DNA of 64,000 bases. It comes from a virus. The position numbers and the translations under genes are program-made. Of the stretch, positions 1 to 64,000 are shown one piece after another. The stretch is from positions 30,141-94,140 of the IMG/VR virus record IMGVR_UViG_3300009183_000059; one strand, 5' to 3'. Below the pieces are notes generated by a model. The model had not been told where the DNA came from and ran no database searches. It saw nothing but the letters and a program-made list of their open reading frames with translations. Every line of letters begins with the position of its first letter. Position 1 is the first letter of the stretch.

Positions 1-2688
1 CCTATAGCTGGTACTTGGAGAATATTTAATGTATCTACTCCAAACCAATTTAAATTTAAAATGACATCAACAGTAACAAATTCTTCAATGGTTACATCTG
101 GAGTTGGACTTTATGCTAAGCCAAACGGATATGTTCAGCATCGTCCATTTGACGGAGGTGTTATTCTTTCTACAACAGATAACGTTTGCGGAGTTAGAGT
201 AGTTAGACAGACACGTAGATATTTTAGATATCAATCTGGTAAGGCTATGCAGTTCTCAACAGGTGTTAAGTTCACACCAACATTTGATATTGATGGAATT
301 ACAGTTGCTGGAGTTCTTCCAGGTAGCCAAACAGTTACAGTTCAAACAATTCAAGACCATGGTTTACAACCAGGTGCCAAGATTAAGGTTGAAGGTGTAG
401 TAACTGCTGGTTCGTATAATCCATGGAATGGAAAGTTTGTCGTAACTAACATTCTTGGAACCAACTCTTTCCAATACAACATGGTATTAACACAAGGACT
501 TCAAGCAACAGATCAGTTCCCAGGTGGTATTGATGTAAAGGCAACTGTTTATGAATGGGATGGAGCCGCAACACGCTGTGGACTTTATAATGATCAAAAC
601 GGATTCTTCTTTGAATATGATGGAACATATCTATATGCAGTAAGAAGATTTACTAAAAAAGAATTATTTGGAAGACTTTCTGTAACACAAAATTCAAATA
701 TTATTACAGGAATAGGTACAAGATTTAGAAAGCAATTATTAGTTGGAGATCACGTTGTTATTAAGGGTGCTAACTATACAGTAGCTGAAATTTCAAGCGA
801 TACAAGAATGGCAGTTACACCTGCTTATAAGGGTGCAACAAATGCAACTTCAAGATATCTTATAACTCAAGAAATTCGTGTTCCTCAAACTGAGTGGAGC
901 ATGGATAGAATGGATGGCACAGGCCCTTCAGGATACACACTTGATACAACTCAAATGCAGATGGCCTATATTGACTATACTTGGTATGGCGCAGGATTTA
1001 TTAGATTTGGATTTAGAACTACTGAAGGTAATATTGCATATTGCCATAGAATGCCAAATAATAATACAAATACTGAAGCATACATGCGTTCTGGTAACCT
1101 TCCAGCTAGATATGAAGCAATTAACTCTCCATTCTTTAATACAAAGCTTAAGGCTGGTGGAAATGGAATTGTTGGATCTACATTAGCATCATCAGAAATT
1201 CTTATGTATGTTGATAGCATCAAGTTTTGGCCAACAGAAGGCTGGCTAATCATTAAAGATAGCTCAGCTGTTGAGATTTGCTCATATACAATCACAAACC
1301 CTGTATACAATCCAACAGCTCAAGGATATGCAGTAAATATTAATCGTAGACAACCTATGACGTCATTCTTTGGCGGAACTCCATGGCAATTAAGTGGAAC
1401 TGCTAACTCAGCAACATTTACACCAGATTCAACAATTACAAATGGTTCAGGAACATCTCAAGTATCAGTTCAAACAATTACAAATACATGTGCGCCAGTT
1501 ATTTCACACTGGGGATCATCAGTAATTATGGACGGACGATTTGATGATGATAAGAACTTTATCTTTACAGCAGGTATGCAGAGATTTATGAATATTGCAG
1601 GTTCTGGTACAGTTACAGCTAAGGTTGCAACTAAGTCAGCAACAGGTGGAGTAGCAACACTTACTACAACATCACCACACGGATTACAGCCAGGATATGT
1701 AGCAACAATTTCAGATGTTAATACTAAAGCAGTTATTACATCAGTTCAAAGAACTTCTCCTACTAGCTTAACATTTACTACAGCTGGACCACACAACTTC
1801 TTAGCAGGATTTAACTTAACAATTGCAAACGTTACATTATCAAATACTGGATCCACAGGACTTGTAGTTACAAATGCTATTTTAAATGTTGCAAATGGAA
1901 CAAGAACAATTGATACAGTTCCTACAACAAATTCATTTACAATTACTTTGGCTGGAGCATATGGTTACCTATTAGCAAGTCAACCATCAACTGCTCTAGC
2001 AACAGAAAGCTCAATATTTAATGGTTCATATACAGTATCTGCAGTTACTGGAAATACAATTCAATATAGTATTGCAAATACACAAACAATTCCATCATCT
2101 ATTGTTACTCCAAATGGTAACGTACAGCAATCATTTGGTTCTGCAGCAGTTGCTAGACCACTGATTTCAATCAGAATTGCTCCTTCAGCAGATAATGGTA
2201 TTGGAAGAAACTACGGTATTCGTGAGATTATTAATACAATGCAGCTACAACTTCAGTCACTAGGAATCTTGGCTCAAGGAACATTCCTTATTCAGGGTCT
2301 TTACAACGTAGCTAAGTTCCCAACTGGAGTTAATATTCCATCAGACTGGGAGCTTAAGAGAGTTCCAGGTGGATCACTAGCACAGGTAATCTACCATGAT
2401 AATACTGGAATTACTGGAACAACAGTAACAACACCACTTAGTACAGTTCAAGGCGGAGACCAGGCATTTGCGTTCTACGTATCTGGTACAGGTACAGAAT
2501 ATAATACAACAACATTCGATCTTTCAAAGGTCAGAGATCTTGGAACATCTATTCTTTCTGGAAATGGTAACTTTACAGCACCAGGATTTCCAAATGGTCC
2601 AGACATTTTAACAATTGTTGCAACTAACTTAGGTTTAACATCTTCAGATATTTCAGCTCGTCTTTCATGGACTGAAGCTCAGGCTTAA
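1..2688 (+). CDS. Large virion-associated/fibre-like protein with repeated HG(L/F)xxG beta-modules (5' partial)
   Basis: The frame is open from base 1 to the stop at 2688. Thr/Gly/Ser-rich, with three HGLQPG/HNFLAG...NG.(F/Y)TV modules, upstream of structural genes. Confidence 0.6.
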   Translation, partial: PIAGTWRIFNVSTPNQFKFKMTSTVTNSSMVTSGVGLYAKPNGYVQHRPFDGGVILSTTDNVCGVRVVRQTRRYFRYQSGKAMQFSTGVKFTPTFDIDGITVAGVLPGSQTVTVQTIQDHGLQPGAKIKVEGVVTAGSYNPWNGKFVVTNILGTNSFQYNMVLTQGLQATDQFPGGIDVKATVYEWDGAATRCGLYNDQNGFFFEYDGTYLYAVRRFTKKELFGRLSVTQNSNIITGIGTRFRKQLLVGDHVVIKGANYTVAEISSDTRMAVTPAYKGATNATSRYLITQEIRVPQTEWSMDRMDGTGPSGYTLDTTQMQMAYIDYTWYGAGFIRFGFRTTEGNIAYCHRMPNNNTNTEAYMRSGNLPARYEAINSPFFNTKLKAGGNGIVGSTLASSEILMYVDSIKFWPTEGWLIIKDSSAVEICSYTITNPVYNPTAQGYAVNINRRQPMTSFFGGTPWQLSGTANSATFTPDSTITNGSGTSQVSVQTITNTCAPVISHWGSSVIMDGRFDDDKNFIFTAGMQRFMNIAGSGTVTAKVATKSATGGVATLTTTSPHGLQPGYVATISDVNTKAVITSVQRTSPTSLTFTTAGPHNFLAGFNLTIANVTLSNTGSTGLVVTNAILNVANGTRTIDTVPTTNSFTITLAGAYGYLLASQPSTALATESSIFNGSYTVSAVTGNTIQYSIANTQTIPSSIVTPNGNVQQSFGSAAVARPLISIRIAPSADNGIGRNYGIREIINTMQLQLQSLGILAQGTFLIQGLYNVAKFPTGVNIPSDWELKRVPGGSLAQVIYHDNTGITGTTVTTPLSTVQGGDQAFAFYVSGTGTEYNTTTFDLSKVRDLGTSILSGNGNFTAPGFPNGPDILTIVATNLGLTSSDISARLSWTEAQA

Positions 2689-2700
2689 AAGGGAGAAAAA

Positions 2701-3369
2701 GTGCCAGACTATAGCACACTCAATGATGAAATCGCAGTCTTAAAAACTAAGATTGATGGGTTAACGTCTCAGACTCTTACAGCAGAAAGCATAATGTATG
2801 TTGCTGAGTCCCTTACAATTCTTGGAGAGCTTTTAGGTGTAAAGGATATTGTTGGTGCAACTGCAGCAGCAATAACACAATTGAATACGGCAAGAGACGC
2901 AGCCATAACAGTAGTTCAAGGAACTGCTAATGGTACTGCTGTTTCTAATCTTCAATCTTCATATACCACACTTAATGCAGCATATAATAATATTGCTCCT
3001 AGAACTACTTCACTTGAAGCACAGATAAACTCTCAAACTTCAGCAATTGCAACCGCTTCTGCTCAAGCAGCAGCAGCATCATATAATCCTTGGCAAATAA
3101 TTACAGGAACATCATATCAAGCTTTTGCAAAAGATAGACTAATGGTAGTTCCAGTTGCATCACAAGTAATTACACTTCCACCTGGACCAGCAATTGGAGA
3201 TGTTATTGAGATTATTGATATTGCAGGAACGGCAGGAACAACAAACTTTACAATAAATAGATCTGGAGAAAGAATTCAGGGTCTAGTAGAGAACCTAGTG
3301 TTTAACGTAAATGGAAAGAGAATTAAATTGTTATACTCAAATATTACATATGGTTGGAGGATCATCTAA
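2701..3369 (+). CDS. Fibre adaptor-like structural protein (coiled-coil N-terminus, beta C-terminal domain)
   Basis: GTG start after GGGAGA. The C-terminal ITLPPGPAIGDVIEIIDIAG...GWRII is typical of phage fibre/baseplate-associated domains. The N-terminus is paralogous to 4725..5057. Confidence 0.55.
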   Translation: MPDYSTLNDEIAVLKTKIDGLTSQTLTAESIMYVAESLTILGELLGVKDIVGATAAAITQLNTARDAAITVVQGTANGTAVSNLQSSYTTLNAAYNNIAPRTTSLEAQINSQTSAIATASAQAAAASYNPWQIITGTSYQAFAKDRLMVVPVASQVITLPPGPAIGDVIEIIDIAGTAGTTNFTINRSGERIQGLVENLVFNVNGKRIKLLYSNITYGWRII

Positions 3370-4304
3370 TGCCAGATTTAAATTCCGTTCTTACTTTAGG
3401 GTCAGGACTTAAAGCAGCAGATCTAGCAACTATTGGTGTTACTGGCACATCCCTTGGCATTACACCAGCGTCGCTTGGCGTTAAGTCAATGCTTGATAAT
3501 GAATTTCAAGAGGTAACTGATGGTTCAAGATTCCCATATCATATTCCAACAATCTATACAATTAACAACAGAAACCCTACTTGGCAGGGAGCCTGGGGTT
3601 CAGGTGATGGATGGGGAGCATATTACAACTATATGAACTCAACATCAGACCATGAAAGAAACTTTCATATGTCTCATGGAAAGCACAATCGTCAGCAGAC
3701 TAACAGCTACTCATCAGTAGAAAATAGAGCTCACAACGTTATCCAGTATGCAAAGGGTAACGTAGTTGGAGGCGGACAGGTACACAATATTATGGAAGAT
3801 TCAGCGTATCAGGGATTCTCAATGAGATCTATGTATATTAGAAACTTTCACCCAACACTATCTAAAACAATTACAGTTTATGGCTGGTATGCAAATTACT
3901 GGGCGCAAGGTTATGAAGGCTCCGCAATGTATTATGGAATACCAACTGGAGCAGGCAAGCTATACTCACAAGCTACTGGAATGACATGGACAACTATGGC
4001 AAACAGATCTTCTGGTAACTCAACATATACATGGTCTGGAACAATGACAATTCCAGCACTACAGACAGCGTTTCTTTGCCAGACATCAACTTATTACTGG
4101 TGGCAGGGTGGCTATGGCGGAAAGGCATTAGAAGTAAATAAATTCTATGACCTACATACTACATTTGCAGACAAGTGGATTCAGCCAGATATGAGAATGA
4201 CTATGACAGCACATAACTACGCAGATCTTGATGATACCGCATATAATGGATATTCTTCTCATAGACTATGGAATAGATGTGCTACTATTTATGGAGATAG
4301 ATAA
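3369..4304 (+). CDS. Putative receptor-binding/fibre tip protein
   Basis: TAATG coupling at 3367-3371. Trp/Tyr/Gly-rich and followed by a fibre chaperone. Confidence 0.45.
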   Translation: MPDLNSVLTLGSGLKAADLATIGVTGTSLGITPASLGVKSMLDNEFQEVTDGSRFPYHIPTIYTINNRNPTWQGAWGSGDGWGAYYNYMNSTSDHERNFHMSHGKHNRQQTNSYSSVENRAHNVIQYAKGNVVGGGQVHNIMEDSAYQGFSMRSMYIRNFHPTLSKTITVYGWYANYWAQGYEGSAMYYGIPTGAGKLYSQATGMTWTTMANRSSGNSTYTWSGTMTIPALQTAFLCQTSTYYWWQGGYGGKALEVNKFYDLHTTFADKWIQPDMRMTMTAHNYADLDDTAYNGYSSHRLWNRCATIYGDR

Positions 4305-4678
4305 TGATTTATATTAAATTTGATGAAAACGGTATTCAAGAAGAAACTAGATACGCAGAAGAGTCTCCTGGTGCAGATTGGCATCCAGTAAATTCTGATA
4401 TAGACGGTAAGTTCTATAAGTTATCAAATGGTGCTCCCGTTGCAATGACAAAAAAACAACTAGAAGATTATAGACTGGGATTAAGAAAAACTTGGGTCAT
4501 TATGGATGCAAGAGTTAAAAGAGACAGAGCTTTAATGGAGTCAGACTGGACGCAACTTCCTTCATCTCCATTATCTGATGCAAAAAAGGCAGAGTGGGAA
4601 ACTTATAGACAAGCCCTACGTGACTTTCCATCAGTAGTAGAAAACGACTTAGAAGCAGTATTTCCAGCACAACCGTAA
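4304..4678 (+). CDS. Tail fibre assembly chaperone
   Basis: R.KRD.AL.ESDWTQLP.SPL...W.TYRQALRD.P...FP..P signature of phage tail-fibre assembly chaperones. Confidence 0.85.
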   Translation: MIYIKFDENGIQEETRYAEESPGADWHPVNSDIDGKFYKLSNGAPVAMTKKQLEDYRLGLRKTWVIMDARVKRDRALMESDWTQLPSSPLSDAKKAEWETYRQALRDFPSVVENDLEAVFPAQP

Positions 4679-4690
4679 TAATTACGGGCA

Positions 4691-4699
4691 TGCTATAAT
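4691..4699 (+). promoter_or_regulatory. Extended -10 promoter TGCTATAAT
   Basis: Intergenic, upstream of a GAGGTGG SD and the ATG at 4725. Confidence 0.65.
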
Positions 4700-4724
4700 T
4701 AAGACAAAGAGGTGGTAGTAAAAA

Positions 4725-5057
4725 ATGACTGACTATTCAACACTTGGCACCCAAGTAACACTGGCCAAAAATAAGATTGATGCTTTAACAAGCTCAACTC
4801 TTGATGCCCAGGATCTAGTATTTTTAGCAAAAGCTTTAGAGACACTAGGAAACTTGCTCGGAGTCAATGATATTCTTGGAGTAACAAATAGCTCTATTCT
4901 AAGCGTTCAAAGCGCTGCAGCAGGTCAGGTCAACCTTGTTACTGCCGCTGGAGCAACACAGATTGCAGCAGTAAACACATCTGGTACAACACAGATCGCA
5001 CTCGTCGCAGCAGCAATTAGCAATTATACTTTATACGCAAACATGGGAGTAATATAA
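4725..5057 (+). CDS. Structural adaptor-like protein, paralogue of the 2701..3369 N-terminus
   Basis: MTDYSTL...KIDALTS.TL.A...LG.LLGV.DI.G matches 2701..3369. Confidence 0.6.
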   Translation: MTDYSTLGTQVTLAKNKIDALTSSTLDAQDLVFLAKALETLGNLLGVNDILGVTNSSILSVQSAAAGQVNLVTAAGATQIAAVNTSGTTQIALVAAAISNYTLYANMGVI

Positions 5058-5058
5058 A

Positions 5059-5376
5059 ATGGCTACAATTAGCTTACCAGCAAGACTATACAGCGGCGTA
5101 GTACCAAACACATCAACACAGATTTGGACATGCCCAGCAGGTGAAACAGATGTTATTACATCAGTTACAGTTGCTAACTTAACAAACGTTGCAAACCAGT
5201 GCACACTGAGCTTTGCAGGAACAGAATTCTTCAAGAACCTTGACTTGGCACCACGCCAGATCACAGTCCTTGATTTCAAGCAAGTTTTAAACGCAGGAGA
5301 TGCAATCTCAGTATCAGCATCGGTAGCAAGCGCAGTAAGCTTGTTCATCTCTGGCGTAAAAGTAACAAATATCTAA
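5059..5376 (+). CDS. Small beta-sandwich virion protein
   Basis: Similar to 10223..10558 (PARLY/PTRFA...V.N.GD.I...ISGV). Confidence 0.5.
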   Translation: MATISLPARLYSGVVPNTSTQIWTCPAGETDVITSVTVANLTNVANQCTLSFAGTEFFKNLDLAPRQITVLDFKQVLNAGDAISVSASVASAVSLFISGVKVTNI

Positions 5377-5401
5377 TAATAGAAATTTAGGAGAAATTTA
5401 A

Positions 5402-6904
5402 ATGGCAGTAGCAAATAGTACGATACAGCTAATCATTCCAGGTATTGATAAACTTATCGCTGACAGCTTTACAACAACTTTAGCTTCTAACGCTACTATT
5501 GCTGCTATTCAAACTAACCTACAAAATGCTGGCTCATTAACAGATATTAATGCGGCACTAACATTACTTACAGCAGATATAGATACTATTCCAGGTAAAG
5601 AGCCACTTCCTTACTTTGCAACATTCTCAAACTTTAACAATGATCCTAGAGCATCTATTTACAATAGCGATATGCGTGAAGTCTATAATGGTAAGCCAGA
5701 TACAAACGCTGAAATGTGGTCAACTTGGACTGGAAACAATTATACAAATGGTAACATTGGTGGAAATGGCTGGACATCATATTGGATGGGATCAACATCA
5801 TTCTATCAAGCAGACACACATTGGTATTTTAGAGTCTCTGAAGGATATAACAATCCAGGATTTGCAATGAATCCAGATGGACAAGATTCATTTATACCTT
5901 ACTGGGGTGTAATTGTTGGAAATACTGGTAAGAGACAAAAGATTTCGTTATTTACAAGCAATAGCACAATGCGTGTGTATCCAAGAGGCGTACAAAATGG
6001 CTGGCTTGAAGGTTTAGACTTAAACTCAACAACGTATGCAACATGGTTTGGCGGAACAAACTACGGAATGAACTCTTATAACGAAAGAACTGGAACCATG
6101 GTTGTAATTGAAGCTAAAGATGGCTCTAATAACTACCGTCTACATAGATGGATAAATACTGGTACAGGCAGATCAATTAATCAGTCAAACTATAAGGCTG
6201 GAATGCTTCATAGATTCCTTTCAGAGGCTAAAGCAGGAATAACAACTGGTGGAACTGCTTCATATAACTTCTATGATTTCCAGTGGCAGGCATCAGCTTC
6301 TCAGAACTATAATGAGTCAAGATACCGTATGCGTATTGTAGTTGGGGATAATGGAATTATCGGAATGCAAAGATTCGTTCCTTCTAATATTACTCACTAT
6401 GCTACATACACTCCTTCATCTGGAACTCTAAATACATCATTTAATACTATTTCAAACACAACATCATATGGAATCGAGCAGGGCGGAAAGTATGGTGCCA
6501 GACATATGATTACCTGGGACAATTATTGGGTAGCAGCATTTAACGTATACTACTACTATGGTTGCGGAATGAACGTATTCTTTATTGATACTAGAGATCC
6601 AAGAAACTACTTTATTGGTCAGTACGGAGATACAACCAATGGATGTGCACTTGTACCGTTTGATAGAAACAAGTTTATGTGGTCTTATCACGTATCAAAC
6701 TCAGATGGAACATCTGGACAAAGACTTGCAATTGTTGATCTTGAAGGTCCATTAAAGTATGGAAGAACACTTTCTGGTACAATTGGTAATGGTGGTAATA
6801 TTGATCTTTCAAAGAACATAATGAATGGTATTTTCGATACAAAGTACACAAGCACAAACTATACATGGCTAATGCCAGTACAACGCTGGCCTAGAAATAT
6901 TTAA
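5402..6904 (+). CDS. Putative adhesin/receptor-binding protein, copy A
   Basis: AGGAG SD. 500 aa, aromatic/Asn-rich, and a clear paralogue of 7668..9191. Confidence 0.5.
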   Translation: MAVANSTIQLIIPGIDKLIADSFTTTLASNATIAAIQTNLQNAGSLTDINAALTLLTADIDTIPGKEPLPYFATFSNFNNDPRASIYNSDMREVYNGKPDTNAEMWSTWTGNNYTNGNIGGNGWTSYWMGSTSFYQADTHWYFRVSEGYNNPGFAMNPDGQDSFIPYWGVIVGNTGKRQKISLFTSNSTMRVYPRGVQNGWLEGLDLNSTTYATWFGGTNYGMNSYNERTGTMVVIEAKDGSNNYRLHRWINTGTGRSINQSNYKAGMLHRFLSEAKAGITTGGTASYNFYDFQWQASASQNYNESRYRMRIVVGDNGIIGMQRFVPSNITHYATYTPSSGTLNTSFNTISNTTSYGIEQGGKYGARHMITWDNYWVAAFNVYYYYGCGMNVFFIDTRDPRNYFIGQYGDTTNGCALVPFDRNKFMWSYHVSNSDGTSGQRLAIVDLEGPLKYGRTLSGTIGNGGNIDLSKNIMNGIFDTKYTSTNYTWLMPVQRWPRNI

Positions 6905-6922
6905 AGGAATAAGGAGAAGAAT

Positions 6923-7216
6923 ATGAAAATAAGCTTTATGGGTGAAGGTTTTGCAGGACAGTTTCTTGAAAATGGTGAGTACGACTTGCCAATTGAGTCT
7001 GACCTCCCACACCGCTTTGAGCTAAAAGATGGCGTAGTACTAGATAAGTACAACGGCGTATCTGATGACGAAGTAAAAAGAATTGATCATGAAGCAGCTA
7101 TCGCTGCTCGTGAAGCAATAATCGCTGCAGTAGAAGCAGGAGATGAAGTAGAAGCAAATATTCCAGCAGAACTTCCTTCTTTAGACTATGTAGCCCCAGC
7201 AGAGGATAACGAGTAA
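6923..7216 (+). CDS. Acidic small protein, possible chaperone of the preceding adhesin
   Basis: AAGGAG SD. Occupies the same position as the 4304 and 9195 genes. Confidence 0.45.
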   Translation: MKISFMGEGFAGQFLENGEYDLPIESDLPHRFELKDGVVLDKYNGVSDDEVKRIDHEAAIAAREAIIAAVEAGDEVEANIPAELPSLDYVAPAEDNE

Positions 7217-7217
7217 T

Positions 7218-7655
7218 ATGCCAATAACACAGACACCTTCGTCTATAGTTCCAGCTTTATGGACATATACATATGTTCAGGCTCCTATTGATGGTCAAGG
7301 TAACCCATACTTTAATATTCCTTCACAGTTTACAGACCTTGGAACAAAGACCTCTGGAACTCTTACACTTGATCTAAAAACATCAAATGTGTTTAAAGTA
7401 ATTGCAGGCGGAGCATTTACAGTAGCATTTTCAAATATTGCTGCAACAGCCAATACAGCACAGTTTTGGCAATTAGAAATTAAATCTGGTGGAAGTTATG
7501 TTCAGACATGGCCAGCATCAGTTATCTGGGACGGCGGAGGAGCTTCAAACATCTCTCCAGTACTCTCACTTGATACAACAGTACTAAACTTTTACACAAG
7601 AAATAACGGAACAACCGTTTACGGATCATACGCATATTCTGATTTAAAGATATAA
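7218..7655 (+). CDS. Tail-fibre-related beta domain protein
   Basis: TLDL...NVF...T..FSN...WP.SV.W.GG motif common in phage fibre domains. Confidence 0.55.
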   Translation: MPITQTPSSIVPALWTYTYVQAPIDGQGNPYFNIPSQFTDLGTKTSGTLTLDLKTSNVFKVIAGGAFTVAFSNIAATANTAQFWQLEIKSGGSYVQTWPASVIWDGGGASNISPVLSLDTTVLNFYTRNNGTTVYGSYAYSDLKI

Positions 7656-7667
7656 GAGGAGCAATAA

Positions 7668-9191
7668 ATGGCAATTTCAACTAGCAGCACATCAATAGAC
7701 CTTCCTGGCATTGGAGCCACAATGGTATCCAATTTGGATGCCGCTCTAAACGCTAGTCCAACAATGCTAAATATTCTTTTAAATTCAAGCCTTTCAACAG
7801 GATTAAATTCAGTAAACACAACAATTACTTCTATCAGAGCAAAAGTTACAGACTTGCCAACCAACCGACCTTTACCTACATTTGCAACATTTTCAAATTA
7901 TCAAAATACTCCAGGATGGACTATCTATGATAGTGAAATGCAGCCAATTGGTGGAGCAAATGGATCTACAGATTTTGAAATTCAAAACGATTATACTGGA
8001 CAGAACTATACAACAAATAACTGGTCATCAAACGGCGTAACAAATAGCTGGTCTGGAGCAACTCCAATGCACCAGCAAGATGGTGACTGGTACTGTAATA
8101 TCCCAGGAAGAGGATTTGGTCCAGAAGGAATTTGGGCACGTAACCGTGGAACAATGGATTCATATATGCCGTACTTTGGTACAGTAATTGGAACTCGTGG
8201 TTTAAGACAGCAAATGTCTTTAAGATCAGCAGATGCTGGACTTCAGATTATGCCAAGAGGTGCATCAAACTACCTTGAGGCTTTAAACTTAAATACATCA
8301 ACATACGCTACATGGTTTGGAGGAACAACATACGGATCAGCTTCTTATAACCAAAGACAGAAGAAGCTAATTGTTATTGAAGCTAAAGATACATCTAATA
8401 ATTACCGTATGCACATATGGCGCAATACAAACACAGGAAGAGACCTAAACTCAGAAACACACGATGTCGGAACTCTTCACTTATTCTTATCAGAAGCTAA
8501 GACTGCTGGAACACCAGCGGCCACAACAACTGGCGTATACTACTACTACAATGATTTCCAATGGCAGCAAGATAGCTCACAGAGCTATACAGAGTCACGT
8601 TATAGACTACGTGTAACTGCTGCAGATAATGAGCATGTTGGTATAGCAAGATTTGTGCCATCAACCATTACACACTATGCAACATTCTTACCTAATATTG
8701 CAGGAACATCTGGAACTCTAACAACTAGAGGCGGAATTGGAAATACAACATCATATGGTTGGGATCAGGGCGTACAGTACGGAATTAGAAGCAATATAAC
8801 ATGGGATAATAACTGGTTAGTTTCATACTCTCCATATTATTACTATGGCTCAGGAATGTGTGCAGTATTCAATGACACAAGAGACCCACGTAACTTCTAC
8901 TTTGCAAGATATGCAGATACAAACAATGGATGTCAGATAATGCCATTGAATGAGGATAAGTTTGTATTCAACGCATCAGTTGAAAATGCTGACGGAAACG
9001 TTGGGATGAGATTGTCTGTTGTTGACCTAGGCGGAATCTTTGAGTTCGGTAGAGATGCAACTACATCTGGAATTACAAATGGTGCAACGATTAACCTTCG
9101 TCCAACTACTATGCTTTACAGCTTTGATACTAGATACACATCTACAAACTATCCAGGATTAATGCAACCTACATCTTGGACGAATGGATAA
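7668..9191 (+). CDS. Putative adhesin/receptor-binding protein, copy B
   Basis: GAGGAG SD. Shares FATFSN, TYATWFGGT.YG, VIEAKD.SNNYR, ESRYR, ITWDN and DTRDPRN with 5402..6904. Confidence 0.5.
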   Translation: MAISTSSTSIDLPGIGATMVSNLDAALNASPTMLNILLNSSLSTGLNSVNTTITSIRAKVTDLPTNRPLPTFATFSNYQNTPGWTIYDSEMQPIGGANGSTDFEIQNDYTGQNYTTNNWSSNGVTNSWSGATPMHQQDGDWYCNIPGRGFGPEGIWARNRGTMDSYMPYFGTVIGTRGLRQQMSLRSADAGLQIMPRGASNYLEALNLNTSTYATWFGGTTYGSASYNQRQKKLIVIEAKDTSNNYRMHIWRNTNTGRDLNSETHDVGTLHLFLSEAKTAGTPAATTTGVYYYYNDFQWQQDSSQSYTESRYRLRVTAADNEHVGIARFVPSTITHYATFLPNIAGTSGTLTTRGGIGNTTSYGWDQGVQYGIRSNITWDNNWLVSYSPYYYYGSGMCAVFNDTRDPRNFYFARYADTNNGCQIMPLNEDKFVFNASVENADGNVGMRLSVVDLGGIFEFGRDATTSGITNGATINLRPTTMLYSFDTRYTSTNYPGLMQPTSWTNG

Positions 9192-9194
9192 CAG

Positions 9195-9491
9195 ATGTAT
9201 TATGCAATTATTAAAGCCAATAAGATAGACAAGTTTGGCACTCTAAAAGACTTATTTCCTACATCTGGATTTCCACCAACTGGACCAGATGAAGATTTTA
9301 TGAGAGACAACGATATGCACGTTGCACTAGAGTATATTGATCACAAATCCACAACTCATAAGTTAGTATATTGTGACCCATACATCTTAGAAGATAAAGT
9401 TTACTGCGTTGTGGCAGAAAAGTTTACTAAGGCGGAGGCCTCAGAAAATAAAGATGCACTAGCTGCATTTGAAGCATTACAGGGGGAGTAG
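9195..9491 (+). CDS. Small protein, possible fibre chaperone
   Basis: L..LFP.SGFP..GP motif; follows adhesin copy B. Confidence 0.45.
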   Translation: MYYAIIKANKIDKFGTLKDLFPTSGFPPTGPDEDFMRDNDMHVALEYIDHKSTTHKLVYCDPYILEDKVYCVVAEKFTKAEASENKDALAAFEALQGE

Positions 9492-9492
9492 C

Positions 9493-10212
9493 ATGTTAAG
9501 CAATCAAAGATCTATTTACAAGAGAGCTAGATATAGCCAATATGGATTAAGTCTCTGGATTGATGCAACAGCTATTGATAATATTACAAGGGATGCTAAT
9601 CAAAAGATTTCATTAGTAGAAGACAGATCTCAATACATAAGACATCTATCTCAGCCTACATTAGCCAATCGCCCAACATTTGTGGCATCAGGAATTAACT
9701 CTCTTCCTTGCATCAGATTTAATGGAATTGACCAGTTCTTACTTATGTCTGATCAAACATTATCATGGTTAACAGCTTCATCATTTACAGTTTTTTACGT
9801 AGCAACAAAAACTGCTCAAACATCTAACTCATTTGTTCTCGGCGGACAATCTGCTGGAACAAGAGCGAATCTAGCTTCTGGATACTTAGCAGCAAATACA
9901 CACAGAATTATTTTTGGTGGAGATGACGCAAGTACAATTGTTCCACTTAAGACACCTGGACAGCCAGAGCTTTATGGAATATCTTTTAGTGCAACAACCC
10001 TAGAAAGAGTTGTAAGACGTAATGGTAAGGTTGTAGGACTTGGATCTTCTGCTGGCTCATTAGCTGGAATGACAGGCCAGGCAGTAGGAAGATATTTAAC
10101 TTCATACGGTCAGTTTGATCTTGGAGAGATGATTATTTATAACAGAACACTTAGTGATTATGAGACAGGCCAAGTAGAGCGTGACTTAATCTCCAAGTGG
10201 ACAATTAGCTAG
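9493..10212 (+). CDS. LamG/concanavalin-A-like lectin domain protein
   Basis: LWIDA...RPTF...IRFNG.DQFL...GEMIIYNR.LS...L..KW pattern. ATG at 9493 follows GGGGAG. Confidence 0.7.
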   Translation: MLSNQRSIYKRARYSQYGLSLWIDATAIDNITRDANQKISLVEDRSQYIRHLSQPTLANRPTFVASGINSLPCIRFNGIDQFLLMSDQTLSWLTASSFTVFYVATKTAQTSNSFVLGGQSAGTRANLASGYLAANTHRIIFGGDDASTIVPLKTPGQPELYGISFSATTLERVVRRNGKVVGLGSSAGSLAGMTGQAVGRYLTSYGQFDLGEMIIYNRTLSDYETGQVERDLISKWTIS

Positions 10213-10222
10213 GAAATTAAAG

Positions 10223-10558
10223 ATGGCATATACACCAACAAGATTTGCTGGTCCTGTAGCATTAACTACAGTTCCAATGTTACTTTCAACATTTTCTACA
10301 CCAGGATTAATAAAAGAGTTTATTGTTACAAATACTAGTAGCGGAGTTTTATACTTCTCGTTTGCTGTTGTTCCAAACGGAACAGAATACGGCTTAGATT
10401 CTCAAAAAATATATACTCTTAACTCTATTGAAGGAAATGAAACAATTACTCTTTCGCACTCCCTAGTTGTAAATTCAGGAGATAAAATCTATGGTTTTGG
10501 CAGCATACCTAATCTGATTAATGCAACAATCAGCGGTGTGTCAATTACTGCTAACTAA
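10223..10558 (+). CDS. Small beta-sandwich virion protein
   Basis: Paralogue of 5059..5376. Confidence 0.5.
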   Translation: MAYTPTRFAGPVALTTVPMLLSTFSTPGLIKEFIVTNTSSGVLYFSFAVVPNGTEYGLDSQKIYTLNSIEGNETITLSHSLVVNSGDKIYGFGSIPNLINATISGVSITAN

Positions 10559-10586
10559 TCAAGATAAACTATGTAAGGGGAGAATA

Positions 10587-12230
10587 ATGAAAATCGCACA
10601 GGTACTGTTTGATCAGTCCCAGCAATCATTTTCTGACATCTCTGGAAAAAATTTAGTATTACCAAAAACTGGAACATTCATATCTACACCACCACTTACC
10701 TCAAGAACAAAGAATTCAATCCCATTTACGGGAACTAATTCTTTAACAATACAGGATGTTCCAATAGCAAAAAGAACCCACGAAGAAGAAGAATTTTCAA
10801 TATCCTTCTATATGAAGGCAGGAAACACATTTGATTCTTTAACTAATGTTATTTATGACTCTTCTAACAATATAGGTATAAGCATATTTAAATCAAATAT
10901 TACTTTTACTATATCAGACTCATCTAATACTTTAAGTTCTATTTCATACAAAATTCCAGAAATAGGAAACGCATACCATATTGCAGCTGTTTACTCTAAA
11001 AGAACAATGCAACTTTTTGTTGATGGTATAGCAAGATCTAGCAAAACACTCTCAGAGGCATTTGAGTTTAAAGCCATATCAAACCTAAACCTATTACTTG
11101 GTGGTAATGGTTATTACATATTAATAGATAAACTAGAGGTATTTAATGAGGCAATTTCTACTAAATATATAGATTCAGAAATGCTATTAGATTTAGTCTA
11201 TCAAAATCCAGGACAAATAATGAGCCTTGACGATGCATCATATTTTAGTTTTTCTAAAAACTTAAAGCCAATTAAAACTGGATTTTCTTATGGCGCCAAC
11301 AAATCATTGTCTACTGCAGCCATGGTAAATGTAAGTGAAGCTTTTAAAAATTATTTAATCTTAAATGACGGACAAAACTCTGGATACTTTACAGACTCTG
11401 CTTTTATAACAACAATTGATAACAATCAAATAGATTGGTATGGAGATTCTGGCGGAATACAAGTTTCTTGGAATATGGACGGCAGCAATACCTATATCCC
11501 TTTAATTAATCATTCTGATATTCCAGGATTTACTGGAGGAATGCTTTATTACAAGGTTACTCTAACAAGAGACTCAGCTAGCTTGGCAAGTCCTGTGTTT
11601 ACTGGCCTAGATTTTATATCTTATGACAGTAAAGAATTTAGATCAGATAATACCCTGTATGCCTTAGATACAGATTTTAATTACCATGTGGGTAAATACT
11701 CAAACTCTATTTTATCTCAGTCTTTAGAAAACGGAATTAAGACCTTATCTGGCGGAGTTAAGGTATTAGGCACAACAGCTAGGTCCGTAGAGTTTATGTT
11801 CAACCCTTCTGGACTTGGGCAAACATGCCTATTAGATTTGGGCGGAGCAAGATACTCATGGTCAGGAGCTGGTAGTATAACAAAGACTGGAATATCGTCT
11901 ATATACGTAAATGGAGTTAACCTATATAGCCAGACATCCATATCAAATGTATTTAATTCTGGCATATGGCATCATGTTGTCATAACACTATCTCAAGATC
12001 AGACAGACACCCTATATTTAAATCAATCAAAGACGGGAACATTAATAGGTTCAGATAATAGCTTTGCACACTTAGGAATATATAATTATGATATGTCTGC
12101 AAAGGCTATTTCACATTATAAATACCTTACATCTAGAGTATCAGAGGCAACATCTTCTGATTCCATATCTATAGGCTCAGACTCATATTCTGGCTATAAT
12201 CTGGACAAAGTAGTTCTTTCAACACAATAA
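10587..12230 (+). CDS. LamG/concanavalin-A-like structural protein (two lectin-like domains)
   Basis: YHIAAVY...LFVDG and WHHVVIT motifs. GGGGAG SD before the ATG at 10587. Confidence 0.7.
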   Translation: MKIAQVLFDQSQQSFSDISGKNLVLPKTGTFISTPPLTSRTKNSIPFTGTNSLTIQDVPIAKRTHEEEEFSISFYMKAGNTFDSLTNVIYDSSNNIGISIFKSNITFTISDSSNTLSSISYKIPEIGNAYHIAAVYSKRTMQLFVDGIARSSKTLSEAFEFKAISNLNLLLGGNGYYILIDKLEVFNEAISTKYIDSEMLLDLVYQNPGQIMSLDDASYFSFSKNLKPIKTGFSYGANKSLSTAAMVNVSEAFKNYLILNDGQNSGYFTDSAFITTIDNNQIDWYGDSGGIQVSWNMDGSNTYIPLINHSDIPGFTGGMLYYKVTLTRDSASLASPVFTGLDFISYDSKEFRSDNTLYALDTDFNYHVGKYSNSILSQSLENGIKTLSGGVKVLGTTARSVEFMFNPSGLGQTCLLDLGGARYSWSGAGSITKTGISSIYVNGVNLYSQTSISNVFNSGIWHHVVITLSQDQTDTLYLNQSKTGTLIGSDNSFAHLGIYNYDMSAKAISHYKYLTSRVSEATSSDSISIGSDSYSGYNLDKVVLSTQ

Positions 12231-12273
12231 TTAGGCCATACCAAATACAGTTATGGACTTATATGATAGAAAA

Positions 12274-12282
12274 TGGTAGAAT
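12274..12282 (+). promoter_or_regulatory. Extended -10 TGGTAGAAT, likely leaderless start of the head operon
   Basis: 6 nt before the ATG at 12289, with no SD. Confidence 0.6.
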
Positions 12283-12288
12283 ATATAT

Positions 12289-12633
12289 ATGCTAAATAAA
12301 TTAGGTAAAGCCAAGGTAGTTGCAGACAAGACCAAGTATGGAGTCTATGTTTGGGAAATGCCAGATGGCAAATGGGTAGGAGACGATGAAGGTCACTACA
12401 TGTTGATCCCAGCAGTCTTTGGTGATGCGGAAAAAATTAAGATTTTAAAAGAAGCAGCAGAGGGATATGGAGTTACTGAGGGTGCACCAAAGTTTCTTCC
12501 AGGTCGTAGAAAAGTTTCTGATGAAGAGTATGCAGCACAAGAAGCAAGACTGCATGCTGGTTTGACACCAGATCCGTGGGATCTTGGAGAAGGTTTAGAC
12601 GCCGCAAAAAGGATGGTACAAAATGGCCGCTGA
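12289..12633 (+). CDS. Hypothetical protein upstream of portal
   Basis: ORF overlapping the portal start. Confidence 0.7.
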   Translation: MLNKLGKAKVVADKTKYGVYVWEMPDGKWVGDDEGHYMLIPAVFGDAEKIKILKEAAEGYGVTEGAPKFLPGRRKVSDEEYAAQEARLHAGLTPDPWDLGEGLDAAKRMVQNGR

Positions 12634-14191
12634 GTTCATTGAAGATACAGAGACGATTGAGATAAGTGGATCTGGCGATATGTTCGCTGGTGTTCGTGGA
12701 AACGAATATGGAGATCCGTTTAGTCGTGGTTTAGATGAAGTAAAAAAGATGAGTGGGTTTAGCACCAACTTTAAAAAGAAGGTTGCTAGAACAGATTTTT
12801 CAAAGTTCCTTCGTGGAGATGGTTCACAGAGCACAGCAATTGTAGAACCATTTATGATTACTGGATACAGCATACTTGATGTTGTTATGCCTCCATACAA
12901 CCTAGACTACCTTGCAAAGATTTATGAAATTTCTTCACCACATTATGCTGCAGTCAATGCAAAGATTGCAAACATCGTTGGTTTAGGCTATGATTTTGTT
13001 GAGAGTGAAGCAACTAAAGAGCGCCTCTCAGATATAGAAGATGAAAAAGGTTTAGAGAGAGCACGTAGAAAGCTTGAAAGATTAAAGCTTCAAATGCATA
13101 CTTGGCTAGAGAACACAAACGAAGAAGAAACATTTGTAGAGACTCTTGCTAGAGTTTGGAAAGACTATGAGACAACTGGAAACGGTTACCTTGAAGTAGG
13201 AAGAAAAAATACTGGAGAGATTGGCTACATTGGCCATGTTCCATCAGCATCAATGCGTATTCGCAGAATGAGAGATGGATTTGTCCAGATCATTGGAAAC
13301 CAAACTGTATTCTTTAGAAATTACGGAGATACTGAAACTCCAAACCCTATAACTTCAGACGTAGTGCCAAATGAAGTTATTCACTTTAAGAATTACACTC
13401 CAACAAACGGCTTCTACGGAGTGCCAGATATTATTTCCTCAAAGAATGCTATGGCAGGAAATGAATTTGCGGCAAGATTTAATCTAGACTATTTTGAGAA
13501 CAAGGCCGTCCCTAGATACATTATTACAGTCAAGGGTGCAAAGTTGTCTAACGATGCAGAAAGAAAGCTCCTAGAGTTCTTCCAGACAGGTTTAAAGGGC
13601 AAGAATCATCGCTCCTTATACATACCTTTACCTTCAGATAATTCTGACTCAAAGGTTGAGTTTAAAATGGAAGCAGTTGAGGCTGGAGTTCAAGACTCCT
13701 CATTTGATAAATATAAGTCAGCCAACAGAGATGAAATATTAATGTCTCACCGTGTCCCTATTAGCAAGATCGGAACTCCTCAAGGAGTATCCCTTGCAAA
13801 TGCCAAGGATGCCGATAAGACATTCAAAGAGCAGGTATGTAGACCATCACAAAGAACTCTTGAAAAGAGACTAGGCAAGATTATTGCTGAAAAGACAGAC
13901 ATGTTCTTGATCAAGTTCAATGAATTAACATTGACAGATGAAGATACTCAATCCAAGATTGATGAGAGATACCTAAGAATGAAGGTCATTGTTCCGAATG
14001 AAATTCGTGCTAGAATGGGACTACAAGGTTTATCGGGTGGAGATGTACCTGTTGAATTGAACGCAAAAACAGCCGCTGAGTTAACAACTCAAGCCACAGG
14101 CAATAGACAGCGAGATCAAGAAAGACAGGCAAATCAAGCAGACAACGGTGGAAGCAGAAATGCTCAAGGCGACGGACGTCAAACTCAATAG
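12623..14191 (+). CDS. Portal protein (PBSX/HK97-like)
   Basis: D...TGNGYLEV.R, NEVIHFK.Y.P...YGVPD, YFENKAVP, EIL..HRVP and PNEIR..MGL motifs. Confidence 0.92.
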   Translation: MAAEFIEDTETIEISGSGDMFAGVRGNEYGDPFSRGLDEVKKMSGFSTNFKKKVARTDFSKFLRGDGSQSTAIVEPFMITGYSILDVVMPPYNLDYLAKIYEISSPHYAAVNAKIANIVGLGYDFVESEATKERLSDIEDEKGLERARRKLERLKLQMHTWLENTNEEETFVETLARVWKDYETTGNGYLEVGRKNTGEIGYIGHVPSASMRIRRMRDGFVQIIGNQTVFFRNYGDTETPNPITSDVVPNEVIHFKNYTPTNGFYGVPDIISSKNAMAGNEFAARFNLDYFENKAVPRYIITVKGAKLSNDAERKLLEFFQTGLKGKNHRSLYIPLPSDNSDSKVEFKMEAVEAGVQDSSFDKYKSANRDEILMSHRVPISKIGTPQGVSLANAKDADKTFKEQVCRPSQRTLEKRLGKIIAEKTDMFLIKFNELTLTDEDTQSKIDERYLRMKVIVPNEIRARMGLQGLSGGDVPVELNAKTAAELTTQATGNRQRDQERQANQADNGGSRNAQGDGRQTQ

Positions 14192-14237
14192 ACTGGTATT
14201 TGCGTTTTAATCTACTAAGAGATATTATAATAACACT

Positions 14238-15581
14238 ATGGAAATAACTAAGTCTAATTGGACCACTAGCGGAAACAACATTAAGTTGAGCATTCCGTTC
14301 TCAAAGGTCGATCAAAACAAGCGAACAGTCTCTGGCTACGCAACACTAGACAATGTAGACTCACACGGAGATATTGTTTCTTCTGAAGCCTCACTCGGAG
14401 CATTCATGAGATTCCGTGGAAATGTTAGAGAAATGCACCAGCCTATGGCGGTAGGAAAAGTTGTAGCATTTGAACCTAAAAGTTATTACGATCCAAAAGA
14501 AGGTAAAGTTTATAATGGTGTTTACGTGACATCATATGTTTCAAAGGGTGCACAAGATACTTGGGAAAAAGTTCTTGATGGCACTCTTTCTGGTTTCTCA
14601 ATTGGCGGATCAATTAAGAAGTCAGACAATGAGTTTATTGACGGTCAAGAAGAGCCAATAAGAGTAATCAAAGATTACGACCTAGTAGAGTTGTCCCTTG
14701 TAGATAATCCAGCCAATCAGTTAGCAAATATTTTTTCTATTGAAAAAGTTAATGGAGCTATGGTTATGAAGGGAATTGCAACAGGCATTACACCAGAGAA
14801 TATTTTTTGGTGCGGTCAAGATTCAATTGCAATAACATCAGAAAATGATACAGCAACTTGTGATAACTGCTCATGCAATATGGAACAAATTGGATGGGTA
14901 GAATCATCTGACGTTTCCAAAGCAGAATCAATTAAATTAATTGTTGATTCATTTGTACAAAAGAATTCTGAGATTGAAAATATCGCAGAAGAACGTCGTG
15001 AAGCTAACGACGGCGTTGATTTAAATAAAAACACAGCCAATGTAGGAGGTACAGAAGTGGCAGAAAATACAGAACTTCAGTCTGAAGTTGTAGACGCACC
15101 AGCAGCTGAAGCAGTTGTTGAAGCACCAGCAGCTGAGGAAGTAGTTGAGGCAGCAGAAGTTGCCGCAGAAGCTCCAAAGGGCGATGAAGAAGTTGTCGAA
15201 AAGGCAGCAGATATTCAAGAGATCGCCGTAGAAGAGTTAGATTTCGCAAAGAAGCTTGATGAACTCAAGTCGTTCTTCGCCGATAACTTTGCAAAGAATG
15301 CATCTGAGAATGCAACAGGTCTAGAGTCAGTACGTAACAATGTTGAGGAACTAGTTAAGGGTACAGAATCAAAGATCGAAGATCTTGCAAAGAAGTACGA
15401 TGAAATTTCTGGCATCGTAAAGGGCATCACAGATGCTCTTACAGCAACAGAAAAAAGAATTGATTCAGTTGAAACTTCAACTGCTATCAAAAAGTCAGCA
15501 GACCTTGGCGGGTCTAATGATGAACCAATTAAGAAAAGCAAGTGGAACGGCACTTTCCTCGGTGTTCGTGAAATTCTCTAA
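14238..15581 (+). CDS. Prohead maturation protease (HK97-type) fused to a C-terminal scaffold
   Basis: REMHQ, GFSIGG and ELSLVDNPAN protease motifs, then an acidic Ala/Glu linker and a coiled coil. Confidence 0.9.
   Translation: MEITKSNWTTSGNNIKLSIPFSKVDQNKRTVSGYATLDNVDSHGDIVSSEASLGAFMRFRGNVREMHQPMAVGKVVAFEPKSYYDPKEGKVYNGVYVTSYVSKGAQDTWEKVLDGTLSGFSIGGSIKKSDNEFIDGQEEPIRVIKDYDLVELSLVDNPANQLANIFSIEKVNGAMVMKGIATGITPENIFWCGQDSIAITSENDTATCDNCSCNMEQIGWVESSDVSKAESIKLIVDSFVQKNSEIENIAEERREANDGVDLNKNTANVGGTEVAENTELQSEVVDAPAAEAVVEAPAAEEVVEAAEVAAEAPKGDEEVVEKAADIQEIAVEELDFAKKLDELKSFFADNFAKNASENATGLESVRNNVEELVKGTESKIEDLAKKYDEISGIVKGITDALTATEKRIDSVETSTAIKKSADLGGSNDEPIKKSKWNGTFLGVREIL
15057..15581 (+). CDS. 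Nested in-frame scaffold protein (internal start)
   Basis: AGGAGGT at 15044-15050 lies 6 nt before an in-frame GTG at 15057. Confidence 0.65.
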   Translation: MAENTELQSEVVDAPAAEAVVEAPAAEEVVEAAEVAAEAPKGDEEVVEKAADIQEIAVEELDFAKKLDELKSFFADNFAKNASENATGLESVRNNVEELVKGTESKIEDLAKKYDEISGIVKGITDALTATEKRIDSVETSTAIKKSADLGGSNDEPIKKSKWNGTFLGVREIL

Positions 15582-15604
15582 AGACAAGGCAGGTGAAAAA
15601 ACAA

Positions 15605-16690
15605 ATGAGTAATGAACTATTAGAAAAAGCAGTAGTTACAGCGCAGACAGGAGCCAACGCTCTTGGCGTATCAGGCGATGATTCAGCTCGTGGTGGCTTA
15701 CTAAAGCCAGATCAAGCTAATCGTTTCATCGACTATATGTTTGATGCAACAGTTGTAACAAAGTTTGCTAGAACCATTCGTATGCGTTCTGACATTCAAG
15801 AAATCGACAAGATCGGTGTAGGCGAAAGAATCCTTAAGGTTGCTACAGAAGCATCTGATACAGGAGCAGCACAATCAGTTGTGTTCGCTAAGATCTCTCT
15901 TGCAACAAAGAAGCTCCGTTTAGATTGGGAGCTTTCAACTGAATCTTTAGAAGACGGCATTGAGGGCCAAGACCTAGAAGACCACATCGCAAGATTGATG
16001 GCTACTCAGGTTGGTAACGATGTTGAGGATCTTATCCTTAACGGAGTTGGAACAGGCTCAGATACACTTCTAAAAGCATTCAAGGGTGTTACAACCATCG
16101 CAAAGACAGAAGCAAATGTTGTTGATGCAGCAGGTGCAACAATTTCTAAGAGCATCTTTAATGACGCTCTTAAGAAGATGCCACGTCGCTACAAGCAACG
16201 TCGCAACCAACTACGTTTCCTTACAGGAAGCAATTTGGTACAGGACTACTTATACAGCCTAACATCACTTCCAGGATCACCAGAAGATATCGCATCTTCT
16301 ATCGTTCGTGGAGATGTTGCAGCTAATAATGGTGCTCCAGGAGGCGTAATCCCTTACGCATACGGTATCCCAGTACTAGAAGTTCCACTTCTAGATGAGA
16401 ACCAAACTGGAACATACACAAGTCCATCAGGTGCACACGGAGACGTACACCTCACATTCCCAGACAACATTATTGTTGGTGTGAAGCGTGACATTACAGT
16501 ACACCGTGAGTTCAAGCCAAAGAAGGATACAACAGAATATACTCTGTTCCTTCGTGTTGGTACAGCAATCGAAAATCCTGACGCATTCGTTGTCGTCAAG
16601 AACGTAAAGGTTGCAGCAGGATACGATACACGTGACTTCGCAGCCTCAACTGGCGGAAGCTACACAAATCTTCCAGCATCACGTCCATAA
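15605..16690 (+). CDS. Major capsid protein (HK97 fold)
   Basis: GGLL.P.Q..RFIDY, KIGVG.RIL, ED.IEG and D.EDL..NG motifs. Located after the scaffold and followed by a terminator. Confidence 0.92.
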   Translation: MSNELLEKAVVTAQTGANALGVSGDDSARGGLLKPDQANRFIDYMFDATVVTKFARTIRMRSDIQEIDKIGVGERILKVATEASDTGAAQSVVFAKISLATKKLRLDWELSTESLEDGIEGQDLEDHIARLMATQVGNDVEDLILNGVGTGSDTLLKAFKGVTTIAKTEANVVDAAGATISKSIFNDALKKMPRRYKQRRNQLRFLTGSNLVQDYLYSLTSLPGSPEDIASSIVRGDVAANNGAPGGVIPYAYGIPVLEVPLLDENQTGTYTSPSGAHGDVHLTFPDNIIVGVKRDITVHREFKPKKDTTEYTLFLRVGTAIENPDAFVVVKNVKVAAGYDTRDFAASTGGSYTNLPASRP

Positions 16691-16716
16691 TTATAAATTA
16701 GGACAAAATCTGTGAG

Positions 16717-16752
16717 AAGGACCCCTTTCTTTAAAGGGGTCCTTTTCCTTTA
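16717..16752 (+). terminator. Intrinsic terminator after the capsid gene
   Basis: 12-bp stem AAGGACCCCTTT/AAAGGGGTCCTT followed by a T-rich tract. Confidence 0.8.
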
Positions 16753-16797
16753 TAGTGTGTAAAATGCTATAATTAAAACAAAGAAATGGAGAAATAA

Positions 16798-17190
16798 ATG
16801 TCATTAGAGTCAATGAAATTGGCAGAACTAAAAAAGGTAGCAGAAGAATTTGCTGTAGATCTAGAATCTGCAAAGACTAAAGCCGAGGTTCTTGCAGCCC
16901 TAGCGGAAGAGGGGGTAACATCAGACCTAATTAATAATTTGAAAAAGGTGGAAAGAGAAGAGATGCCACCACCACCAGTGTTTGCTAATGCGGAAGAATT
17001 TAATCAAGATCCAGGTTCAGCGCTGGTAAAGATGGAAAGGCTAAATAGAAGCTTTCATACCCGTGGGTATAGTTTTAGCCAAGAGCACCCATTTGTAGCA
17101 ATGAGAATGGAAGATGCACTAGAAATTTTGGATACAGAAGAAGGTTTTAGATTAGCTTCACCTAGAGAAGTTAACGAATACTACTCATAA
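16798..17190 (+). CDS. Head-associated small protein with a Rho-N/HeH-like N-terminus
   Basis: MKLAELKKVAEEF.V......TKAEVL motif. TGCTATAAT upstream at 16764. Confidence 0.55.
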   Translation: MSLESMKLAELKKVAEEFAVDLESAKTKAEVLAALAEEGVTSDLINNLKKVEREEMPPPPVFANAEEFNQDPGSALVKMERLNRSFHTRGYSFSQEHPFVAMRMEDALEILDTEEGFRLASPREVNEYYS

Positions 17191-17201
17191 GGAGATAACA
17201 A

Positions 17202-18131
17202 ATGGCAGAGATACACGCTGGAACTAATGGTCCTATAAACTTTAAGACTTACTATAATGGTATAGCCAAGGATCCAGATGTTGGTCCAACAGTTACTATA
17301 TTTTATGAGGATGCTACAACTGGCACAGTTCTAACTGCCAATAACACTGATGTTGATGCAGGAAGCTATTTTACATATGTTCCTATATCAGCTACAACAA
17401 CCTATAAATATTTTTATTTAAAGATTGACTATACAATTTCTGGAACAGTATTTTCTGATCGAAAGCACTACCTTGTAACACGACCATATGCAACAGTTGC
17501 AGACATTGTAGATTATTCTGGATACGGCGTAGACACAGTAGATACCAACTACAAAACATATGATGAAATTATGTCTGCTGAAAGATATGCTAGATTTAAG
17601 ATTAATGCCTTTACTGGACAAAAATTTGATTATGTTCAAAAGACTATATCAGTACTTGGCGACGGAGTAGATGTACTATTACTACCAGAAAGAATTCAAT
17701 CTATATCTAAGGTATATGAGAACGATGTTTTAGTATACGATTCAACATCTGCAAATAATCAAGTTACATTAAAGGTTACAGATACCAACTATGCAATTGC
17801 AATAGACAAAGGCGCAGGCTTAGAAGTATTTGAGTCATACCCTTACCAAGCAGATAGACCAAATGCTGGATATTTTAATAACGGATCAAAGTATAGTGTT
17901 GAAGGAATGTTTGGATACAAGAATGTTCCAATTGAAATCTATGACTGCACAATAAGACTGGCAAATGACTTTTTCCACCAAGACACTATATGGAAGGAGA
18001 AGTATGTTAAGTCTATGCAGACTGGTGACTGGAACGTTGATATTTCTCCAGCAGCATTTACTGGAACAGGCAACTCTGCAGTAGACAGAATGCTTGAGCC
18101 ATTCGTTGCTAACCGTATGGTGGTTATTTAA
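17202..18131 (+). CDS. Head-tail connector/adaptor protein
   Basis: Position; PYAT..D, AE.YAR..I..FTGQ.F, G.FGY..VP..I and TGN..VD.ML.PF motifs. Confidence 0.7.
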   Translation: MAEIHAGTNGPINFKTYYNGIAKDPDVGPTVTIFYEDATTGTVLTANNTDVDAGSYFTYVPISATTTYKYFYLKIDYTISGTVFSDRKHYLVTRPYATVADIVDYSGYGVDTVDTNYKTYDEIMSAERYARFKINAFTGQKFDYVQKTISVLGDGVDVLLLPERIQSISKVYENDVLVYDSTSANNQVTLKVTDTNYAIAIDKGAGLEVFESYPYQADRPNAGYFNNGSKYSVEGMFGYKNVPIEIYDCTIRLANDFFHQDTIWKEKYVKSMQTGDWNVDISPAAFTGTGNSAVDRMLEPFVANRMVVI

Positions 18132-18562
18132 TGTCAAGAGGCCTTATAGAATCTACCCTAAACATGAAAATGGATGTTTATGAGGTCATTGTTTCACAGG
18201 ATGAAAATACTGGAGCACTTGTAAAGAAATGGGGATATAAGAGCACAGAGCCATGCTTGGCTAGAGGTTATATATCTGAAACTGGAAGAACTGGCGGAAG
18301 CTCAGAAAAGACTGGCGAAAGATACGAAAATACTGAAAGAATAATTATTGAGACAAAGTATAAGACATCAAAGACACAAAGACTTACTAACATTAGAAAC
18401 GACAGAGATGAAGTAATCTGGTTTGAATTAATTAGCAATAACTACGATACCCCAACTATATTTGACGTAATGGGAGTTACCCCAGTCCTTGATCCATTTG
18501 GCCAAATACTATCATTTAATATAACCGCTAAACGCTCAGAGGTACAAAAGCTTGAAGTCTAA
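18131..18562 (+). CDS. Head closure/stopper protein
   Basis: Position and size within the neck module. Confidence 0.55.
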   Translation: MSRGLIESTLNMKMDVYEVIVSQDENTGALVKKWGYKSTEPCLARGYISETGRTGGSSEKTGERYENTERIIIETKYKTSKTQRLTNIRNDRDEVIWFELISNNYDTPTIFDVMGVTPVLDPFGQILSFNITAKRSEVQKLEV

Positions 18563-19343
18563 CATAATCTCACAAATTAAATCTGCTGAGCAAGTTATGT
18601 CAATGGGCGGAAGCAAAGGCATGATCAAAGATAATGGCTCAATAGCTAAGATAGCATCAGCACTATATTATAAAGCAGCGGCATTAGACTATTTAGTTAA
18701 TTCTTCATTAACACAAAAAGCAGTAAAAACAAAGATTTTTAATCAGATAAACAAAGACTTTTCATTTTATACAGATGCACAGGCTAGGAGCTACACATCT
18801 AGGCTACACCACGTATATGAGTGGAGAAGACCTGGAGACCCGTCAGCGAGGCTGTGGAGCCTTGATATGACCCCTTCTACGGGATACAACATGTCTTTGT
18901 CATATTCATTTAAGCAGTCCAGATCAAATGTTCCTAATACAAGATCATTAAAGAAATATGTATTTAAAGAGAAAGCAAGAATTATGGAATATAGAATTCC
19001 AGTAACTATTAGGCCTAAAGCGGCATCAATAAGACTAGCCTTTGAAGGAAGAGATGGGAAGCTGGTTGTCCTTCCAAAAGGCCAAAGCGTTAGAGTTAAA
19101 AATCCAGGCGGAAACAATGTATATAACGGATTTGGAAGAACCTATGAAAGATTCTTTAAGGGCAATATGGTTAAAACTAGCATTGAAGATTCTGGAGTTA
19201 AGGGTGCAGTTACCAGAGCAACAAAAACTTCTACTAAGGTTCCAGCCATGATTTCAAGCAAATTGTCTATTGGAAGAATATCTCCAGAGGCTGTAAGATC
19301 ACTTGCTAAGGCAAGTGCATTGAGGGAGGCTAACAAAATATAA
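18552..19343 (+). CDS. Neck/tail completion protein
   Basis: Basic protein with LHHVYEW...G....RL and F..KA.IME motifs; neck module position. Confidence 0.5.
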   Translation: MKSNIISQIKSAEQVMSMGGSKGMIKDNGSIAKIASALYYKAAALDYLVNSSLTQKAVKTKIFNQINKDFSFYTDAQARSYTSRLHHVYEWRRPGDPSARLWSLDMTPSTGYNMSLSYSFKQSRSNVPNTRSLKKYVFKEKARIMEYRIPVTIRPKAASIRLAFEGRDGKLVVLPKGQSVRVKNPGGNNVYNGFGRTYERFFKGNMVKTSIEDSGVKGAVTRATKTSTKVPAMISSKLSIGRISPEAVRSLAKASALREANKI

Positions 19344-19888
19344 TGGCAAACTATTCATTAAATGCTGCAGGAGCCGTAAGAGACTTCTTGTGGAGTAAGC
19401 TAAGCACAACAGATTCAAATGTTAAATCTGGTCAAAAGATGTTTGAACCATCAGACTATCAGATTGATCTATTGAGCGGAACCGAATTCACAATGATACC
19501 TATCATTCCATCACAGCAGGATGCCTTGTTAGACGGAGCCCTAGCAGATAGAAATCATATTATTTATGATTATGTAGCAGATGGATATGAGGACAATTGG
19601 ATGATCTGCAGAGATTCAATGATGTTCACAATATACTCCAAGTCATATGCTGAGATTGCAGAGGTTCAAAACTTAATGCTAGATCTATTCAGAAGAATGG
19701 ATGATACAGCGGAAGACATAAACAACTTTATAGGCTCAAATTCACCATTTATCTTCTTTTCGGTCTCACTGATCGACCTTCTTTCTCCAGAACCAGAACG
19801 TGAAAAGGTTGGATGGCAGGCAGGACAGGTCGTAATCAGATATAAGTATGGAAGACAGATATCAGCAACTACAGGTAGATTCTCGTAG
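19343..19888 (+). CDS. Tail terminator-like protein
   Basis: Acidic protein immediately before the tail tube gene. Confidence 0.55.
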   Translation: MANYSLNAAGAVRDFLWSKLSTTDSNVKSGQKMFEPSDYQIDLLSGTEFTMIPIIPSQQDALLDGALADRNHIIYDYVADGYEDNWMICRDSMMFTIYSKSYAEIAEVQNLMLDLFRRMDDTAEDINNFIGSNSPFIFFSVSLIDLLSPEPEREKVGWQAGQVVIRYKYGRQISATTGRFS

Positions 19889-19891
19889 GCC

Positions 19892-19920
19892 TTGCTTTTT
19901 AATATGTTAGGCTGTATTAT
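19892..19920 (+). promoter_or_regulatory. Sigma70-type promoter for the tail tube gene
   Basis: TTGCTT-17 nt-TATTAT. Confidence 0.55.
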
Positions 19921-20021
19921 TTAACTATCGAGGATTTGTCAGCCTAGCCAGCTGTTCGTTTTAATTGGTAAGATTTTAAGCAAGAACTATATCCACAAAA
20001 AAGATGGAGGTGGAAACAAAA

Positions 20022-20699
20022 ATGGCAAATGTAAATAATATTATCGTTGGTGCCGCTAACGTTTGGGTTTCAAAGAAAGACTCAACACAGGTAGCAGCAT
20101 GGCCAACATACGCATTACCAACATTCACAGCTAACACAACAGCAGCGACAGCAATGGACGCAGCTACAGGCGCAACAGGTTGGAGAAACGTTGGTTTTAC
20201 ATCAGAAGGAATTGAAGTACAATACTCACCAGATTACGGTGACATTCAGGTAGATCAGCTACTTGATACAGCTAAGCTTTTCAAGCAAGCAATGACAGTT
20301 TCAGTAAACACAACATTAGCAGAAGCAACTCTAGAGAACCTATTGTTCTCATTCGCACAAGCGAATGATACAAAGGATGCTACAACAGGTGCAGGAGCAG
20401 ATACAGCTTACGTAAAAGGAACTGGCGGAGAGTCACTAGGACTTGAGGCAGGAGCACTTGGAGCAGAACCAGTAGAAAGAGCACTTGTGTTCATTGGTAA
20501 CGCACCACGTTCGACAGCAGGTGTTAAGAGAGAGCGTCTATATCATGCACGTCGTGTATTGAACGTAGAAGCTTCTTCACACTCATACCGTCGTAATGAA
20601 GCAACAGTATTCCCAGTATCATTTAGATTGTTACCAGACCCAGCATTTTCAGGCGCTGAGTACGGAATGATCGTTGATCGTCAAATTGCAGCTTCTTAA
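20022..20699 (+). CDS. Major tail (tube) protein
   Basis: NIIVGA, W..VGFT.EG, VDQL.D, T.LAEATLENL and FPV.FR.LPD motifs. GGAGG SD. Confidence 0.88.
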   Translation: MANVNNIIVGAANVWVSKKDSTQVAAWPTYALPTFTANTTAATAMDAATGATGWRNVGFTSEGIEVQYSPDYGDIQVDQLLDTAKLFKQAMTVSVNTTLAEATLENLLFSFAQANDTKDATTGAGADTAYVKGTGGESLGLEAGALGAEPVERALVFIGNAPRSTAGVKRERLYHARRVLNVEASSHSYRRNEATVFPVSFRLLPDPAFSGAEYGMIVDRQIAAS

Positions 20700-20724
20700 T
20701 AACTAAATTTATTTAGTCTCAATT

Positions 20725-20760
20725 AAATGGCCCCTATTCGTAGGGGCCATTTCTTGTCTT
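20725..20760 (+). terminator. Intrinsic terminator after the tail tube gene
   Basis: AAATGGCCCCTA-TTCG-TAGGGGCCATTT followed by a T-rich tract. Confidence 0.8.
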
Positions 20761-20815
20761 AATACCTAGTGTCTGGTAAAATTGTACAGAGACTAACAGA
20801 AATAGGAGGAGTACT

Positions 20816-21148
20816 TTGGCTACCAAGGTATACGAAACGTACGAAATCGAACTACAAAATGGAACAGTGGTTACACTTAGACCATTACCAATTGCACAAT
20901 TAAGAGAGTTTATGACTCATATGGCAAAGCTTGACGGGTCCCTCAACGAAAACGAAGCAGTAGATACACTGCTCGCTGCATCAGCAGTTGCATTAAAAAC
21001 ATCAGCTCCAGAATTAGCTGCTAACAAGGGTGAACTAGAGAATGCTCTAGACATGCCAACAATTATGAAAATTGTTGAAGTGTGTGGAGGTATCAAGATG
21101 GACGACCCAAACCTCTTGGCGGCAGCTCTACTAGCTGGTCAGAACTAG
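20816..21148 (+). CDS. Tail assembly chaperone (G-like)
   Basis: TTG start after AGGAGGAG; lies between the tube and tape measure genes. Confidence 0.85.
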   Translation: MATKVYETYEIELQNGTVVTLRPLPIAQLREFMTHMAKLDGSLNENEAVDTLLAASAVALKTSAPELAANKGELENALDMPTIMKIVEVCGGIKMDDPNLLAAALLAGQN

Positions 21149-21468
21149 ATTTAGTTGCCGTAGAATCAGAGGCCTTTTTGTTAGGTCTCTGGAAAAATTT
21201 TCAAGACCTGGAGGAGTCAATATCAATGCCTGAACTGCTAGCAATTCTTGAAGCATCAAGAAAAAACAAGAATGAAGAACGCAAGTTCTCTGCTGCTTTG
21301 CAGGGTGTTAAGATTGACGATCCTGAAACAACAAAGTCGTTTGATGATATCAAGCGACGTGCAATGGGCTACGATACAGAAACAAATGACGTAGCATCAT
21401 TAAGAGGCTCACTCGCAGAACAGGAAGGTTTCGGAGTAGGTCAAGGCCTAGGTTATAAGGAAGAATAA
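21082..21468 (+). CDS. Tail assembly chaperone frameshift extension (T part of GT)
   Basis: -1 frame ORF overlapping the end of G and ending 3 nt before the tape measure gene. Confidence 0.8.
   Translation: MWRYQDGRPKPLGGSSTSWSELDLVAVESEAFLLGLWKNFQDLEESISMPELLAILEASRKNKNEERKFSAALQGVKIDDPETTKSFDDIKRRAMGYDTETNDVASLRGSLAEQEGFGVGQGLGYKEE
21106..21112 (+). other. -1 programmed frameshift site C CCA AAC
   Basis: In-frame X XXY YYZ heptamer. The -1 frame is open to 21468, and GGAGG lies at 21086-21090. Confidence 0.8.
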
Positions 21469-21471
21469 CAA

Positions 21472-24400
21472 ATGGCTGATATTTTAAATGTAAAGTTCAC
21501 CGCCAATGCTGATTTTGGACAGTTAATATCTGAAGCCAATAGAGCAATGGCGGTGCTTTCTAAATTTAGAAATCAGGCCCTTTCAGAGAACATAGGTTTA
21601 AATAAAAAAGATTTTGATGTTGCAGTCGGTGAATTTAGAAAAGCAGTTACTGCAGCAGGATATTACAATGCATCAATAGTTGACGTTACATCATCAACAC
21701 AAAAATTTGGTAAAGAATTAGCTGGTCAAAGATTAAAGCTAAAGGACTACTACAGCGCTTGGTCTGAATATAGCAGGGGCGCACAGGGACAAATAAGAAA
21801 GCTTGCACAAGAGCAAGTTAGAATGAACTCTTCTATTGTTAAATCATTAGGAAGAGATGTCAGTGGTGCTCAGAAAGCAATGGTTATTACCCCTACTGGA
21901 ATTGACGCAGTAGCAAGTGCCTCTAAAATTGCAGCAGCAGAATTATCAATTTATCATAAAGTCTTAAGAGATGGATCAACATCTTTAATTAACTGGGGTA
22001 AAAATACTCAATGGGCAGGACGTCAGTTAACAGTTGGTCTTACATTACCATTAGCAATTTTTGGTAAGACAGCATCAGAAGCATTTAGAGCAGCAGACAT
22101 GGAGCTCACAAGACTTGCAAAAGTTTATGGTGGTATTGGTGGAGTTTCATCTGAACAATTAACTAAGGTTAAAAAAGATGTAACTGAGCTTTCAACAGTA
22201 TTAGCAAAAACATATGGAGCATCATTTCAGGATACACTTGGATTAGCTGCAGATATTGCTGCAACTGGTAAAGAAGGAAATGATTTACTAGGATCAGTTG
22301 CTGAAACAACAAGACTAGCAACGCTTGGCGATGTTGATAGACAAGAGGCTATGAAGGCAACATTAGCACTTCAAAGTGCATTCTCAATGAATACAAAAGA
22401 GCTTGCAGAATCAATTAACTTTCTTAACGCAGTTGAAAACCAGACATCAACAACACTTTCAGATTTAGTAGAAGCAATTCCTAAAGCTGGACCAGTTATC
22501 CAAGGTCTTGGCGGAACCGTAAAAGATTTAGCAGTTCTTCTTACAGCAATGAAAGAAGGTGGGGTTAATGCAGCAGAAGGTGCTAACGCATTAAAGTCTG
22601 GATTAGCATCTATGATTAACCCAACAAAGGTTTCCAGAGATTTGCTTATGAGCTGGGGAGTTTCAATTGATGATATTGTAACTGGAAACGCTGGCGATAT
22701 TGTTGGAATGATGCAAGAGCTAAAAAAAGCACTTGATCAATTAGATCCACTACAAAAACAAAAAGCTATCGAACAATTATTTGGTAAATATCAGTTTGCA
22801 AGAATTAATGCATTACTTGAAAACTTAGGTAAAGAGGGAAGCCAGACACTACAAGTATTTGATTTAATGAAAGCATCGACATCAGATCTTGGATCTATTG
22901 CTGATCGAGAATTAAAATCATTAACAGAATCTGCATCTGGAAGATATAAAAGAGCGCTAGAAACATTTAAAGCTGCAATTGCAGATATCGGTGAGCCATT
23001 CTTAAATATTATGGCAAAAGTCCTTGATGTTGGCGGAAAAGTTTTGGGTGTATTTGGCAAAATGCCAGCACCATTAAAAGCATTCGTAACTGGCATGGGT
23101 GTCTTAACAGCATTAGCTGGCCCATTGATTATGCTTACTGGTCTTATGGCTAACTTCTTTGGATATATTGTAAAAGGCGTAAATGCACTAAGACAATTTA
23201 GAAGCGGGGCTGACTCATTTAAACTTGTAACAACAGAAACAATTGCAGCAGATCAAGTTGCAGATGCATATACACAAAGTATTTATTCGCAAAAAGATGC
23301 CGCAACAATTCTTAGAGTAGAGCTAGAAAGACTTGCACAGGCATATAGAGATGTTGCTGGAAGTCAGCAGGGAGGAGCTCCAGGTCCTAATTCTGGTGGA
23401 GTAATGCCACCTACTATTATTGGCCCAGGCGGAGGAACACCAACCTCAACAAGAAAAGATCCAGAGCTTACACAATATCAACAGACTATTGATGACATCA
23501 TTAATGACCCAGAAATGGAGCAGGCCAAATTAAGAGCAAGAGAAAAAGCTAAAGCATCAGGATCATTCAAGAGTGTTGTTGAACAACAGCAGGCAATGCT
23601 AGCTGAAACAAAAAGTTCTGGCGGACATGATTTCCAGGCACCAATACATGCGGCAGTTGCAAAGCAAGCTGGACTTGGTGATGGAACAAGATTTACATAT
23701 GGTAAAGATACAATTGATGTTGCAAGCGGAAATTATGAGAGTGCTCATTTAGATCCATCTACAAAAGTTGATAAAACATATGGATCAACAGTACAATCTA
23801 AAAGCGCTAATCAAACAATTGCAGCTAGAGGTATTAAAGATCAGGGAGAATTTCTTCAATATACAGAGTCAGACTACGAAAGAATGGCTATTGCAAATGA
23901 ATATACTCAATCAAAAACTAGAGCTGGTGGAAGAAAAGGATCTGTTTCTCAAAAAAGAATTAAAGACGCAGTTGCTCCATTTAAAAAAAGATTTGGTGGA
24001 GATCTAGGATCTGCAGCACTTCAAGAACAACTTCAATCATCTGTACCAGTTTCTACTATGGCACCAACTTCACCAGTAGTATCAAATACTAGAAAAGCAA
24101 CAGCTGTATATAATGATCCAAATACAGATATGGCTACAAGAAAGTCTATTGATAGAAATAGAAAGAAGACAGGGCAAGCACCTTTAGGCGGAGTTCCAGA
24201 CACACGAAAAGTTGAAAAGGGAATGGTTAACTCTGCAAAAGCAGCAAAAATGTTTAATAATAATATAATGATGTCTGTAGGTTCACTTGGAATGGCAGCA
24301 TCAATGTTAAATCAAGTTACTGGATTACAAAGTGGTTTAGTCTCAAAGGCATCAGAGTTTGCAATGGCTCTAGGTTTTGGTTTACCAGCCGTCAAAGCTT

Positions 24401-26850
24401 TGGGCGGAGGACTTAAATCAGTAGGAGGCTCTTTAGCTAAGAGTGGTGGATTAGTTGGAGGATTAGGAAGAGGCCTTGCAATGATAGGCGGCCCATACGG
24501 TGCAGCAGCAGTAGCTGGAATTGTTGCAATAACTATGGCAATTAAGTTTATGCAAAAACAACATGCGGAGGCACTTGCTAAGGCAAAAGCTGATATTGAT
24601 GTATCTGCAGCAGCAGTAGAAAAATTTGGTGGAAATGCACTAAATGCTCAAACAGCATTTAAAGCACTATCAGAAAATGCTGGCGCACTTAGATCTAAAA
24701 TGGCTTCAAGTACTGAAGACTTTTCATTACTTCCAAATCAAAAAGAAATCGATGCTGTTAGCAAAGATGTAAAAACATTAATGCAAGACCAGATTAAAGC
24801 AGCTGGTGGGCTCAAAGATCGTGGTGCAGCAGAAGAATTTGCAAGAAACCTTAAAGCAACATTAGTTTCACAGGGTGTTGGGGAACAACAGGCAAACGCA
24901 ATTCTGGGTTCTATACTTCAGCAAGCAAAAAAAGAAGAATTTACAGTTCCAGTTATGATGGCAATTAAAGGCATTAGTACAAAAGAATCAGCTTTAGATG
25001 CTTTAAAGACTGCAGCAGAAAAAACATTTAATGAAATTCAAGATAAGCTGAATGCTGGTCTATTTATTACTGAAGCAACACAAGGAAGATTTGCTACACA
25101 GATAAGTAACCTTGCAGGTCTTGCTGTAAATCAGGTAGGCAAGTTTGAAGACATAAATAAAATTGTAAGCTCATTACCAGATGGAATGGAAAATTTAAAC
25201 TTCCAACAGCTTCAAGCTACATATAGTGGACAACAGTTATTAGCAAAACTTAAAGAAACTAATGCTCCTTTATATGAAGCATTTATGACAGCAGGCTCAC
25301 TTGGAGACGCAATAACCCAAGCGGCAGCTAATACCCTTGGATTAGTAAGCGCTTTATCTGGAGTAGAAGCTTCATTTGATATTGCTGCACAGCAAGCACA
25401 GAAACTTGCAATTTCAGAATCTTATGGCGCATCTGGAATACAGAAAAAATATGATGCGAAAATTAAAGCAGAAAATGCAGCAATTGCTGCAGTTCGCAAA
25501 AGAGCTCAGGCAGAAAAAGATGCTGCAGATAATGAAAAAAATGCTATTGATGAAAAAATATCTAAGCTTAAAGATGAGATTGATGTAATACAAGAAGCAA
25601 CAGATAAGCGTAAAGATCAACTTCGTGTTCAAGAAGAAGCAGCTAACTTTGAAAAGGAAATAGCTACATCTAGAGCAGAGCAAAATGTAGCTATGTTAAC
25701 TGGTAACTTTGCAGAAGCTGCAATTATTGGATTACAGATAGATAAAAAGATGAATTCAAGATCAGTAGATCTTGCAGAAAAATCTATTGATGATAAATCT
25801 AAAGCAGAAGTTAAAGCTCGTGAAGATGAAATTAAACGTCATGAAGATAGAAAGAAAGAAATACAAGATCTTACTGACGCACAAATTCAAGCAATTGATG
25901 CTCGTGCAGCAAAAGAAATTGCAAAGCATCAGGATGTAATCAAGGCTACTCAAGCTGCAGCTGCACAAACTGCTTCTGATTTTAGAAAGCTTTATCAAGA
26001 AGCAGCACAGGGTAATCAGAAATCATATAAAGATCTACAGGTTCTGCTTGGAAAAACTGGCGGAGATCTTGGAGTTCTTCAGGGCTCATTTACTAAATTT
26101 GCTGAAAAGGCTACTTCTGATTTTAAAAAGTTTTTCTCAAACACAATAAAAGCTCTACTAGGTAGCAAGTATCAACTAGATGATGCTACTGGCAAAATAT
26201 ATGAAAATGGTGCAGATGGAAAACGTGGCAAACAAGTAGGAGACATGGGATCTGGATTCCTACAGATGTTTGGATTTACTGGTGGAGCATCAGGCGGAGT
26301 TGGGTATTTCCCAGCTCCTGCAGATATTATTAAGAGGGGCGGACTAGTTGAAGGAATGGCTTCATATGTAGCAACTATGAAGTTTAGAGATAAAGATGGT
26401 AAAGAATACTCTAAGAATGCAATTGATGGAATGTGGGATGGAGCAAGCATGGATGAAGAGACATCTGCTCTATATGCTAAAGAAACTGGAAAGGGATCAG
26501 TATTCCTTGGATATGCACAAAGATATATGGGTGGACCAGTAAAAGGGAATTACAGAATAAAAGCTCAGGCATTTGATGGTGCAAGAACTATGTCGTCAAC
26601 TATGCCATACATGGTTGGAGAAAAAGGACCAGAATTATTTATACCAAATATGAACGGAAATGTGGTACCATCAGATAGGTTATTTAATGCGGTAAGACAA
26701 ATGAATCTATCAGGCTCTGCAGGCGGAAACGAGTATAATATTAATGTAAGCGTTATGAATTCAGGCGCTAGCGCAGATCAAATTGCTAATGCAATCCAGT
26801 CTAAGATGAAGCTTATGGATCAAAGAGTAGGGGTATCAAGGAGTGTATAA
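21472..26850 (+). CDS. Tape measure protein
   Basis: 1792 aa, Ala-rich and helical, with a TP901-like core (GKNTQWAGRQL, AVENQT) and C-terminal VGEKGPELFIP. Confidence 0.95.
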   Translation: MADILNVKFTANADFGQLISEANRAMAVLSKFRNQALSENIGLNKKDFDVAVGEFRKAVTAAGYYNASIVDVTSSTQKFGKELAGQRLKLKDYYSAWSEYSRGAQGQIRKLAQEQVRMNSSIVKSLGRDVSGAQKAMVITPTGIDAVASASKIAAAELSIYHKVLRDGSTSLINWGKNTQWAGRQLTVGLTLPLAIFGKTASEAFRAADMELTRLAKVYGGIGGVSSEQLTKVKKDVTELSTVLAKTYGASFQDTLGLAADIAATGKEGNDLLGSVAETTRLATLGDVDRQEAMKATLALQSAFSMNTKELAESINFLNAVENQTSTTLSDLVEAIPKAGPVIQGLGGTVKDLAVLLTAMKEGGVNAAEGANALKSGLASMINPTKVSRDLLMSWGVSIDDIVTGNAGDIVGMMQELKKALDQLDPLQKQKAIEQLFGKYQFARINALLENLGKEGSQTLQVFDLMKASTSDLGSIADRELKSLTESASGRYKRALETFKAAIADIGEPFLNIMAKVLDVGGKVLGVFGKMPAPLKAFVTGMGVLTALAGPLIMLTGLMANFFGYIVKGVNALRQFRSGADSFKLVTTETIAADQVADAYTQSIYSQKDAATILRVELERLAQAYRDVAGSQQGGAPGPNSGGVMPPTIIGPGGGTPTSTRKDPELTQYQQTIDDIINDPEMEQAKLRAREKAKASGSFKSVVEQQQAMLAETKSSGGHDFQAPIHAAVAKQAGLGDGTRFTYGKDTIDVASGNYESAHLDPSTKVDKTYGSTVQSKSANQTIAARGIKDQGEFLQYTESDYERMAIANEYTQSKTRAGGRKGSVSQKRIKDAVAPFKKRFGGDLGSAALQEQLQSSVPVSTMAPTSPVVSNTRKATAVYNDPNTDMATRKSIDRNRKKTGQAPLGGVPDTRKVEKGMVNSAKAAKMFNNNIMMSVGSLGMAASMLNQVTGLQSGLVSKASEFAMALGFGLPAVKALGGGLKSVGGSLAKSGGLVGGLGRGLAMIGGPYGAAAVAGIVAITMAIKFMQKQHAEALAKAKADIDVSAAAVEKFGGNALNAQTAFKALSENAGALRSKMASSTEDFSLLPNQKEIDAVSKDVKTLMQDQIKAAGGLKDRGAAEEFARNLKATLVSQGVGEQQANAILGSILQQAKKEEFTVPVMMAIKGISTKESALDALKTAAEKTFNEIQDKLNAGLFITEATQGRFATQISNLAGLAVNQVGKFEDINKIVSSLPDGMENLNFQQLQATYSGQQLLAKLKETNAPLYEAFMTAGSLGDAITQAAANTLGLVSALSGVEASFDIAAQQAQKLAISESYGASGIQKKYDAKIKAENAAIAAVRKRAQAEKDAADNEKNAIDEKISKLKDEIDVIQEATDKRKDQLRVQEEAANFEKEIATSRAEQNVAMLTGNFAEAAIIGLQIDKKMNSRSVDLAEKSIDDKSKAEVKAREDEIKRHEDRKKEIQDLTDAQIQAIDARAAKEIAKHQDVIKATQAAAAQTASDFRKLYQEAAQGNQKSYKDLQVLLGKTGGDLGVLQGSFTKFAEKATSDFKKFFSNTIKALLGSKYQLDDATGKIYENGADGKRGKQVGDMGSGFLQMFGFTGGASGGVGYFPAPADIIKRGGLVEGMASYVATMKFRDKDGKEYSKNAIDGMWDGASMDEETSALYAKETGKGSVFLGYAQRYMGGPVKGNYRIKAQAFDGARTMSSTMPYMVGEKGPELFIPNMNGNVVPSDRLFNAVRQMNLSGSAGGNEYNINVSVMNSGASADQIANAIQSKMKLMDQRVGVSRSV

Positions 26851-26852
26851 CA

Positions 26853-27284
26853 ATGCCATTTAAAATATCCCTACCTAAAAGTTCCCTTGTTGAGATAGAG
26901 TCTACCACCGATACTTGGAATAAGCTTACTGAGCATAATCGTGGTGCGCTGGAAATGTCTACAGAAAGAATTGAAGATACAAAGCGTATGGCAAATGGAA
27001 CTTTAAGAAAATACTATGTTGCTGATAAAAAGTCATTCTCAATGTCTTGGGATTTTGTTCCAGGGGCACAAACTCACCTAGTAGATACAGCATGGTCAGT
27101 AAATGATCTACAAACATTCTACAACTCAGCAACTGGAAAAGCATCATTTAGAATTAGAATCAAAAAAGCGGATGGCACATATGAGGGTCCATATACTGTC
27201 ATATTCTCAGGTTTTTCACCCACTATTGTAAAACGTGGAGTAGATACTTTCTATAATCTGTCAATAGAAATGCAGGAGGTTTAG
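26853..27284 (+). CDS. Distal tail (Dit-like) protein
   Basis: Follows the tape measure gene; RMANGTLRKY...K..FS.SW motif. Confidence 0.6.
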   Translation: MPFKISLPKSSLVEIESTTDTWNKLTEHNRGALEMSTERIEDTKRMANGTLRKYYVADKKSFSMSWDFVPGAQTHLVDTAWSVNDLQTFYNSATGKASFRIRIKKADGTYEGPYTVIFSGFSPTIVKRGVDTFYNLSIEMQEV

Positions 27285-30257
27285 TTGATAAGCATTCCAG
27301 CATTAACACAGATCCTGTCAGAAAATACATCAGTAAAGGCTCTGCCTAAAGTCATATTTGAATACAATATGAACGAGATGGCAGGCACCGTTGAGGTAAC
27401 AACTTCCTCAACTCAATCAGATATTATAAAAGAATTGTTCCCAGCAAAGTCTATAGTTCAGTCATTTAGACCATCAAAGGCAGGAGTAAGATACGCAATT
27501 CTAGGTACAGGCTTGACCCTAGGCACATATAAAACAAAGGTCATCCCTACAACAAGAACATATATGGTTGATAAAAATATACCTTACACCTATTTCTTGG
27601 CTCAAGGAAGCGCAGTTGCCGTTGTATCATATAAAAATAAATCTGGAAGTGCTGCACAAAATATATTAACAAATAAAATATCTGTTCGTGTAGAAACTGG
27701 CCATGGCTCAAATACAATATCTATAGGCTCACTATATACTGGATCAGTTCCTTCATCTGGAATTGTAGACATTTGGTATAACGGAACTGCTTGGACAACT
27801 ACAGAGCCAGCAACTTATGCAACTCCACAATCAATATCAACATTAACAGTAACCGTATCAGGAGGGACATTTAATTCAATCATTGAGGTATCTCCAAAAT
27901 ATGTTTTAGATGTCACAAACAGAGTTATATCTGTTAATATTGATAAAGATGATTCAATGAATGATGACAAACTTCCAGTTGGAATGCTTACAGCAAATGC
28001 GGCATCACTTAATCTGTCAACCATAATTCAAGACGATATAGTTCAGTTTCTTCGTGGTGACACCATTGTCTCAAATAAAGTGATGATAACTAATAACATA
28101 AAATGCATAGTCAAGTTTATTATTGAAGATACACATTCTGTTCAGCAGGGAGTATTTTATATAAATGACTACAGCTCTGATGAGTATGGAAACTATTCAA
28201 TTAAAGCACTAGATGTTGCAAAGTTTCTTCAAGAGATACCGTGTCCCGAAATAATGCTAAAGGATTCATCCTTCCAAGCAATTATGTGGAGAGTTCTTGA
28301 TGCAGTTGGATTTGTGGACTATGATTTTTCAAAATGCACAGCAGACGTTTTAACTTGTAGATATTGGTGGGGCGATTCAAACAAATCAGTATGGCAGGTA
28401 ATACAAGAAATTTGTAGAGAAAGCCAAACAGTAGCTTATGTAAACGAATCTGGAACATTGGTGTTTATAGATAGAGACACATTCTACAGCTCAATACCAA
28501 ACTACACATGGACTTTTAGATCCACCCCACTTGCAAATATGAAGCCAGATATTATTCAGTTGTCATCTTCATCTAGACCAACAACTAATGCTGTAAGAAT
28601 TAAATATAATGTTCCAACAACAAGTTCCCAAGAAGCATCTTCTCAACCACTGTGGACCGAACAATCACCATCAACTTTATTTGCGGCTCCTTATAAAGGA
28701 ATATCTTCAGGTTACATCTTATATCCAGAAAGAGGAGTGTTCTCAGATGTTATCCCAACGAGATTTAACTCCTACATTCTTGTAGGCGGAGAAATTATAG
28801 AATATGATGCTATAAGATTTCAATCTCCAGATGGAGAAGTTGATGTATCTTCTGCTGGGCAGTATCTTGAATTAAGAGCAAAGCATAATAATAACTTGAG
28901 TCCCGTAGGAAAACTAAAGATAAAAGCTAGAAATGTATTTGGAACCCCAAATACAACAGCAAATCCCGTTCAGTCACCATCTTTAATTCTAGATGGATAC
29001 AGTGCAAGACAAATTAAACTAGGAACAACAACAAATAATTCTGTTGATATATCAAAAGTTTGCGCTATGAATCAATCTGGAAATAACATGTCTGCCTTAT
29101 CTATAAGTGCATCTGGCTCTAAAGATGATTTATATTTAGTTAGTAAGACATTTCCATATACATCAGACTCTGAATTTTTCCAAATAGGTACAGCAATTGG
29201 ATTTGAATTAGCCTCAGCATCCCAGATAGGAATTCAACAGACTTCTGGAATGACATTCTTCTGGAATAATTCTACTAATAGTGGATACCTACTTCTACTA
29301 TACTCAACAAGATCTGCACAGAATGTTAAGCAGAAATCGGAAGCTGCTTTGTATAAAGTTACTAATGGGTCAGCCAAACTTCTTGAGAGCGTAACCTCAA
29401 ATATATTTGAAGAGTCTTTTTATGGATTAGATATCTTAGTGCACAAAGAATCAACTAAGAATACTATTTTTATAAGTGTTAATGGAAGTACAATCGAATA
29501 TGAAGACGCAACAAGCCCAATCGCTGCAACATCAACCATAGGTCTTGTGGCTGGAGGTCAATCAACTGCATACTTTGATTATCTATACTCATTAAAGAGA
29601 GACGCATTTGTACTAGATATATCTGCATCAAGAACTAGCGGTAGGCTGTTATCCAATTCATTTTTCCAGAAGTTTACATATGATTCTGCCACAGCATCTA
29701 ATTTAAAATATGATGAATTTGGAGATGTGATTAGAGAGCTATATAAGGCTGAGGCTCAATATGAATCTGCATATGCTATTGCAGCCCAACCATCAGACGG
29801 TCTTGCCCAGGTGGTAGGACAAAGGCTTGGATACTATAAGGGTGAGTTTTATGTATTTAATACTTCATCTTCTACAATTGCCCTAGCTGGCGGAGACGGC
29901 AAAGACTTATTTGTGTATGGTGTATCTGTAGCAAATGCTGGTCAAAATTTTTACAACTCAGATGACAAAATTACGGATGTAAAGCAAATAACCTCATTTG
30001 ACTCTCAGTGGATACAAAGCAAGGAAGCGGCCAAAAGCCTATCAGACTTCCTTACAAAGCAATGGTCTAAGTCAACAGTAGACATTGATATGGAAGTTTT
30101 TGGAAATCCTGTACTTCAGGTGGGGGATATTGTTACAATTAATTATCCAGAAAGAGGTTTTGACGGATCTGGCAAGTTTGTTATCAGATCTATATCACAT
30201 TCTATGGATATTGGAATAAGCACCAGGCTAAAACTACGTTCGATTTATTCGGCTTAG
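27285..30257 (+). CDS. Tail tip/baseplate hub (Tal-like) protein
   Basis: Y.NE.G.L.F and C-terminal FGNP.LQVGDIVTI.Y motifs. Confidence 0.7.
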   Translation: MISIPALTQILSENTSVKALPKVIFEYNMNEMAGTVEVTTSSTQSDIIKELFPAKSIVQSFRPSKAGVRYAILGTGLTLGTYKTKVIPTTRTYMVDKNIPYTYFLAQGSAVAVVSYKNKSGSAAQNILTNKISVRVETGHGSNTISIGSLYTGSVPSSGIVDIWYNGTAWTTTEPATYATPQSISTLTVTVSGGTFNSIIEVSPKYVLDVTNRVISVNIDKDDSMNDDKLPVGMLTANAASLNLSTIIQDDIVQFLRGDTIVSNKVMITNNIKCIVKFIIEDTHSVQQGVFYINDYSSDEYGNYSIKALDVAKFLQEIPCPEIMLKDSSFQAIMWRVLDAVGFVDYDFSKCTADVLTCRYWWGDSNKSVWQVIQEICRESQTVAYVNESGTLVFIDRDTFYSSIPNYTWTFRSTPLANMKPDIIQLSSSSRPTTNAVRIKYNVPTTSSQEASSQPLWTEQSPSTLFAAPYKGISSGYILYPERGVFSDVIPTRFNSYILVGGEIIEYDAIRFQSPDGEVDVSSAGQYLELRAKHNNNLSPVGKLKIKARNVFGTPNTTANPVQSPSLILDGYSARQIKLGTTTNNSVDISKVCAMNQSGNNMSALSISASGSKDDLYLVSKTFPYTSDSEFFQIGTAIGFELASASQIGIQQTSGMTFFWNNSTNSGYLLLLYSTRSAQNVKQKSEAALYKVTNGSAKLLESVTSNIFEESFYGLDILVHKESTKNTIFISVNGSTIEYEDATSPIAATSTIGLVAGGQSTAYFDYLYSLKRDAFVLDISASRTSGRLLSNSFFQKFTYDSATASNLKYDEFGDVIRELYKAEAQYESAYAIAAQPSDGLAQVVGQRLGYYKGEFYVFNTSSSTIALAGGDGKDLFVYGVSVANAGQNFYNSDDKITDVKQITSFDSQWIQSKEAAKSLSDFLTKQWSKSTVDIDMEVFGNPVLQVGDIVTINYPERGFDGSGKFVIRSISHSMDIGISTRLKLRSIYSA

Positions 30258-30277
30258 ATTGGTATAATGGAGATATA

Positions 30278-30709
30278 ATGACAAAAAAGACGGTAACAAT
30301 TCATGAGGTCAAAGACAAGCCAAAGATTGTCGTAGACAAAAACTCTCCTGCCGCATACCTAGTAGCCTCAAAATTTATTGATCCTCAAGAAACCTATAAA
30401 ATATATGGAAGATCGTCTGTAGACGCAGAAGGTGAAGAAAACGACGGAAGGTCTGACGATGATGACTCAAGCTCAGAATCAGAGGGTACAGTACTTCAAG
30501 CACCAGAATTTACTGATATCTTTTTAAAAAGAAACGGTTCATTTGAAAACCTTAACCCATCAAATAAATATGGAGTCCTGTACAATGTTTCTGGAACTTC
30601 AAGAGCTTTAGTAGAATTAGAATTCAAGGTAATGATACCGCTTGATCTGGTAGATGTAGTTACTGGAATTGAAATATTATCTGATAACGAGGTGGTTGCT
30701 GAACTATGA
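30278..30709 (+). CDS. Hypothetical tail-region protein
   Basis: ORF with GGAGA SD; TGGTATAAT upstream. Confidence 0.6.
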   Translation: MTKKTVTIHEVKDKPKIVVDKNSPAAYLVASKFIDPQETYKIYGRSSVDAEGEENDGRSDDDDSSSESEGTVLQAPEFTDIFLKRNGSFENLNPSNKYGVLYNVSGTSRALVELEFKVMIPLDLVDVVTGIEILSDNEVVAEL

Positions 30710-31599
30710 TAACTGGATACTATGTAATTAAAGACGGAGACAAAGAGCTTTGCCGATCAAAAAACATAATTACAAACATTGGTAAAAGACATATTCTTAA
30801 CTATCTTGCGGACAAGGTTACCGATAGATCTAGATACATTGGAATTGGTATTGGGTCTGCAACGCCAACTTCTACAGACTATAAGCTTCAGTTTGAAATT
30901 AATAAGTATCAAGTATACACTTCAACTATAGACTATTCAAGCAATGTCATTATAATGAAAGCTCAGTTGCCCCTACAACTTGCAGCAACTATTAGCGAAC
31001 TTGCTTTATTCCCAGGAGTCTCTACTTCAAGAGCTGCCGAAGATAGAGTAATAACATTTTTTAACAACGATGCATCTTGGACAAATGGTTCATACATATC
31101 AGAATCCGCAAATTCTAAAATAAATAATACATCTTTTCAGATTCAATCATCTAATGGAGCTATAGTCACAGCAGCTTCTACAGACATTCCATTTGATGTA
31201 TCTGGGTATTCTACAGATGATTCTATATCAGTAGCATTTAAGCAAAATGATGCAAATCTTCAATACATAGATATATCTTTTTCTTCATCAGATACAGATT
31301 ACTATAAATACAGAATAAACGGAACCTCAGTCATAGGACACAGAATTGTAGAGGTGCCACTAGTAGATTTCTTTGCTAATCCAGTGGGTGATCCAAAAGA
31401 CTCTATAAGCAAGATTTCTATAACTGTAAAAGCAAATGCATCAACCTCAACATCCGTAGACTTTGATGGAATGAGAATAAATGATAATGATACTTATGTT
31501 CAAGAGACGGGAGCAATTAGTAGAGCTGCTTTGATTAACCCAATCGTAAAAGAGTTTGGAAGAATATTAGATTTAGAGTATAGGCTGGTGATTGCGTAG
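30706..31599 (+). CDS. Minor tail/baseplate-like protein
   Basis: N.IT..G...IL.YLA...IGIG.G...P...DY.L.FE motif typical of fibre-attachment proteins. Confidence 0.55.
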   Translation: MITGYYVIKDGDKELCRSKNIITNIGKRHILNYLADKVTDRSRYIGIGIGSATPTSTDYKLQFEINKYQVYTSTIDYSSNVIIMKAQLPLQLAATISELALFPGVSTSRAAEDRVITFFNNDASWTNGSYISESANSKINNTSFQIQSSNGAIVTAASTDIPFDVSGYSTDDSISVAFKQNDANLQYIDISFSSSDTDYYKYRINGTSVIGHRIVEVPLVDFFANPVGDPKDSISKISITVKANASTSTSVDFDGMRINDNDTYVQETGAISRAALINPIVKEFGRILDLEYRLVIA

Positions 31600-34007
31600 T
31601 GGGACTACAATCAGATAACTCATTATTTGCTGCACAAAAATCACAATCATTTAAAACTGCAAAGCTCACAGAAAGATCTCCTGGAAATGAGGAGAGATTA
31701 TTTGTAAGATATATTGGTAAAGATGAGAATGGTAACAAGGTAGTTGGTAATGTCTCTCCAGCTTTAGTGTTTACAAATATTGGAATTGAAACATTCAAAT
31801 ATGCAGTGGTGCCAACACTTACAGTAACCCCACAAGCATTTGGATACCTTGTTTCTTGGCCAGTTCCAAGCACAACTGATTATCCTAACTATAGATATAC
31901 TCAGATATATGAATCAAAAACACTTAATAATTTTGGCGTAAACGATTTATCAAACCCTGCTGTAGTATTAAAAGCAACAAGTTCTACAAACTCATACGTA
32001 GTTCCTACACTAGATCTTGATTTAAGATATATAAAAATTAGACATGCTGGTATATCGGGGTCACAAACTGCGTATAGTCCTTTGTCAGCAGCAGCCTCTG
32101 CAACACCAACAGATCCAGTCGCAGCAGCCTCTGATGGAGTACCTCCAGGTAATGTAACGGTTACGTCGGCGGTATGGTCTGGAGATAATGTGCTTATTTA
32201 TCTTACAATGCCATCAAATGATCTTTCTAAAAGATTTATTATAAGACTAACAAACGGATCTACATCTGGATATTTTTACAAATTTGCAAATGGAACATCA
32301 ACATCTCAAATACTAACTATAACAGCAGAAGAACTTTACACTGTTATGGGTCAGAGATTTACATCCTTTACTGGATTGTTACAGAGTGCTGATTCTGCAG
32401 ACAACATAAATACTGGAACTTCGTTTTCGGTTGCAGAAAAATCAAATCCTTTATCTGGGGTAGTTCCAACATTTACAGCGGCACCAATTGCAAATGGGTA
32501 TGCAGTTAATTACACTCTTCCTTCTGGAGCAACATCAGCAAAAGTATATGCAAGTGCAACATCTGGTTTTACTCCAAATGATTCTACAAACTTAGTATAC
32601 TCTGGAATTAGTCCAGCAGTAATTATTAATACATCGTTTACAACGCTATATATTAAGATTAAATATTTTGGTCTATCTTTAAACTCCTCTTCTGATTCAG
32701 CGCAGGTTGCAGTAAATGCTGTAGATGCAGGAGCTCTTTCATTAATTGATAACGAAGTTAAAATAAGCACCACAGGATCACTACTTGCTGGCGACTCAGC
32801 AATATCTGGTGGAAGAGCTATCTTTAATAAGACTGGTACATATTTCTACGATGCTGGCGGAAACCTAACATCACAATTATTAGCAGGAGCAGCAAACGGC
32901 TCACCAACATTTATAACTACAAATGCAAAAATAGCTAATTGGATGATATACGCAAATAAAATAGAAAATTCACTTATTCCTGGAGTAGTTAATCAGTATG
33001 CAGGACTTTCTCCAAATGGAACGTATGCGTTCTGGGCTGGATCTAATGTTGCTGGCGGAGATGCAAATGCAGATTTCTCTGTAACACAATCTGGAGCGGT
33101 AGTTGCTAAGAATATAAGTATTAGTGGTGGATCTCTAAATGTAGGTACAACAAATATTAGTGCAGTTAGCGGTAAGCTTACAGCAAGTGATGCAGAAATT
33201 ACTGGAAAAATAACAGCTTCATCTGGATCAATTACTGGAAACCTTGCACTTGGCGGCTCATTACATACTGGATCTTCTCCTTCTTCTGGAGACAGAGTTG
33301 TCTTTAACTCTGCAGGAATAGGAAGCTATGCCAATGGCGTATCATCACCACTATTTGAACTTACTGGAAATACTGGAAAAATCGGTGGATTCACAATTAA
33401 TTCCACTTCCCTTGCTACAAGTAGACTTACTATAGACTCAGCTAATCAAAAGATTGTATTCAATGGAGGGTTTACCCTCGATCAAGACAATGTTGCCTCT
33501 AGAACATTTACTGTTACAGATAGTTCTGGTTCTTCTAGCACAGAGCTTGATTCAGCAAACTCATTATACTCATCATCATCAGGAACTGGATCATCTACAA
33601 GTGCCTCTACAATATCATTAAAGCTTGATTCTGCAAATACAACAAATAGCCCTAAGATATCATTGAGTTCTGATTCATCAATTGGTGCTACAATATTATT
33701 AGAAAATTATGGAAACTCTTCTAAATCATCCATACAGCTTGCAGACGGAGGAATTGAATTTAATGTTGGTAAGACTGGTGCCGTAAAACTTACTGGCTTT
33801 ACAAATAGAGCACACTATTCTTATGGTTCTGGGTATTATGGAAGCGGAACTGAAGTAGCACAAATGCTTATGATAAAGTCAGATGGAAGTTTATCTACAG
33901 GAAGATCAATATTTAAATCTGGAACAAGTGAAACAAGCATAGTAACAAATGGAAGTCATGATCACGTAGGTCTCATTGGAGACTTAATATTTAGCACGTC
34001 AGATTAG
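31599..34007 (+). CDS. Tail fibre/minor tail protein with FN3-like N-terminal domains
   Basis: VYAS.TSGFTP...NLV FN3-like motif and ITG.ITA.SG.I.G beta-repeats. Confidence 0.65.
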   Translation: MGLQSDNSLFAAQKSQSFKTAKLTERSPGNEERLFVRYIGKDENGNKVVGNVSPALVFTNIGIETFKYAVVPTLTVTPQAFGYLVSWPVPSTTDYPNYRYTQIYESKTLNNFGVNDLSNPAVVLKATSSTNSYVVPTLDLDLRYIKIRHAGISGSQTAYSPLSAAASATPTDPVAAASDGVPPGNVTVTSAVWSGDNVLIYLTMPSNDLSKRFIIRLTNGSTSGYFYKFANGTSTSQILTITAEELYTVMGQRFTSFTGLLQSADSADNINTGTSFSVAEKSNPLSGVVPTFTAAPIANGYAVNYTLPSGATSAKVYASATSGFTPNDSTNLVYSGISPAVIINTSFTTLYIKIKYFGLSLNSSSDSAQVAVNAVDAGALSLIDNEVKISTTGSLLAGDSAISGGRAIFNKTGTYFYDAGGNLTSQLLAGAANGSPTFITTNAKIANWMIYANKIENSLIPGVVNQYAGLSPNGTYAFWAGSNVAGGDANADFSVTQSGAVVAKNISISGGSLNVGTTNISAVSGKLTASDAEITGKITASSGSITGNLALGGSLHTGSSPSSGDRVVFNSAGIGSYANGVSSPLFELTGNTGKIGGFTINSTSLATSRLTIDSANQKIVFNGGFTLDQDNVASRTFTVTDSSGSSSTELDSANSLYSSSSGTGSSTSASTISLKLDSANTTNSPKISLSSDSSIGATILLENYGNSSKSSIQLADGGIEFNVGKTGAVKLTGFTNRAHYSYGSGYYGSGTEVAQMLMIKSDGSLSTGRSIFKSGTSETSIVTNGSHDHVGLIGDLIFSTSD

Positions 34008-34019
34008 TTAGGAATAGGT

Positions 34020-37000
34020 ATGGCTGGCAAAAGTTATATAAAGACTGGGTACTATACCTGGACAAAAATAAAGAAAGTCTATCTTAAGACTGGTGCAACA
34101 ACATGGACTGCTGTAAGAAAGGCATACCTTAAAACTGGCTCAGCTACCTGGAAAAAGGTATTTGATACTAGTAGTAATAGACCATTTATTGAGAATAATG
34201 ATTATCCAAAAATTAGGCTTAATACATATAGGTCTACTAGCGTTTCTGGAGTTCAACCACCAGTAGCCGCCCCACCAGTTCAATTTATTGGACCAAGATC
34301 TGGTGGAACTAAGGGTACTTCAACTCCATCTCCAACAACTGGATTTGCTGGCGGAGACGGTCTGGGTTCATATCTTTGGGGATATGATGGAGACTGGTTT
34401 CCAAATAGTGGAGTTGTATTTACTTACGACTGGTTTTGGGCAAATACAGCTAGTGCAGATGATGCAACTGCCTCATACACTCCAGCCACATCTTCTGGCG
34501 CAGACGATAAGATTTCAAATGTAAATGCAAATTTAGGGTGGCTTGTTAACAATGAACCTAATGGCGTGTGGTTATATTTTAGAGTAAATGCCTCAAATGC
34601 TTCTGGTGTTGCAAGAGCAGTAAGTACTCCAGTTAGACTTATAAGACAAGAGCCATCAGCAAGCACATGGTCAATGGTATCTGCAGCATCATCGTCACTA
34701 AATACGCCAAAGTTTGTAAGTACATCTATTAGCAATTTGTGGTATGACGCACCACATTTCTATGAATCAAAAGTGGAATGGTTCTCAGAATCTTCAAATA
34801 CAAACCCATCCCTCAATGCCACTACCCTTGTAAAAACACAAACTGTAGGATCATTTGCTTCCAATAGGACTGAAATTGATGGAACTGCAATTACACAGCA
34901 GCCAAGCTATACCCCAGTAAATGTTAACTCTTTAGGCTACTCCGATGCAGACAAATATATAATTGCAAAACTTACTCTTATAAATAGTTATACAAAATAT
35001 AACAATGATCCACAAATATATTTTACAAGTACATCAGTCCCAGTAGGACAAGTAAGAACCATTACCCCACAATGGAATGATTATATATATGTGTCTACAA
35101 ACGGATACATAGGACTTGCAGGCTCTACTGGAAATACTGGACTTAATGATACTGGAACACAGGGGCATGTAGTTAGCTTTTTGAACAAAGATTTAAAACA
35201 AATTAGCTTAAAATATAAAGCAACTGCTACAGAATACATAGTTGATTGGTCTGGAAAAATTTATGATGTTGCTAGCAATACAGTAACATATAGATATCAG
35301 GCAATATTTTATCCAGGTCAAAATTATGTAGATTTTCATGTTATAACTAATGGCGGAGGAACTTCTGGAAATGCGTATCTTTATAATGGTGCACAGCAAG
35401 TACCATGGGGAGCATCAAAGCCAACTGGATCTGCTTATAGGATATATCTTACAAGCGGTGTAGCATTTCAATCAATAACATACAGTCCTGTATCGACTAC
35501 AACTGGTTTTACTTCTGTCACCACACAAGATCAGGTAGATGATGGAGCAACAACACTACAACTAATTCAGGGAGTGTCAAAGCCAACAATTATCTCACAA
35601 CCATCTTGGCAATTATTAAGTGGTAACGCTAATAAAATTGGATCTGTATATAGATTATCCGTAGGTAGTTGGGCAAACTCTCCCACATCTTATGAAATGC
35701 ACCTTTATAGAAATGATCAGGCAGGATATGACACTTCTGGTTTTCCAATAACATTGAATTCTAGTCAAACATATTATGACTGGACGGCAACATCAAGCAA
35801 CGTTTCTTTATCATTATCTGTATATGCAACTAATTCAGCTGGAACAAGCGACATATCTACAGCAACAACAAGCATTGGGCCATTTACTGCTAATTTAGCA
35901 GCACCAACACCAACATCAGTAACTTGGGATGGAACTAAATTTAAAATATATTCTGAAGGTGGCGATGGGCCATATTATCAAATGTGGTATTCGACTGGAA
36001 CATCACAACCAGACTCTGCAACAAATGGCTATGATTATTCTGAAATTGCACCTAGTCCAATTACATTTACGCCATCATTTACACCAAGTACTGGTTCCAC
36101 ATATAATTTTTGGCTAAGGTCTGCAACATCTTTAACAGCAACATCATATAATGTTAATATGGGTCAATATAGTCAAAATTATGTTTCAGTAACAATACCT
36201 GGTCCAAGTGCATTTTCAATGAACATATATGATAGTACAGTAACTCCAAATGGACCGAATTCCATAACCATAACACAATCATCAAATACATTAAATTTTG
36301 ATTGGGCCGATGAAGCAGCTGCAACAGGTGGATGGTATAGCTCTATATCTGGTGGAACACAGGGTGCAAGAAATAATATAAGAACTGTTTCGTATGATTT
36401 TTGGTCTGTAACAGCAAATACTTATTACTCTGGACAGGTATATGCAATAAATACATCAAAACAAGTTACTATGGATTGGTCTGGTGGAACTGGAGCAAAT
36501 AGCTGGACTTTATATTATGATATAAATGGTGGAACAACTCAAACCCTTAACACAACGTCAACTAGCTTTACAATATCTACTACTGGCGCAGTAAGAGTTT
36601 TAGGTATCAGAGCATTTGCAAATTCAAATTATACTGGTGCTTATAGGGATGGCTCATACAATAGCTCATTATATATAACTCCAACAAATAAAAATTCTGC
36701 TATTACATATTGGTCAACAACTTACGTGCCAGTAACTACATATGGTGCTTGCGATGTTGTAAATGGAACAAGTTATGGATCATATTATGATGATTGTAGT
36801 GGTCAGCTATACAGACAATGTAGATCAACAACTACATCATATAAAAGAATTATATATATAGATGGAACAAACAGCGGAACTTATGATACTTCTGGATGTA
36901 CTACAACCACGTCTGGCACAGATTGTGGTTCTTATAGCTATACAAATGGTAAATGTGGATACACACTAACTTGCACCGCATCTTGCGGAACGTATAGCGC

Positions 37001-37313
37001 ATATGGAGCATATGGTCCATATACTGCATACGGGGCATGCTACTCTACTGGAGCAACTGCTCAAAAAGATAGATCAAGAGAAAGGTGTAGGACAAGAACT
37101 TGCATTGCTACCGATTGCAGCAGTTATGTTCAGACCTCGTGTGAGACACAGGTTCAGTCTACAGCCTGTACTGTTACAAGGTGGATCTGTAATAGCTTTG
37201 ATTATTCTAACTCAACTAGCGCTAACTATCAATGGTGTTTGACCCCAGGCGGCGGAGACTGTAATGCAAGATTTAACTCTGCTGGAACAAGGTCCTCGTG
37301 TGCCTTCTCATAA
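34020..37313 (+). CDS. Large adhesin-like tail protein (Ig/FN3-like domains, Cys-rich C-terminus)
   Basis: Triple YxKTGxxTW N-terminal repeat, Ig-like G.W...PTSY motifs, and 18 Cys in the last ~187 aa. Confidence 0.6.
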   Translation: MAGKSYIKTGYYTWTKIKKVYLKTGATTWTAVRKAYLKTGSATWKKVFDTSSNRPFIENNDYPKIRLNTYRSTSVSGVQPPVAAPPVQFIGPRSGGTKGTSTPSPTTGFAGGDGLGSYLWGYDGDWFPNSGVVFTYDWFWANTASADDATASYTPATSSGADDKISNVNANLGWLVNNEPNGVWLYFRVNASNASGVARAVSTPVRLIRQEPSASTWSMVSAASSSLNTPKFVSTSISNLWYDAPHFYESKVEWFSESSNTNPSLNATTLVKTQTVGSFASNRTEIDGTAITQQPSYTPVNVNSLGYSDADKYIIAKLTLINSYTKYNNDPQIYFTSTSVPVGQVRTITPQWNDYIYVSTNGYIGLAGSTGNTGLNDTGTQGHVVSFLNKDLKQISLKYKATATEYIVDWSGKIYDVASNTVTYRYQAIFYPGQNYVDFHVITNGGGTSGNAYLYNGAQQVPWGASKPTGSAYRIYLTSGVAFQSITYSPVSTTTGFTSVTTQDQVDDGATTLQLIQGVSKPTIISQPSWQLLSGNANKIGSVYRLSVGSWANSPTSYEMHLYRNDQAGYDTSGFPITLNSSQTYYDWTATSSNVSLSLSVYATNSAGTSDISTATTSIGPFTANLAAPTPTSVTWDGTKFKIYSEGGDGPYYQMWYSTGTSQPDSATNGYDYSEIAPSPITFTPSFTPSTGSTYNFWLRSATSLTATSYNVNMGQYSQNYVSVTIPGPSAFSMNIYDSTVTPNGPNSITITQSSNTLNFDWADEAAATGGWYSSISGGTQGARNNIRTVSYDFWSVTANTYYSGQVYAINTSKQVTMDWSGGTGANSWTLYYDINGGTTQTLNTTSTSFTISTTGAVRVLGIRAFANSNYTGAYRDGSYNSSLYITPTNKNSAITYWSTTYVPVTTYGACDVVNGTSYGSYYDDCSGQLYRQCRSTTTSYKRIIYIDGTNSGTYDTSGCTTTTSGTDCGSYSYTNGKCGYTLTCTASCGTYSAYGAYGPYTAYGACYSTGATAQKDRSRERCRTRTCIATDCSSYVQTSCETQVQSTACTVTRWICNSFDYSNSTSANYQWCLTPGGGDCNARFNSAGTRSSCAFS

Positions 37314-37315
37314 CC

Positions 37316-37344
37316 TTGACAGCCTTAGCGCATATTGATATAAT
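37316..37344 (+). promoter_or_regulatory. Consensus sigma70 promoter, leaderless
   Basis: TTGACA-17 nt-TATAAT, with the ATG 6 nt downstream. Confidence 0.85.
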
Positions 37345-37350
37345 ATAAAT

Positions 37351-37740
37351 ATGATAATTATTAATTTTGATACCGTACACTGGTCTTCTGCTGGAGTTAA
37401 ATTAGATAAGGTTGCTTCTGGAATAGAAGGCTCAGCCACATGTTTAATTATAAATAATAAGATTGTTAAAATTATTCCTATTGATCTAGATTTTCATAAT
37501 ATTTTATGTGAGGCAACAGAATTTAAAGAAGGACAGGAAAAATACGACATATATCCTGTAGAAATATTAAGGCCAGGAAAAGAAAAAATATTACTTTTGT
37601 GCGATGAAATGCTACAAGCAATATTGCTTTCAAATCCAATCATTGCCAGGATAGAAGAACATCATAAATATAAAGAATTAGTTATGACTGGATGGTCATA
37701 TATTGACGGGGAATTTGTCATTCCTGGAGAGATGGAATAA
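37351..37740 (+). CDS. Hypothetical protein
   Basis: AILLSNP.I...GW.Y..GEF..P; coupled to the next gene by TAATG. Confidence 0.7.
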   Translation: MIIINFDTVHWSSAGVKLDKVASGIEGSATCLIINNKIVKIIPIDLDFHNILCEATEFKEGQEKYDIYPVEILRPGKEKILLLCDEMLQAILLSNPIIARIEEHHKYKELVMTGWSYIDGEFVIPGEME

Positions 37741-38018
37741 TGTCAAAAACAAAGTGGGACCTATGGCTTGAAAAAAATCATCAGCCAGAAGAAATAAACG
37801 TAGAAGAGGTTAGAAATACTCCAAAGCCCGTCAGACCTTGGGATATGTTAAAAACTTCAACGGAGATGGCTTCAGATGAGCTTCAGGAAAAGAGATACTC
37901 TATTTGCAAAGCTTGCCCAAAATTCATAAATTCCACATCTCAGTGCAGAGAGTGTGGGTGCTTTATGGCAATGAAAACATCATTATTGCAGGCTACCTGC
38001 CCACTGAATAAGTGGTAG
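37740..38018 (+). CDS. Small Cys-cluster protein (CxxC...CxxCGC...CP..KW)
   Basis: RYSICKACP...QCRECGCFM..KT.L..ATCP..KW. Confidence 0.75.
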   Translation: MSKTKWDLWLEKNHQPEEINVEEVRNTPKPVRPWDMLKTSTEMASDELQEKRYSICKACPKFINSTSQCRECGCFMAMKTSLLQATCPLNKW

Positions 38019-38045
38019 TGTGGTATATTTAGACAAGGAGATAAA

Positions 38046-38264
38046 ATGACAGAATCATTAGTTACAAATGAAGAGAAGTTAGTCCTAATAAATGATAGGA
38101 TAAAGACACTCCAATATTTTTTATATGAGGTAGAGTTGGGGCTGGCAGAAGAAAATGCTGGATCTTCACCTAGCCCAGAAAAGATTTCTGACCTAAATGA
38201 CCAAAAGGCTGATTTAGAGTCTAAGATTGATGCAATGAAGGCAAAAAAAGCTATCATTGTATGA
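38046..38264 (+). CDS. Small coiled-coil protein
   Basis: AAGGAG SD; paralogue of 38302..38529. Confidence 0.7.
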   Translation: MTESLVTNEEKLVLINDRIKTLQYFLYEVELGLAEENAGSSPSPEKISDLNDQKADLESKIDAMKAKKAIIV

Positions 38265-38301
38265 TTATTGATAGAATGATATAATATACAAGGAGGAAAT
38301 A

Positions 38302-38529
38302 ATGCCAACAACAACTACAACATTATCAAATGCTGACAAATTAAACATAATTGATCAGCACATTAAGGGCCTAGAATTTGCAATCTATGGCTTTGAGCTA
38401 GACATGATTGAGGCAACAGCCGTATCAGATACTTCAGCTGACACAATTGCTGGTATCACAGCAAGACTTACCTCATTAAATGCAAAAAAGACAGCGCTTC
38501 TTGCAGAAGCAGAAACCCTAGCAGAATAG
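38302..38529 (+). CDS. Small coiled-coil protein
   Basis: AAGGAGG SD; TGATATAAT at 38277. Confidence 0.7.
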   Translation: MPTTTTTLSNADKLNIIDQHIKGLEFAIYGFELDMIEATAVSDTSADTIAGITARLTSLNAKKTALLAEAETLAE

Positions 38530-38536
38530 GAATACC

Positions 38537-38752
38537 ATGGCAGACAAAGCGGAACTAATAATTTCCGCCCTACAGCAACGCATTGGAGAAATCGTATCTA
38601 ACTACGAGACTCAAGTAGCATTTTTAAGGGCAGAGATTACAGAGCTAATAGAGCAAAAACAGAATTGGAGCAAAGATATAAATGAGTATTCTAACTCGCT
38701 TCTTGAAAAAATCTCAGATCCAGCAGACGCAGACCTATTTACTCAGGAGTAA
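38537..38752 (+). CDS. Small coiled-coil hypothetical protein
   Basis: ORF with an ALQQRIGE...YE...A.LRAEIT helix. Confidence 0.65.
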   Translation: MADKAELIISALQQRIGEIVSNYETQVAFLRAEITELIEQKQNWSKDINEYSNSLLEKISDPADADLFTQE

Positions 38753-39110
38753 AGCATATTCAATTTCTGGTTTATTTTATAAAACAGAAAAAGGATATTT
38801 TTATATAAAATCTGGGAAAAGATATAAGGTCTACTCAGAGAGATGCCTTCAGTCCTGGTCCTCAAAGGTAATAGACATTGAATTTTCAAACCTTTCTCAC
38901 ATCCCATACGCAGGTATCCTTGGATTTAGAGACGGAACTATTATTCATAACGTGGCAGATGGTAAAATATATATAGTGTCTGACAATAAAAAGCTTCACA
39001 TAAAGACTCCAGATGCCTTTCCAGAGGGCTGGATAGAGGCAAATAAAGTTACTGTCAGCGATACAGAAATTGATCTGCATAAAGAAGGGGTAGCAATAAA
39101 TGAAAGTTGA
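38682..39110 (+). CDS. Hypothetical protein
   Basis: ORF with LGFRDGT.I....DGKIY. Confidence 0.6.
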   Translation: MSILTRFLKKSQIQQTQTYLLRSKAYSISGLFYKTEKGYFYIKSGKRYKVYSERCLQSWSSKVIDIEFSNLSHIPYAGILGFRDGTIIHNVADGKIYIVSDNKKLHIKTPDAFPEGWIEANKVTVSDTEIDLHKEGVAINES

Positions 39111-39564
39111 TGTTCAAGAGTTTAGTGCAAACAGTGCTTTGGACTATGCAGACCTTAATAAATTAGTATTAGCAATAAAGACGCTGGCTGCAGCAATGCC
39201 AACAGTTACAACTCCTGTTCCATCTGCTGGATCACCAACAGCAACTGTCACAAATGCCGCTCCATCATTTTTAACTGGAGGATATACTGTATCAAATGCA
39301 ATTCCAGTTAGTAGTACTAATACTGGTTCTCCATTTACAGTTCCATTTCAACGTGATGGCAAGCCAGTAACTTTTTCGTCTCCTCCTTTTGTAGTTGCTT
39401 GGGCCTCTACTGGAGGAAATACTACTAGTGGTTTAGCTGTTGTAAATAAAGCTGGAAATGCTACAACTACAGGATTTAATATAAGAGTTGGATGGGTTGG
39501 AAGAGCTAAGTCTGGAAATGTTGGCATAAGTTACCTTGCAATAGGTAACGAAATAAAATCATAA
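39100..39564 (+). CDS. Small fibre-like protein with an H-type-lectin-like C-terminus
   Basis: V.F..PP.VV...TTTGF.....SYLAIG pattern. Confidence 0.5.
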   Translation: MKVDVQEFSANSALDYADLNKLVLAIKTLAAAMPTVTTPVPSAGSPTATVTNAAPSFLTGGYTVSNAIPVSSTNTGSPFTVPFQRDGKPVTFSSPPFVVAWASTGGNTTSGLAVVNKAGNATTTGFNIRVGWVGRAKSGNVGISYLAIGNEIKS

Positions 39565-39605
39565 TCTTTGTAATATTCAAATTTTTATAGTATAATAGTT
39601 ATAGT

Positions 39606-39881
39606 ATGACACGGTATCAGCCGATTAAAAGCTGGCATCAAAGAAATACTATGATTAGTCGTAATGGATATATCTTAGTATGGGTGCCAGAACATCCCAA
39701 AGCCTTCGCAGGAGGCTGGTATTATGAACACGTTTTAGTAATAGAGAAAGAGATGGATAGAATGGTTAAGACTAATGAAACTATTCATCATATAGACGAA
39801 GATAAAACAAATAATCAGACATATAATCTTTTTATATGTTCAAGAAAAGAACACGATAAAGCACACAAACAATGTGCTTGA
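39606..39881 (+). CDS. HNH endonuclease
   Basis: EHVLV.E....R......HHIDEDKTNN...NL....EH. Confidence 0.8.
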   Translation: MTRYQPIKSWHQRNTMISRNGYILVWVPEHPKAFAGGWYYEHVLVIEKEMDRMVKTNETIHHIDEDKTNNQTYNLFICSRKEHDKAHKQCA

Positions 39882-39906
39882 CATAATAGAAACAATAGAT
39901 TATTAT
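39878..39906 (+). promoter_or_regulatory. Sigma70 promoter
   Basis: TTGACA-17 nt-TATTAT. Confidence 0.7.
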
Positions 39907-39956
39907 TAAATAAAGGCGACGAAGAGTCGTCTTTCTACATATATGAACGGATTTTT

Positions 39957-40781
39957 ATGACACAGGCAAAGAATGACCTTAAATGGATGCTCTCATCAGA
40001 TCAACAGTTTCCATATCAAGATGATAAGATGATAGAGCTTTGGTTTAAGGTGATGAAGTGGTTTAAGCCAGACGTTGTAGATTACCTTGGAGATACAGAT
40101 GACCAGGCATGCTACAGCAAATACACTGAAGGCAAGCCAACAGAATTTTTAAAAGCATACAAGAACGATGATGTCACTAATGATTTAGAGTTAATGATCA
40201 AGGACATGAGAATCGAAGCAAGCGGAGCAAGAGAGTTTTATGCTAAGACAAGAAAGATTGCTCCAAAGGCACAGCTTTTCTCTGCTCTAGGAAACCATGA
40301 TATTAGAATATTTGATTACTTAGATAAAAAGATTCCAGAGTATGCAAAGCATGTTACTCCAGAAGCCCTATGGAGTCTAGATTCTTTGGGTTACGATTAT
40401 ATTTATTATGATAGCCTTCCAAGAAGACGCTTTGGAGATATTCACGTTCATCACGGTATGTCAATTGCTGCAGGCGGTGCAGTCAGAAAAGATATGGAAG
40501 ATATGCAGGTATCCTTGATTAGAGGACACTCTCATAGAATTGCTTCTCATATGGTTACTTATGAACTAAGAAATAATGGAGAAGGTGAAACTCTTCGTGG
40601 ATATGAAATTGGTCACATGTGTGATGAAAAGGGTCCAGGAATGAAGTATACTCAACACCATGACTGGCAAAAGGGATTTGCCATTGCTCATATTGAAAAT
40701 GGAAACTATCCACACATTCAGATGATTCACGTTTCACCAGACTACACTTGTGTAGTTGACGGAAAGAAATTCACACTATAG
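39957..40781 (+). CDS. Calcineurin-like metallophosphoesterase
   Basis: SDxQ, LGD..D, GNHD, HHG and GHSH motifs. Confidence 0.85.
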   Translation: MTQAKNDLKWMLSSDQQFPYQDDKMIELWFKVMKWFKPDVVDYLGDTDDQACYSKYTEGKPTEFLKAYKNDDVTNDLELMIKDMRIEASGAREFYAKTRKIAPKAQLFSALGNHDIRIFDYLDKKIPEYAKHVTPEALWSLDSLGYDYIYYDSLPRRRFGDIHVHHGMSIAAGGAVRKDMEDMQVSLIRGHSHRIASHMVTYELRNNGEGETLRGYEIGHMCDEKGPGMKYTQHHDWQKGFAIAHIENGNYPHIQMIHVSPDYTCVVDGKKFTL

Positions 40782-40852
40782 AATTCGTAGCAAAACTACG
40801 ATAGTAAGAAAATACTCTAGTAATAGAGTACAAACAGTATAAGGAGAAAAAC

Positions 40853-41260
40853 ATGGATGGATTAGTAATTTTTGGTGCCTCATTGGTTACCATTGTTGCA
40901 ACATCTCTAATTAAGACAGTAAGAATGTCAGCAAAGACAAAGAGCACATTAGCACTTGTAACTAGCGCAGTAGCAGGAATTGCTACAGCATGGATCCAAA
41001 GTGGTGCATCTTTATTCAGCGGAGATTCGCTTCAGTCTGCTATGCTAGTATTTGGTACTTCACAAGCTATTTATAACTTGGTTCTAAGAGGTACGCCTGC
41101 AGACGCTATTTTGGAAAAGTCATTTGGCGGTGGAAATAAGTCAGTTGCTCAAGCAACATCTATGGCTTCACTTCTATCAGATATTGCAAAGACAAATAAG
41201 CCAGCAGCAAAGAAAACTACAGCTAAGAAAGCAACTGTAAAAAAGACCTCAGACAAGTAG
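40853..41260 (+). CDS. Holin-like membrane protein with a Lys-rich tail
   Basis: Two to three hydrophobic segments and a C-terminal PAAKKTTAKKATVKK. Confidence 0.55.
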   Translation: MDGLVIFGASLVTIVATSLIKTVRMSAKTKSTLALVTSAVAGIATAWIQSGASLFSGDSLQSAMLVFGTSQAIYNLVLRGTPADAILEKSFGGGNKSVAQATSMASLLSDIAKTNKPAAKKTTAKKATVKKTSDK

Positions 41261-41268
41261 GTCTTAAT

Positions 41269-41454
41269 ATGAGATGCAAAAGATGCCTTGGTTCCGTGTT
41301 CTTAGACAGAGTATTCTCTCAAAAATTACACGTAGAACTTTTTTGCATCAGGTGTGGTAAAAGATGGATGTTAGATAAAGAGAGGAATGCATTAGGTAGA
41401 TGGCTAGACGCAAAGGAAAGACGCTATCTAAAAAAGTCAGGTATTTCTTCGTAA
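41269..41454 (+). CDS. Zinc-ribbon protein
   Basis: CKRC...CIRC. Confidence 0.7.
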   Translation: MRCKRCLGSVFLDRVFSQKLHVELFCIRCGKRWMLDKERNALGRWLDAKERRYLKKSGISS

Positions 41455-41918
41455 ACGAAATGCTGCATAAAACGCTGCATGTAAATCGTAGTAGTGATAT
41501 TGTAACAGCATGGTGTTATTCTCAAAAGAGAAGAACTGCCTACTCTTGGTCTGAGACTCAAAAGGGTATGGAAAAAGCCTATACAATCACAGAAGTAGCT
41601 AACATTCTAAATCGTCACAGAATGACGATAGATAAATATATTCGTGATGGAATAATTAGAACTCCAGAAAGAAGTTATAAGATTGATGGTAAGTTTGACT
41701 CTTACGGCAAATACTTCTTCTCTGAAAAAGAGGTTCTAGAGCTTCATGATTATTGCTCAACGGTCAGTGTAGGGAGACCACGCAAGGATGGGTTAGTAAA
41801 TTCATCTGGTCTCCCTACTAGATCTGAGGTTAGATCAATGTTAAAAGAAACATCAACATTATATATAAAGAATGACTCAGGGGAATTTATTCCAGTTTGG
41901 AAGGAAAACGTATGGTAA
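41400..41918 (+). CDS. HTH (MerR/excisionase-like) DNA-binding protein
   Basis: YTITEVANILNRHRMTIDKYIRDG. Confidence 0.75.
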   Translation: MARRKGKTLSKKVRYFFVNEMLHKTLHVNRSSDIVTAWCYSQKRRTAYSWSETQKGMEKAYTITEVANILNRHRMTIDKYIRDGIIRTPERSYKIDGKFDSYGKYFFSEKEVLELHDYCSTVSVGRPRKDGLVNSSGLPTRSEVRSMLKETSTLYIKNDSGEFIPVWKENVW

Positions 41919-42217
41919 TAAGGCGGAAGAAGCAACAGCAATATATACTTCCTCAAACTGAATTCAATATTGCAAAGAACAGTAGTCTATATTTAAAGAA
42001 CGCAGCCACAATGTTATCTAAAGCGGCATCTATTGCTGAGATAACTAATGATACAGATACACTTCTTCAGATAGCTGGAGCGTGGCTAGAAATTGGTAAG
42101 CAGGACAAAAGATTAAAAAAGAATAAGCGTAAGCCTCAATTATCCGTAGGCTTTACACCGCTCATAGAACGTGATATTATTGAAGAAGAAGAGGATGAGG
42201 ATGACGATTATGAGTGA
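41912..42217 (+). CDS. Hypothetical protein with acidic tail
   Basis: ORF in a coupled operon. Confidence 0.6.
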   Translation: MVIRRKKQQQYILPQTEFNIAKNSSLYLKNAATMLSKAASIAEITNDTDTLLQIAGAWLEIGKQDKRLKKNKRKPQLSVGFTPLIERDIIEEEEDEDDDYE

Positions 42218-42413
42218 AAACACAAAGGTAAAGGTAGATCTCCAGTACACACGTAACCTTGGCAACTATGAAAGCATTAAGGTAAGCATTGGGGTAGAAG
42301 ATTTTTTGCGGTCAGAAGAGAATGTAGATAAGGCTACAGAGCGTGTATACGCATTTGTAGAAGGAAAGCTAATTGAAAAAATGCAGGAGATTGAAAAGGA
42401 GCTTAAGTCTTAA
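42210..42413 (+). CDS. Hypothetical protein
   Basis: YTRNLGNYES.K motif. Confidence 0.65.
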   Translation: MSENTKVKVDLQYTRNLGNYESIKVSIGVEDFLRSEENVDKATERVYAFVEGKLIEKMQEIEKELKS

Positions 42414-42748
42414 TGGCCAAAGAAGAGGCGAGACAGCCATACATTCTCATCTCAATCTATGAGATGCTATATAAAGAAAAATATAATCGTACTCCAAAAA
42501 TTAATAAGTATCGTGAAAAATGGGCCATGCAAGATGTTATTGATAGTATAGGTTTTGATCGTGCTAGAAATGTTTTAGAGTATTACTTTAGGACAAATCG
42601 TCCAGGGCATCCACTGCAACATTTCTTCTTTAATTTTGACAAGCTCGACCATGTAATGATAGAATTGGATAAAGACAAGTTAGCTAGAGAAAAGCTAAGA
42701 ATGCAAACAAAACAGATGGTAGAAGAGAGAGAATCACTTGAACACTGA
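42413..42748 (+). CDS. Hypothetical protein upstream of helicase (possible loader)
   Basis: Translationally coupled to the helicase gene. Confidence 0.6.
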   Translation: MAKEEARQPYILISIYEMLYKEKYNRTPKINKYREKWAMQDVIDSIGFDRARNVLEYYFRTNRPGHPLQHFFFNFDKLDHVMIELDKDKLAREKLRMQTKQMVEERESLEH

Positions 42749-43997
42749 AGCGGCAGTAATTAGTGCAGTATGTAAGAATAAAGATATCTCTGTTCTCATG
42801 CAAGAGAATGTGGATGATCTTTTTCAGTCGCATAAAGATGTATGGGAAGGATTAAAATCTTACTACTCTAAGTTCAGGTCTGTTCCAGAAGCGGATGTTC
42901 TATCAGATAAATTTAGAGACTTTGATGTAATTGCTACTAATGCGGAAACTGGATATTACTTAGACCAACTAAAGAATGAATTCCTTTCTGGTAAAATTAG
43001 AAACTTATTATTAAATACAGGTTCATCACTTAAAGAAAATGCTGCTTCTCGTGTAATTGCGGATATGCAAAAAGAAATATCAAAGCTTGGTAAGTATGCA
43101 AATAATGTAAGAGACGTAGACTTAACAGATTACGAGAGTGCACAAAAGCATATTATGGCACTAAGAGAACGCTCAGATGCCATGGGTGGCTCCCCAGGTA
43201 TTGCTACAGGGTTTAAGGCTATGGATATTGCATACCCAACTGGTATGGCTCCTGGACACCTAATTGTTGCTATTGGTTGGCCAGGACGTGGTAAGACGTG
43301 GCTCACATCCTACCTTGCGTGTAAAGCTTGGGAACAAGGATTCAAGCCTATGATTGTATCTCTTGAGATGTCACCAGAAAATATGCGTGATCGTATTTAT
43401 ACCATGTTAGGCTCTGGACAATTTAGAGCAAGTGATTTTGCTCGTGGAGATGTAAACATTGACGATTTTGGAGCATGGGGTAAGAAAAGATTTGCGGATA
43501 AGCGTGGATTCATCCTTGTTTCAAATGAGGGAATGGCGGATGTAACTCCAGCAACAGTTCAGGCAAAGATTGATCAACACAAACCAGATTTAGTTATTCT
43601 TGATTATCACCAGCTATTTACTGATACAAAGCGAAGCAACGGTGCTACTGAGCGTAACATGAATATTTCTCGTGAGTTTAAGATGTTAGCCGTAAGTAAC
43701 AATATTCCAGTAATTGATATTACTGCAGCAACTATGGATGACGTATCAGATCAAGATGCGCCACCAATGCTATCTCAGGTTGCTTGGTCAAAGGCTATTG
43801 AGTATGATGCTGATATGGCTATCGCTATCCACAAGCATGCAGATACGGACCTTATTGAGGTAGTTTCTAGAAAGAATAGACACGGGAAAAACTTCTCATT
43901 CTATTTAAATTGGGACATTGACAGGGGTATAATTGAAGAAGTATACCAGAACGGAAGTCAGAATGACCCACAGAAAGATTCACCGATTTCAGGTTAA
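42738..43997 (+). CDS. dnaB: Replicative DnaB-like helicase
   Basis: Walker A GWPGRGKT, SLEM, LVILDY, IEYDAD and KNRHG. Confidence 0.92.
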   Translation: MNTEAAVISAVCKNKDISVLMQENVDDLFQSHKDVWEGLKSYYSKFRSVPEADVLSDKFRDFDVIATNAETGYYLDQLKNEFLSGKIRNLLLNTGSSLKENAASRVIADMQKEISKLGKYANNVRDVDLTDYESAQKHIMALRERSDAMGGSPGIATGFKAMDIAYPTGMAPGHLIVAIGWPGRGKTWLTSYLACKAWEQGFKPMIVSLEMSPENMRDRIYTMLGSGQFRASDFARGDVNIDDFGAWGKKRFADKRGFILVSNEGMADVTPATVQAKIDQHKPDLVILDYHQLFTDTKRSNGATERNMNISREFKMLAVSNNIPVIDITAATMDDVSDQDAPPMLSQVAWSKAIEYDADMAIAIHKHADTDLIEVVSRKNRHGKNFSFYLNWDIDRGIIEEVYQNGSQNDPQKDSPISG

Positions 43998-44292
43998 CGG
44001 CATCATACGTGATGACGCAGACTTCATACGACTAAGAAATCAATACGAGAATTTATTAACTCACCAGATGAGGATAACTGGATATGTCAAGGTACTTGAC
44101 ATAAACCCAGCCTTTTCGGTACAATTTAATACTATAGAGCAAAATTACGACTTTGTGTTTACAATGCATGGAGTCTTCGTAGGAAAGAGAAAAGCGTGGC
44201 ATTCAGAGGGAATGGTTCAGGGTCAATTGATTCACAGGTATACGCCCCATTACAAATCAGAGCTGTCCTCAGAGCGATCAATGTCGAAATAG
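43963..44292 (+). CDS. Hypothetical protein between helicase and primase
   Basis: ORF with M...GYV.VLDINP.F. Confidence 0.6.
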   Translation: MTHRKIHRFQVNGIIRDDADFIRLRNQYENLLTHQMRITGYVKVLDINPAFSVQFNTIEQNYDFVFTMHGVFVGKRKAWHSEGMVQGQLIHRYTPHYKSELSSERSMSK

Positions 44293-45197
44293 TCTCTCAA
44301 ACAGGTAACGACTTTCTTTGTCTTTGCCCATTTCACGGAAACAGAAACACACCAAGCTTTAGCGTAAGCAAAGAGCGTGGAGCATTTATATGTTTTAATC
44401 CTTCATGTGGTGAATCAGGAAGCATAATAGAATTAGTTAAGAAGATGACTGAAAGAAATGATTTTGAATCAATTCGTTTTATTTCATCTAAAGAAGATGA
44501 GATTAAAGAAGACTTTGAAGAAAGACTTTCAGATATTATGGTAGATTCAGAAGATCTAAAAGAGTTTGATATGTCAATTATTACAAAGCTCTCTTCTGAA
44601 ATGTCAGGAAGCAATGATGGAAGAGACTACATGCATATGCGTGGGTTTACTGACCAGACTATATTAGATTTTGATATTGGGTTTTCTTCAAACCAACAGA
44701 TGGTTACTGTTCCAGTGCATAGCGCTGATGGTAAATGTATTGGTATCGTAGGAAGACATATAACAGAAAAAAGATTCAAGAATTCACCAGGTTTACCAAA
44801 GAGCAAAACTGTATTTAATATACACAGAGCTAAAAAAGTAAGTCCAGTGGCTATAGTTACAGAAGCATCTTTTGATGCTATGAGATTACATCAGGCAGGA
44901 TTTCCAAACGGAGTCGCTACACTTGGTGGACATATCTCTAATGATAGTATTAGCCTTTTAAATAAGTATTTTACTAAGGTTATTATTATGACAGACAATG
45001 ATCAAGCAGGCAGAGAGCTTGGCTTGGCAATTGTAAAAAAGTTAAAGGGTAAAGAAGTCCTATGGGCTGTTTACGACAATAGCACAATATATCCGCATGG
45101 AGCAAAAGATGTTGGCGATATGACTGATGAGGAAATTAAACATTGTGTTAACAATGCTATACCTCATTACGAGTACTCCAATAATATGATACAATAG
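44196..45197 (+). CDS. dnaG: DNA primase (CHC2 zinc finger + Toprim)
   Basis: CPFH...PSF...C...C, TEASFDA, DNDQAG and KD motifs. Confidence 0.9.
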   Translation: MAFRGNGSGSIDSQVYAPLQIRAVLRAINVEIVSQTGNDFLCLCPFHGNRNTPSFSVSKERGAFICFNPSCGESGSIIELVKKMTERNDFESIRFISSKEDEIKEDFEERLSDIMVDSEDLKEFDMSIITKLSSEMSGSNDGRDYMHMRGFTDQTILDFDIGFSSNQQMVTVPVHSADGKCIGIVGRHITEKRFKNSPGLPKSKTVFNIHRAKKVSPVAIVTEASFDAMRLHQAGFPNGVATLGGHISNDSISLLNKYFTKVIIMTDNDQAGRELGLAIVKKLKGKEVLWAVYDNSTIYPHGAKDVGDMTDEEIKHCVNNAIPHYEYSNNMIQ

Positions 45198-45245
45198 AAG
45201 TAACGGGGCATTTATAGCCTCAACTATAAAAGGAGAATATATAAA

Positions 45246-45923
45246 ATGAGTATCGTTCGTGGTCTTAAGAATATGAATAAGACATTAGATAAACCAACTT
45301 ACAACAGCGGTGAAGGTTCAAAAGCTCGCTGGCTTAAGCTTGAAGATGGAGAAAGCATTAAGATTCGCTTTCTGCAAGAGTTAGATCCTGACTCACCAAC
45401 ATATGACGAAAAAATGGGCCTAGGTTTTATTGCACTAGAGCATACTAATCCAAAGGATTATCGTCGCAAGGCACTAGACACTATGGAATCAGACGGCAGA
45501 GACTGGGCTAATGAACAGCACCGTAAGGACCCTAAAGCAGGCTGGAAGGCCCGTAGCCGCCTTTACATCAACGTTCTAGTAGATGACGGCAAGGAAGAGC
45601 CATACGTAGCTATCCTTTCTCAAGGCACAAGCGCAAAGACAGTTACTCCAACTCTTATTGAGTATGCTGGAGAAATGGGAAGTATCTCAAACTGCACTTG
45701 GCGAATTAAACGCACAGGTACAAAAACAGATACAAGTTACACAATCATCCCACTTGCAAAGGATGAGCAACCATTTGATACATCAGCACTAGAACTAATT
45801 GATCTTGAAAAAAGCGCAGTGCGCTATGTTCCTTATGCAGAGCAAGAAGCATTTTACCTATACGGTGACGGCGGAGCTGCAGAAGAATCAGTAGAAACAA
45901 CCACATCTAATTTAGAGTGGTAA
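45246..45923 (+). CDS. Single-stranded DNA-binding protein (gp32-like)
   Basis: WLKLEDGES.KIRFL and IKR.G...DTSY, an acidic tail ending LEW, and position between primase and polymerase. Confidence 0.7.
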   Translation: MSIVRGLKNMNKTLDKPTYNSGEGSKARWLKLEDGESIKIRFLQELDPDSPTYDEKMGLGFIALEHTNPKDYRRKALDTMESDGRDWANEQHRKDPKAGWKARSRLYINVLVDDGKEEPYVAILSQGTSAKTVTPTLIEYAGEMGSISNCTWRIKRTGTKTDTSYTIIPLAKDEQPFDTSALELIDLEKSAVRYVPYAEQEAFYLYGDGGAAEESVETTTSNLEW

Positions 45924-45933
45924 ATAATTAATC

Positions 45934-45959
45934 TATAGGGGGGCGAAAGCCCCCCTATA
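45934..45959 (+). terminator. Strong hairpin between ssb and dnaE (no U-tract)
   Basis: TATAGGGGGGC-GAAA-GCCCCCCTATA. Confidence 0.6.
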
Positions 45960-45973
45960 AGTAATGGAGAATA

Positions 45974-48900
45974 ATGACAGACTTTACACATCTTCACGTT
46001 CATAGCTATTATAGCCTTATGGATGGGTTGAATTCGCCTGCAGAATTAATGCAGGCAGCAAAAGATCTTGGACATACATCTATTGCCATTACTGACCACG
46101 GAACTTTATCTTCTCACAGAGAAATGCAAATTGCGGCGGAGGAACAAGGATTAAAGCCTATCTTAGGTTTAGAAGCATACATATCACCTACAGACAGGTT
46201 TGATAAGTCGTCTAAGACAGATAAGAGTGTTCAGGCTTATAACCACATCATCTTGCTAGCAAAAAATGAAAATGGATTAAAGAATTTAAATAGGCTTTCA
46301 GAGATTGCGTGGACTGAAGGATATTATCATAAGCCTAGAATTGACAGAGAAATTTTGGCTGAATATAAAGAAGGAATCATTGCACTGTCTGGATGCATGA
46401 ATGGTCTTATCTCAAAAGCAATTATTCGTGAAGAGTATGACGAAGCAAAGGCACTTGCTAAATGGTTTAAAGATACATTTGGTAATGACTTCTATATGGA
46501 AGTACAGCCACATAACCCACAAGATCTTAATAAAAAGCTTCTAGAGCTTGCAGATGCTTATGGCATTAAGCCTATTGCAACAGCAGACTGTCACTATGCT
46601 AAGGCAGAAGATCGTGCAACAGAAGAGGCTATGCTTATTCTTTCAACATCACCAAAGATTAATAAAGATGCAGACTTTGAGGCATCACGAAAGATGACAA
46701 ACATTTTTGAAAGATTAAATTACCTATACCCAGAAAGAAAAATATCTTTTCAGGATATCAATGTTTATGTTTCTTCAAGAGAAGAGATGCAAAAAGATTT
46801 TGTTGAGCAGGGGTTTACTAGAACTGATATCTATCACAACACTTTAGAGGTTTCAGATAAGATTGGCTCATATGAATTTAGAAGAGGCTTAGACTTACTA
46901 CCAGTACCAAAGACAAATGCTGACAACAAGCTAAAAGAGTTGGCATTAAATAGTCTTAAGGAGAAGGGACTAAATAAAGAGTCTCACGGAAATGATGAGT
47001 ATGAGCTTAGACTAGATGAAGAATTACAAATCATCAAGGATAAAAGTTTTGCTTCGTACTTCTTGGTTGTTTCCGATATGATTAACTTTGCAAAGAACAA
47101 AGATATCATGGTTGGTCCAGGACGTGGATCTGCTGCTGGCTCATTAGTATGCTACCTACTTGGCATTACTACTGTAGATCCAGTAAAATTTGATTTGTTG
47201 TTCTTCCGTTTTATCAATCCAGAGCGTAATGACTTTCCTGATATTGATACAGACTTTGAGGATCGACGTAGAAAAGAAGTTAAAGAGTATTTGAGAAAGA
47301 AGTTTAAGCACGTAGCTTCTATCTCAACGTTTACATATTTCAAGGATAAAGGAGTCGTAAGAGATGCTGCTCGTGTATTTGGAGTACCACTATCTGAAGT
47401 TAATAAAGCGCTTAAGCAAGTTGACACGTTCGAAGAGTTCGAAACAAGCCCAAACGCATTCTGGTTCAGAGAAAGATATCCAGAGGTAACTGAACTAGCA
47501 AGAAGTCTTCGTGGCAAGATACGAAGTGTTGGTATGCATGCTGCTGGGATGGTAGTTGCAAAAGACGAACTTGTAAAGTTTGCACCAATTGAAACTAGAT
47601 CTGATAAGGATGATGACGTCAGCGGACGAATACCTGTTGTTGCATACGATATGGATACTGTTGCAGACATTGGTCTTATTAAGATCGACGCACTTGGATT
47701 AAAAACATTATCAGTTATATCTGACACACTAAAGATGATTAGTGACAGGCATGGAAAGCATATTGATTTAGAGTCACTAGACCTAACTGATCCAAAAATA
47801 TTTGAAGATCTATCAAAAGGATTTACAAAAGGTATCTTCCAGGCAGAAGCAACACCATACACAAACCTTCTAATAAAGATGGGTGTTAGTACCTTTGAAG
47901 ACTTGGCTGCTTCAAATGCTTTGGTTCGTCCAGGAGCAATGAATACTGTAGGTCATGCATACATAGCCCGTAAAAAAGGACAGGAAGATATTGTTTATCA
48001 GCACGAAATAATGAGACAGTTTACGGAGAGAACTTATGGCGTTATTATTTACCAGGAACAAGTTATGCAAGCATGCGTACACCTTGGCGGTATGTCCATG
48101 TCGGAAGCAGATAAAGTTAGAAAGATCATTGGAAAGAAAAAGGATGCTAAAGAGTTTGATGAGTTTAAGGAAAGGTTCGTTGAAGGTGCTTCAAAGCATA
48201 TTCCAGTCAAAACTGCTGAAGAGCTTTGGCATGACTTCGAAGCACACTCTGGATATTCCTTTAATCGCTCTCATGCTATTGCTTACTCTCTTCTCAGTTA
48301 TTGGACTGCTTGGTTAAAACACTACTATCCTACAGAGTTTATGTTTGCAATTCTTAGAAACGAGCATGATAAAGATGCACGTACTGAGTACCTTATTGAG
48401 GCAAAGAGACTTGGAATCAAGATTCTACTTCCTCACGTAAATGAATCAGATTTAGATTTTAAGATTCAAAAAGATGCAATTAGATTTGGTCTTTCAAATA
48501 TTAAGTTTATATCTGATAATATTGGTAAGAAGTTGATGGAAGCTGGTCCATTTAAATCCTATAAAGATTTAGAAGATAAAGCTTCTGTTAAAGGTAGTGG
48601 AATTAATTCAAGAGCTTTAGCAGCACTAAACTCAATTGGAGCAGCAGCTTTTGAAGATAATCCACGAACTGGTAAAGAGTCAGAGAACCTATATGAGTAT
48701 CTAAGTATTCCAAAGTTTGATCTTGGAAGAGTGTCTCCACACATTAAGGCACAGGTCACAGCACTTGAAGACTTTGAAGAGCGTGGAACATTCGTTATGC
48801 TTGCTATGGTTAAGGGAATCAAGAAGGGCAACGGATGGTCCAGAATCGAAATGGTAGACGAGACTGGAACTATTGGAGTATTCCATACGGAGCAAACACA

Positions 48901-49258
48901 AATTGAAGTAGGTAACATGTACTTCTTCTTGGTCGGAGACAATAGAATCCATAGATATGTTACAATAGATGATGTAGCAAATAGGGTTAATGATACATTC
49001 GTAACATTCCTACACTCAGAAAGTTTAAATATACCAGATGGAATGAAGATGAGCGTAAGCCTTCTCCCATACAGAACAAAGCAGGGGAAGTCTATGGGCC
49101 ATTTAATTATGTCTAATAGTTCTAAAGAACTTACTCGTGCAATTGTATTTCCACAATCGTATGATAAATTAAAATCAAGAATCAAAGATGGAATGATATA
49201 CATTCCAGAAATCGGCCAAACAGACGATGGCACTTATTCGCTAAGGAGCGTAAAATGA
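45974..49258 (+). CDS. dnaE: DNA polymerase III alpha subunit
   Basis: PHP motifs HLHVHS, TDHG and DCHY; GPGRGSAAGSL, PDIDTD, HAAG and YSFNRSHA. No intein evident. Confidence 0.97.
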   Translation: MTDFTHLHVHSYYSLMDGLNSPAELMQAAKDLGHTSIAITDHGTLSSHREMQIAAEEQGLKPILGLEAYISPTDRFDKSSKTDKSVQAYNHIILLAKNENGLKNLNRLSEIAWTEGYYHKPRIDREILAEYKEGIIALSGCMNGLISKAIIREEYDEAKALAKWFKDTFGNDFYMEVQPHNPQDLNKKLLELADAYGIKPIATADCHYAKAEDRATEEAMLILSTSPKINKDADFEASRKMTNIFERLNYLYPERKISFQDINVYVSSREEMQKDFVEQGFTRTDIYHNTLEVSDKIGSYEFRRGLDLLPVPKTNADNKLKELALNSLKEKGLNKESHGNDEYELRLDEELQIIKDKSFASYFLVVSDMINFAKNKDIMVGPGRGSAAGSLVCYLLGITTVDPVKFDLLFFRFINPERNDFPDIDTDFEDRRRKEVKEYLRKKFKHVASISTFTYFKDKGVVRDAARVFGVPLSEVNKALKQVDTFEEFETSPNAFWFRERYPEVTELARSLRGKIRSVGMHAAGMVVAKDELVKFAPIETRSDKDDDVSGRIPVVAYDMDTVADIGLIKIDALGLKTLSVISDTLKMISDRHGKHIDLESLDLTDPKIFEDLSKGFTKGIFQAEATPYTNLLIKMGVSTFEDLAASNALVRPGAMNTVGHAYIARKKGQEDIVYQHEIMRQFTERTYGVIIYQEQVMQACVHLGGMSMSEADKVRKIIGKKKDAKEFDEFKERFVEGASKHIPVKTAEELWHDFEAHSGYSFNRSHAIAYSLLSYWTAWLKHYYPTEFMFAILRNEHDKDARTEYLIEAKRLGIKILLPHVNESDLDFKIQKDAIRFGLSNIKFISDNIGKKLMEAGPFKSYKDLEDKASVKGSGINSRALAALNSIGAAAFEDNPRTGKESENLYEYLSIPKFDLGRVSPHIKAQVTALEDFEERGTFVMLAMVKGIKKGNGWSRIEMVDETGTIGVFHTEQTQIEVGNMYFFLVGDNRIHRYVTIDDVANRVNDTFVTFLHSESLNIPDGMKMSVSLLPYRTKQGKSMGHLIMSNSSKELTRAIVFPQSYDKLKSRIKDGMIYIPEIGQTDDGTYSLRSVK

Positions 49259-49515
49259 ACGAAGATATGAAAAACGAATCACCAGAATCAGAAAATGAGC
49301 TTATTGCTCCATTTGAAGGTAAGCTAGACATTAGCCATGTTGTTTCAGTTATTATGGATCACATTGGCGGAATTGTAAGAATTCCAGCAGAAAAATTTAC
49401 TAGCTCTATGACAGTAGATAGAAAGCTAATTATAGAATACGATAATGAATCTAGAGACTTTATTATTACAATTGAGCAAGGTCTAGTTGGCAAAGAGGAG
49501 ATTGAAGTTGAGTAA
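49255..49515 (+). CDS. Hypothetical protein
   Basis: Coupled ORF. Confidence 0.6.
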   Translation: MNEDMKNESPESENELIAPFEGKLDISHVVSVIMDHIGGIVRIPAEKFTSSMTVDRKLIIEYDNESRDFIITIEQGLVGKEEIEVE

Positions 49516-49849
49516 TTTAGTAACAGACTACGGCCTAGACGCCTTTGCAGCAACCTTGCACGAGAGTGCAATTGAGAAGGGGTTTTGGGACGGAGAGGTC
49601 ACATACGATAAGCTTGGAAACAAGTTGGCGTTAGTTCATTCAGAGGTAACAGAAGTTCTGGAAGCATTACGCAAGTCAAAGGGTAGCGAAGAAATCGTAG
49701 AAGAAATCTCTGATGTTATTATTAGACTTTTAGATGTCTATGCAGCAATGAGAAATACTGGAATGGTAGATCATTCATTAGACGACATACTTCACAAGAA
49801 GATCAATAAAAATTTATCTAGACCAAAGCTTCATGGGAATCTTTTCTAG
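49508..49849 (+). CDS. MazG-like NTP pyrophosphohydrolase
   Basis: LALVHSEVTEVLEALRK...EEISDVIIR.LD and K...N..RP..HG. Confidence 0.85.
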   Translation: MSNLVTDYGLDAFAATLHESAIEKGFWDGEVTYDKLGNKLALVHSEVTEVLEALRKSKGSEEIVEEISDVIIRLLDVYAAMRNTGMVDHSLDDILHKKINKNLSRPKLHGNLF

Positions 49850-50134
49850 ATGACACTTGGCGGTTACTTCCTATATGGTAGCGAGGGAGAACTACTGCTA
49901 GTTATTAAAAGCGACAATGAAGATCTTTTATTAACTATTATTAAAAAGCTACAAGCTTCAAGAGATAAAGATATTAAAAAACTAGGATCAGAATTAGAGG
50001 AAAACTTTCATGACAGAGATATCAGAAATTCTAGCAAAGCTAGACCCCAAAACAAGACAAAGAGTGCAAGCCGCAGTAGAAGTGGAAACAATAAAGCAAA
50101 AGACACCAAGCATAGGACTAAACCTAGCACTTAA
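49850..50134 (+). CDS. Hypothetical protein overlapping recA
   Basis: ORF; the last ~40 codons overlap recA. Confidence 0.5.
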   Translation: MTLGGYFLYGSEGELLLVIKSDNEDLLLTIIKKLQASRDKDIKKLGSELEENFHDRDIRNSSKARPQNKTKSASRSRSGNNKAKDTKHRTKPST

Positions 50135-51011
50135 AGGTGGCTTTGGCCATGGAAGACAAATTTTAGTATGGGGGAATAAGTCTGCTGGAAAGTCCTCATT
50201 CTGTTTGCAGATGATTGCAGAAGCACAAAAAGAAGGAAAGACCTGTGCTTGGATTGACGCAGAGCATTCTTATTCTCAGGAGTGGGCAGAAAAGCTAGGA
50301 GTTAATTCAGATGAGTTAATCTACTCACCAGCAAAAACTATTAATGATATGGTTGATGTTGCACAGCAGTTGATGGAAGCTGGAGTTGATATTATTGTTG
50401 TAGACTCTATCTCAGCACTACTGCCAGCAATTTACTTTGAAAAAGATAGCAATGATTTAAAGAAACTAGAAGACACCAAGCAGATTGGTGCAGAAGCAAA
50501 GGATATGACACATGCCGTCAAAATGCTTAACTACGCAAACAAGAACACACTACTTGTACTCATTTCGCAACAACGAAATCAATTTGGATCTATGCATGCT
50601 AGCCACATCCCAACGGGAGGAATGGCAGTTAAGTTTTTCTCATCCACAGTTGTCAAACTTTGGTCTTCGGAAGCTGAAGCTAATGCTATCAAATCTGGCA
50701 TTACGGTTGGTGACAAAATTATTGAGCAGAGAGTTGGAAGACCCGTTAACTGGATTATTGATTACAACAAACTCGGCCCCCCTAATCTATCGGGACAATA
50801 CGACTTCTATTATCAAGGAGAGCACGTAGGAATAGATGAAGTAGGAGAAGTTTTAGACGTTGCTGAGCAACACGGCGCTGTTGAAAAAGGCGGAGCATGG
50901 TATACTATAGGTAAAGAAAGATTTCAGGGTAGAGCAAAGACTGTTCAGTATCTTAGAGAAAATCCTGACGTAGTAGAAAGCCTGAAGGCAAAAATTTATG
51001 GGCAAGATTGA
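50010..51011 (+). CDS. recA: RecA-like recombinase
   Basis: GNKSAGKS, WIDAEH, VVDSI, TGGMAVKF and KGGAWY motifs. Confidence 0.93.
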   Translation: MTEISEILAKLDPKTRQRVQAAVEVETIKQKTPSIGLNLALKGGFGHGRQILVWGNKSAGKSSFCLQMIAEAQKEGKTCAWIDAEHSYSQEWAEKLGVNSDELIYSPAKTINDMVDVAQQLMEAGVDIIVVDSISALLPAIYFEKDSNDLKKLEDTKQIGAEAKDMTHAVKMLNYANKNTLLVLISQQRNQFGSMHASHIPTGGMAVKFFSSTVVKLWSSEAEANAIKSGITVGDKIIEQRVGRPVNWIIDYNKLGPPNLSGQYDFYYQGEHVGIDEVGEVLDVAEQHGAVEKGGAWYTIGKERFQGRAKTVQYLRENPDVVESLKAKIYGQD

Positions 51012-51192
51012 AGATCTAATAGGCAAGAAGCCTAAGCCAACCGTAGTATCAAAAGATAAAATAGAAATGGGTGGTGCATTTAGTTGCCAAACATGTAATA
51101 AAGTTGTATCAGAAGCAGAGTATAACCGTCAGGAGTACTTTGTTTTTTGGACCTGCCCAGATGGACATATATCAAAGGTTAGCCTAGGATAA
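50998..51192 (+). CDS. Small zinc-binding protein
   Basis: CQTC...CPDGH. Confidence 0.65.
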   Translation: MGKIEDLIGKKPKPTVVSKDKIEMGGAFSCQTCNKVVSEAEYNRQEYFVFWTCPDGHISKVSLG

Positions 51193-51503
51193 TGTCAGAG
51201 CGTGGTGAAGTAAAACGTGATAGTGCTAAGGCTCAAAAAAATAGTGGCCGTGGTGACTATCAAAAGGGTGATGCACAATGGAAACAGTTTCTTGTAGATT
51301 ATAAAGAAGCTTCATCGTCATTTACTTTGAATAAGCCAGTATGGTCAAAGATATGCACAGATACTTTTAGAGTTAATAGAGATATGTATCCAGCACTTAA
51401 AATCATACTAGGAACAGATTCAAAGGTAAGACTTGGAATAATTGAGTGGGCAATTTTAGAAGAACTAATTACATTTTGGGAGGATAATCATGGGGTCAAA
51501 TAA
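51192..51503 (+). CDS. PD-(D/E)xK nuclease / resolvase-like protein
   Basis: NSGRG..KGD.....LVDYK....SFTL. Confidence 0.6.
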   Translation: MSERGEVKRDSAKAQKNSGRGDYQKGDAQWKQFLVDYKEASSSFTLNKPVWSKICTDTFRVNRDMYPALKIILGTDSKVRLGIIEWAILEELITFWEDNHGVK

Positions 51504-51633
51504 TAAGCATCCAATGAATAAAACTGTTATTAAAAATGGCAGAATAGTAAGAATCCGTAAAGACGGAGCAATAAAAGCTGATCTAGGACCTTACCTGACA
51601 GTACATAAAAAGAATTTGGAGAAAAAGAAGTGA
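51490..51633 (+). CDS. Small basic protein (47 aa; not in ORF track)
   Basis: GGAGGA SD; MGSNNKHPMNKTVIKNGRIVRIRKDG... Confidence 0.55.
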   Translation: MGSNNKHPMNKTVIKNGRIVRIRKDGAIKADLGPYLTVHKKNLEKKK

Positions 51634-51788
51634 GAGAACTTATATTAACTACGCTTACAGGTATTGCTGTAGGTGGAGTGTTTAGTGTATTTAAACTACC
51701 AATTCCCGCACCACCAGTATTTGCTGGGTTAATGGGCATTGTTGGGCTTTGGATTGGCTACGCCTTGGTACAGAAGGCTTTCCAGTGA
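51630..51788 (+). CDS. XapX/DUF1427-type small membrane protein (52 aa; not in ORF track)
   Basis: MRELILTTLTGIAVGGVFSVFKLPIPAPPVFAGLMGIVGLWIGY; GTGA-coupled. Confidence 0.75.
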   Translation: MRELILTTLTGIAVGGVFSVFKLPIPAPPVFAGLMGIVGLWIGYALVQKAFQ

Positions 51789-51898
51789 CAACATTTCTTT
51801 TTGGACTACTACTTGGATTTGCCTTCGGATACCCATTTGGATTATTTATAGATAGATTGGATAAGCATGTCAGACAAAAGCGTACTAGAGCTAATTAA
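51785..51898 (+). CDS. Small single-TM protein (37 aa; not in ORF track)
   Basis: MTTFLFGLLLGFAFGYPFGLFIDRLDK...; GTGA-coupled. Confidence 0.5.
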   Translation: MTTFLFGLLLGFAFGYPFGLFIDRLDKHVRQKRTRAN

Positions 51899-52196
51899 TG
51901 ATGTAACAGAATTTAACGACCTTCATGATCTAATGAAGGACGAACAACTTGATAGAGCGTTAGCAATTGTTATTAAGTTAATTATGAATCCTGATATACC
52001 ATCAGCAAAAGCCCCTATGTTAATTATTGAACTACAAGCAATCAGCGCAAAACTAGCCGTACTCGCTGCCTATTATACAACTTTCGGCAGAGATAAGAGC
52101 AATACTTTGAACTACAATAAAAAGAATATTTACTACTCTGCGAAAGAGGCCATAGATAGATTAGTGGACGCACTAAAGTATGCTGCGAGAAACTAA
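51867..52196 (+). CDS. Hypothetical helical protein
   Basis: KNIYY...EAIDRLVDALKY; lies between recA and the Cas4-like gene. Confidence 0.65.
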   Translation: MSDKSVLELINDVTEFNDLHDLMKDEQLDRALAIVIKLIMNPDIPSAKAPMLIIELQAISAKLAVLAAYYTTFGRDKSNTLNYNKKNIYYSAKEAIDRLVDALKYAARN

Positions 52197-52970
52197 ATGG
52201 GTAGAGATCTAATAACAAACTTAAAATTCAAGAAAACAATGGGAGAGTTTGATCCAATTGAATTCGGAAGAATGATGAATGAAGCCTACACAGCAAATAG
52301 AAACTTAGATAGGTATGCAAAAAAGCATACTTTTTCTCCAAGCACCGTCGGTTATGGATATGGAATGTGTCCAAGATACTGGTTCATAGCATTTAACGGC
52401 TGTGAGTTTGAAGATAATTTTGATGCAATTGCAATTGCTAATATGGAAAATGGGAAACAGGCACACGAAAGAATTCAAACTTTATTAGAAAGCGCAGGTC
52501 TTGCTAAAGAGTTAGAAAGAGAAATTCTATGTGATGATCCTCCCATAAGAGGCTTTGCAGATATGATTGTTGACTGGTATGGCACTGAAATAATTGGAGA
52601 ATTAAAAACAGTCAGAGACGAAGTGTTTGCTGCAAGACAGACGAGCATGGCTCCAACTACATCACACCTAATTCAGCTATTACTTTATATGTGGGTTGAA
52701 AAGCTTGATGAAGGCTTTTTGATGTATGAAAATAAAAATAGCAACGAGATTCTTATTATGCCTATTAATATGAATGCTAGACATAGAGCTCTTATTGAAA
52801 AGACTATTGAGTGGATGAGAGTAGTTTATAAAAACTATCAGGCAGGACATTTGCCAGAAAGACCATTCACTAAAAGTACATCTACATGCAAGTACTGTCC
52901 AGTAAGAAAAGAATGTTGGGCTGGAGAACATGGAGATTTAATTATAGAAAAATTGGATCTTCCAAAATGA
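52197..52970 (+). CDS. Cas4-like PD-(D/E)xK exonuclease
   Basis: CPR, G...H, D...ELKT, QL.LY and CKYCP....C Fe-S motif. No CRISPR array nearby. Confidence 0.85.
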   Translation: MGRDLITNLKFKKTMGEFDPIEFGRMMNEAYTANRNLDRYAKKHTFSPSTVGYGYGMCPRYWFIAFNGCEFEDNFDAIAIANMENGKQAHERIQTLLESAGLAKELEREILCDDPPIRGFADMIVDWYGTEIIGELKTVRDEVFAARQTSMAPTTSHLIQLLLYMWVEKLDEGFLMYENKNSNEILIMPINMNARHRALIEKTIEWMRVVYKNYQAGHLPERPFTKSTSTCKYCPVRKECWAGEHGDLIIEKLDLPK

Positions 52971-53260
52971 TATGCGCTAGATTTGAGTGCTCAGCAAGCT
53001 TTGAGCCAAAGACACACAATCAAAAATATTGTTCTGATGAATGCTGCCGTATTGCAACTAATAAAAGAATCATGGAGAAATACTATGAGAAAAAAGCTAT
53101 TAGAAGCGGAGCAGTAAGAATATGCAAGAATAAAGGTTGCGAAAAACAGCTTAGTAGATACAACTATGATTCCGTGTGCTCATCTTGTGAGTCCTTAGCA
53201 ATAAAGAATGCTAAGAAAAAGTTATTGGATATGATAAATGACGCTGGCAAAGCTAAATAA
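52967..53260 (+). CDS. Cys-rich zinc-binding protein
   Basis: C...C...F.P....QKYCS..C and further Cys pairs. Confidence 0.65.
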   Translation: MICARFECSASFEPKTHNQKYCSDECCRIATNKRIMEKYYEKKAIRSGAVRICKNKGCEKQLSRYNYDSVCSSCESLAIKNAKKKLLDMINDAGKAK

Positions 53261-53807
53261 AGTAAGCGCATCTACCGTAATTGGTATAGACGCATCTACT
53301 AATTCTGTAGCATTTTGTCTTTTCAGAGATGGAAAGCCAGAAAGATATGGCAAGATTCTTCTTAACGGAATGACAATTTATGAAAAGATAGCTGATGCTA
53401 GAAACAAAATTGGTGCATTTAGCGAGGAGCTTAAGGCTGATTATATCGCAATGGAAGGCGCAATTATGGTTAAGTCTGCTGATGCGGTAATAAAACTATC
53501 ATATGTATACGGAGTAGTACTTGCTGAACTTATGCAGTATAACCCAGAGGTAATAACTGTTGCACCTATATCTTGGCAGTCATACATAGGAAATAAGAAC
53601 CTTACTAATGATGAAAAGAATGGTATTAAAATTACAAACCCAGGAAAAACAGATTCCTGGTATAAGACAAAGCAAAGAGAAATAAGAAAGCAAAGAACCG
53701 TAGACTGGGTAAAAAGATCTTTCGGTATTGAGCTAGATGATTTTGATGTTGCGGATGCAGTAGGTATTGCCTTCTTTGCACAGAAGACATTGACGGAGAA
53801 GAAGTGA
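53238..53807 (+). CDS. RuvC-like Holliday junction resolvase
   Basis: IGIDAST, IAME and DVADAVGIA motifs. Confidence 0.85.
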   Translation: MTLAKLNKVSASTVIGIDASTNSVAFCLFRDGKPERYGKILLNGMTIYEKIADARNKIGAFSEELKADYIAMEGAIMVKSADAVIKLSYVYGVVLAELMQYNPEVITVAPISWQSYIGNKNLTNDEKNGIKITNPGKTDSWYKTKQREIRKQRTVDWVKRSFGIELDDFDVADAVGIAFFAQKTLTEKK

Positions 53808-53965
53808 AGCTCTACCAAAGCAAAGATTATTTATTTAGAAGATATGTACTTCAAAAGAAAACGATAAAGGAGATAGCAGAAGAATGTCAAGTATCGCACA
53901 TGACAATCCAGAGATATCTGGAAGACTTTGGTCTGATAAAGAATCAGAGGAAGTGGAAAAGGTAG
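53804..53965 (+). CDS. Small HTH protein (53 aa; not in ORF track)
   Basis: KTIKEIAEECQVSHMTIQRYLEDFGL; GTGA-coupled to the RuvC-like gene. Confidence 0.7.
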   Translation: MKLYQSKDYLFRRYVLQKKTIKEIAEECQVSHMTIQRYLEDFGLIKNQRKWKR

Positions 53966-54714
53966 AAACTATCTACCCAATAACTATGGCTAAAACCAAT
54001 TATGGATTTAGTCTATATGTCGTTGATGGAGACGAACACGTCGGTGGAAACATTCAGAAGCTTGGATTCTGGGAGCCAGAAACAACAAATTGGCTAATAA
54101 AAAATGTACAAGAAACTGATACATGCCTGGACATAGGAATGAACATTGGTTATTTTACAGAGATCATGGCTAGGGCAACTGGTCCATACGGAAGAGTGTT
54201 TTCATTTGAAGCAAACAAAGAGCTTGTTAATGTTTATGAAAAAACTATTCTAGAATCAGATAACGATTATGAGTCCACTGGTGCTATTAACTTGTTCGAT
54301 ATTGGCTTATCTAATGAAACTAAAGAGGCTTTTATATTAATTCCAAATACAAATATTGGCGGAGCAGGAATAACAGATGAAGACAGCACAGTAGATGGTA
54401 TGACAAGCCTTCCAGTAATGCTTGATAATATAAACAATATTATAGATGAAATTACAATTGACGAGATTGATATTATTAAGATGGATGTTGAGGGTCACGA
54501 AGAAAAGATCTGGGACACTTTAGAAAGACCTTTAAAGTCATGTCGTGCTGCGATTGTAGAACTAGGACCATATCACTCAGAAGAGTTTTTAAATAAAGTA
54601 TCATCTCAATTTAACATGTATAGATTAGTTAATGATGAAGAGATGGAAATTGTAGTTGGAGATATTATAGATGCTCCACACCATATGAATGTTGTATTAA
54701 GGCATAAATCCTAG
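53954..54714 (+). CDS. FkbM-family SAM-dependent methyltransferase (start uncertain)
   Basis: G.WEP, LDIG.NIGYFT, FSFEAN and IKMDVEGHE motifs. Confidence 0.85.
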
Positions 54715-54724
54715 TTAATTAGCT

Positions 54725-54753
54725 TTGACATTTTAGTTGACCAAGAGTATACT
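54725..54753 (+). promoter_or_regulatory. Sigma70 promoter for the terminase operon
   Basis: TTGACA-17 nt-TATACT. Confidence 0.75.
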
Positions 54754-54774
54754 TTATATAGAACAGGAGATATC

Positions 54775-55344
54775 ATGTCTGAAATAGAATTAGCAGAACG
54801 TTTTGACCGTATGAACAAAGTAGTAGAACAAATGCTTATGGGCAATAGTGCTACTCAAATTTCAAAGACTCTATCTCTTCCACGTAAAGACGTGCTAGAA
54901 TTAATTGAAGAATGGAAAACTGTTGTTCGTGATGATTCAAGTGCAAGAGACCGTGCAAAAGAAGCGGTAGCAGGTGCAGATCAACACTACGCAATGCTCA
55001 TTAAAGAGGCCTGGAAGACTGTAGACGATGCAGATCAGGCAGGACAACTAAATGTTAAGGCTACCATATTAAAGCTTATCTCAGACATTGAGCAGAAAAG
55101 AATTGCTATGCTTCAGCAGCTTGGACTACTTGATAATGCAGAGCTTGCCAGCCATCTTGCAGAAACAGAAAGAAAGCAAGACATTCTTATTGGAATATTA
55201 AAAGATATATCAGCAGAGTACCCGCAGGTAAGAAATGAAATTATGCGTAGGCTTTCACAGATATCTAATCAAGTTGAAGAAGTAATCATTGCAGAGGCAA
55301 ATAATGTAACTAGCCTCAGAGATGTGAGCGAAGATGTCGTTTAA
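54775..55344 (+). CDS. Probable terminase small subunit
   Basis: N-terminal HTH plus helices, directly upstream of TerL. Confidence 0.6.
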   Translation: MSEIELAERFDRMNKVVEQMLMGNSATQISKTLSLPRKDVLELIEEWKTVVRDDSSARDRAKEAVAGADQHYAMLIKEAWKTVDDADQAGQLNVKATILKLISDIEQKRIAMLQQLGLLDNAELASHLAETERKQDILIGILKDISAEYPQVRNEIMRRLSQISNQVEEVIIAEANNVTSLRDVSEDVV

Positions 55345-57112
55345 TTTTGCAGACATAATTGATATACTTGACGGTGAAGAGTTTGAAGAACGCCCAGTAG
55401 AGTTAGATGAATTTGTTGTCAGCCACGAGTATCTTGGACTACCACCATTATCCGAGTATCAATACATGCTTATCAGAGCAAGCTCACAAATATATAAGAG
55501 GGCAACTTTAAATAAATTATATGGTGAAGAAGCTGGCGAAAAGCGCTGGAAAGAAACAGTCAATGAAGTAGTAGCACAACTGGGTAAGGGATCAGGTAAA
55601 GACTACTGCTCTACTATTGCCGTTGCTTATATTGTTTATCTTTTATTATGTTTAAAAGACCCAGCAAAATATTTTGGAAAGCCTCCTGGAGACTCAATTG
55701 ATCTTATTAATATTGCTGTTAACGCACAGCAGGCTAAGAATGTTTTTTTTAAAGGGCTTAAGACAAGAGTTGACAAGTCCCCTTGGTTTGCAGGAAAGTA
55801 TATAGCAAAGGCGGACGTAATTGAGTTTGATAAAGGCATTAGCTGTCACTCAGGTCACTCCGAAAGAGAAGCATTTGAGGGATACAACGCACTAGTAGTT
55901 ATCCTGGACGAGATTTCTGGATTCAGTGTTGACAATACAACAGGTCACGAGCAAGCTAAAACGGCTGGAGCAATATATGATATGTATAGGGCATCAGTAG
56001 ATTCACGTTTTCCAGACTTTGGTAAAGTAATACTTCTTTCATTCCCACGCTATAAGAATGATTATATACAGCAAAGATATGAAGCAGTCGTTGCTCAAAA
56101 AGAAGTAAAGGTATTGAGTCATAAATTTAAGATGGACGAAGATCTTCAAGATGGTGTAGATGGAAATGAATTTACTGTTGAATGGGAAGAAGATCAAATA
56201 ATATCCTATAAGATTCCAAAGACTTTTGCATTGCGTAGACCAACATGGCAGATTAACCCAACTAGAACTATTGATGATTTTAAGGTAGCTTTCTATACAA
56301 ATCCAACAGATGCATTGTCACGCTTTGCATGTATGCCACCAGAAGCAGTAGACGCTTTCTTTAAGTCAAGAGAAAAGATTGAGGCGGCATTTGTCTTAAA
56401 TAATGGTGTAGACAACTCCACTGGAAGATTTGAAGAAGCCCTAAAACCGTTGGAAGATATGGAATATTTTGTGCACGTTGACTTAGCTCAAAAGCATGAC
56501 CATTGTGCAGTATCTATGTCTCACGTAAGTGAGTGGGTAAAGATTAGATCATTTAATGATTATGAGCAGGTAGCTCCTAAAGTTATTGTTGATGCAGTAA
56601 GATGGTGGACTCCTACTTCAGATAAGTCTGTTGATTTTACTGAGGTCAAAGATTATATTATTTCTCTTAAGTCTAGAGGTTTTAATATTAAGGCTGTAAC
56701 ATTTGACCGATGGAACTCACACGATATGATGCAACAAATTAAAAATTATAATATTCACACAGAGATATTATCCGTAGCAAAGAAGCACTACGAGGATATG
56801 GCTCTTGGAATTATGGAAGAAAGAATAACTGGTCCAGATATTAAGCTTTTAATAGACGAGTTATTGCAGTTAAGAATTGTGAGAGACAAGGTAGATCACC
56901 CTAGAAAGGGCTCTAAGGACCTTGCAGACGCCGTGTGCGGGTCTATATATAATGCCATATCAAGATCACAAAAAGGCGATAGAGAAATTAATATTCACAC
57001 TTGGGCTGGAAGCAAAGAAGATAATGTAAATAGCAAGGTAACTAAGGATGGAGTACCTAAGAGGATGCCAGCAGAACTCTTAGATGCAATATCAGGAATG
57101 AGTATACTATGA
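55334..57112 (+). CDS. Terminase large subunit
   Basis: GKGSGKD Walker A, VILDE Walker B, and nuclease motifs HVDLA..HD, FDRW and DHP..GSKD..DA. Confidence 0.92.
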   Translation: MSFNFADIIDILDGEEFEERPVELDEFVVSHEYLGLPPLSEYQYMLIRASSQIYKRATLNKLYGEEAGEKRWKETVNEVVAQLGKGSGKDYCSTIAVAYIVYLLLCLKDPAKYFGKPPGDSIDLINIAVNAQQAKNVFFKGLKTRVDKSPWFAGKYIAKADVIEFDKGISCHSGHSEREAFEGYNALVVILDEISGFSVDNTTGHEQAKTAGAIYDMYRASVDSRFPDFGKVILLSFPRYKNDYIQQRYEAVVAQKEVKVLSHKFKMDEDLQDGVDGNEFTVEWEEDQIISYKIPKTFALRRPTWQINPTRTIDDFKVAFYTNPTDALSRFACMPPEAVDAFFKSREKIEAAFVLNNGVDNSTGRFEEALKPLEDMEYFVHVDLAQKHDHCAVSMSHVSEWVKIRSFNDYEQVAPKVIVDAVRWWTPTSDKSVDFTEVKDYIISLKSRGFNIKAVTFDRWNSHDMMQQIKNYNIHTEILSVAKKHYEDMALGIMEERITGPDIKLLIDELLQLRIVRDKVDHPRKGSKDLADAVCGSIYNAISRSQKGDREINIHTWAGSKEDNVNSKVTKDGVPKRMPAELLDAISGMSIL

Positions 57113-57363
57113 GTAAATACGTAAGCACTAAATTCAATGGCATGATGTGTGCCTGTGTTGGTAAGCATGTGCCATTGCCAGTAACACTTGAAACATATGA
57201 AGGAAATCATTTATGTCCAACAACATATAATAATGTTATTGAATATAAAAAGATCTGGGAAGTGCTTGGCAACGAGCCACCTGGAAGTATTAGAAAGCAT
57301 TTTAGTGAGTTCGTACAGGATCTTGTACGATCAAGTGTAGACAAATCCAAGCAACTGTTGTAG
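57109..57363 (+). CDS. Hypothetical protein
   Basis: ATGA-coupled ORF with C.C...H...CP. Confidence 0.6.
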   Translation: MSKYVSTKFNGMMCACVGKHVPLPVTLETYEGNHLCPTTYNNVIEYKKIWEVLGNEPPGSIRKHFSEFVQDLVRSSVDKSKQLL

Positions 57364-57366
57364 AAT
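57338..57366 (+). promoter_or_regulatory. Promoter for tRNA(CAT)
   Basis: TAGACA-17 nt-TAGAAT, 8 nt before the tRNA. Confidence 0.6.
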
Positions 57367-57374
57367 TGTATAAG

Positions 57375-57448
57375 GCGGCAGTAGCTTAGTTGGTTAAAGC
57401 CCCGAACTCATAATTCGGTAATCGTAGGTTCAAGTCCTACCTGCCGCA
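57375..57448 (+). tRNA. tRNA with CAT anticodon (elongator Met or Ile2)
   Basis: GCGGCAG/CTGCCGC acceptor, CCGAA-CTCATAA-TTCGG anticodon arm, TTCAAGT T-loop. The G1-C72 pair argues against an initiator. Confidence 0.9.
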
Positions 57449-57465
57449 CAAAGAAAGGAGTAATC

Positions 57466-57567
57466 ATGGCTAACAAAGAACAAAAAGGCAACGCAAATAA
57501 AAAGAAAGAGCCTAAGCTCTCTCTAAAAGAAAAACGTGCAAAAAAGCAAGAGAAGAAGAACAAGTAG
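57466..57567 (+). CDS. 33-aa Lys-rich peptide (not in ORF track)
   Basis: AAGGAG SD; MANKEQKGNANKKKEPKLSLKEKRAKKQEKKNK. Confidence 0.65.
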   Translation: MANKEQKGNANKKKEPKLSLKEKRAKKQEKKNK

Positions 57568-57579
57568 TATAATTGTATT

Positions 57580-57685
57580 ACCATAGTTTGTGGATGAGCC
57601 ACAGCTCTGGTCCTGGCCAACGTGCTTGTAGGTACCTTGGGATGGAAGACTAGTTACTGCTGCCCAGCCTTCGGGCTGGGCAGTA
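57580..57685 (+). ncRNA. Candidate structured non-coding RNA
   Basis: GC-rich intergenic island after TATAAT (57568-57573), with a 5' hairpin (57581-57610) and a 10-bp cUUCGg hairpin (57660-57683). Confidence 0.4.
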
Positions 57686-57700
57686 CTATAAGGAAGGCAC

Positions 57701-58030
57701 ATGGAAGATTTCGAGATGGACCAAGATGGCTTTGATCAAATGATGGAGCACTATGTAGAAATAGGCGCTGTAACTGTCAACGGTATAGATGTGTCTGGTA
57801 ATTTTATTTATGTTATTACAGACAAGGCAAAGGAATTAGCTCCAGATTTATGGGAGATGCATCATGAGATGATTGATGAAGCTCTGGTAGGATTATTTGA
57901 GCAGGGATTAATAGAAGTAGAGTACGATGAAGATCTAAATGCCAATATGAAAATATCAGATGCGGCTAGAGAAGTTATGTATCAACTAGGATACGTAGAT
58001 ATGGAAAATTTGGATGACCCAGACAACTAG
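57701..58030 (+). CDS. Acidic hypothetical protein
   Basis: ORF with AAGGAAGG SD. Confidence 0.65.
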   Translation: MEDFEMDQDGFDQMMEHYVEIGAVTVNGIDVSGNFIYVITDKAKELAPDLWEMHHEMIDEALVGLFEQGLIEVEYDEDLNANMKISDAAREVMYQLGYVDMENLDDPDN

Positions 58031-58352
58031 AGATAGATATTATGCGGATCTAGAAAGACTATTACCAACAAAAAGAAAAGATAAGACTGGCCATAAAAGG
58101 CGATTCATTCAAGAATATAAAAATAATAAGCCGTGTGCAGATTGCCAAGTCGTACTACCTTGGTATATAATGGAATATGACCATGTTAGGGGAGAAAAAA
58201 TAGCTAACCTAACTAAAATGTATGCAACCCATACAATGGAAGAGATTGTAGAAGAAATTGCTAAGTGTGACATTGTTTGTTCTAATTGTCACAAGCATCG
58301 TACTTGGGTGTCCATGATTGGACAGGATAGGGCAGGAAATGAAAAAGATTGA
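58014..58352 (+). CDS. HNH-type endonuclease
   Basis: CADC...EYDHV...EIAKCDIVCSNCH..RT. Confidence 0.8.
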   Translation: MTQTTRDRYYADLERLLPTKRKDKTGHKRRFIQEYKNNKPCADCQVVLPWYIMEYDHVRGEKIANLTKMYATHTMEEIVEEIAKCDIVCSNCHKHRTWVSMIGQDRAGNEKD

Positions 58353-58566
58353 GCTGACAGAAAACCAAGCAAAACAATTAGAGTCGTTTGTAGAAGACCA
58401 TATGAATGGTTGCTATATGATGCTGCATGACGAAGAAGATGTAAGAGAAGGATTTGAATCATATGGCCCATATTGCGGATGTCAAACTTGTGACACACGA
58501 GAGCAATTGATGGCAACATTTGATTGGTTAAGATCTCAAAACATTGTTGACGTATACGTCAACTAG
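58339..58566 (+). CDS. Hypothetical protein (YCGCxxC)
   Basis: ORF with PYCGCQTCDTRE. Confidence 0.6.
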   Translation: MKKIELTENQAKQLESFVEDHMNGCYMMLHDEEDVREGFESYGPYCGCQTCDTREQLMATFDWLRSQNIVDVYVN

Positions 58567-58571
58567 TCTAT

Positions 58572-58644
58572 GCCTCTGTAGCTCAGGGGATAGAGCGACG
58601 GACTTCTAATCCGCAGGCCGCAGGTTCGATTCCTGCCAGGGGCA
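58572..58644 (+). tRNA. tRNA-Arg(TCT)
   Basis: GCCTCTG/CAGGGGC acceptor, CTTCTAA anticodon loop, GGTTCGATTCC T-arm. Confidence 0.92.
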
Positions 58645-58647
58645 CTG

Positions 58648-58676
58648 TTGACAGTGCATAAAAAAAAGAGTATAAT
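58648..58676 (+). promoter_or_regulatory. Consensus sigma70 promoter
   Basis: TTGACA-17 nt-TATAAT. Confidence 0.85.
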
Positions 58677-58698
58677 TAAAATATAACAAGGAGTTGAC

Positions 58699-59046
58699 AT
58701 GCTAGGAGATAGTAGATTTACAAAAGCCCAAGGCCCGTGCTGGGAAGGCTATGAAATGATTGGCTATAAAACTCAAAATGGCAAGAAGGTTCCTAATTGT
58801 GTCAAGGTTGATGCAAAGAAGTCTAATGATACTGGGTTTGAAATTGTAGAAGTTCATCCAAGATGTGAAGGGCCAGCTTTAGTTGAAACAAATGGTACAT
58901 CTGTTCTCTGCTATGGTTCTATGGAAGAGGCAAGATCGGCATTAGAAGATATGGGACGTGAGGCGGAACCAGCGTCAGTAAGACCTAACGATATGAGTAA
59001 GATTTGGAAAGGATCAGGCTTTGAAACTCCTAGATGCTGCCCCTGA
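58699..59046 (+). CDS. Hypothetical protein with CWxGY...GKKVPNCV motif
   Basis: AAGGAG SD; PCWEGYEMIGYKTQNGKKVPNCV; C-terminal SKIWKGSGF. Confidence 0.7.
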   Translation: MLGDSRFTKAQGPCWEGYEMIGYKTQNGKKVPNCVKVDAKKSNDTGFEIVEVHPRCEGPALVETNGTSVLCYGSMEEARSALEDMGREAEPASVRPNDMSKIWKGSGFETPRCCP

Positions 59047-59248
59047 AATAGAAGAGATTGAACTTAAAGTAACAGATAGGTGTGATGCATGCCAAGCGCA
59101 AGCATTTGTTTATCTAAAAGGAGTTACTGGTGAGTTGTATTTTTGTGGCCACCACTATGCAAAAAACGAAGAAAAGATAAAGTCCTGGGCATTTACAATA
59201 ATTGATGCTCGTGATACAATTAATAGCAAGCCAGATTCAAACAACTAA
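59021..59248 (+). CDS. Small zinc-binding protein (DRCDxC...FCGHH)
   Basis: The motif resembles a small protein family seen in actinobacteria and their phages. Confidence 0.6.
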   Translation: MKLLDAAPEIEEIELKVTDRCDACQAQAFVYLKGVTGELYFCGHHYAKNEEKIKSWAFTIIDARDTINSKPDSNN

Positions 59249-59263
59249 GAGAACGGATATGCG

Positions 59264-59734
59264 GTGCAAACATTTTTACCATACAGCGATTTTGACGAAT
59301 GCGCTTCAGTTTTAGATTCACGTAGATTAAACAAACAGTTATTAGAGGGTAGACAAATCCTTAACTCTTTGGCTGGAATCTCAAAGGGTTGGCGTAATCA
59401 CCCAGCAGTTAAAATGTGGGCGGGGTCAGAATTAGTTCTATATAATTACCTAAATGCTATTGCTAAAGAATGCTACAATCGTGGAATTAAGTTTAAGAAT
59501 AACTTGGATGCAATTGATCAAACAATTGACACTCATTTTCAAGCGGTAGAGTTTAATAATCGTCCATTCTGGATGAAAGATCAAACACTTTTACGAAGAG
59601 TAAATGCAACACACCAAGCTAATCTATATAGAAAGGATAGCCACGAATACGCACTATTTCAATCCGCATATGATGATGTAAACAATGATCCATGCTGTGA
59701 TACCTGTAGCTATTTTTGGCCAACTCACGAATAA
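59264..59734 (+). CDS. Pyrimidine-dimer DNA glycosylase-like protein (MSMEG_6728 family)
   Basis: MQTFLPY..F..A..LD..RL.KQ..E..QIL, GWRNHPAVKMW, H..NL.RKD and Y.WP motifs. Confidence 0.85.
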   Translation: MQTFLPYSDFDECASVLDSRRLNKQLLEGRQILNSLAGISKGWRNHPAVKMWAGSELVLYNYLNAIAKECYNRGIKFKNNLDAIDQTIDTHFQAVEFNNRPFWMKDQTLLRRVNATHQANLYRKDSHEYALFQSAYDDVNNDPCCDTCSYFWPTHE

Positions 59735-59935
59735 ATGCCAAAGTATCAATATAAATGTGAATGTGACGTAAGCGTAGCAGTTGAAGATAATATACACGAG
59801 TTTGAAAGATCAATCATGGAAGATGAGCCAGACTATCCTTGCGGATATTGTGGTAAAGATATGGTTCGTGTTTATAGTTCTTTTGGAATTAAATTCAACG
59901 GTCCTGGCTTCTATAAGACAGATAATTCTAAGTAA
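59735..59935 (+). CDS. FmdB-family zinc-ribbon protein
   Basis: MP.Y.Y.C...C..CG..M.RVYS...I.F.G.GFY.TD. Confidence 0.85.
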   Translation: MPKYQYKCECDVSVAVEDNIHEFERSIMEDEPDYPCGYCGKDMVRVYSSFGIKFNGPGFYKTDNSK

Positions 59936-59942
59936 TTATCAA

Positions 59943-60015
59943 TGGGGATTAGCTCAGTCGGCAGAGCGGGAAACTGTTAATTTCTAGGTCATAGGTTCGA
60001 GTCCTATATCCCCAG
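59943..60015 (+). tRNA. tRNA-Asn(GTT)
   Basis: TGGGGAT/ATCCCCA acceptor and CTGTTAA anticodon loop. Confidence 0.9.
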
Positions 60016-60019
60016 CAAT

Positions 60020-60093
60020 GCGAGTGTTACATAATGGTAGTGTCTCTGCCTTCCAAGCAGATAGTGCCAGTTCGATTCTGGTCACTCGCTCCA
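60020..60093 (+). tRNA. tRNA-Gly(TCC), CCA encoded
   Basis: GCGAGTG/CACTCGC acceptor, TCTGC-CTTCCAA-GCAGA anticodon arm, TCCA end. Confidence 0.9.
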
Positions 60094-60099
60094 ATATAG

Positions 60100-60172
60100 G
60101 CCCTTATAGCCCAGCGGTAGAGGCACACGACTTAAAATCGTGACAGCGTTGGTTCGAATACAACTAGGGGTA
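60100..60172 (+). tRNA. tRNA-Leu(TAA), atypical (short variable loop)
   Basis: CACGA-CTTAAAA-TCGTG anticodon arm, 5-nt variable loop, and a G-A mismatch closing the T-loop. Confidence 0.75.
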
Positions 60173-60193
60173 CTATTCTGGTATAATCGTTGT

Positions 60194-60580
60194 ATGAGCA
60201 TGTACACATATTATACAAAGATTGACAAGGTAGTCGACGGTGATACAGTAGACGTATTTATTGATCTAGGATTCAGCGTATGGCATAAGGAAAGAATTAG
60301 ACTTTCTGGAATCGATACAGCAGAAAAAAACACCCCACTTGGGAAGGCATTAAAGGCTTATATGATTTCTTTGCTAGAAGGAAAGACAGTTAAGCTTGAA
60401 GTAACTAAGCCAGATAAGTACGGAAGATACCTAGGAAAGATTTATCTTAACTCGGAAGAAAGCATTAACGACCAATTAATTAAAGTTGGTCTCGCTAAAG
60501 GCTACGGCGGAGATTCAAAAGTTGGTCTCTGGACAGAAGAAGAATTAGCTAAAACTGAAATAACCGCAACACTAAAGTAA
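60194..60580 (+). CDS. Thermonuclease (SNase-like)
   Basis: KVVDGDT, RIRLSGIDT.E and DKYGRYLG motifs. Leaderless ATG 6 nt after TGGTATAAT. Confidence 0.9.
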   Translation: MSMYTYYTKIDKVVDGDTVDVFIDLGFSVWHKERIRLSGIDTAEKNTPLGKALKAYMISLLEGKTVKLEVTKPDKYGRYLGKIYLNSEESINDQLIKVGLAKGYGGDSKVGLWTEEELAKTEITATLK

Positions 60581-60588
60581 GGGACAAT

Positions 60589-60759
60589 ATGTCAGAAGAT
60601 ACATACATTGACAAGCTAGAGCCGCATGTTGATAAAGAGCCAGATCTAAAAAAGAAGTCCGTTTGGGAAGGTGTTTTTAATCCAGCAAGCCCAAACAGCA
60701 CAGAGGAAATCTTAGAAGAAATTCTTATAGAGACCCTTGACGAAAAGCTATCAGACTGA
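60589..60759 (+). CDS. 56-aa acidic protein with KKSVWEGVF motif (not in ORF track)
   Basis: AAGGGA SD; MSEDTYIDKLEPHVDKEPDLKKKSVWEGVFNP... Confidence 0.6.
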   Translation: MSEDTYIDKLEPHVDKEPDLKKKSVWEGVFNPASPNSTEEILEEILIETLDEKLSD

Positions 60760-60765
60760 TAGAAT
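60737..60765 (+). promoter_or_regulatory. Sigma70 promoter
   Basis: TTGACG-17 nt-TAGAAT with an extended TG. Confidence 0.7.
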
Positions 60766-60790
60766 TAAATATACTAACTGAAAGAAGAAA

Positions 60791-61012
60791 ATGGCTAAAT
60801 TGAATTACGAGGCAGCTCATAAAGTTGTCGACGCAAACTATAATCTATATTGGGACGGATGGGACATCTGTTCTTGGCGTAGAGACCATAAGGGTTTTTT
60901 TAATAAACAAGGAATTTTTAGGAATGGTAACTGGGGAATTGTAGAGTGCTTCAAGATGGAAGATGATGGCACGTGGAAGGTCCCAGATAAATATGTCAAA
61001 TATATTAAATGA
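60791..61012 (+). CDS. Hypothetical Trp-rich protein
   Basis: L.WDGWDI...G.F.NG.WG. Confidence 0.65.
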   Translation: MAKLNYEAAHKVVDANYNLYWDGWDICSWRRDHKGFFNKQGIFRNGNWGIVECFKMEDDGTWKVPDKYVKYIK

Positions 61013-61307
61013 TTTAGGCGTAGATGTAGAAGATTTAAATTGGACAGACTTAGCAGCATGTTCAGGTATGCCAGCGGAATTCTTTTTTGATACATACGAA
61101 GTTGATCAAACTTTAGCTAAAAACATTGATGAAATGTGTTTAGTTTGCCCAGTAGCAAAGCAGTGCCTTGCCGCTGGAGTAGAGGGAGATGAATACGGTG
61201 TATGGGGCGGAGTCTATTTAACTTTAGGTGACGTAGATAAAACTAGGAACTCTCACAAAACTCCAGAAGTCTGGAAAAGATGGAAGAGTAAGCATGGACA
61301 AAGGTAG
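60993..61307 (+). CDS. whiB: WhiB-family Fe-S transcription factor
   Basis: W...AAC...FF...C..CPV...C......E.GVWGG. Confidence 0.92.
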   Translation: MSNILNDLGVDVEDLNWTDLAACSGMPAEFFFDTYEVDQTLAKNIDEMCLVCPVAKQCLAAGVEGDEYGVWGGVYLTLGDVDKTRNSHKTPEVWKRWKSKHGQR

Positions 61308-61566
61308 AGTTATATACAACAGGGAAATGGCTAAAGCTGTAAGACAGGTAAAGCCACCCTTTTCAGGAATTGTAATCGATATAGCGGAATATCCAGAATT
61401 TTTAACTATAAGAATGTATGAAGATAATATAATGTCTTTTGATATTAATCAAAGGGTTACTATAACTGATTACATAACTTTAGTTAGAAAAGTGATCGAA
61501 TCATATGGTGTAAGATGCGAGTTCGAAGGAGTCCCAGGCGATGGCAGAACAAAGGTACAACGATAG
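61294..61566 (+). CDS. Hypothetical protein
   Basis: Coupled ORF after whiB. Confidence 0.6.
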   Translation: MDKGRVIYNREMAKAVRQVKPPFSGIVIDIAEYPEFLTIRMYEDNIMSFDINQRVTITDYITLVRKVIESYGVRCEFEGVPGDGRTKVQR

Positions 61567-61765
61567 AATACAGATAGTATGGCTCCATGAAGAACAATGT
61601 CATGGATCTATCGTTAAAGAAGGTGCATATGCATCTCTAGTTCGATACCAGCAAGACGGTATAGACTTTGAGGTGTTTGTTGACAACGGAGATTTCTCTA
61701 TTGTGGATGAAATAGGCTTTGAGCATATTGAGGAGTATGATGACGGATCAGATACTTTGCTATAG
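61541..61765 (+). CDS. Hypothetical protein
   Basis: Coupled ORF. Confidence 0.6.
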   Translation: MAEQRYNDRIQIVWLHEEQCHGSIVKEGAYASLVRYQQDGIDFEVFVDNGDFSIVDEIGFEHIEEYDDGSDTLL

Positions 61766-61982
61766 TTGTAGCAAATCAAGATTTAAGATAAGCGTTAAGA
61801 AATCAACACTTATTAAAGGAATAAATTTGCTACTATGTGACCAATGCATATCTTCTGGATATGAGCCAAGATGGGCTATCATTCTGGCTGGAAGACAATA
61901 TGGATCGGAACTTGTAAAAGAATACGTACTTAATCATAAATACTATGGTGAAGAGATAAGTGCAACGGAGCTTCTCGTATGA
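61737..61982 (+). CDS. Zinc-finger hypothetical protein
   Basis: CYSC...CDQC....EPRW.IILAGR. Confidence 0.65.
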   Translation: MMTDQILCYSCSKSRFKISVKKSTLIKGINLLLCDQCISSGYEPRWAIILAGRQYGSELVKEYVLNHKYYGEEISATELLV

Positions 61983-62203
61983 AAAAATCAGAAAAAATTG
62001 GATATATTTTAGGAATACTAATAGGACTATCATTCTGGATTTATTTAATATATTATGTAGCATCTGAATTGTTTAATAGAATTATCAATGATTCTGGAGA
62101 TCCATACCCAGTGTTGACACTATTGATTGGAATTGCTATACTTATAAGACAGACTTCTTTAACTAAGAAATTCAAAGCTATTCAAGAATGGATAAATAAA
62201 TGA
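61979..62203 (+). CDS. Two-TM membrane protein
   Basis: Two hydrophobic segments. Confidence 0.6.
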   Translation: MKKSEKIGYILGILIGLSFWIYLIYYVASELFNRIINDSGDPYPVLTLLIGIAILIRQTSLTKKFKAIQEWINK

Positions 62204-62754
62204 CAGTTATTTGTGCCGTTGTAAATGAGAATGGCTCGTATATTGCTGGTGACCGTGGTGCATCCGATGACAATATCATCTTGCCCTTGGCTCACCCAAA
62301 GGTTTGGCAGATAGGTCCATATCTTTTTGGATACTACGGAAGTATGGACGGCGAAAAAGTTATGTATAACTTTGAACCACCACTACCTACAGCAGCACAA
62401 AAAAAGAATATAGACAAGTTTATGGGTAACGATTTTACTAAAGCCCTAAAAGAATTCTATGACGAGCATTTCGTATTTACTGCAGAAAAAGAATGCGACT
62501 TTGGAATGATTATCATTACAGAAGGCAAGATGTACGAGCATGATGCTGGAACTATGTCAATGACAAGATTTGAAACAGATTTCCTTTCAGTTGGAAGCGG
62601 ATCAGAGTATGCTTATGGGTCACTATATAGCACACAGGTCTGGAGTGACGGAAAGAAAAGAGTAAGAATTGCAATTGAAGCTGCTACAAAATATAGCCCT
62701 TCATGCATGCAGCCAATAGATGTAATATCGATACTAAGAAAAGAGATAAAATAA
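62200..62754 (+). CDS. Ntn-hydrolase, proteasome-beta/HslV-like protease
   Basis: N-terminal M-T-V-I, IAGD and K33-like PKV, plus SVGSG..YA.G.L and A..AA..Y.P motifs. Confidence 0.8.
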   Translation: MTVICAVVNENGSYIAGDRGASDDNIILPLAHPKVWQIGPYLFGYYGSMDGEKVMYNFEPPLPTAAQKKNIDKFMGNDFTKALKEFYDEHFVFTAEKECDFGMIIITEGKMYEHDAGTMSMTRFETDFLSVGSGSEYAYGSLYSTQVWSDGKKRVRIAIEAATKYSPSCMQPIDVISILRKEIK

Positions 62755-62963
62755 TGAATGACTTTACACTTCAAGATTTAGAGAAGATGATTTCTGATAT
62801 TTCAGGAGAATTCTATGCGGAATTCTATTCTCATCAAAACCCAGACTGGGATCAAGAATTTATTACCGTCCATAGACAGTTTGCTGAGACATACGTAGTA
62901 TTTACTGTTAATAGACTTATTCAAAGATTCAACGAAATGATGGCCCCTAATGCCACAGAATGA
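62754..62963 (+). CDS. Hypothetical protein
   Basis: TAATG-coupled ORF. Confidence 0.55.
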   Translation: MNDFTLQDLEKMISDISGEFYAEFYSHQNPDWDQEFITVHRQFAETYVVFTVNRLIQRFNEMMAPNATE

Positions 62964-63240
62964 TTTTGAAACAGACGTAAAGAAGATTTTTGACGAGGCC
63001 TACGTTCTCTTGATACGAAAGCACAAGGATTACGGCCCAAAAAATATTTCATCTGCTCCAGGCGGAGCTCTTAATGGTCTAATTGTGCGAAAGCATGATA
63101 AGTTTGAGAGAATTAAAAACCTATTTTTTAATAAGAAAGACAGCAAGCCACAGTTTGAGACACTTAGAGAGTCATTTATTGATGATCTAAACTATAGCGC
63201 AATTGCCATGATGGTAATTGACGGCAAGTGGCCAGAGTAG
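62950..63240 (+). CDS. Nucleotide-modification-associated domain 1 (DUF1599-like) protein
   Basis: K..DYG..NI...G...R..DK..R..NL.....E...ES..D..NY motif. Confidence 0.8.
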   Translation: MPQNDFETDVKKIFDEAYVLLIRKHKDYGPKNISSAPGGALNGLIVRKHDKFERIKNLFFNKKDSKPQFETLRESFIDDLNYSAIAMMVIDGKWPE

Positions 63241-63242
63241 AT

Positions 63243-63271
63243 TTGACGGATAGTGCTATTTTTGGTACTAT
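63243..63271 (+). promoter_or_regulatory. Sigma70 promoter
   Basis: TTGACG-17 nt-TACTAT with an extended TG. Confidence 0.7.
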
Positions 63272-63335
63272 TGTTAGATGTGTGAGAGACACACATAAAT
63301 AAACCAAATCATATGAAGAGGAATAAAAAACAAAC

Positions 63336-64000
63336 ATGAAGAAACTATCAATTATCACGGCAGTGCTTGTGGCAATGACTACTTTAGTAGCAGCCCCAGC
63401 AGCCAATGCTAATGCTGGAACTGTTACCCTTACGGTAGCTGGATCAGCAGCAACAGGTGGAACAGTAGTAGGAACTCCTGTATCACTACCAGTACCAGCA
63501 GATAACAGCATTGATGCAGCAGATGCATTAAAGATTGCTGTAACATCAGTTGACACTGGAACAGTAGTAACAGCAGTTGCAACTAATGCAACAATTGTTT
63601 CTGCTCTTGCAACATCAGCAGCACCAGTAACTGCATCAAGCGGTTCATCAACACTTTCAGTTTCAACAGGAACTGGAAACTCAGCAGACTTTTATGTATA
63701 TACAAAGAGCACATCAGTAGGAACAGTTGCGATTACTCGTGCTGGAACTACAACAGTGTACTATGTACAAGGTACAGCAGGAGCACTGAACTCAATTGCA
63801 ATCACCGCACCAGCAACTGGAGCAGCGGGAACAGTTGCAACTCTTAAGGTAACAGGATACGACGTATTCGGTAACCCAAAGGGTGGAGCAACAATTAATA
63901 CTTTAGTAAGCTCAAATGGTGCAGCAACTGCAACAGCGCTTACAACAGATACAGCAGTAGCAACACTTGGAACTAAGGAGCAGACAGTTACACTTCCTGC
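63336..64000 (+). CDS. Secreted Ala/Thr-rich surface protein with Ig-like domains (3' partial; not in ORF track)
   Basis: Signal peptide MKKLSIITAVLVAMTTLVAAPAANA and a DVFGN motif; the frame is open to the window end. Confidence 0.75.
   Translation, partial: MKKLSIITAVLVAMTTLVAAPAANANAGTVTLTVAGSAATGGTVVGTPVSLPVPADNSIDAADALKIAVTSVDTGTVVTAVATNATIVSALATSAAPVTASSGSSTLSVSTGTGNSADFYVYTKSTSVGTVAITRAGTTTVYYVQGTAGALNSIAITAPATGAAGTVATLKVTGYDVFGNPKGGATINTLVSSNGAATATALTTDTAVATLGTKEQTVTLP

Follow-up and report, generated by a model that had tools for sequence, protein, structure and literature searches.

Why should the C-terminal peptide of a phage scaffold recur in two small, otherwise unrelated proteins encoded far from the head genes? 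We addressed this question in a window of 64,000 nucleotides of the IMG/VR record IMGVR_UViG_3300009183_000059, which belongs to an uncultured phage of ~100 kb. The original prediction held that the three proteins share a motif derived from the scaffold tail. Translation confirmed this motif on the plus strand as KKSKWNGTF in the protease-scaffold (15531 to 15557), MSKIWKGSGF in a protein of 115 amino acids (58993 to 59022), and KKKSVWEGVF in another of 56 amino acids (60649 to 60678), and BLASTP found no further similarity among the three, as had been claimed.

The scaffold tail and its conservation

The 447-aa product of the gene at 14238 to 15581 (plus strand) was identified as a fusion of prohead protease and scaffold by Pfam, PHROG, and its relatives in the Streptomyces BE-cluster phages. 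The protease domain is N-terminal (PF04586, Peptidase_S78; E = 1.3e-6, 29.1 bits, cutoff of 21), and the same protein was also matched by PF14550 (Peptidase_S78_2, XkdF; E = 5.6e-6, 26.8 bits, cutoff of 24), over its full length by PHROG 9427, "head maturation protease" (E = 3e-138), and by the capsid maturation proteases of BE-cluster phages at 41 to 44% identity. The C-terminal half is acidic or coiled, the gene lies immediately 5' of the major capsid gene, and the ORF map contained no separate scaffold gene beside these two. Yaboi, a cultured Streptomyces phage, and related contigs repeated the order protease-scaffold to capsid. Within the gene, an AGGAGG followed by GTG (15044 to 15059, plus strand) might serve as a nested start of a scaffold protein with the same tail, the GTG at 15057 being in frame with the start of the fusion (15057 − 14238 = 819).

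The scaffold-tail motif, KKSKWNGTFLG (residues 432 to 442; 15531 to 15563, plus strand), comes after a Gly/Ser/Asp/Pro-rich stretch. It does lie in the tail, as predicted, but ..FLG is not terminal, since five more residues (VREIL) precede the stop. Among related IMG/VR contigs, W-x-G-x-F-L was present in 49 of 49 scaffold tails extracted from 80 loci, and a second query, with a profile of 12 W-x-G-x-I proteins, gave W-x-G-x-F-L tails at 79 of 79 loci. The protease-scaffold family comprised 2,923 matches among the cluster representatives searched, and 99 of the best 150 representatives had W-x-G-x-F-L at the end. The logo of these tails reads K-K-S-phi-W-[GN]-G-x-F-L. The motif ranges from soil Streptomyces phages, including Yaboi (protease-scaffold 41% identical), to low-GC lake phages. 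A representative with a W-x-G-x-I tail (P0143) had no relative in IMG/VR and no close one among cultured phages.

The presumed receptor of the scaffold tail is the major capsid protein (365 aa; 15593 to 16690, plus strand), a member of the HK97 fold family (Pfam Phage_capsid, E = 6.8e-10). Searches by sequence returned no solved relative of either the protease or the capsid protein. A complex prediction that combined the capsid alignment (29 rows, mean column identity of 74%) with that of the 56-aa protein gave a score of 0.01, which was obtained without controls and carries no weight either way.

Accessory proteins carrying the motif

The 56-aa protein (60589 to 60759, plus strand) consists of 20 residues, the motif, and an acidic tail. 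The predicted motif is present, in a central position (residues 21 to 30) that is followed by 26 acidic-tail residues. Homologues fell into three clusters with 75 to 89% identity, and K22, K23, S24, V25, W26, G28, and F30 were invariant in their alignment; two homologues of 72 aa had a second, N-terminal copy, KS[LV]FEGVF. This protein is the short form of a set of "motif plus acidic tail" proteins in related genomes. One of these, of 111 aa, starts with MDNNINKSVWSGVFFP, while in those of 135, 212, and 240 aa, a PHROG 2859-like domain precedes the motif.

The 115-aa protein (58699 to 59046, plus strand) is made up of a CW-x-GY...VPNC hairpin module, to which its PHROG matches were confined, a small beta/alpha module, and an unstructured tail bearing the motif. 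The AlphaFold2 model was of low confidence (mean pLDDT of 60.6), with values of about 51 to 55 in the tail from residue 91, and beyond the helix at residues 75 to 85, the only regular structure in the tail was a three-residue turn. In an alignment of 24 homologues, W103, G105, and F108 were among only 15 invariant columns, the rest of the tail being variable. The claim that this protein ends with the same motif holds for many homologues, which have the canonical W-x-G-x-F at the very C terminus, whereas the protein in the window has one extra residue (W-x-G-x-x-F). Distant homologues have C-terminal ends such as ..KFWEGSF- or ..FWRGSFA before the stop, and all eight complete members of the family found in IMG/VR (8/8) carried the motif at the end. 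The conservation that the original prediction called for was thus found in both small-protein families, with W, G, and F invariant in otherwise variable tails.

The Pfam search gave no match for either small protein, an ESM Atlas search on their function returned only unnamed viral clusters, and a literature search for "WxGxF" found no paper with the motif.

Chance versus conservation

The search pattern of the original prediction had three matches in the window versus 0.047 expected, a figure to be read with the fact that the pattern was fitted afterwards. In order to have an unbiased test, we scored the best 9-mer BLOSUM62 match of all other proteins to the last 20 residues of the scaffold, using 500 shuffled proteomes. 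The 56-aa protein came out on top (score of 35, P = 0.05), and the 115-aa protein was absent from the top matches. Therefore, the window alone is only suggestive, and the case rests on conservation in relatives.

Along these lines, the scaffold tail and unrelated accessory proteins had the motif in common, in this phage as in each of the seven related genomes that we examined. Eight related genomes had one to three motif-bearing accessory proteins each, from at least four families, and IMG/VR yielded 13 modular "GYGN-tail" proteins, every one of them with at least one copy. In the eight pooled proteomes, with scaffolds excluded, W-x-G-x-F was found 8 times within the last 14 residues versus 0.47 expected (about 17-fold) and 26 times anywhere versus 8.9 expected. 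The claim that the motif exceeds chance is therefore upheld by C-terminal enrichment over eight proteomes, while the single genome is marginal for the 56-aa protein and gives nothing for the 115-aa one. The K-S-phi context flanking the core was also common to scaffold and accessory motifs. Copies were located at C termini, at module borders, and in one case at the N terminus, a spread in keeping with a linear motif. Conserved and portable, the peptide is tied neither to one position nor to one protein family. Genes for the tagged proteins lie within the phage genome itself, with synteny conserved in relatives. Far from being single curiosities, the tagged accessory proteins are members of a mosaic family in which small modules are shuffled.

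Within a genome, the variable motif positions of the scaffold did not covary with those of the accessory proteins, so that nothing ties the two beyond the invariant W, G, and F. In Yaboi, we found no tagged accessory protein, despite the motif in its scaffold.

Modules fused to head proteases in other phages

The tagged family of 115 to 121 aa was homologous to residues 762 to 845 of an 855-aa protein of the actinophage DSL-LC01 (E = 4e-18 and 7e-20), which has a Peptidase_S78 domain at residues 244 to 350. Likewise, a protein annotated as head maturation protease in halovirus HSTV-1 contains the CW-x-GY module of the 115-aa protein. These fusions to head proteases place two of the accessory modules in heads. 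In the DSL-LC01 group, CW-x-GY proteins end in DADLLP, while the scaffold of the group ends in ..SQMSKMLRLLT. Given this mismatch, we rejected a general rule for these modules by which cargo copies its own scaffold tail.

Proposed mechanism and its alternatives

We propose that K-S-phi-W-x-G-x-F would act as a short linear docking peptide. At the C terminus of the protease-scaffold, it most likely holds scaffold and protease to the inside of the HK97-fold shell during assembly. Small accessory proteins whose genes are distant from the head genes, bearing a copy on unstructured tails or linkers, would be brought by it to the site of the scaffold and enclosed in the prohead. Such recruitment into proheads, by a docking peptide that is portable and was copied from the tail of the scaffold, is the reading to which we incline, with some reserve. 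We infer that the tagged proteins would end up inside proheads and virions; that they then accompany the DNA on its way into the next host is conceivable, as the least certain and purely inferential step. Against the docking-peptide reading, we counted the P value of 0.05 in the unbiased single-genome test, the scaffold motif of Yaboi without a tagged accessory protein, the lack of covariation between scaffold and accessory proteins, and the DADLLP mismatch of the DSL-LC01 group.

The motif might also bring these proteins to the prohead in another capacity, either as scaffold-binding competitors or regulators (of release, timing, or size control) or as protease substrates that, like the scaffold, would be lost by degradation, and not as delivered cargo. 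The closest proven case, CpmB of SaPI1, is indeed a competitor that copies the scaffold tail: CpmB and the 80alpha scaffold bind the capsid protein through a common C-terminal "helix-and-hook" with an RIIK motif (PMC5644958). The 56-aa protein, approximately a motif plus an acidic tail, is also scaffold-like in composition. However, the diverse folded modules of the tagged proteins, which elsewhere belong to large head-associated multidomain proteins, fit passengers better. As for the fate as a substrate, the scaffold tail has a second element, AIKKSADLGGS (residues 416 to 426; 15483 to 15515, plus strand), conserved across the scaffold family, and our guess is that it could be a protease cutting site. 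Some long homologues of the 115-aa protein also had DSAIKKSAD words in their linkers, as processed substrates might have them, but the pattern [IVLM][KRQ]KS.[DE] was not enriched outside scaffolds in the proteomes. Overall, we consider a role as competitor, regulator, or lost substrate unlikely.

The motif could instead be recognized by some other common partner, which may be the protease domain, the portal, or else a chaperone or protease that is conserved in hosts. It would then signal a common interaction or turnover and have no part in capsid enclosure. Any conserved partner could explain its invariance from soil Streptomyces phages to low-GC lake phages. Moreover, a perfect TTGACA-17-TATAAT site, promoter-like by consensus match only and one of only two in the window, precedes the 115-aa gene (58648 to 58676, plus strand) and is followed by an AAGGAG ribosome-binding site; the neighbors are early-looking genes and tRNAs. 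Such a strong promoter of its own suggests expression untied to the head genes. With late, prohead-time expression at issue, we counted this perfect sigma-70-like promoter and its early-looking surroundings against docking as well. On the other side, other phages have modules of the tagged proteins in covalent fusion with head proteases. In P22, the scaffold C terminus is a capsid-binding element, and that of the HK97 protease gp4 is reportedly one too, or an encapsidation signal. Scaffold and protease C termini are, in short, classical capsid-binding elements, as in 80alpha (PMC5644958), and we regard a partner other than the capsid protein as improbable.

Chance or compositional likeness without common function is very unlikely: the core has only three residues, the within-genome P value is 0.05, the 115-aa protein does not stand out, and background matches occur in folded proteins (for instance, tail fibers and a conserved 240-aa protein with ..HWDGDFF..), but several families keep W, G, and F unchanged in tails that otherwise vary, and the motif recurs in eight genomes with the C-terminal enrichment and common K-S-phi flank described above. 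WXG100 proteins (type VII secretion substrates), suggested by a W-x-G in an actinobacterial context, were rejected as an identity, since these are helical hairpins of about 100 aa with a central W-x-G and the motif here lies in unstructured tails and in the scaffold; the Pfam search had no match to the WXG100 family.

Comparison with known systems

The docking peptide proposed here resembles the 80alpha/CpmB pair in that a second, otherwise unrelated small protein bears the C-terminal peptide of the scaffold, with which CpmB occupies the scaffold's site on the capsid protein, as the accessory proteins here would do. It differs in that CpmB is satellite encoded and redirects capsid size, while the copies described here are phage encoded and belong to several families, and in that a Gly-centered aromatic motif in unstructured sequence takes the place of the amphipathic helix and RIIK hook.

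In T4, a capsid targeting sequence is carried by the internal proteins IPI to IPIII and Alt (Mullaney and Black 1996; reviewed in PMC3012670), and DarB of phage P1 bears at its N terminus a signal for capsid targeting (PMC9024508). In both phages, a short conserved peptide loads diverse, fast-changing proteins into the prohead for delivery with the DNA (PMC3012670, PMC9024508). As in T4, one short peptide is found here, over eight genomes, on the scaffold and on at least four diverse accessory families whose genes lie apart from those of the head. Unlike those N-terminal signals, it is, with a single exception, C-terminal or internal, and it copies the tail of a protease-scaffold fusion in an HK97-type siphovirus lineage. 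The T4 signal is clipped at a defined site by the prohead protease gp21, whereas the sole candidate here is the AIKKSAD-like element, with its lack of enrichment outside scaffolds.

For HK97 gp4 and P22, the C-terminal end of protease or scaffold suffices to carry a passenger into an HK97-fold shell; those cases are the protease itself or man-made fusions, such as the engineered cargo loading by P22 scaffold fusion (PMC9962691), while here natural free-standing genes appear to use it. The cargo of encapsulins attaches by a short terminal peptide to the inside of an HK97-fold shell, much as we propose here. Their cargo-loading consensus differs from K-S-phi-W-x-G-x-F, and they lack portal, scaffold, protease, DNA, and tail, while this complete tailed phage has portal, protease-scaffold, tail, and replication genes. 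Finally, the small shuffled modules found here (the CW-x-GY hairpin, the PHROG 2859-like domain, and a Cys-rich module) occur in other phages in strings or joined to head proteins of the portal or protease type, in the manner of polyvalent phage proteins, for which packaging and injection have been predicted (Iyer et al. 2017, PMC5512222). In this phage and its relatives, they make up individual small genes apart from the head module, each with the scaffold-tail peptide.

More tentatively, K-S-phi-W-x-G-x-F may be one universal capsid "address code" for the actinobacterial phages of a very large family whose members range from lake phages to the BE cluster. In aquatic lineages, modules that are elsewhere fused to protease or portal might now be free-standing, rapidly shuffled, tagged genes that provide a changeable set of small head proteins. 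If the docking-peptide reading is true, natural cargo tagging of capsids, known in T4-like myoviruses and P1, would also be at work in a large group of siphoviruses of the HK97 type whose protease and scaffold are fused. The ten-residue peptide might then offer an off-the-shelf way to bring any protein into these capsids. It would also give a simple sequence rule for finding packaged proteins, likely counter-defense or takeover factors, in metagenomic phages, and it would mean that such tags arise by copying the docking peptide of the scaffold itself.

Genomic setting of the motif-bearing genes

The window forms the right-hand 64 kb of a viral contig of 94,140 bp, has a G+C content of 38%, and carries almost all of its genes on the plus strand. 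Tail-fibre-like genes are followed by those for the portal (12623-14191), the prohead protease-scaffold fusion (14238-15581; 447 aa) and the major capsid protein (15593-16690), and then by tail genes, a DnaE-type polymerase with other replication genes, and a series of small genes. Two of the latter encode accessory proteins tagged with the motif that ends the scaffold (K-S-phi-W-x-G-x-F, strict core W-x-G-x-F), namely, a 115-aa protein (58699-59046, plus strand) and a 56-aa protein (60589-60759, plus strand), flanked by genes for a DUF7455 protein, a pyrimidine dimer glycosylase and a staphylococcal-nuclease homologue. Between 57375 and 60173, the small genes are interspersed with tRNA genes for Met, Arg, Asn, Gly and Leu (five in all), and the synteny of this stretch is kept in two relatives. 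Perfect TTGACA-17-TATAAT sites occur only twice in the window, after the tail-fibre block (37316-37344) and directly upstream of the 115-aa gene (58648-58676); ahead of the protease/capsid operon lies TTGCGT-N17-TATTAT (14200-14228). Among cultured phages, those of the Streptomyces BE cluster (Stanwilliamsviridae, ~130 kb) are nearest, with protease identities of 41 to 44%, and IMG/VR contains many closer relatives in the form of uncultured contigs of ~100 kb.

The motif in the window

Translation placed the three peptides exactly where the original prediction had located them (scaffold, 15531-15557; 115-aa protein, 58993-59022; 56-aa protein, 60649-60678), and BLASTP detected no other similarity among the three proteins, in agreement with the claim that they are otherwise unlike. 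The motif does lie at the scaffold end, but five further residues follow ..FLG; in the 56-aa protein, it is present (KKKSVWEGVF) at a central position, ahead of an acidic tail; and the 115-aa protein has a motif-like end (MSKIWKGSGF), but with the spacing W-x-G-x-x-F, one residue longer. The regular expression proposed for the motif gave three matches against 0.047 expected from shuffled proteomes, although the pattern had been fitted post hoc. Since it was composed after its matches had been seen, we used an unbiased test, in which the best 9-residue match of every other protein to the 20 C-terminal scaffold residues was compared with shuffled proteomes. The 56-aa protein ranked first, with a score of 35 that was reached by 5% of the shuffled proteomes, and the 115-aa protein was not outstanding among the window proteins in this test. 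Taken alone, the evidence from this window would only be suggestive.

Conservation of the scaffold tail

Scaffold tails could be recovered at 49 of 80 IMG/VR loci found via the capsid protein (16 distinct sequences), and all 49 fit ..TA[IV][KR]KS.DL.GS....W.G.FL.. When distant family members served as queries for another scan of IMG/VR, the motif was found in 79 of 79 tails, and the protease of the cultured BE-cluster phage Yaboi ends in ..SKWGGHFLSVSDISR. From 1.84 billion cluster representatives, a full HMMER search retrieved 2,923 scaffold-family members; among the best 150 of these, W-x-G-x-F was located within the last 16 residues in 99, W-x-G-x-I in 12 and F-x-G-x-F in 6, most of the remainder being truncated or having the motif slightly further inward. 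The logo of the tail reads K-K-S-phi-W-[G/N]-G-x-F-L. Given its retention in Yaboi and its frequency in these surveys, the W-x-G-x-F tail is, on sequence evidence, a defining and strongly selected trait of the protease-scaffold family.

Another part of the scaffold tail, AIKKSADLGGS, has a counterpart (DSAIKKSAD) in the linkers of certain long 115-aa protein homologues, which suggests that pieces of the scaffold tail have been copied by recombination; AIKKSAD-type sequence was not enriched outside scaffolds, which gives no backing to its interpretation as a protease site. Within the protease-scaffold gene, AGGAGG stands 7 bases before an in-frame GTG (15044-15059), where the acidic half begins, and a separate scaffold protein of ~174 aa with the same tail could start there; lambda C/Nu3 is a precedent for a separate scaffold made from within the protease gene. 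A Cys-rich insert after the protease domain (..FWCGQDS...CDNCSC..; 14800-14900, protease residues ~190-220), kept in Yaboi as ..FWCPKDE...CPVCDK.., is probably a zinc ribbon.

Tagged proteins in related genomes

The comparison covered seven complete or nearly complete records of relatives (49 to 107 kb, with terminal repeats in three). All seven have the motif at the scaffold tail and, in addition, on one to three accessory proteins. At the position of the 56-aa gene, one relative has nothing and another has a 135-aa protein made of a PHROG 2859-like domain, then NKNIWAGVF and then an acidic tail. This layout is shared by proteins of 212 and 240 aa, and one of 111 aa starts with the motif, the remainder being acidic tail only; judged by these layouts, the 56-aa protein is the shortest of a "motif plus acidic tail" class. 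Larger, modular proteins (350 and 388 aa) are chains of four kinds of small modules in which the motif is placed after modules, and each of the 13 such proteins recovered carries at least one copy, mostly as W-x-G-x-F-x-P. Two further families are motif-terminated, a Cys-rich protein of 115 to 121 aa (..GKFWGGSFLK) and an acidic zinc-ribbon-like protein of 232 to 248 aa (..KSIWGGSFAP..). Single-linkage clustering joined 11 tagged proteins through common modules, while three other families stayed apart.

When the proteomes of the source phage and its seven relatives were pooled, scaffolds excluded, W-x-G-x-F appeared 8 times in the last 14 residues (0.47 expected from shuffled proteomes) and 26 times at any position (8.9 expected), and none of 500 shuffles attained either count; C-terminal enrichment of this kind was what the original prediction proposed to test. 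The eight genomes are akin, so that these counts, which span at least four protein families, do not represent eight independent events. Yaboi, the sole cultured relative scanned, had the motif on the protease only and no tagged accessory protein.

Conservation in homologues, the lack of which would have counted against the original prediction, extended from the scaffold to both accessory families, in which W, G and F are invariant. The 56-aa protein has three clusters of homologues, with K-K-S-V-W-x-G-x-F unchanged throughout, and two 72-aa forms bear an extra N-terminal copy, KS[LV]FEGVF. Among 23 homologues of the 115-aa protein (identity down to 53%), only 15 alignment columns are invariant, including W103, G105 and F108 in a tail that is variable at other positions; more distant homologues have the canonical spacing at the extreme C terminus (..KFWEGSF.., ..FWRGSFA, etc.). 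All eight complete family members in IMG/VR are motif-terminated, and such an end is absent from all of the ~70 other IMG/VR proteins that have only the CW-x-GY hairpin in common with the 115-aa protein. As modelled by AlphaFold2 with low confidence (mean pLDDT, 60.6), the 115-aa protein consists of the hairpin and a small beta/alpha unit, with a tail past helix 75-85 that is irregular except for a 3-residue turn.

Many 115-aa homologues have an insert of the type DESGESHD-KKKKKKK between modules or immediately before the motif (homologue alignment A2; genome records G001, 82584-82955, and G002, 5703-6290), and long ones have an added N-terminal hairpin-helix module similar to the central module of the 115-aa protein. 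In the terminal repeat of Yaboi (MH727564.1, 5095-5280 and 123913-124098, minus strand), an unannotated 61-aa ORF overlapping gene 9/270 ends in ..AVWQGVFLPRCYGSL, resembling the 115-aa protein tail W-x-G-x-F..PRCCP; in this GC-richer DNA, the ORF is probably spurious.

The CW-x-GY hairpin and modules fused to head proteins

The CW-x-GY...G-K-x-VPNC hairpin (58735-58803, residues 13-35 of the 115-aa protein), covered by no Pfam family, is very widespread: it was confirmed in 496 IMG/VR stretches and is present in 280 phage records, among them many cyanophages and haloviruses, and the proteins that contain it, 49 to 1,254 aa long, include protease-, portal- and ferritin-type fusions. In halovirus HSTV-1, it lies within the protein annotated as the head maturation protease, right after the protease domain; it also occurs in a Dps/ferritin fusion and in proteins whose portal or XkdF-protease matches are weak and below threshold. 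Along similar lines, homology (E = 4e-18 and 7e-20) links the tagged family of 115 to 121 aa with residues 762-845 of a DSL-LC01 (Actinomycetia phage) protein of 855 aa, which has Peptidase_S78 at residues 244-350 and is encoded just upstream of the likely capsid gene. Other CW-x-GY proteins (loci L021-L086) form groups with recurrent C termini of their own (..DADLLP.., ..YYGDLLK*, ..YYKDII* and ..GYGN.S..), and the DADLLP tails did not match the scaffold tail of their own group.

A proposed shared docking peptide

A docking peptide in common is the best-supported reading, from sequence comparison, of the motif on scaffold and accessory proteins. W-x-G-x-F would contact the capsid protein, and the accessory proteins would thereby become enclosed; purely as speculation, they might outlast scaffold removal and exit with the DNA. 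The C terminus of the HK97 protease, in work by Duda and colleagues from 2013, is said to be an encapsidation signal. In 80alpha, the scaffold C terminus binds the capsid protein, and SaPI1 CpmB copies that peptide and occupies the same cleft (PMC5644958), while short targeting sequences direct proteins into T4 and P1 heads (PMC3012670, PMC9024508); the tagged proteins resemble both kinds of precedent. We found no description of natural scaffold-tail tags in this phage group, nor the motif itself, in the literature searched.

Against docking stand the lack of tagged proteins in Yaboi, the other CW-x-GY tail types, unlike their own scaffolds, and the absence of covariation at the free motif positions between scaffold and accessory proteins of the same genome. 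Moreover, a perfect sigma-70-type promoter of its own precedes the 115-aa gene, amid early-looking genes, so that its expression while proheads assemble is only presumed. Rather than being passengers, the tagged proteins may regulate or compete with scaffold binding or serve as protease substrates; alternatively, the peptide may have some other partner in common. Chance resemblance is very unlikely.

Under the docking reading, the head-fused modules of other phages, similar in architecture to polyvalent proteins, which are predicted to be packaged and injected (PMC5512222), fit a coherent pattern: modules fused to head proteins would need no address, while modules encoded as separate genes, 40 kb away from those of the head, carry the scaffold tail.
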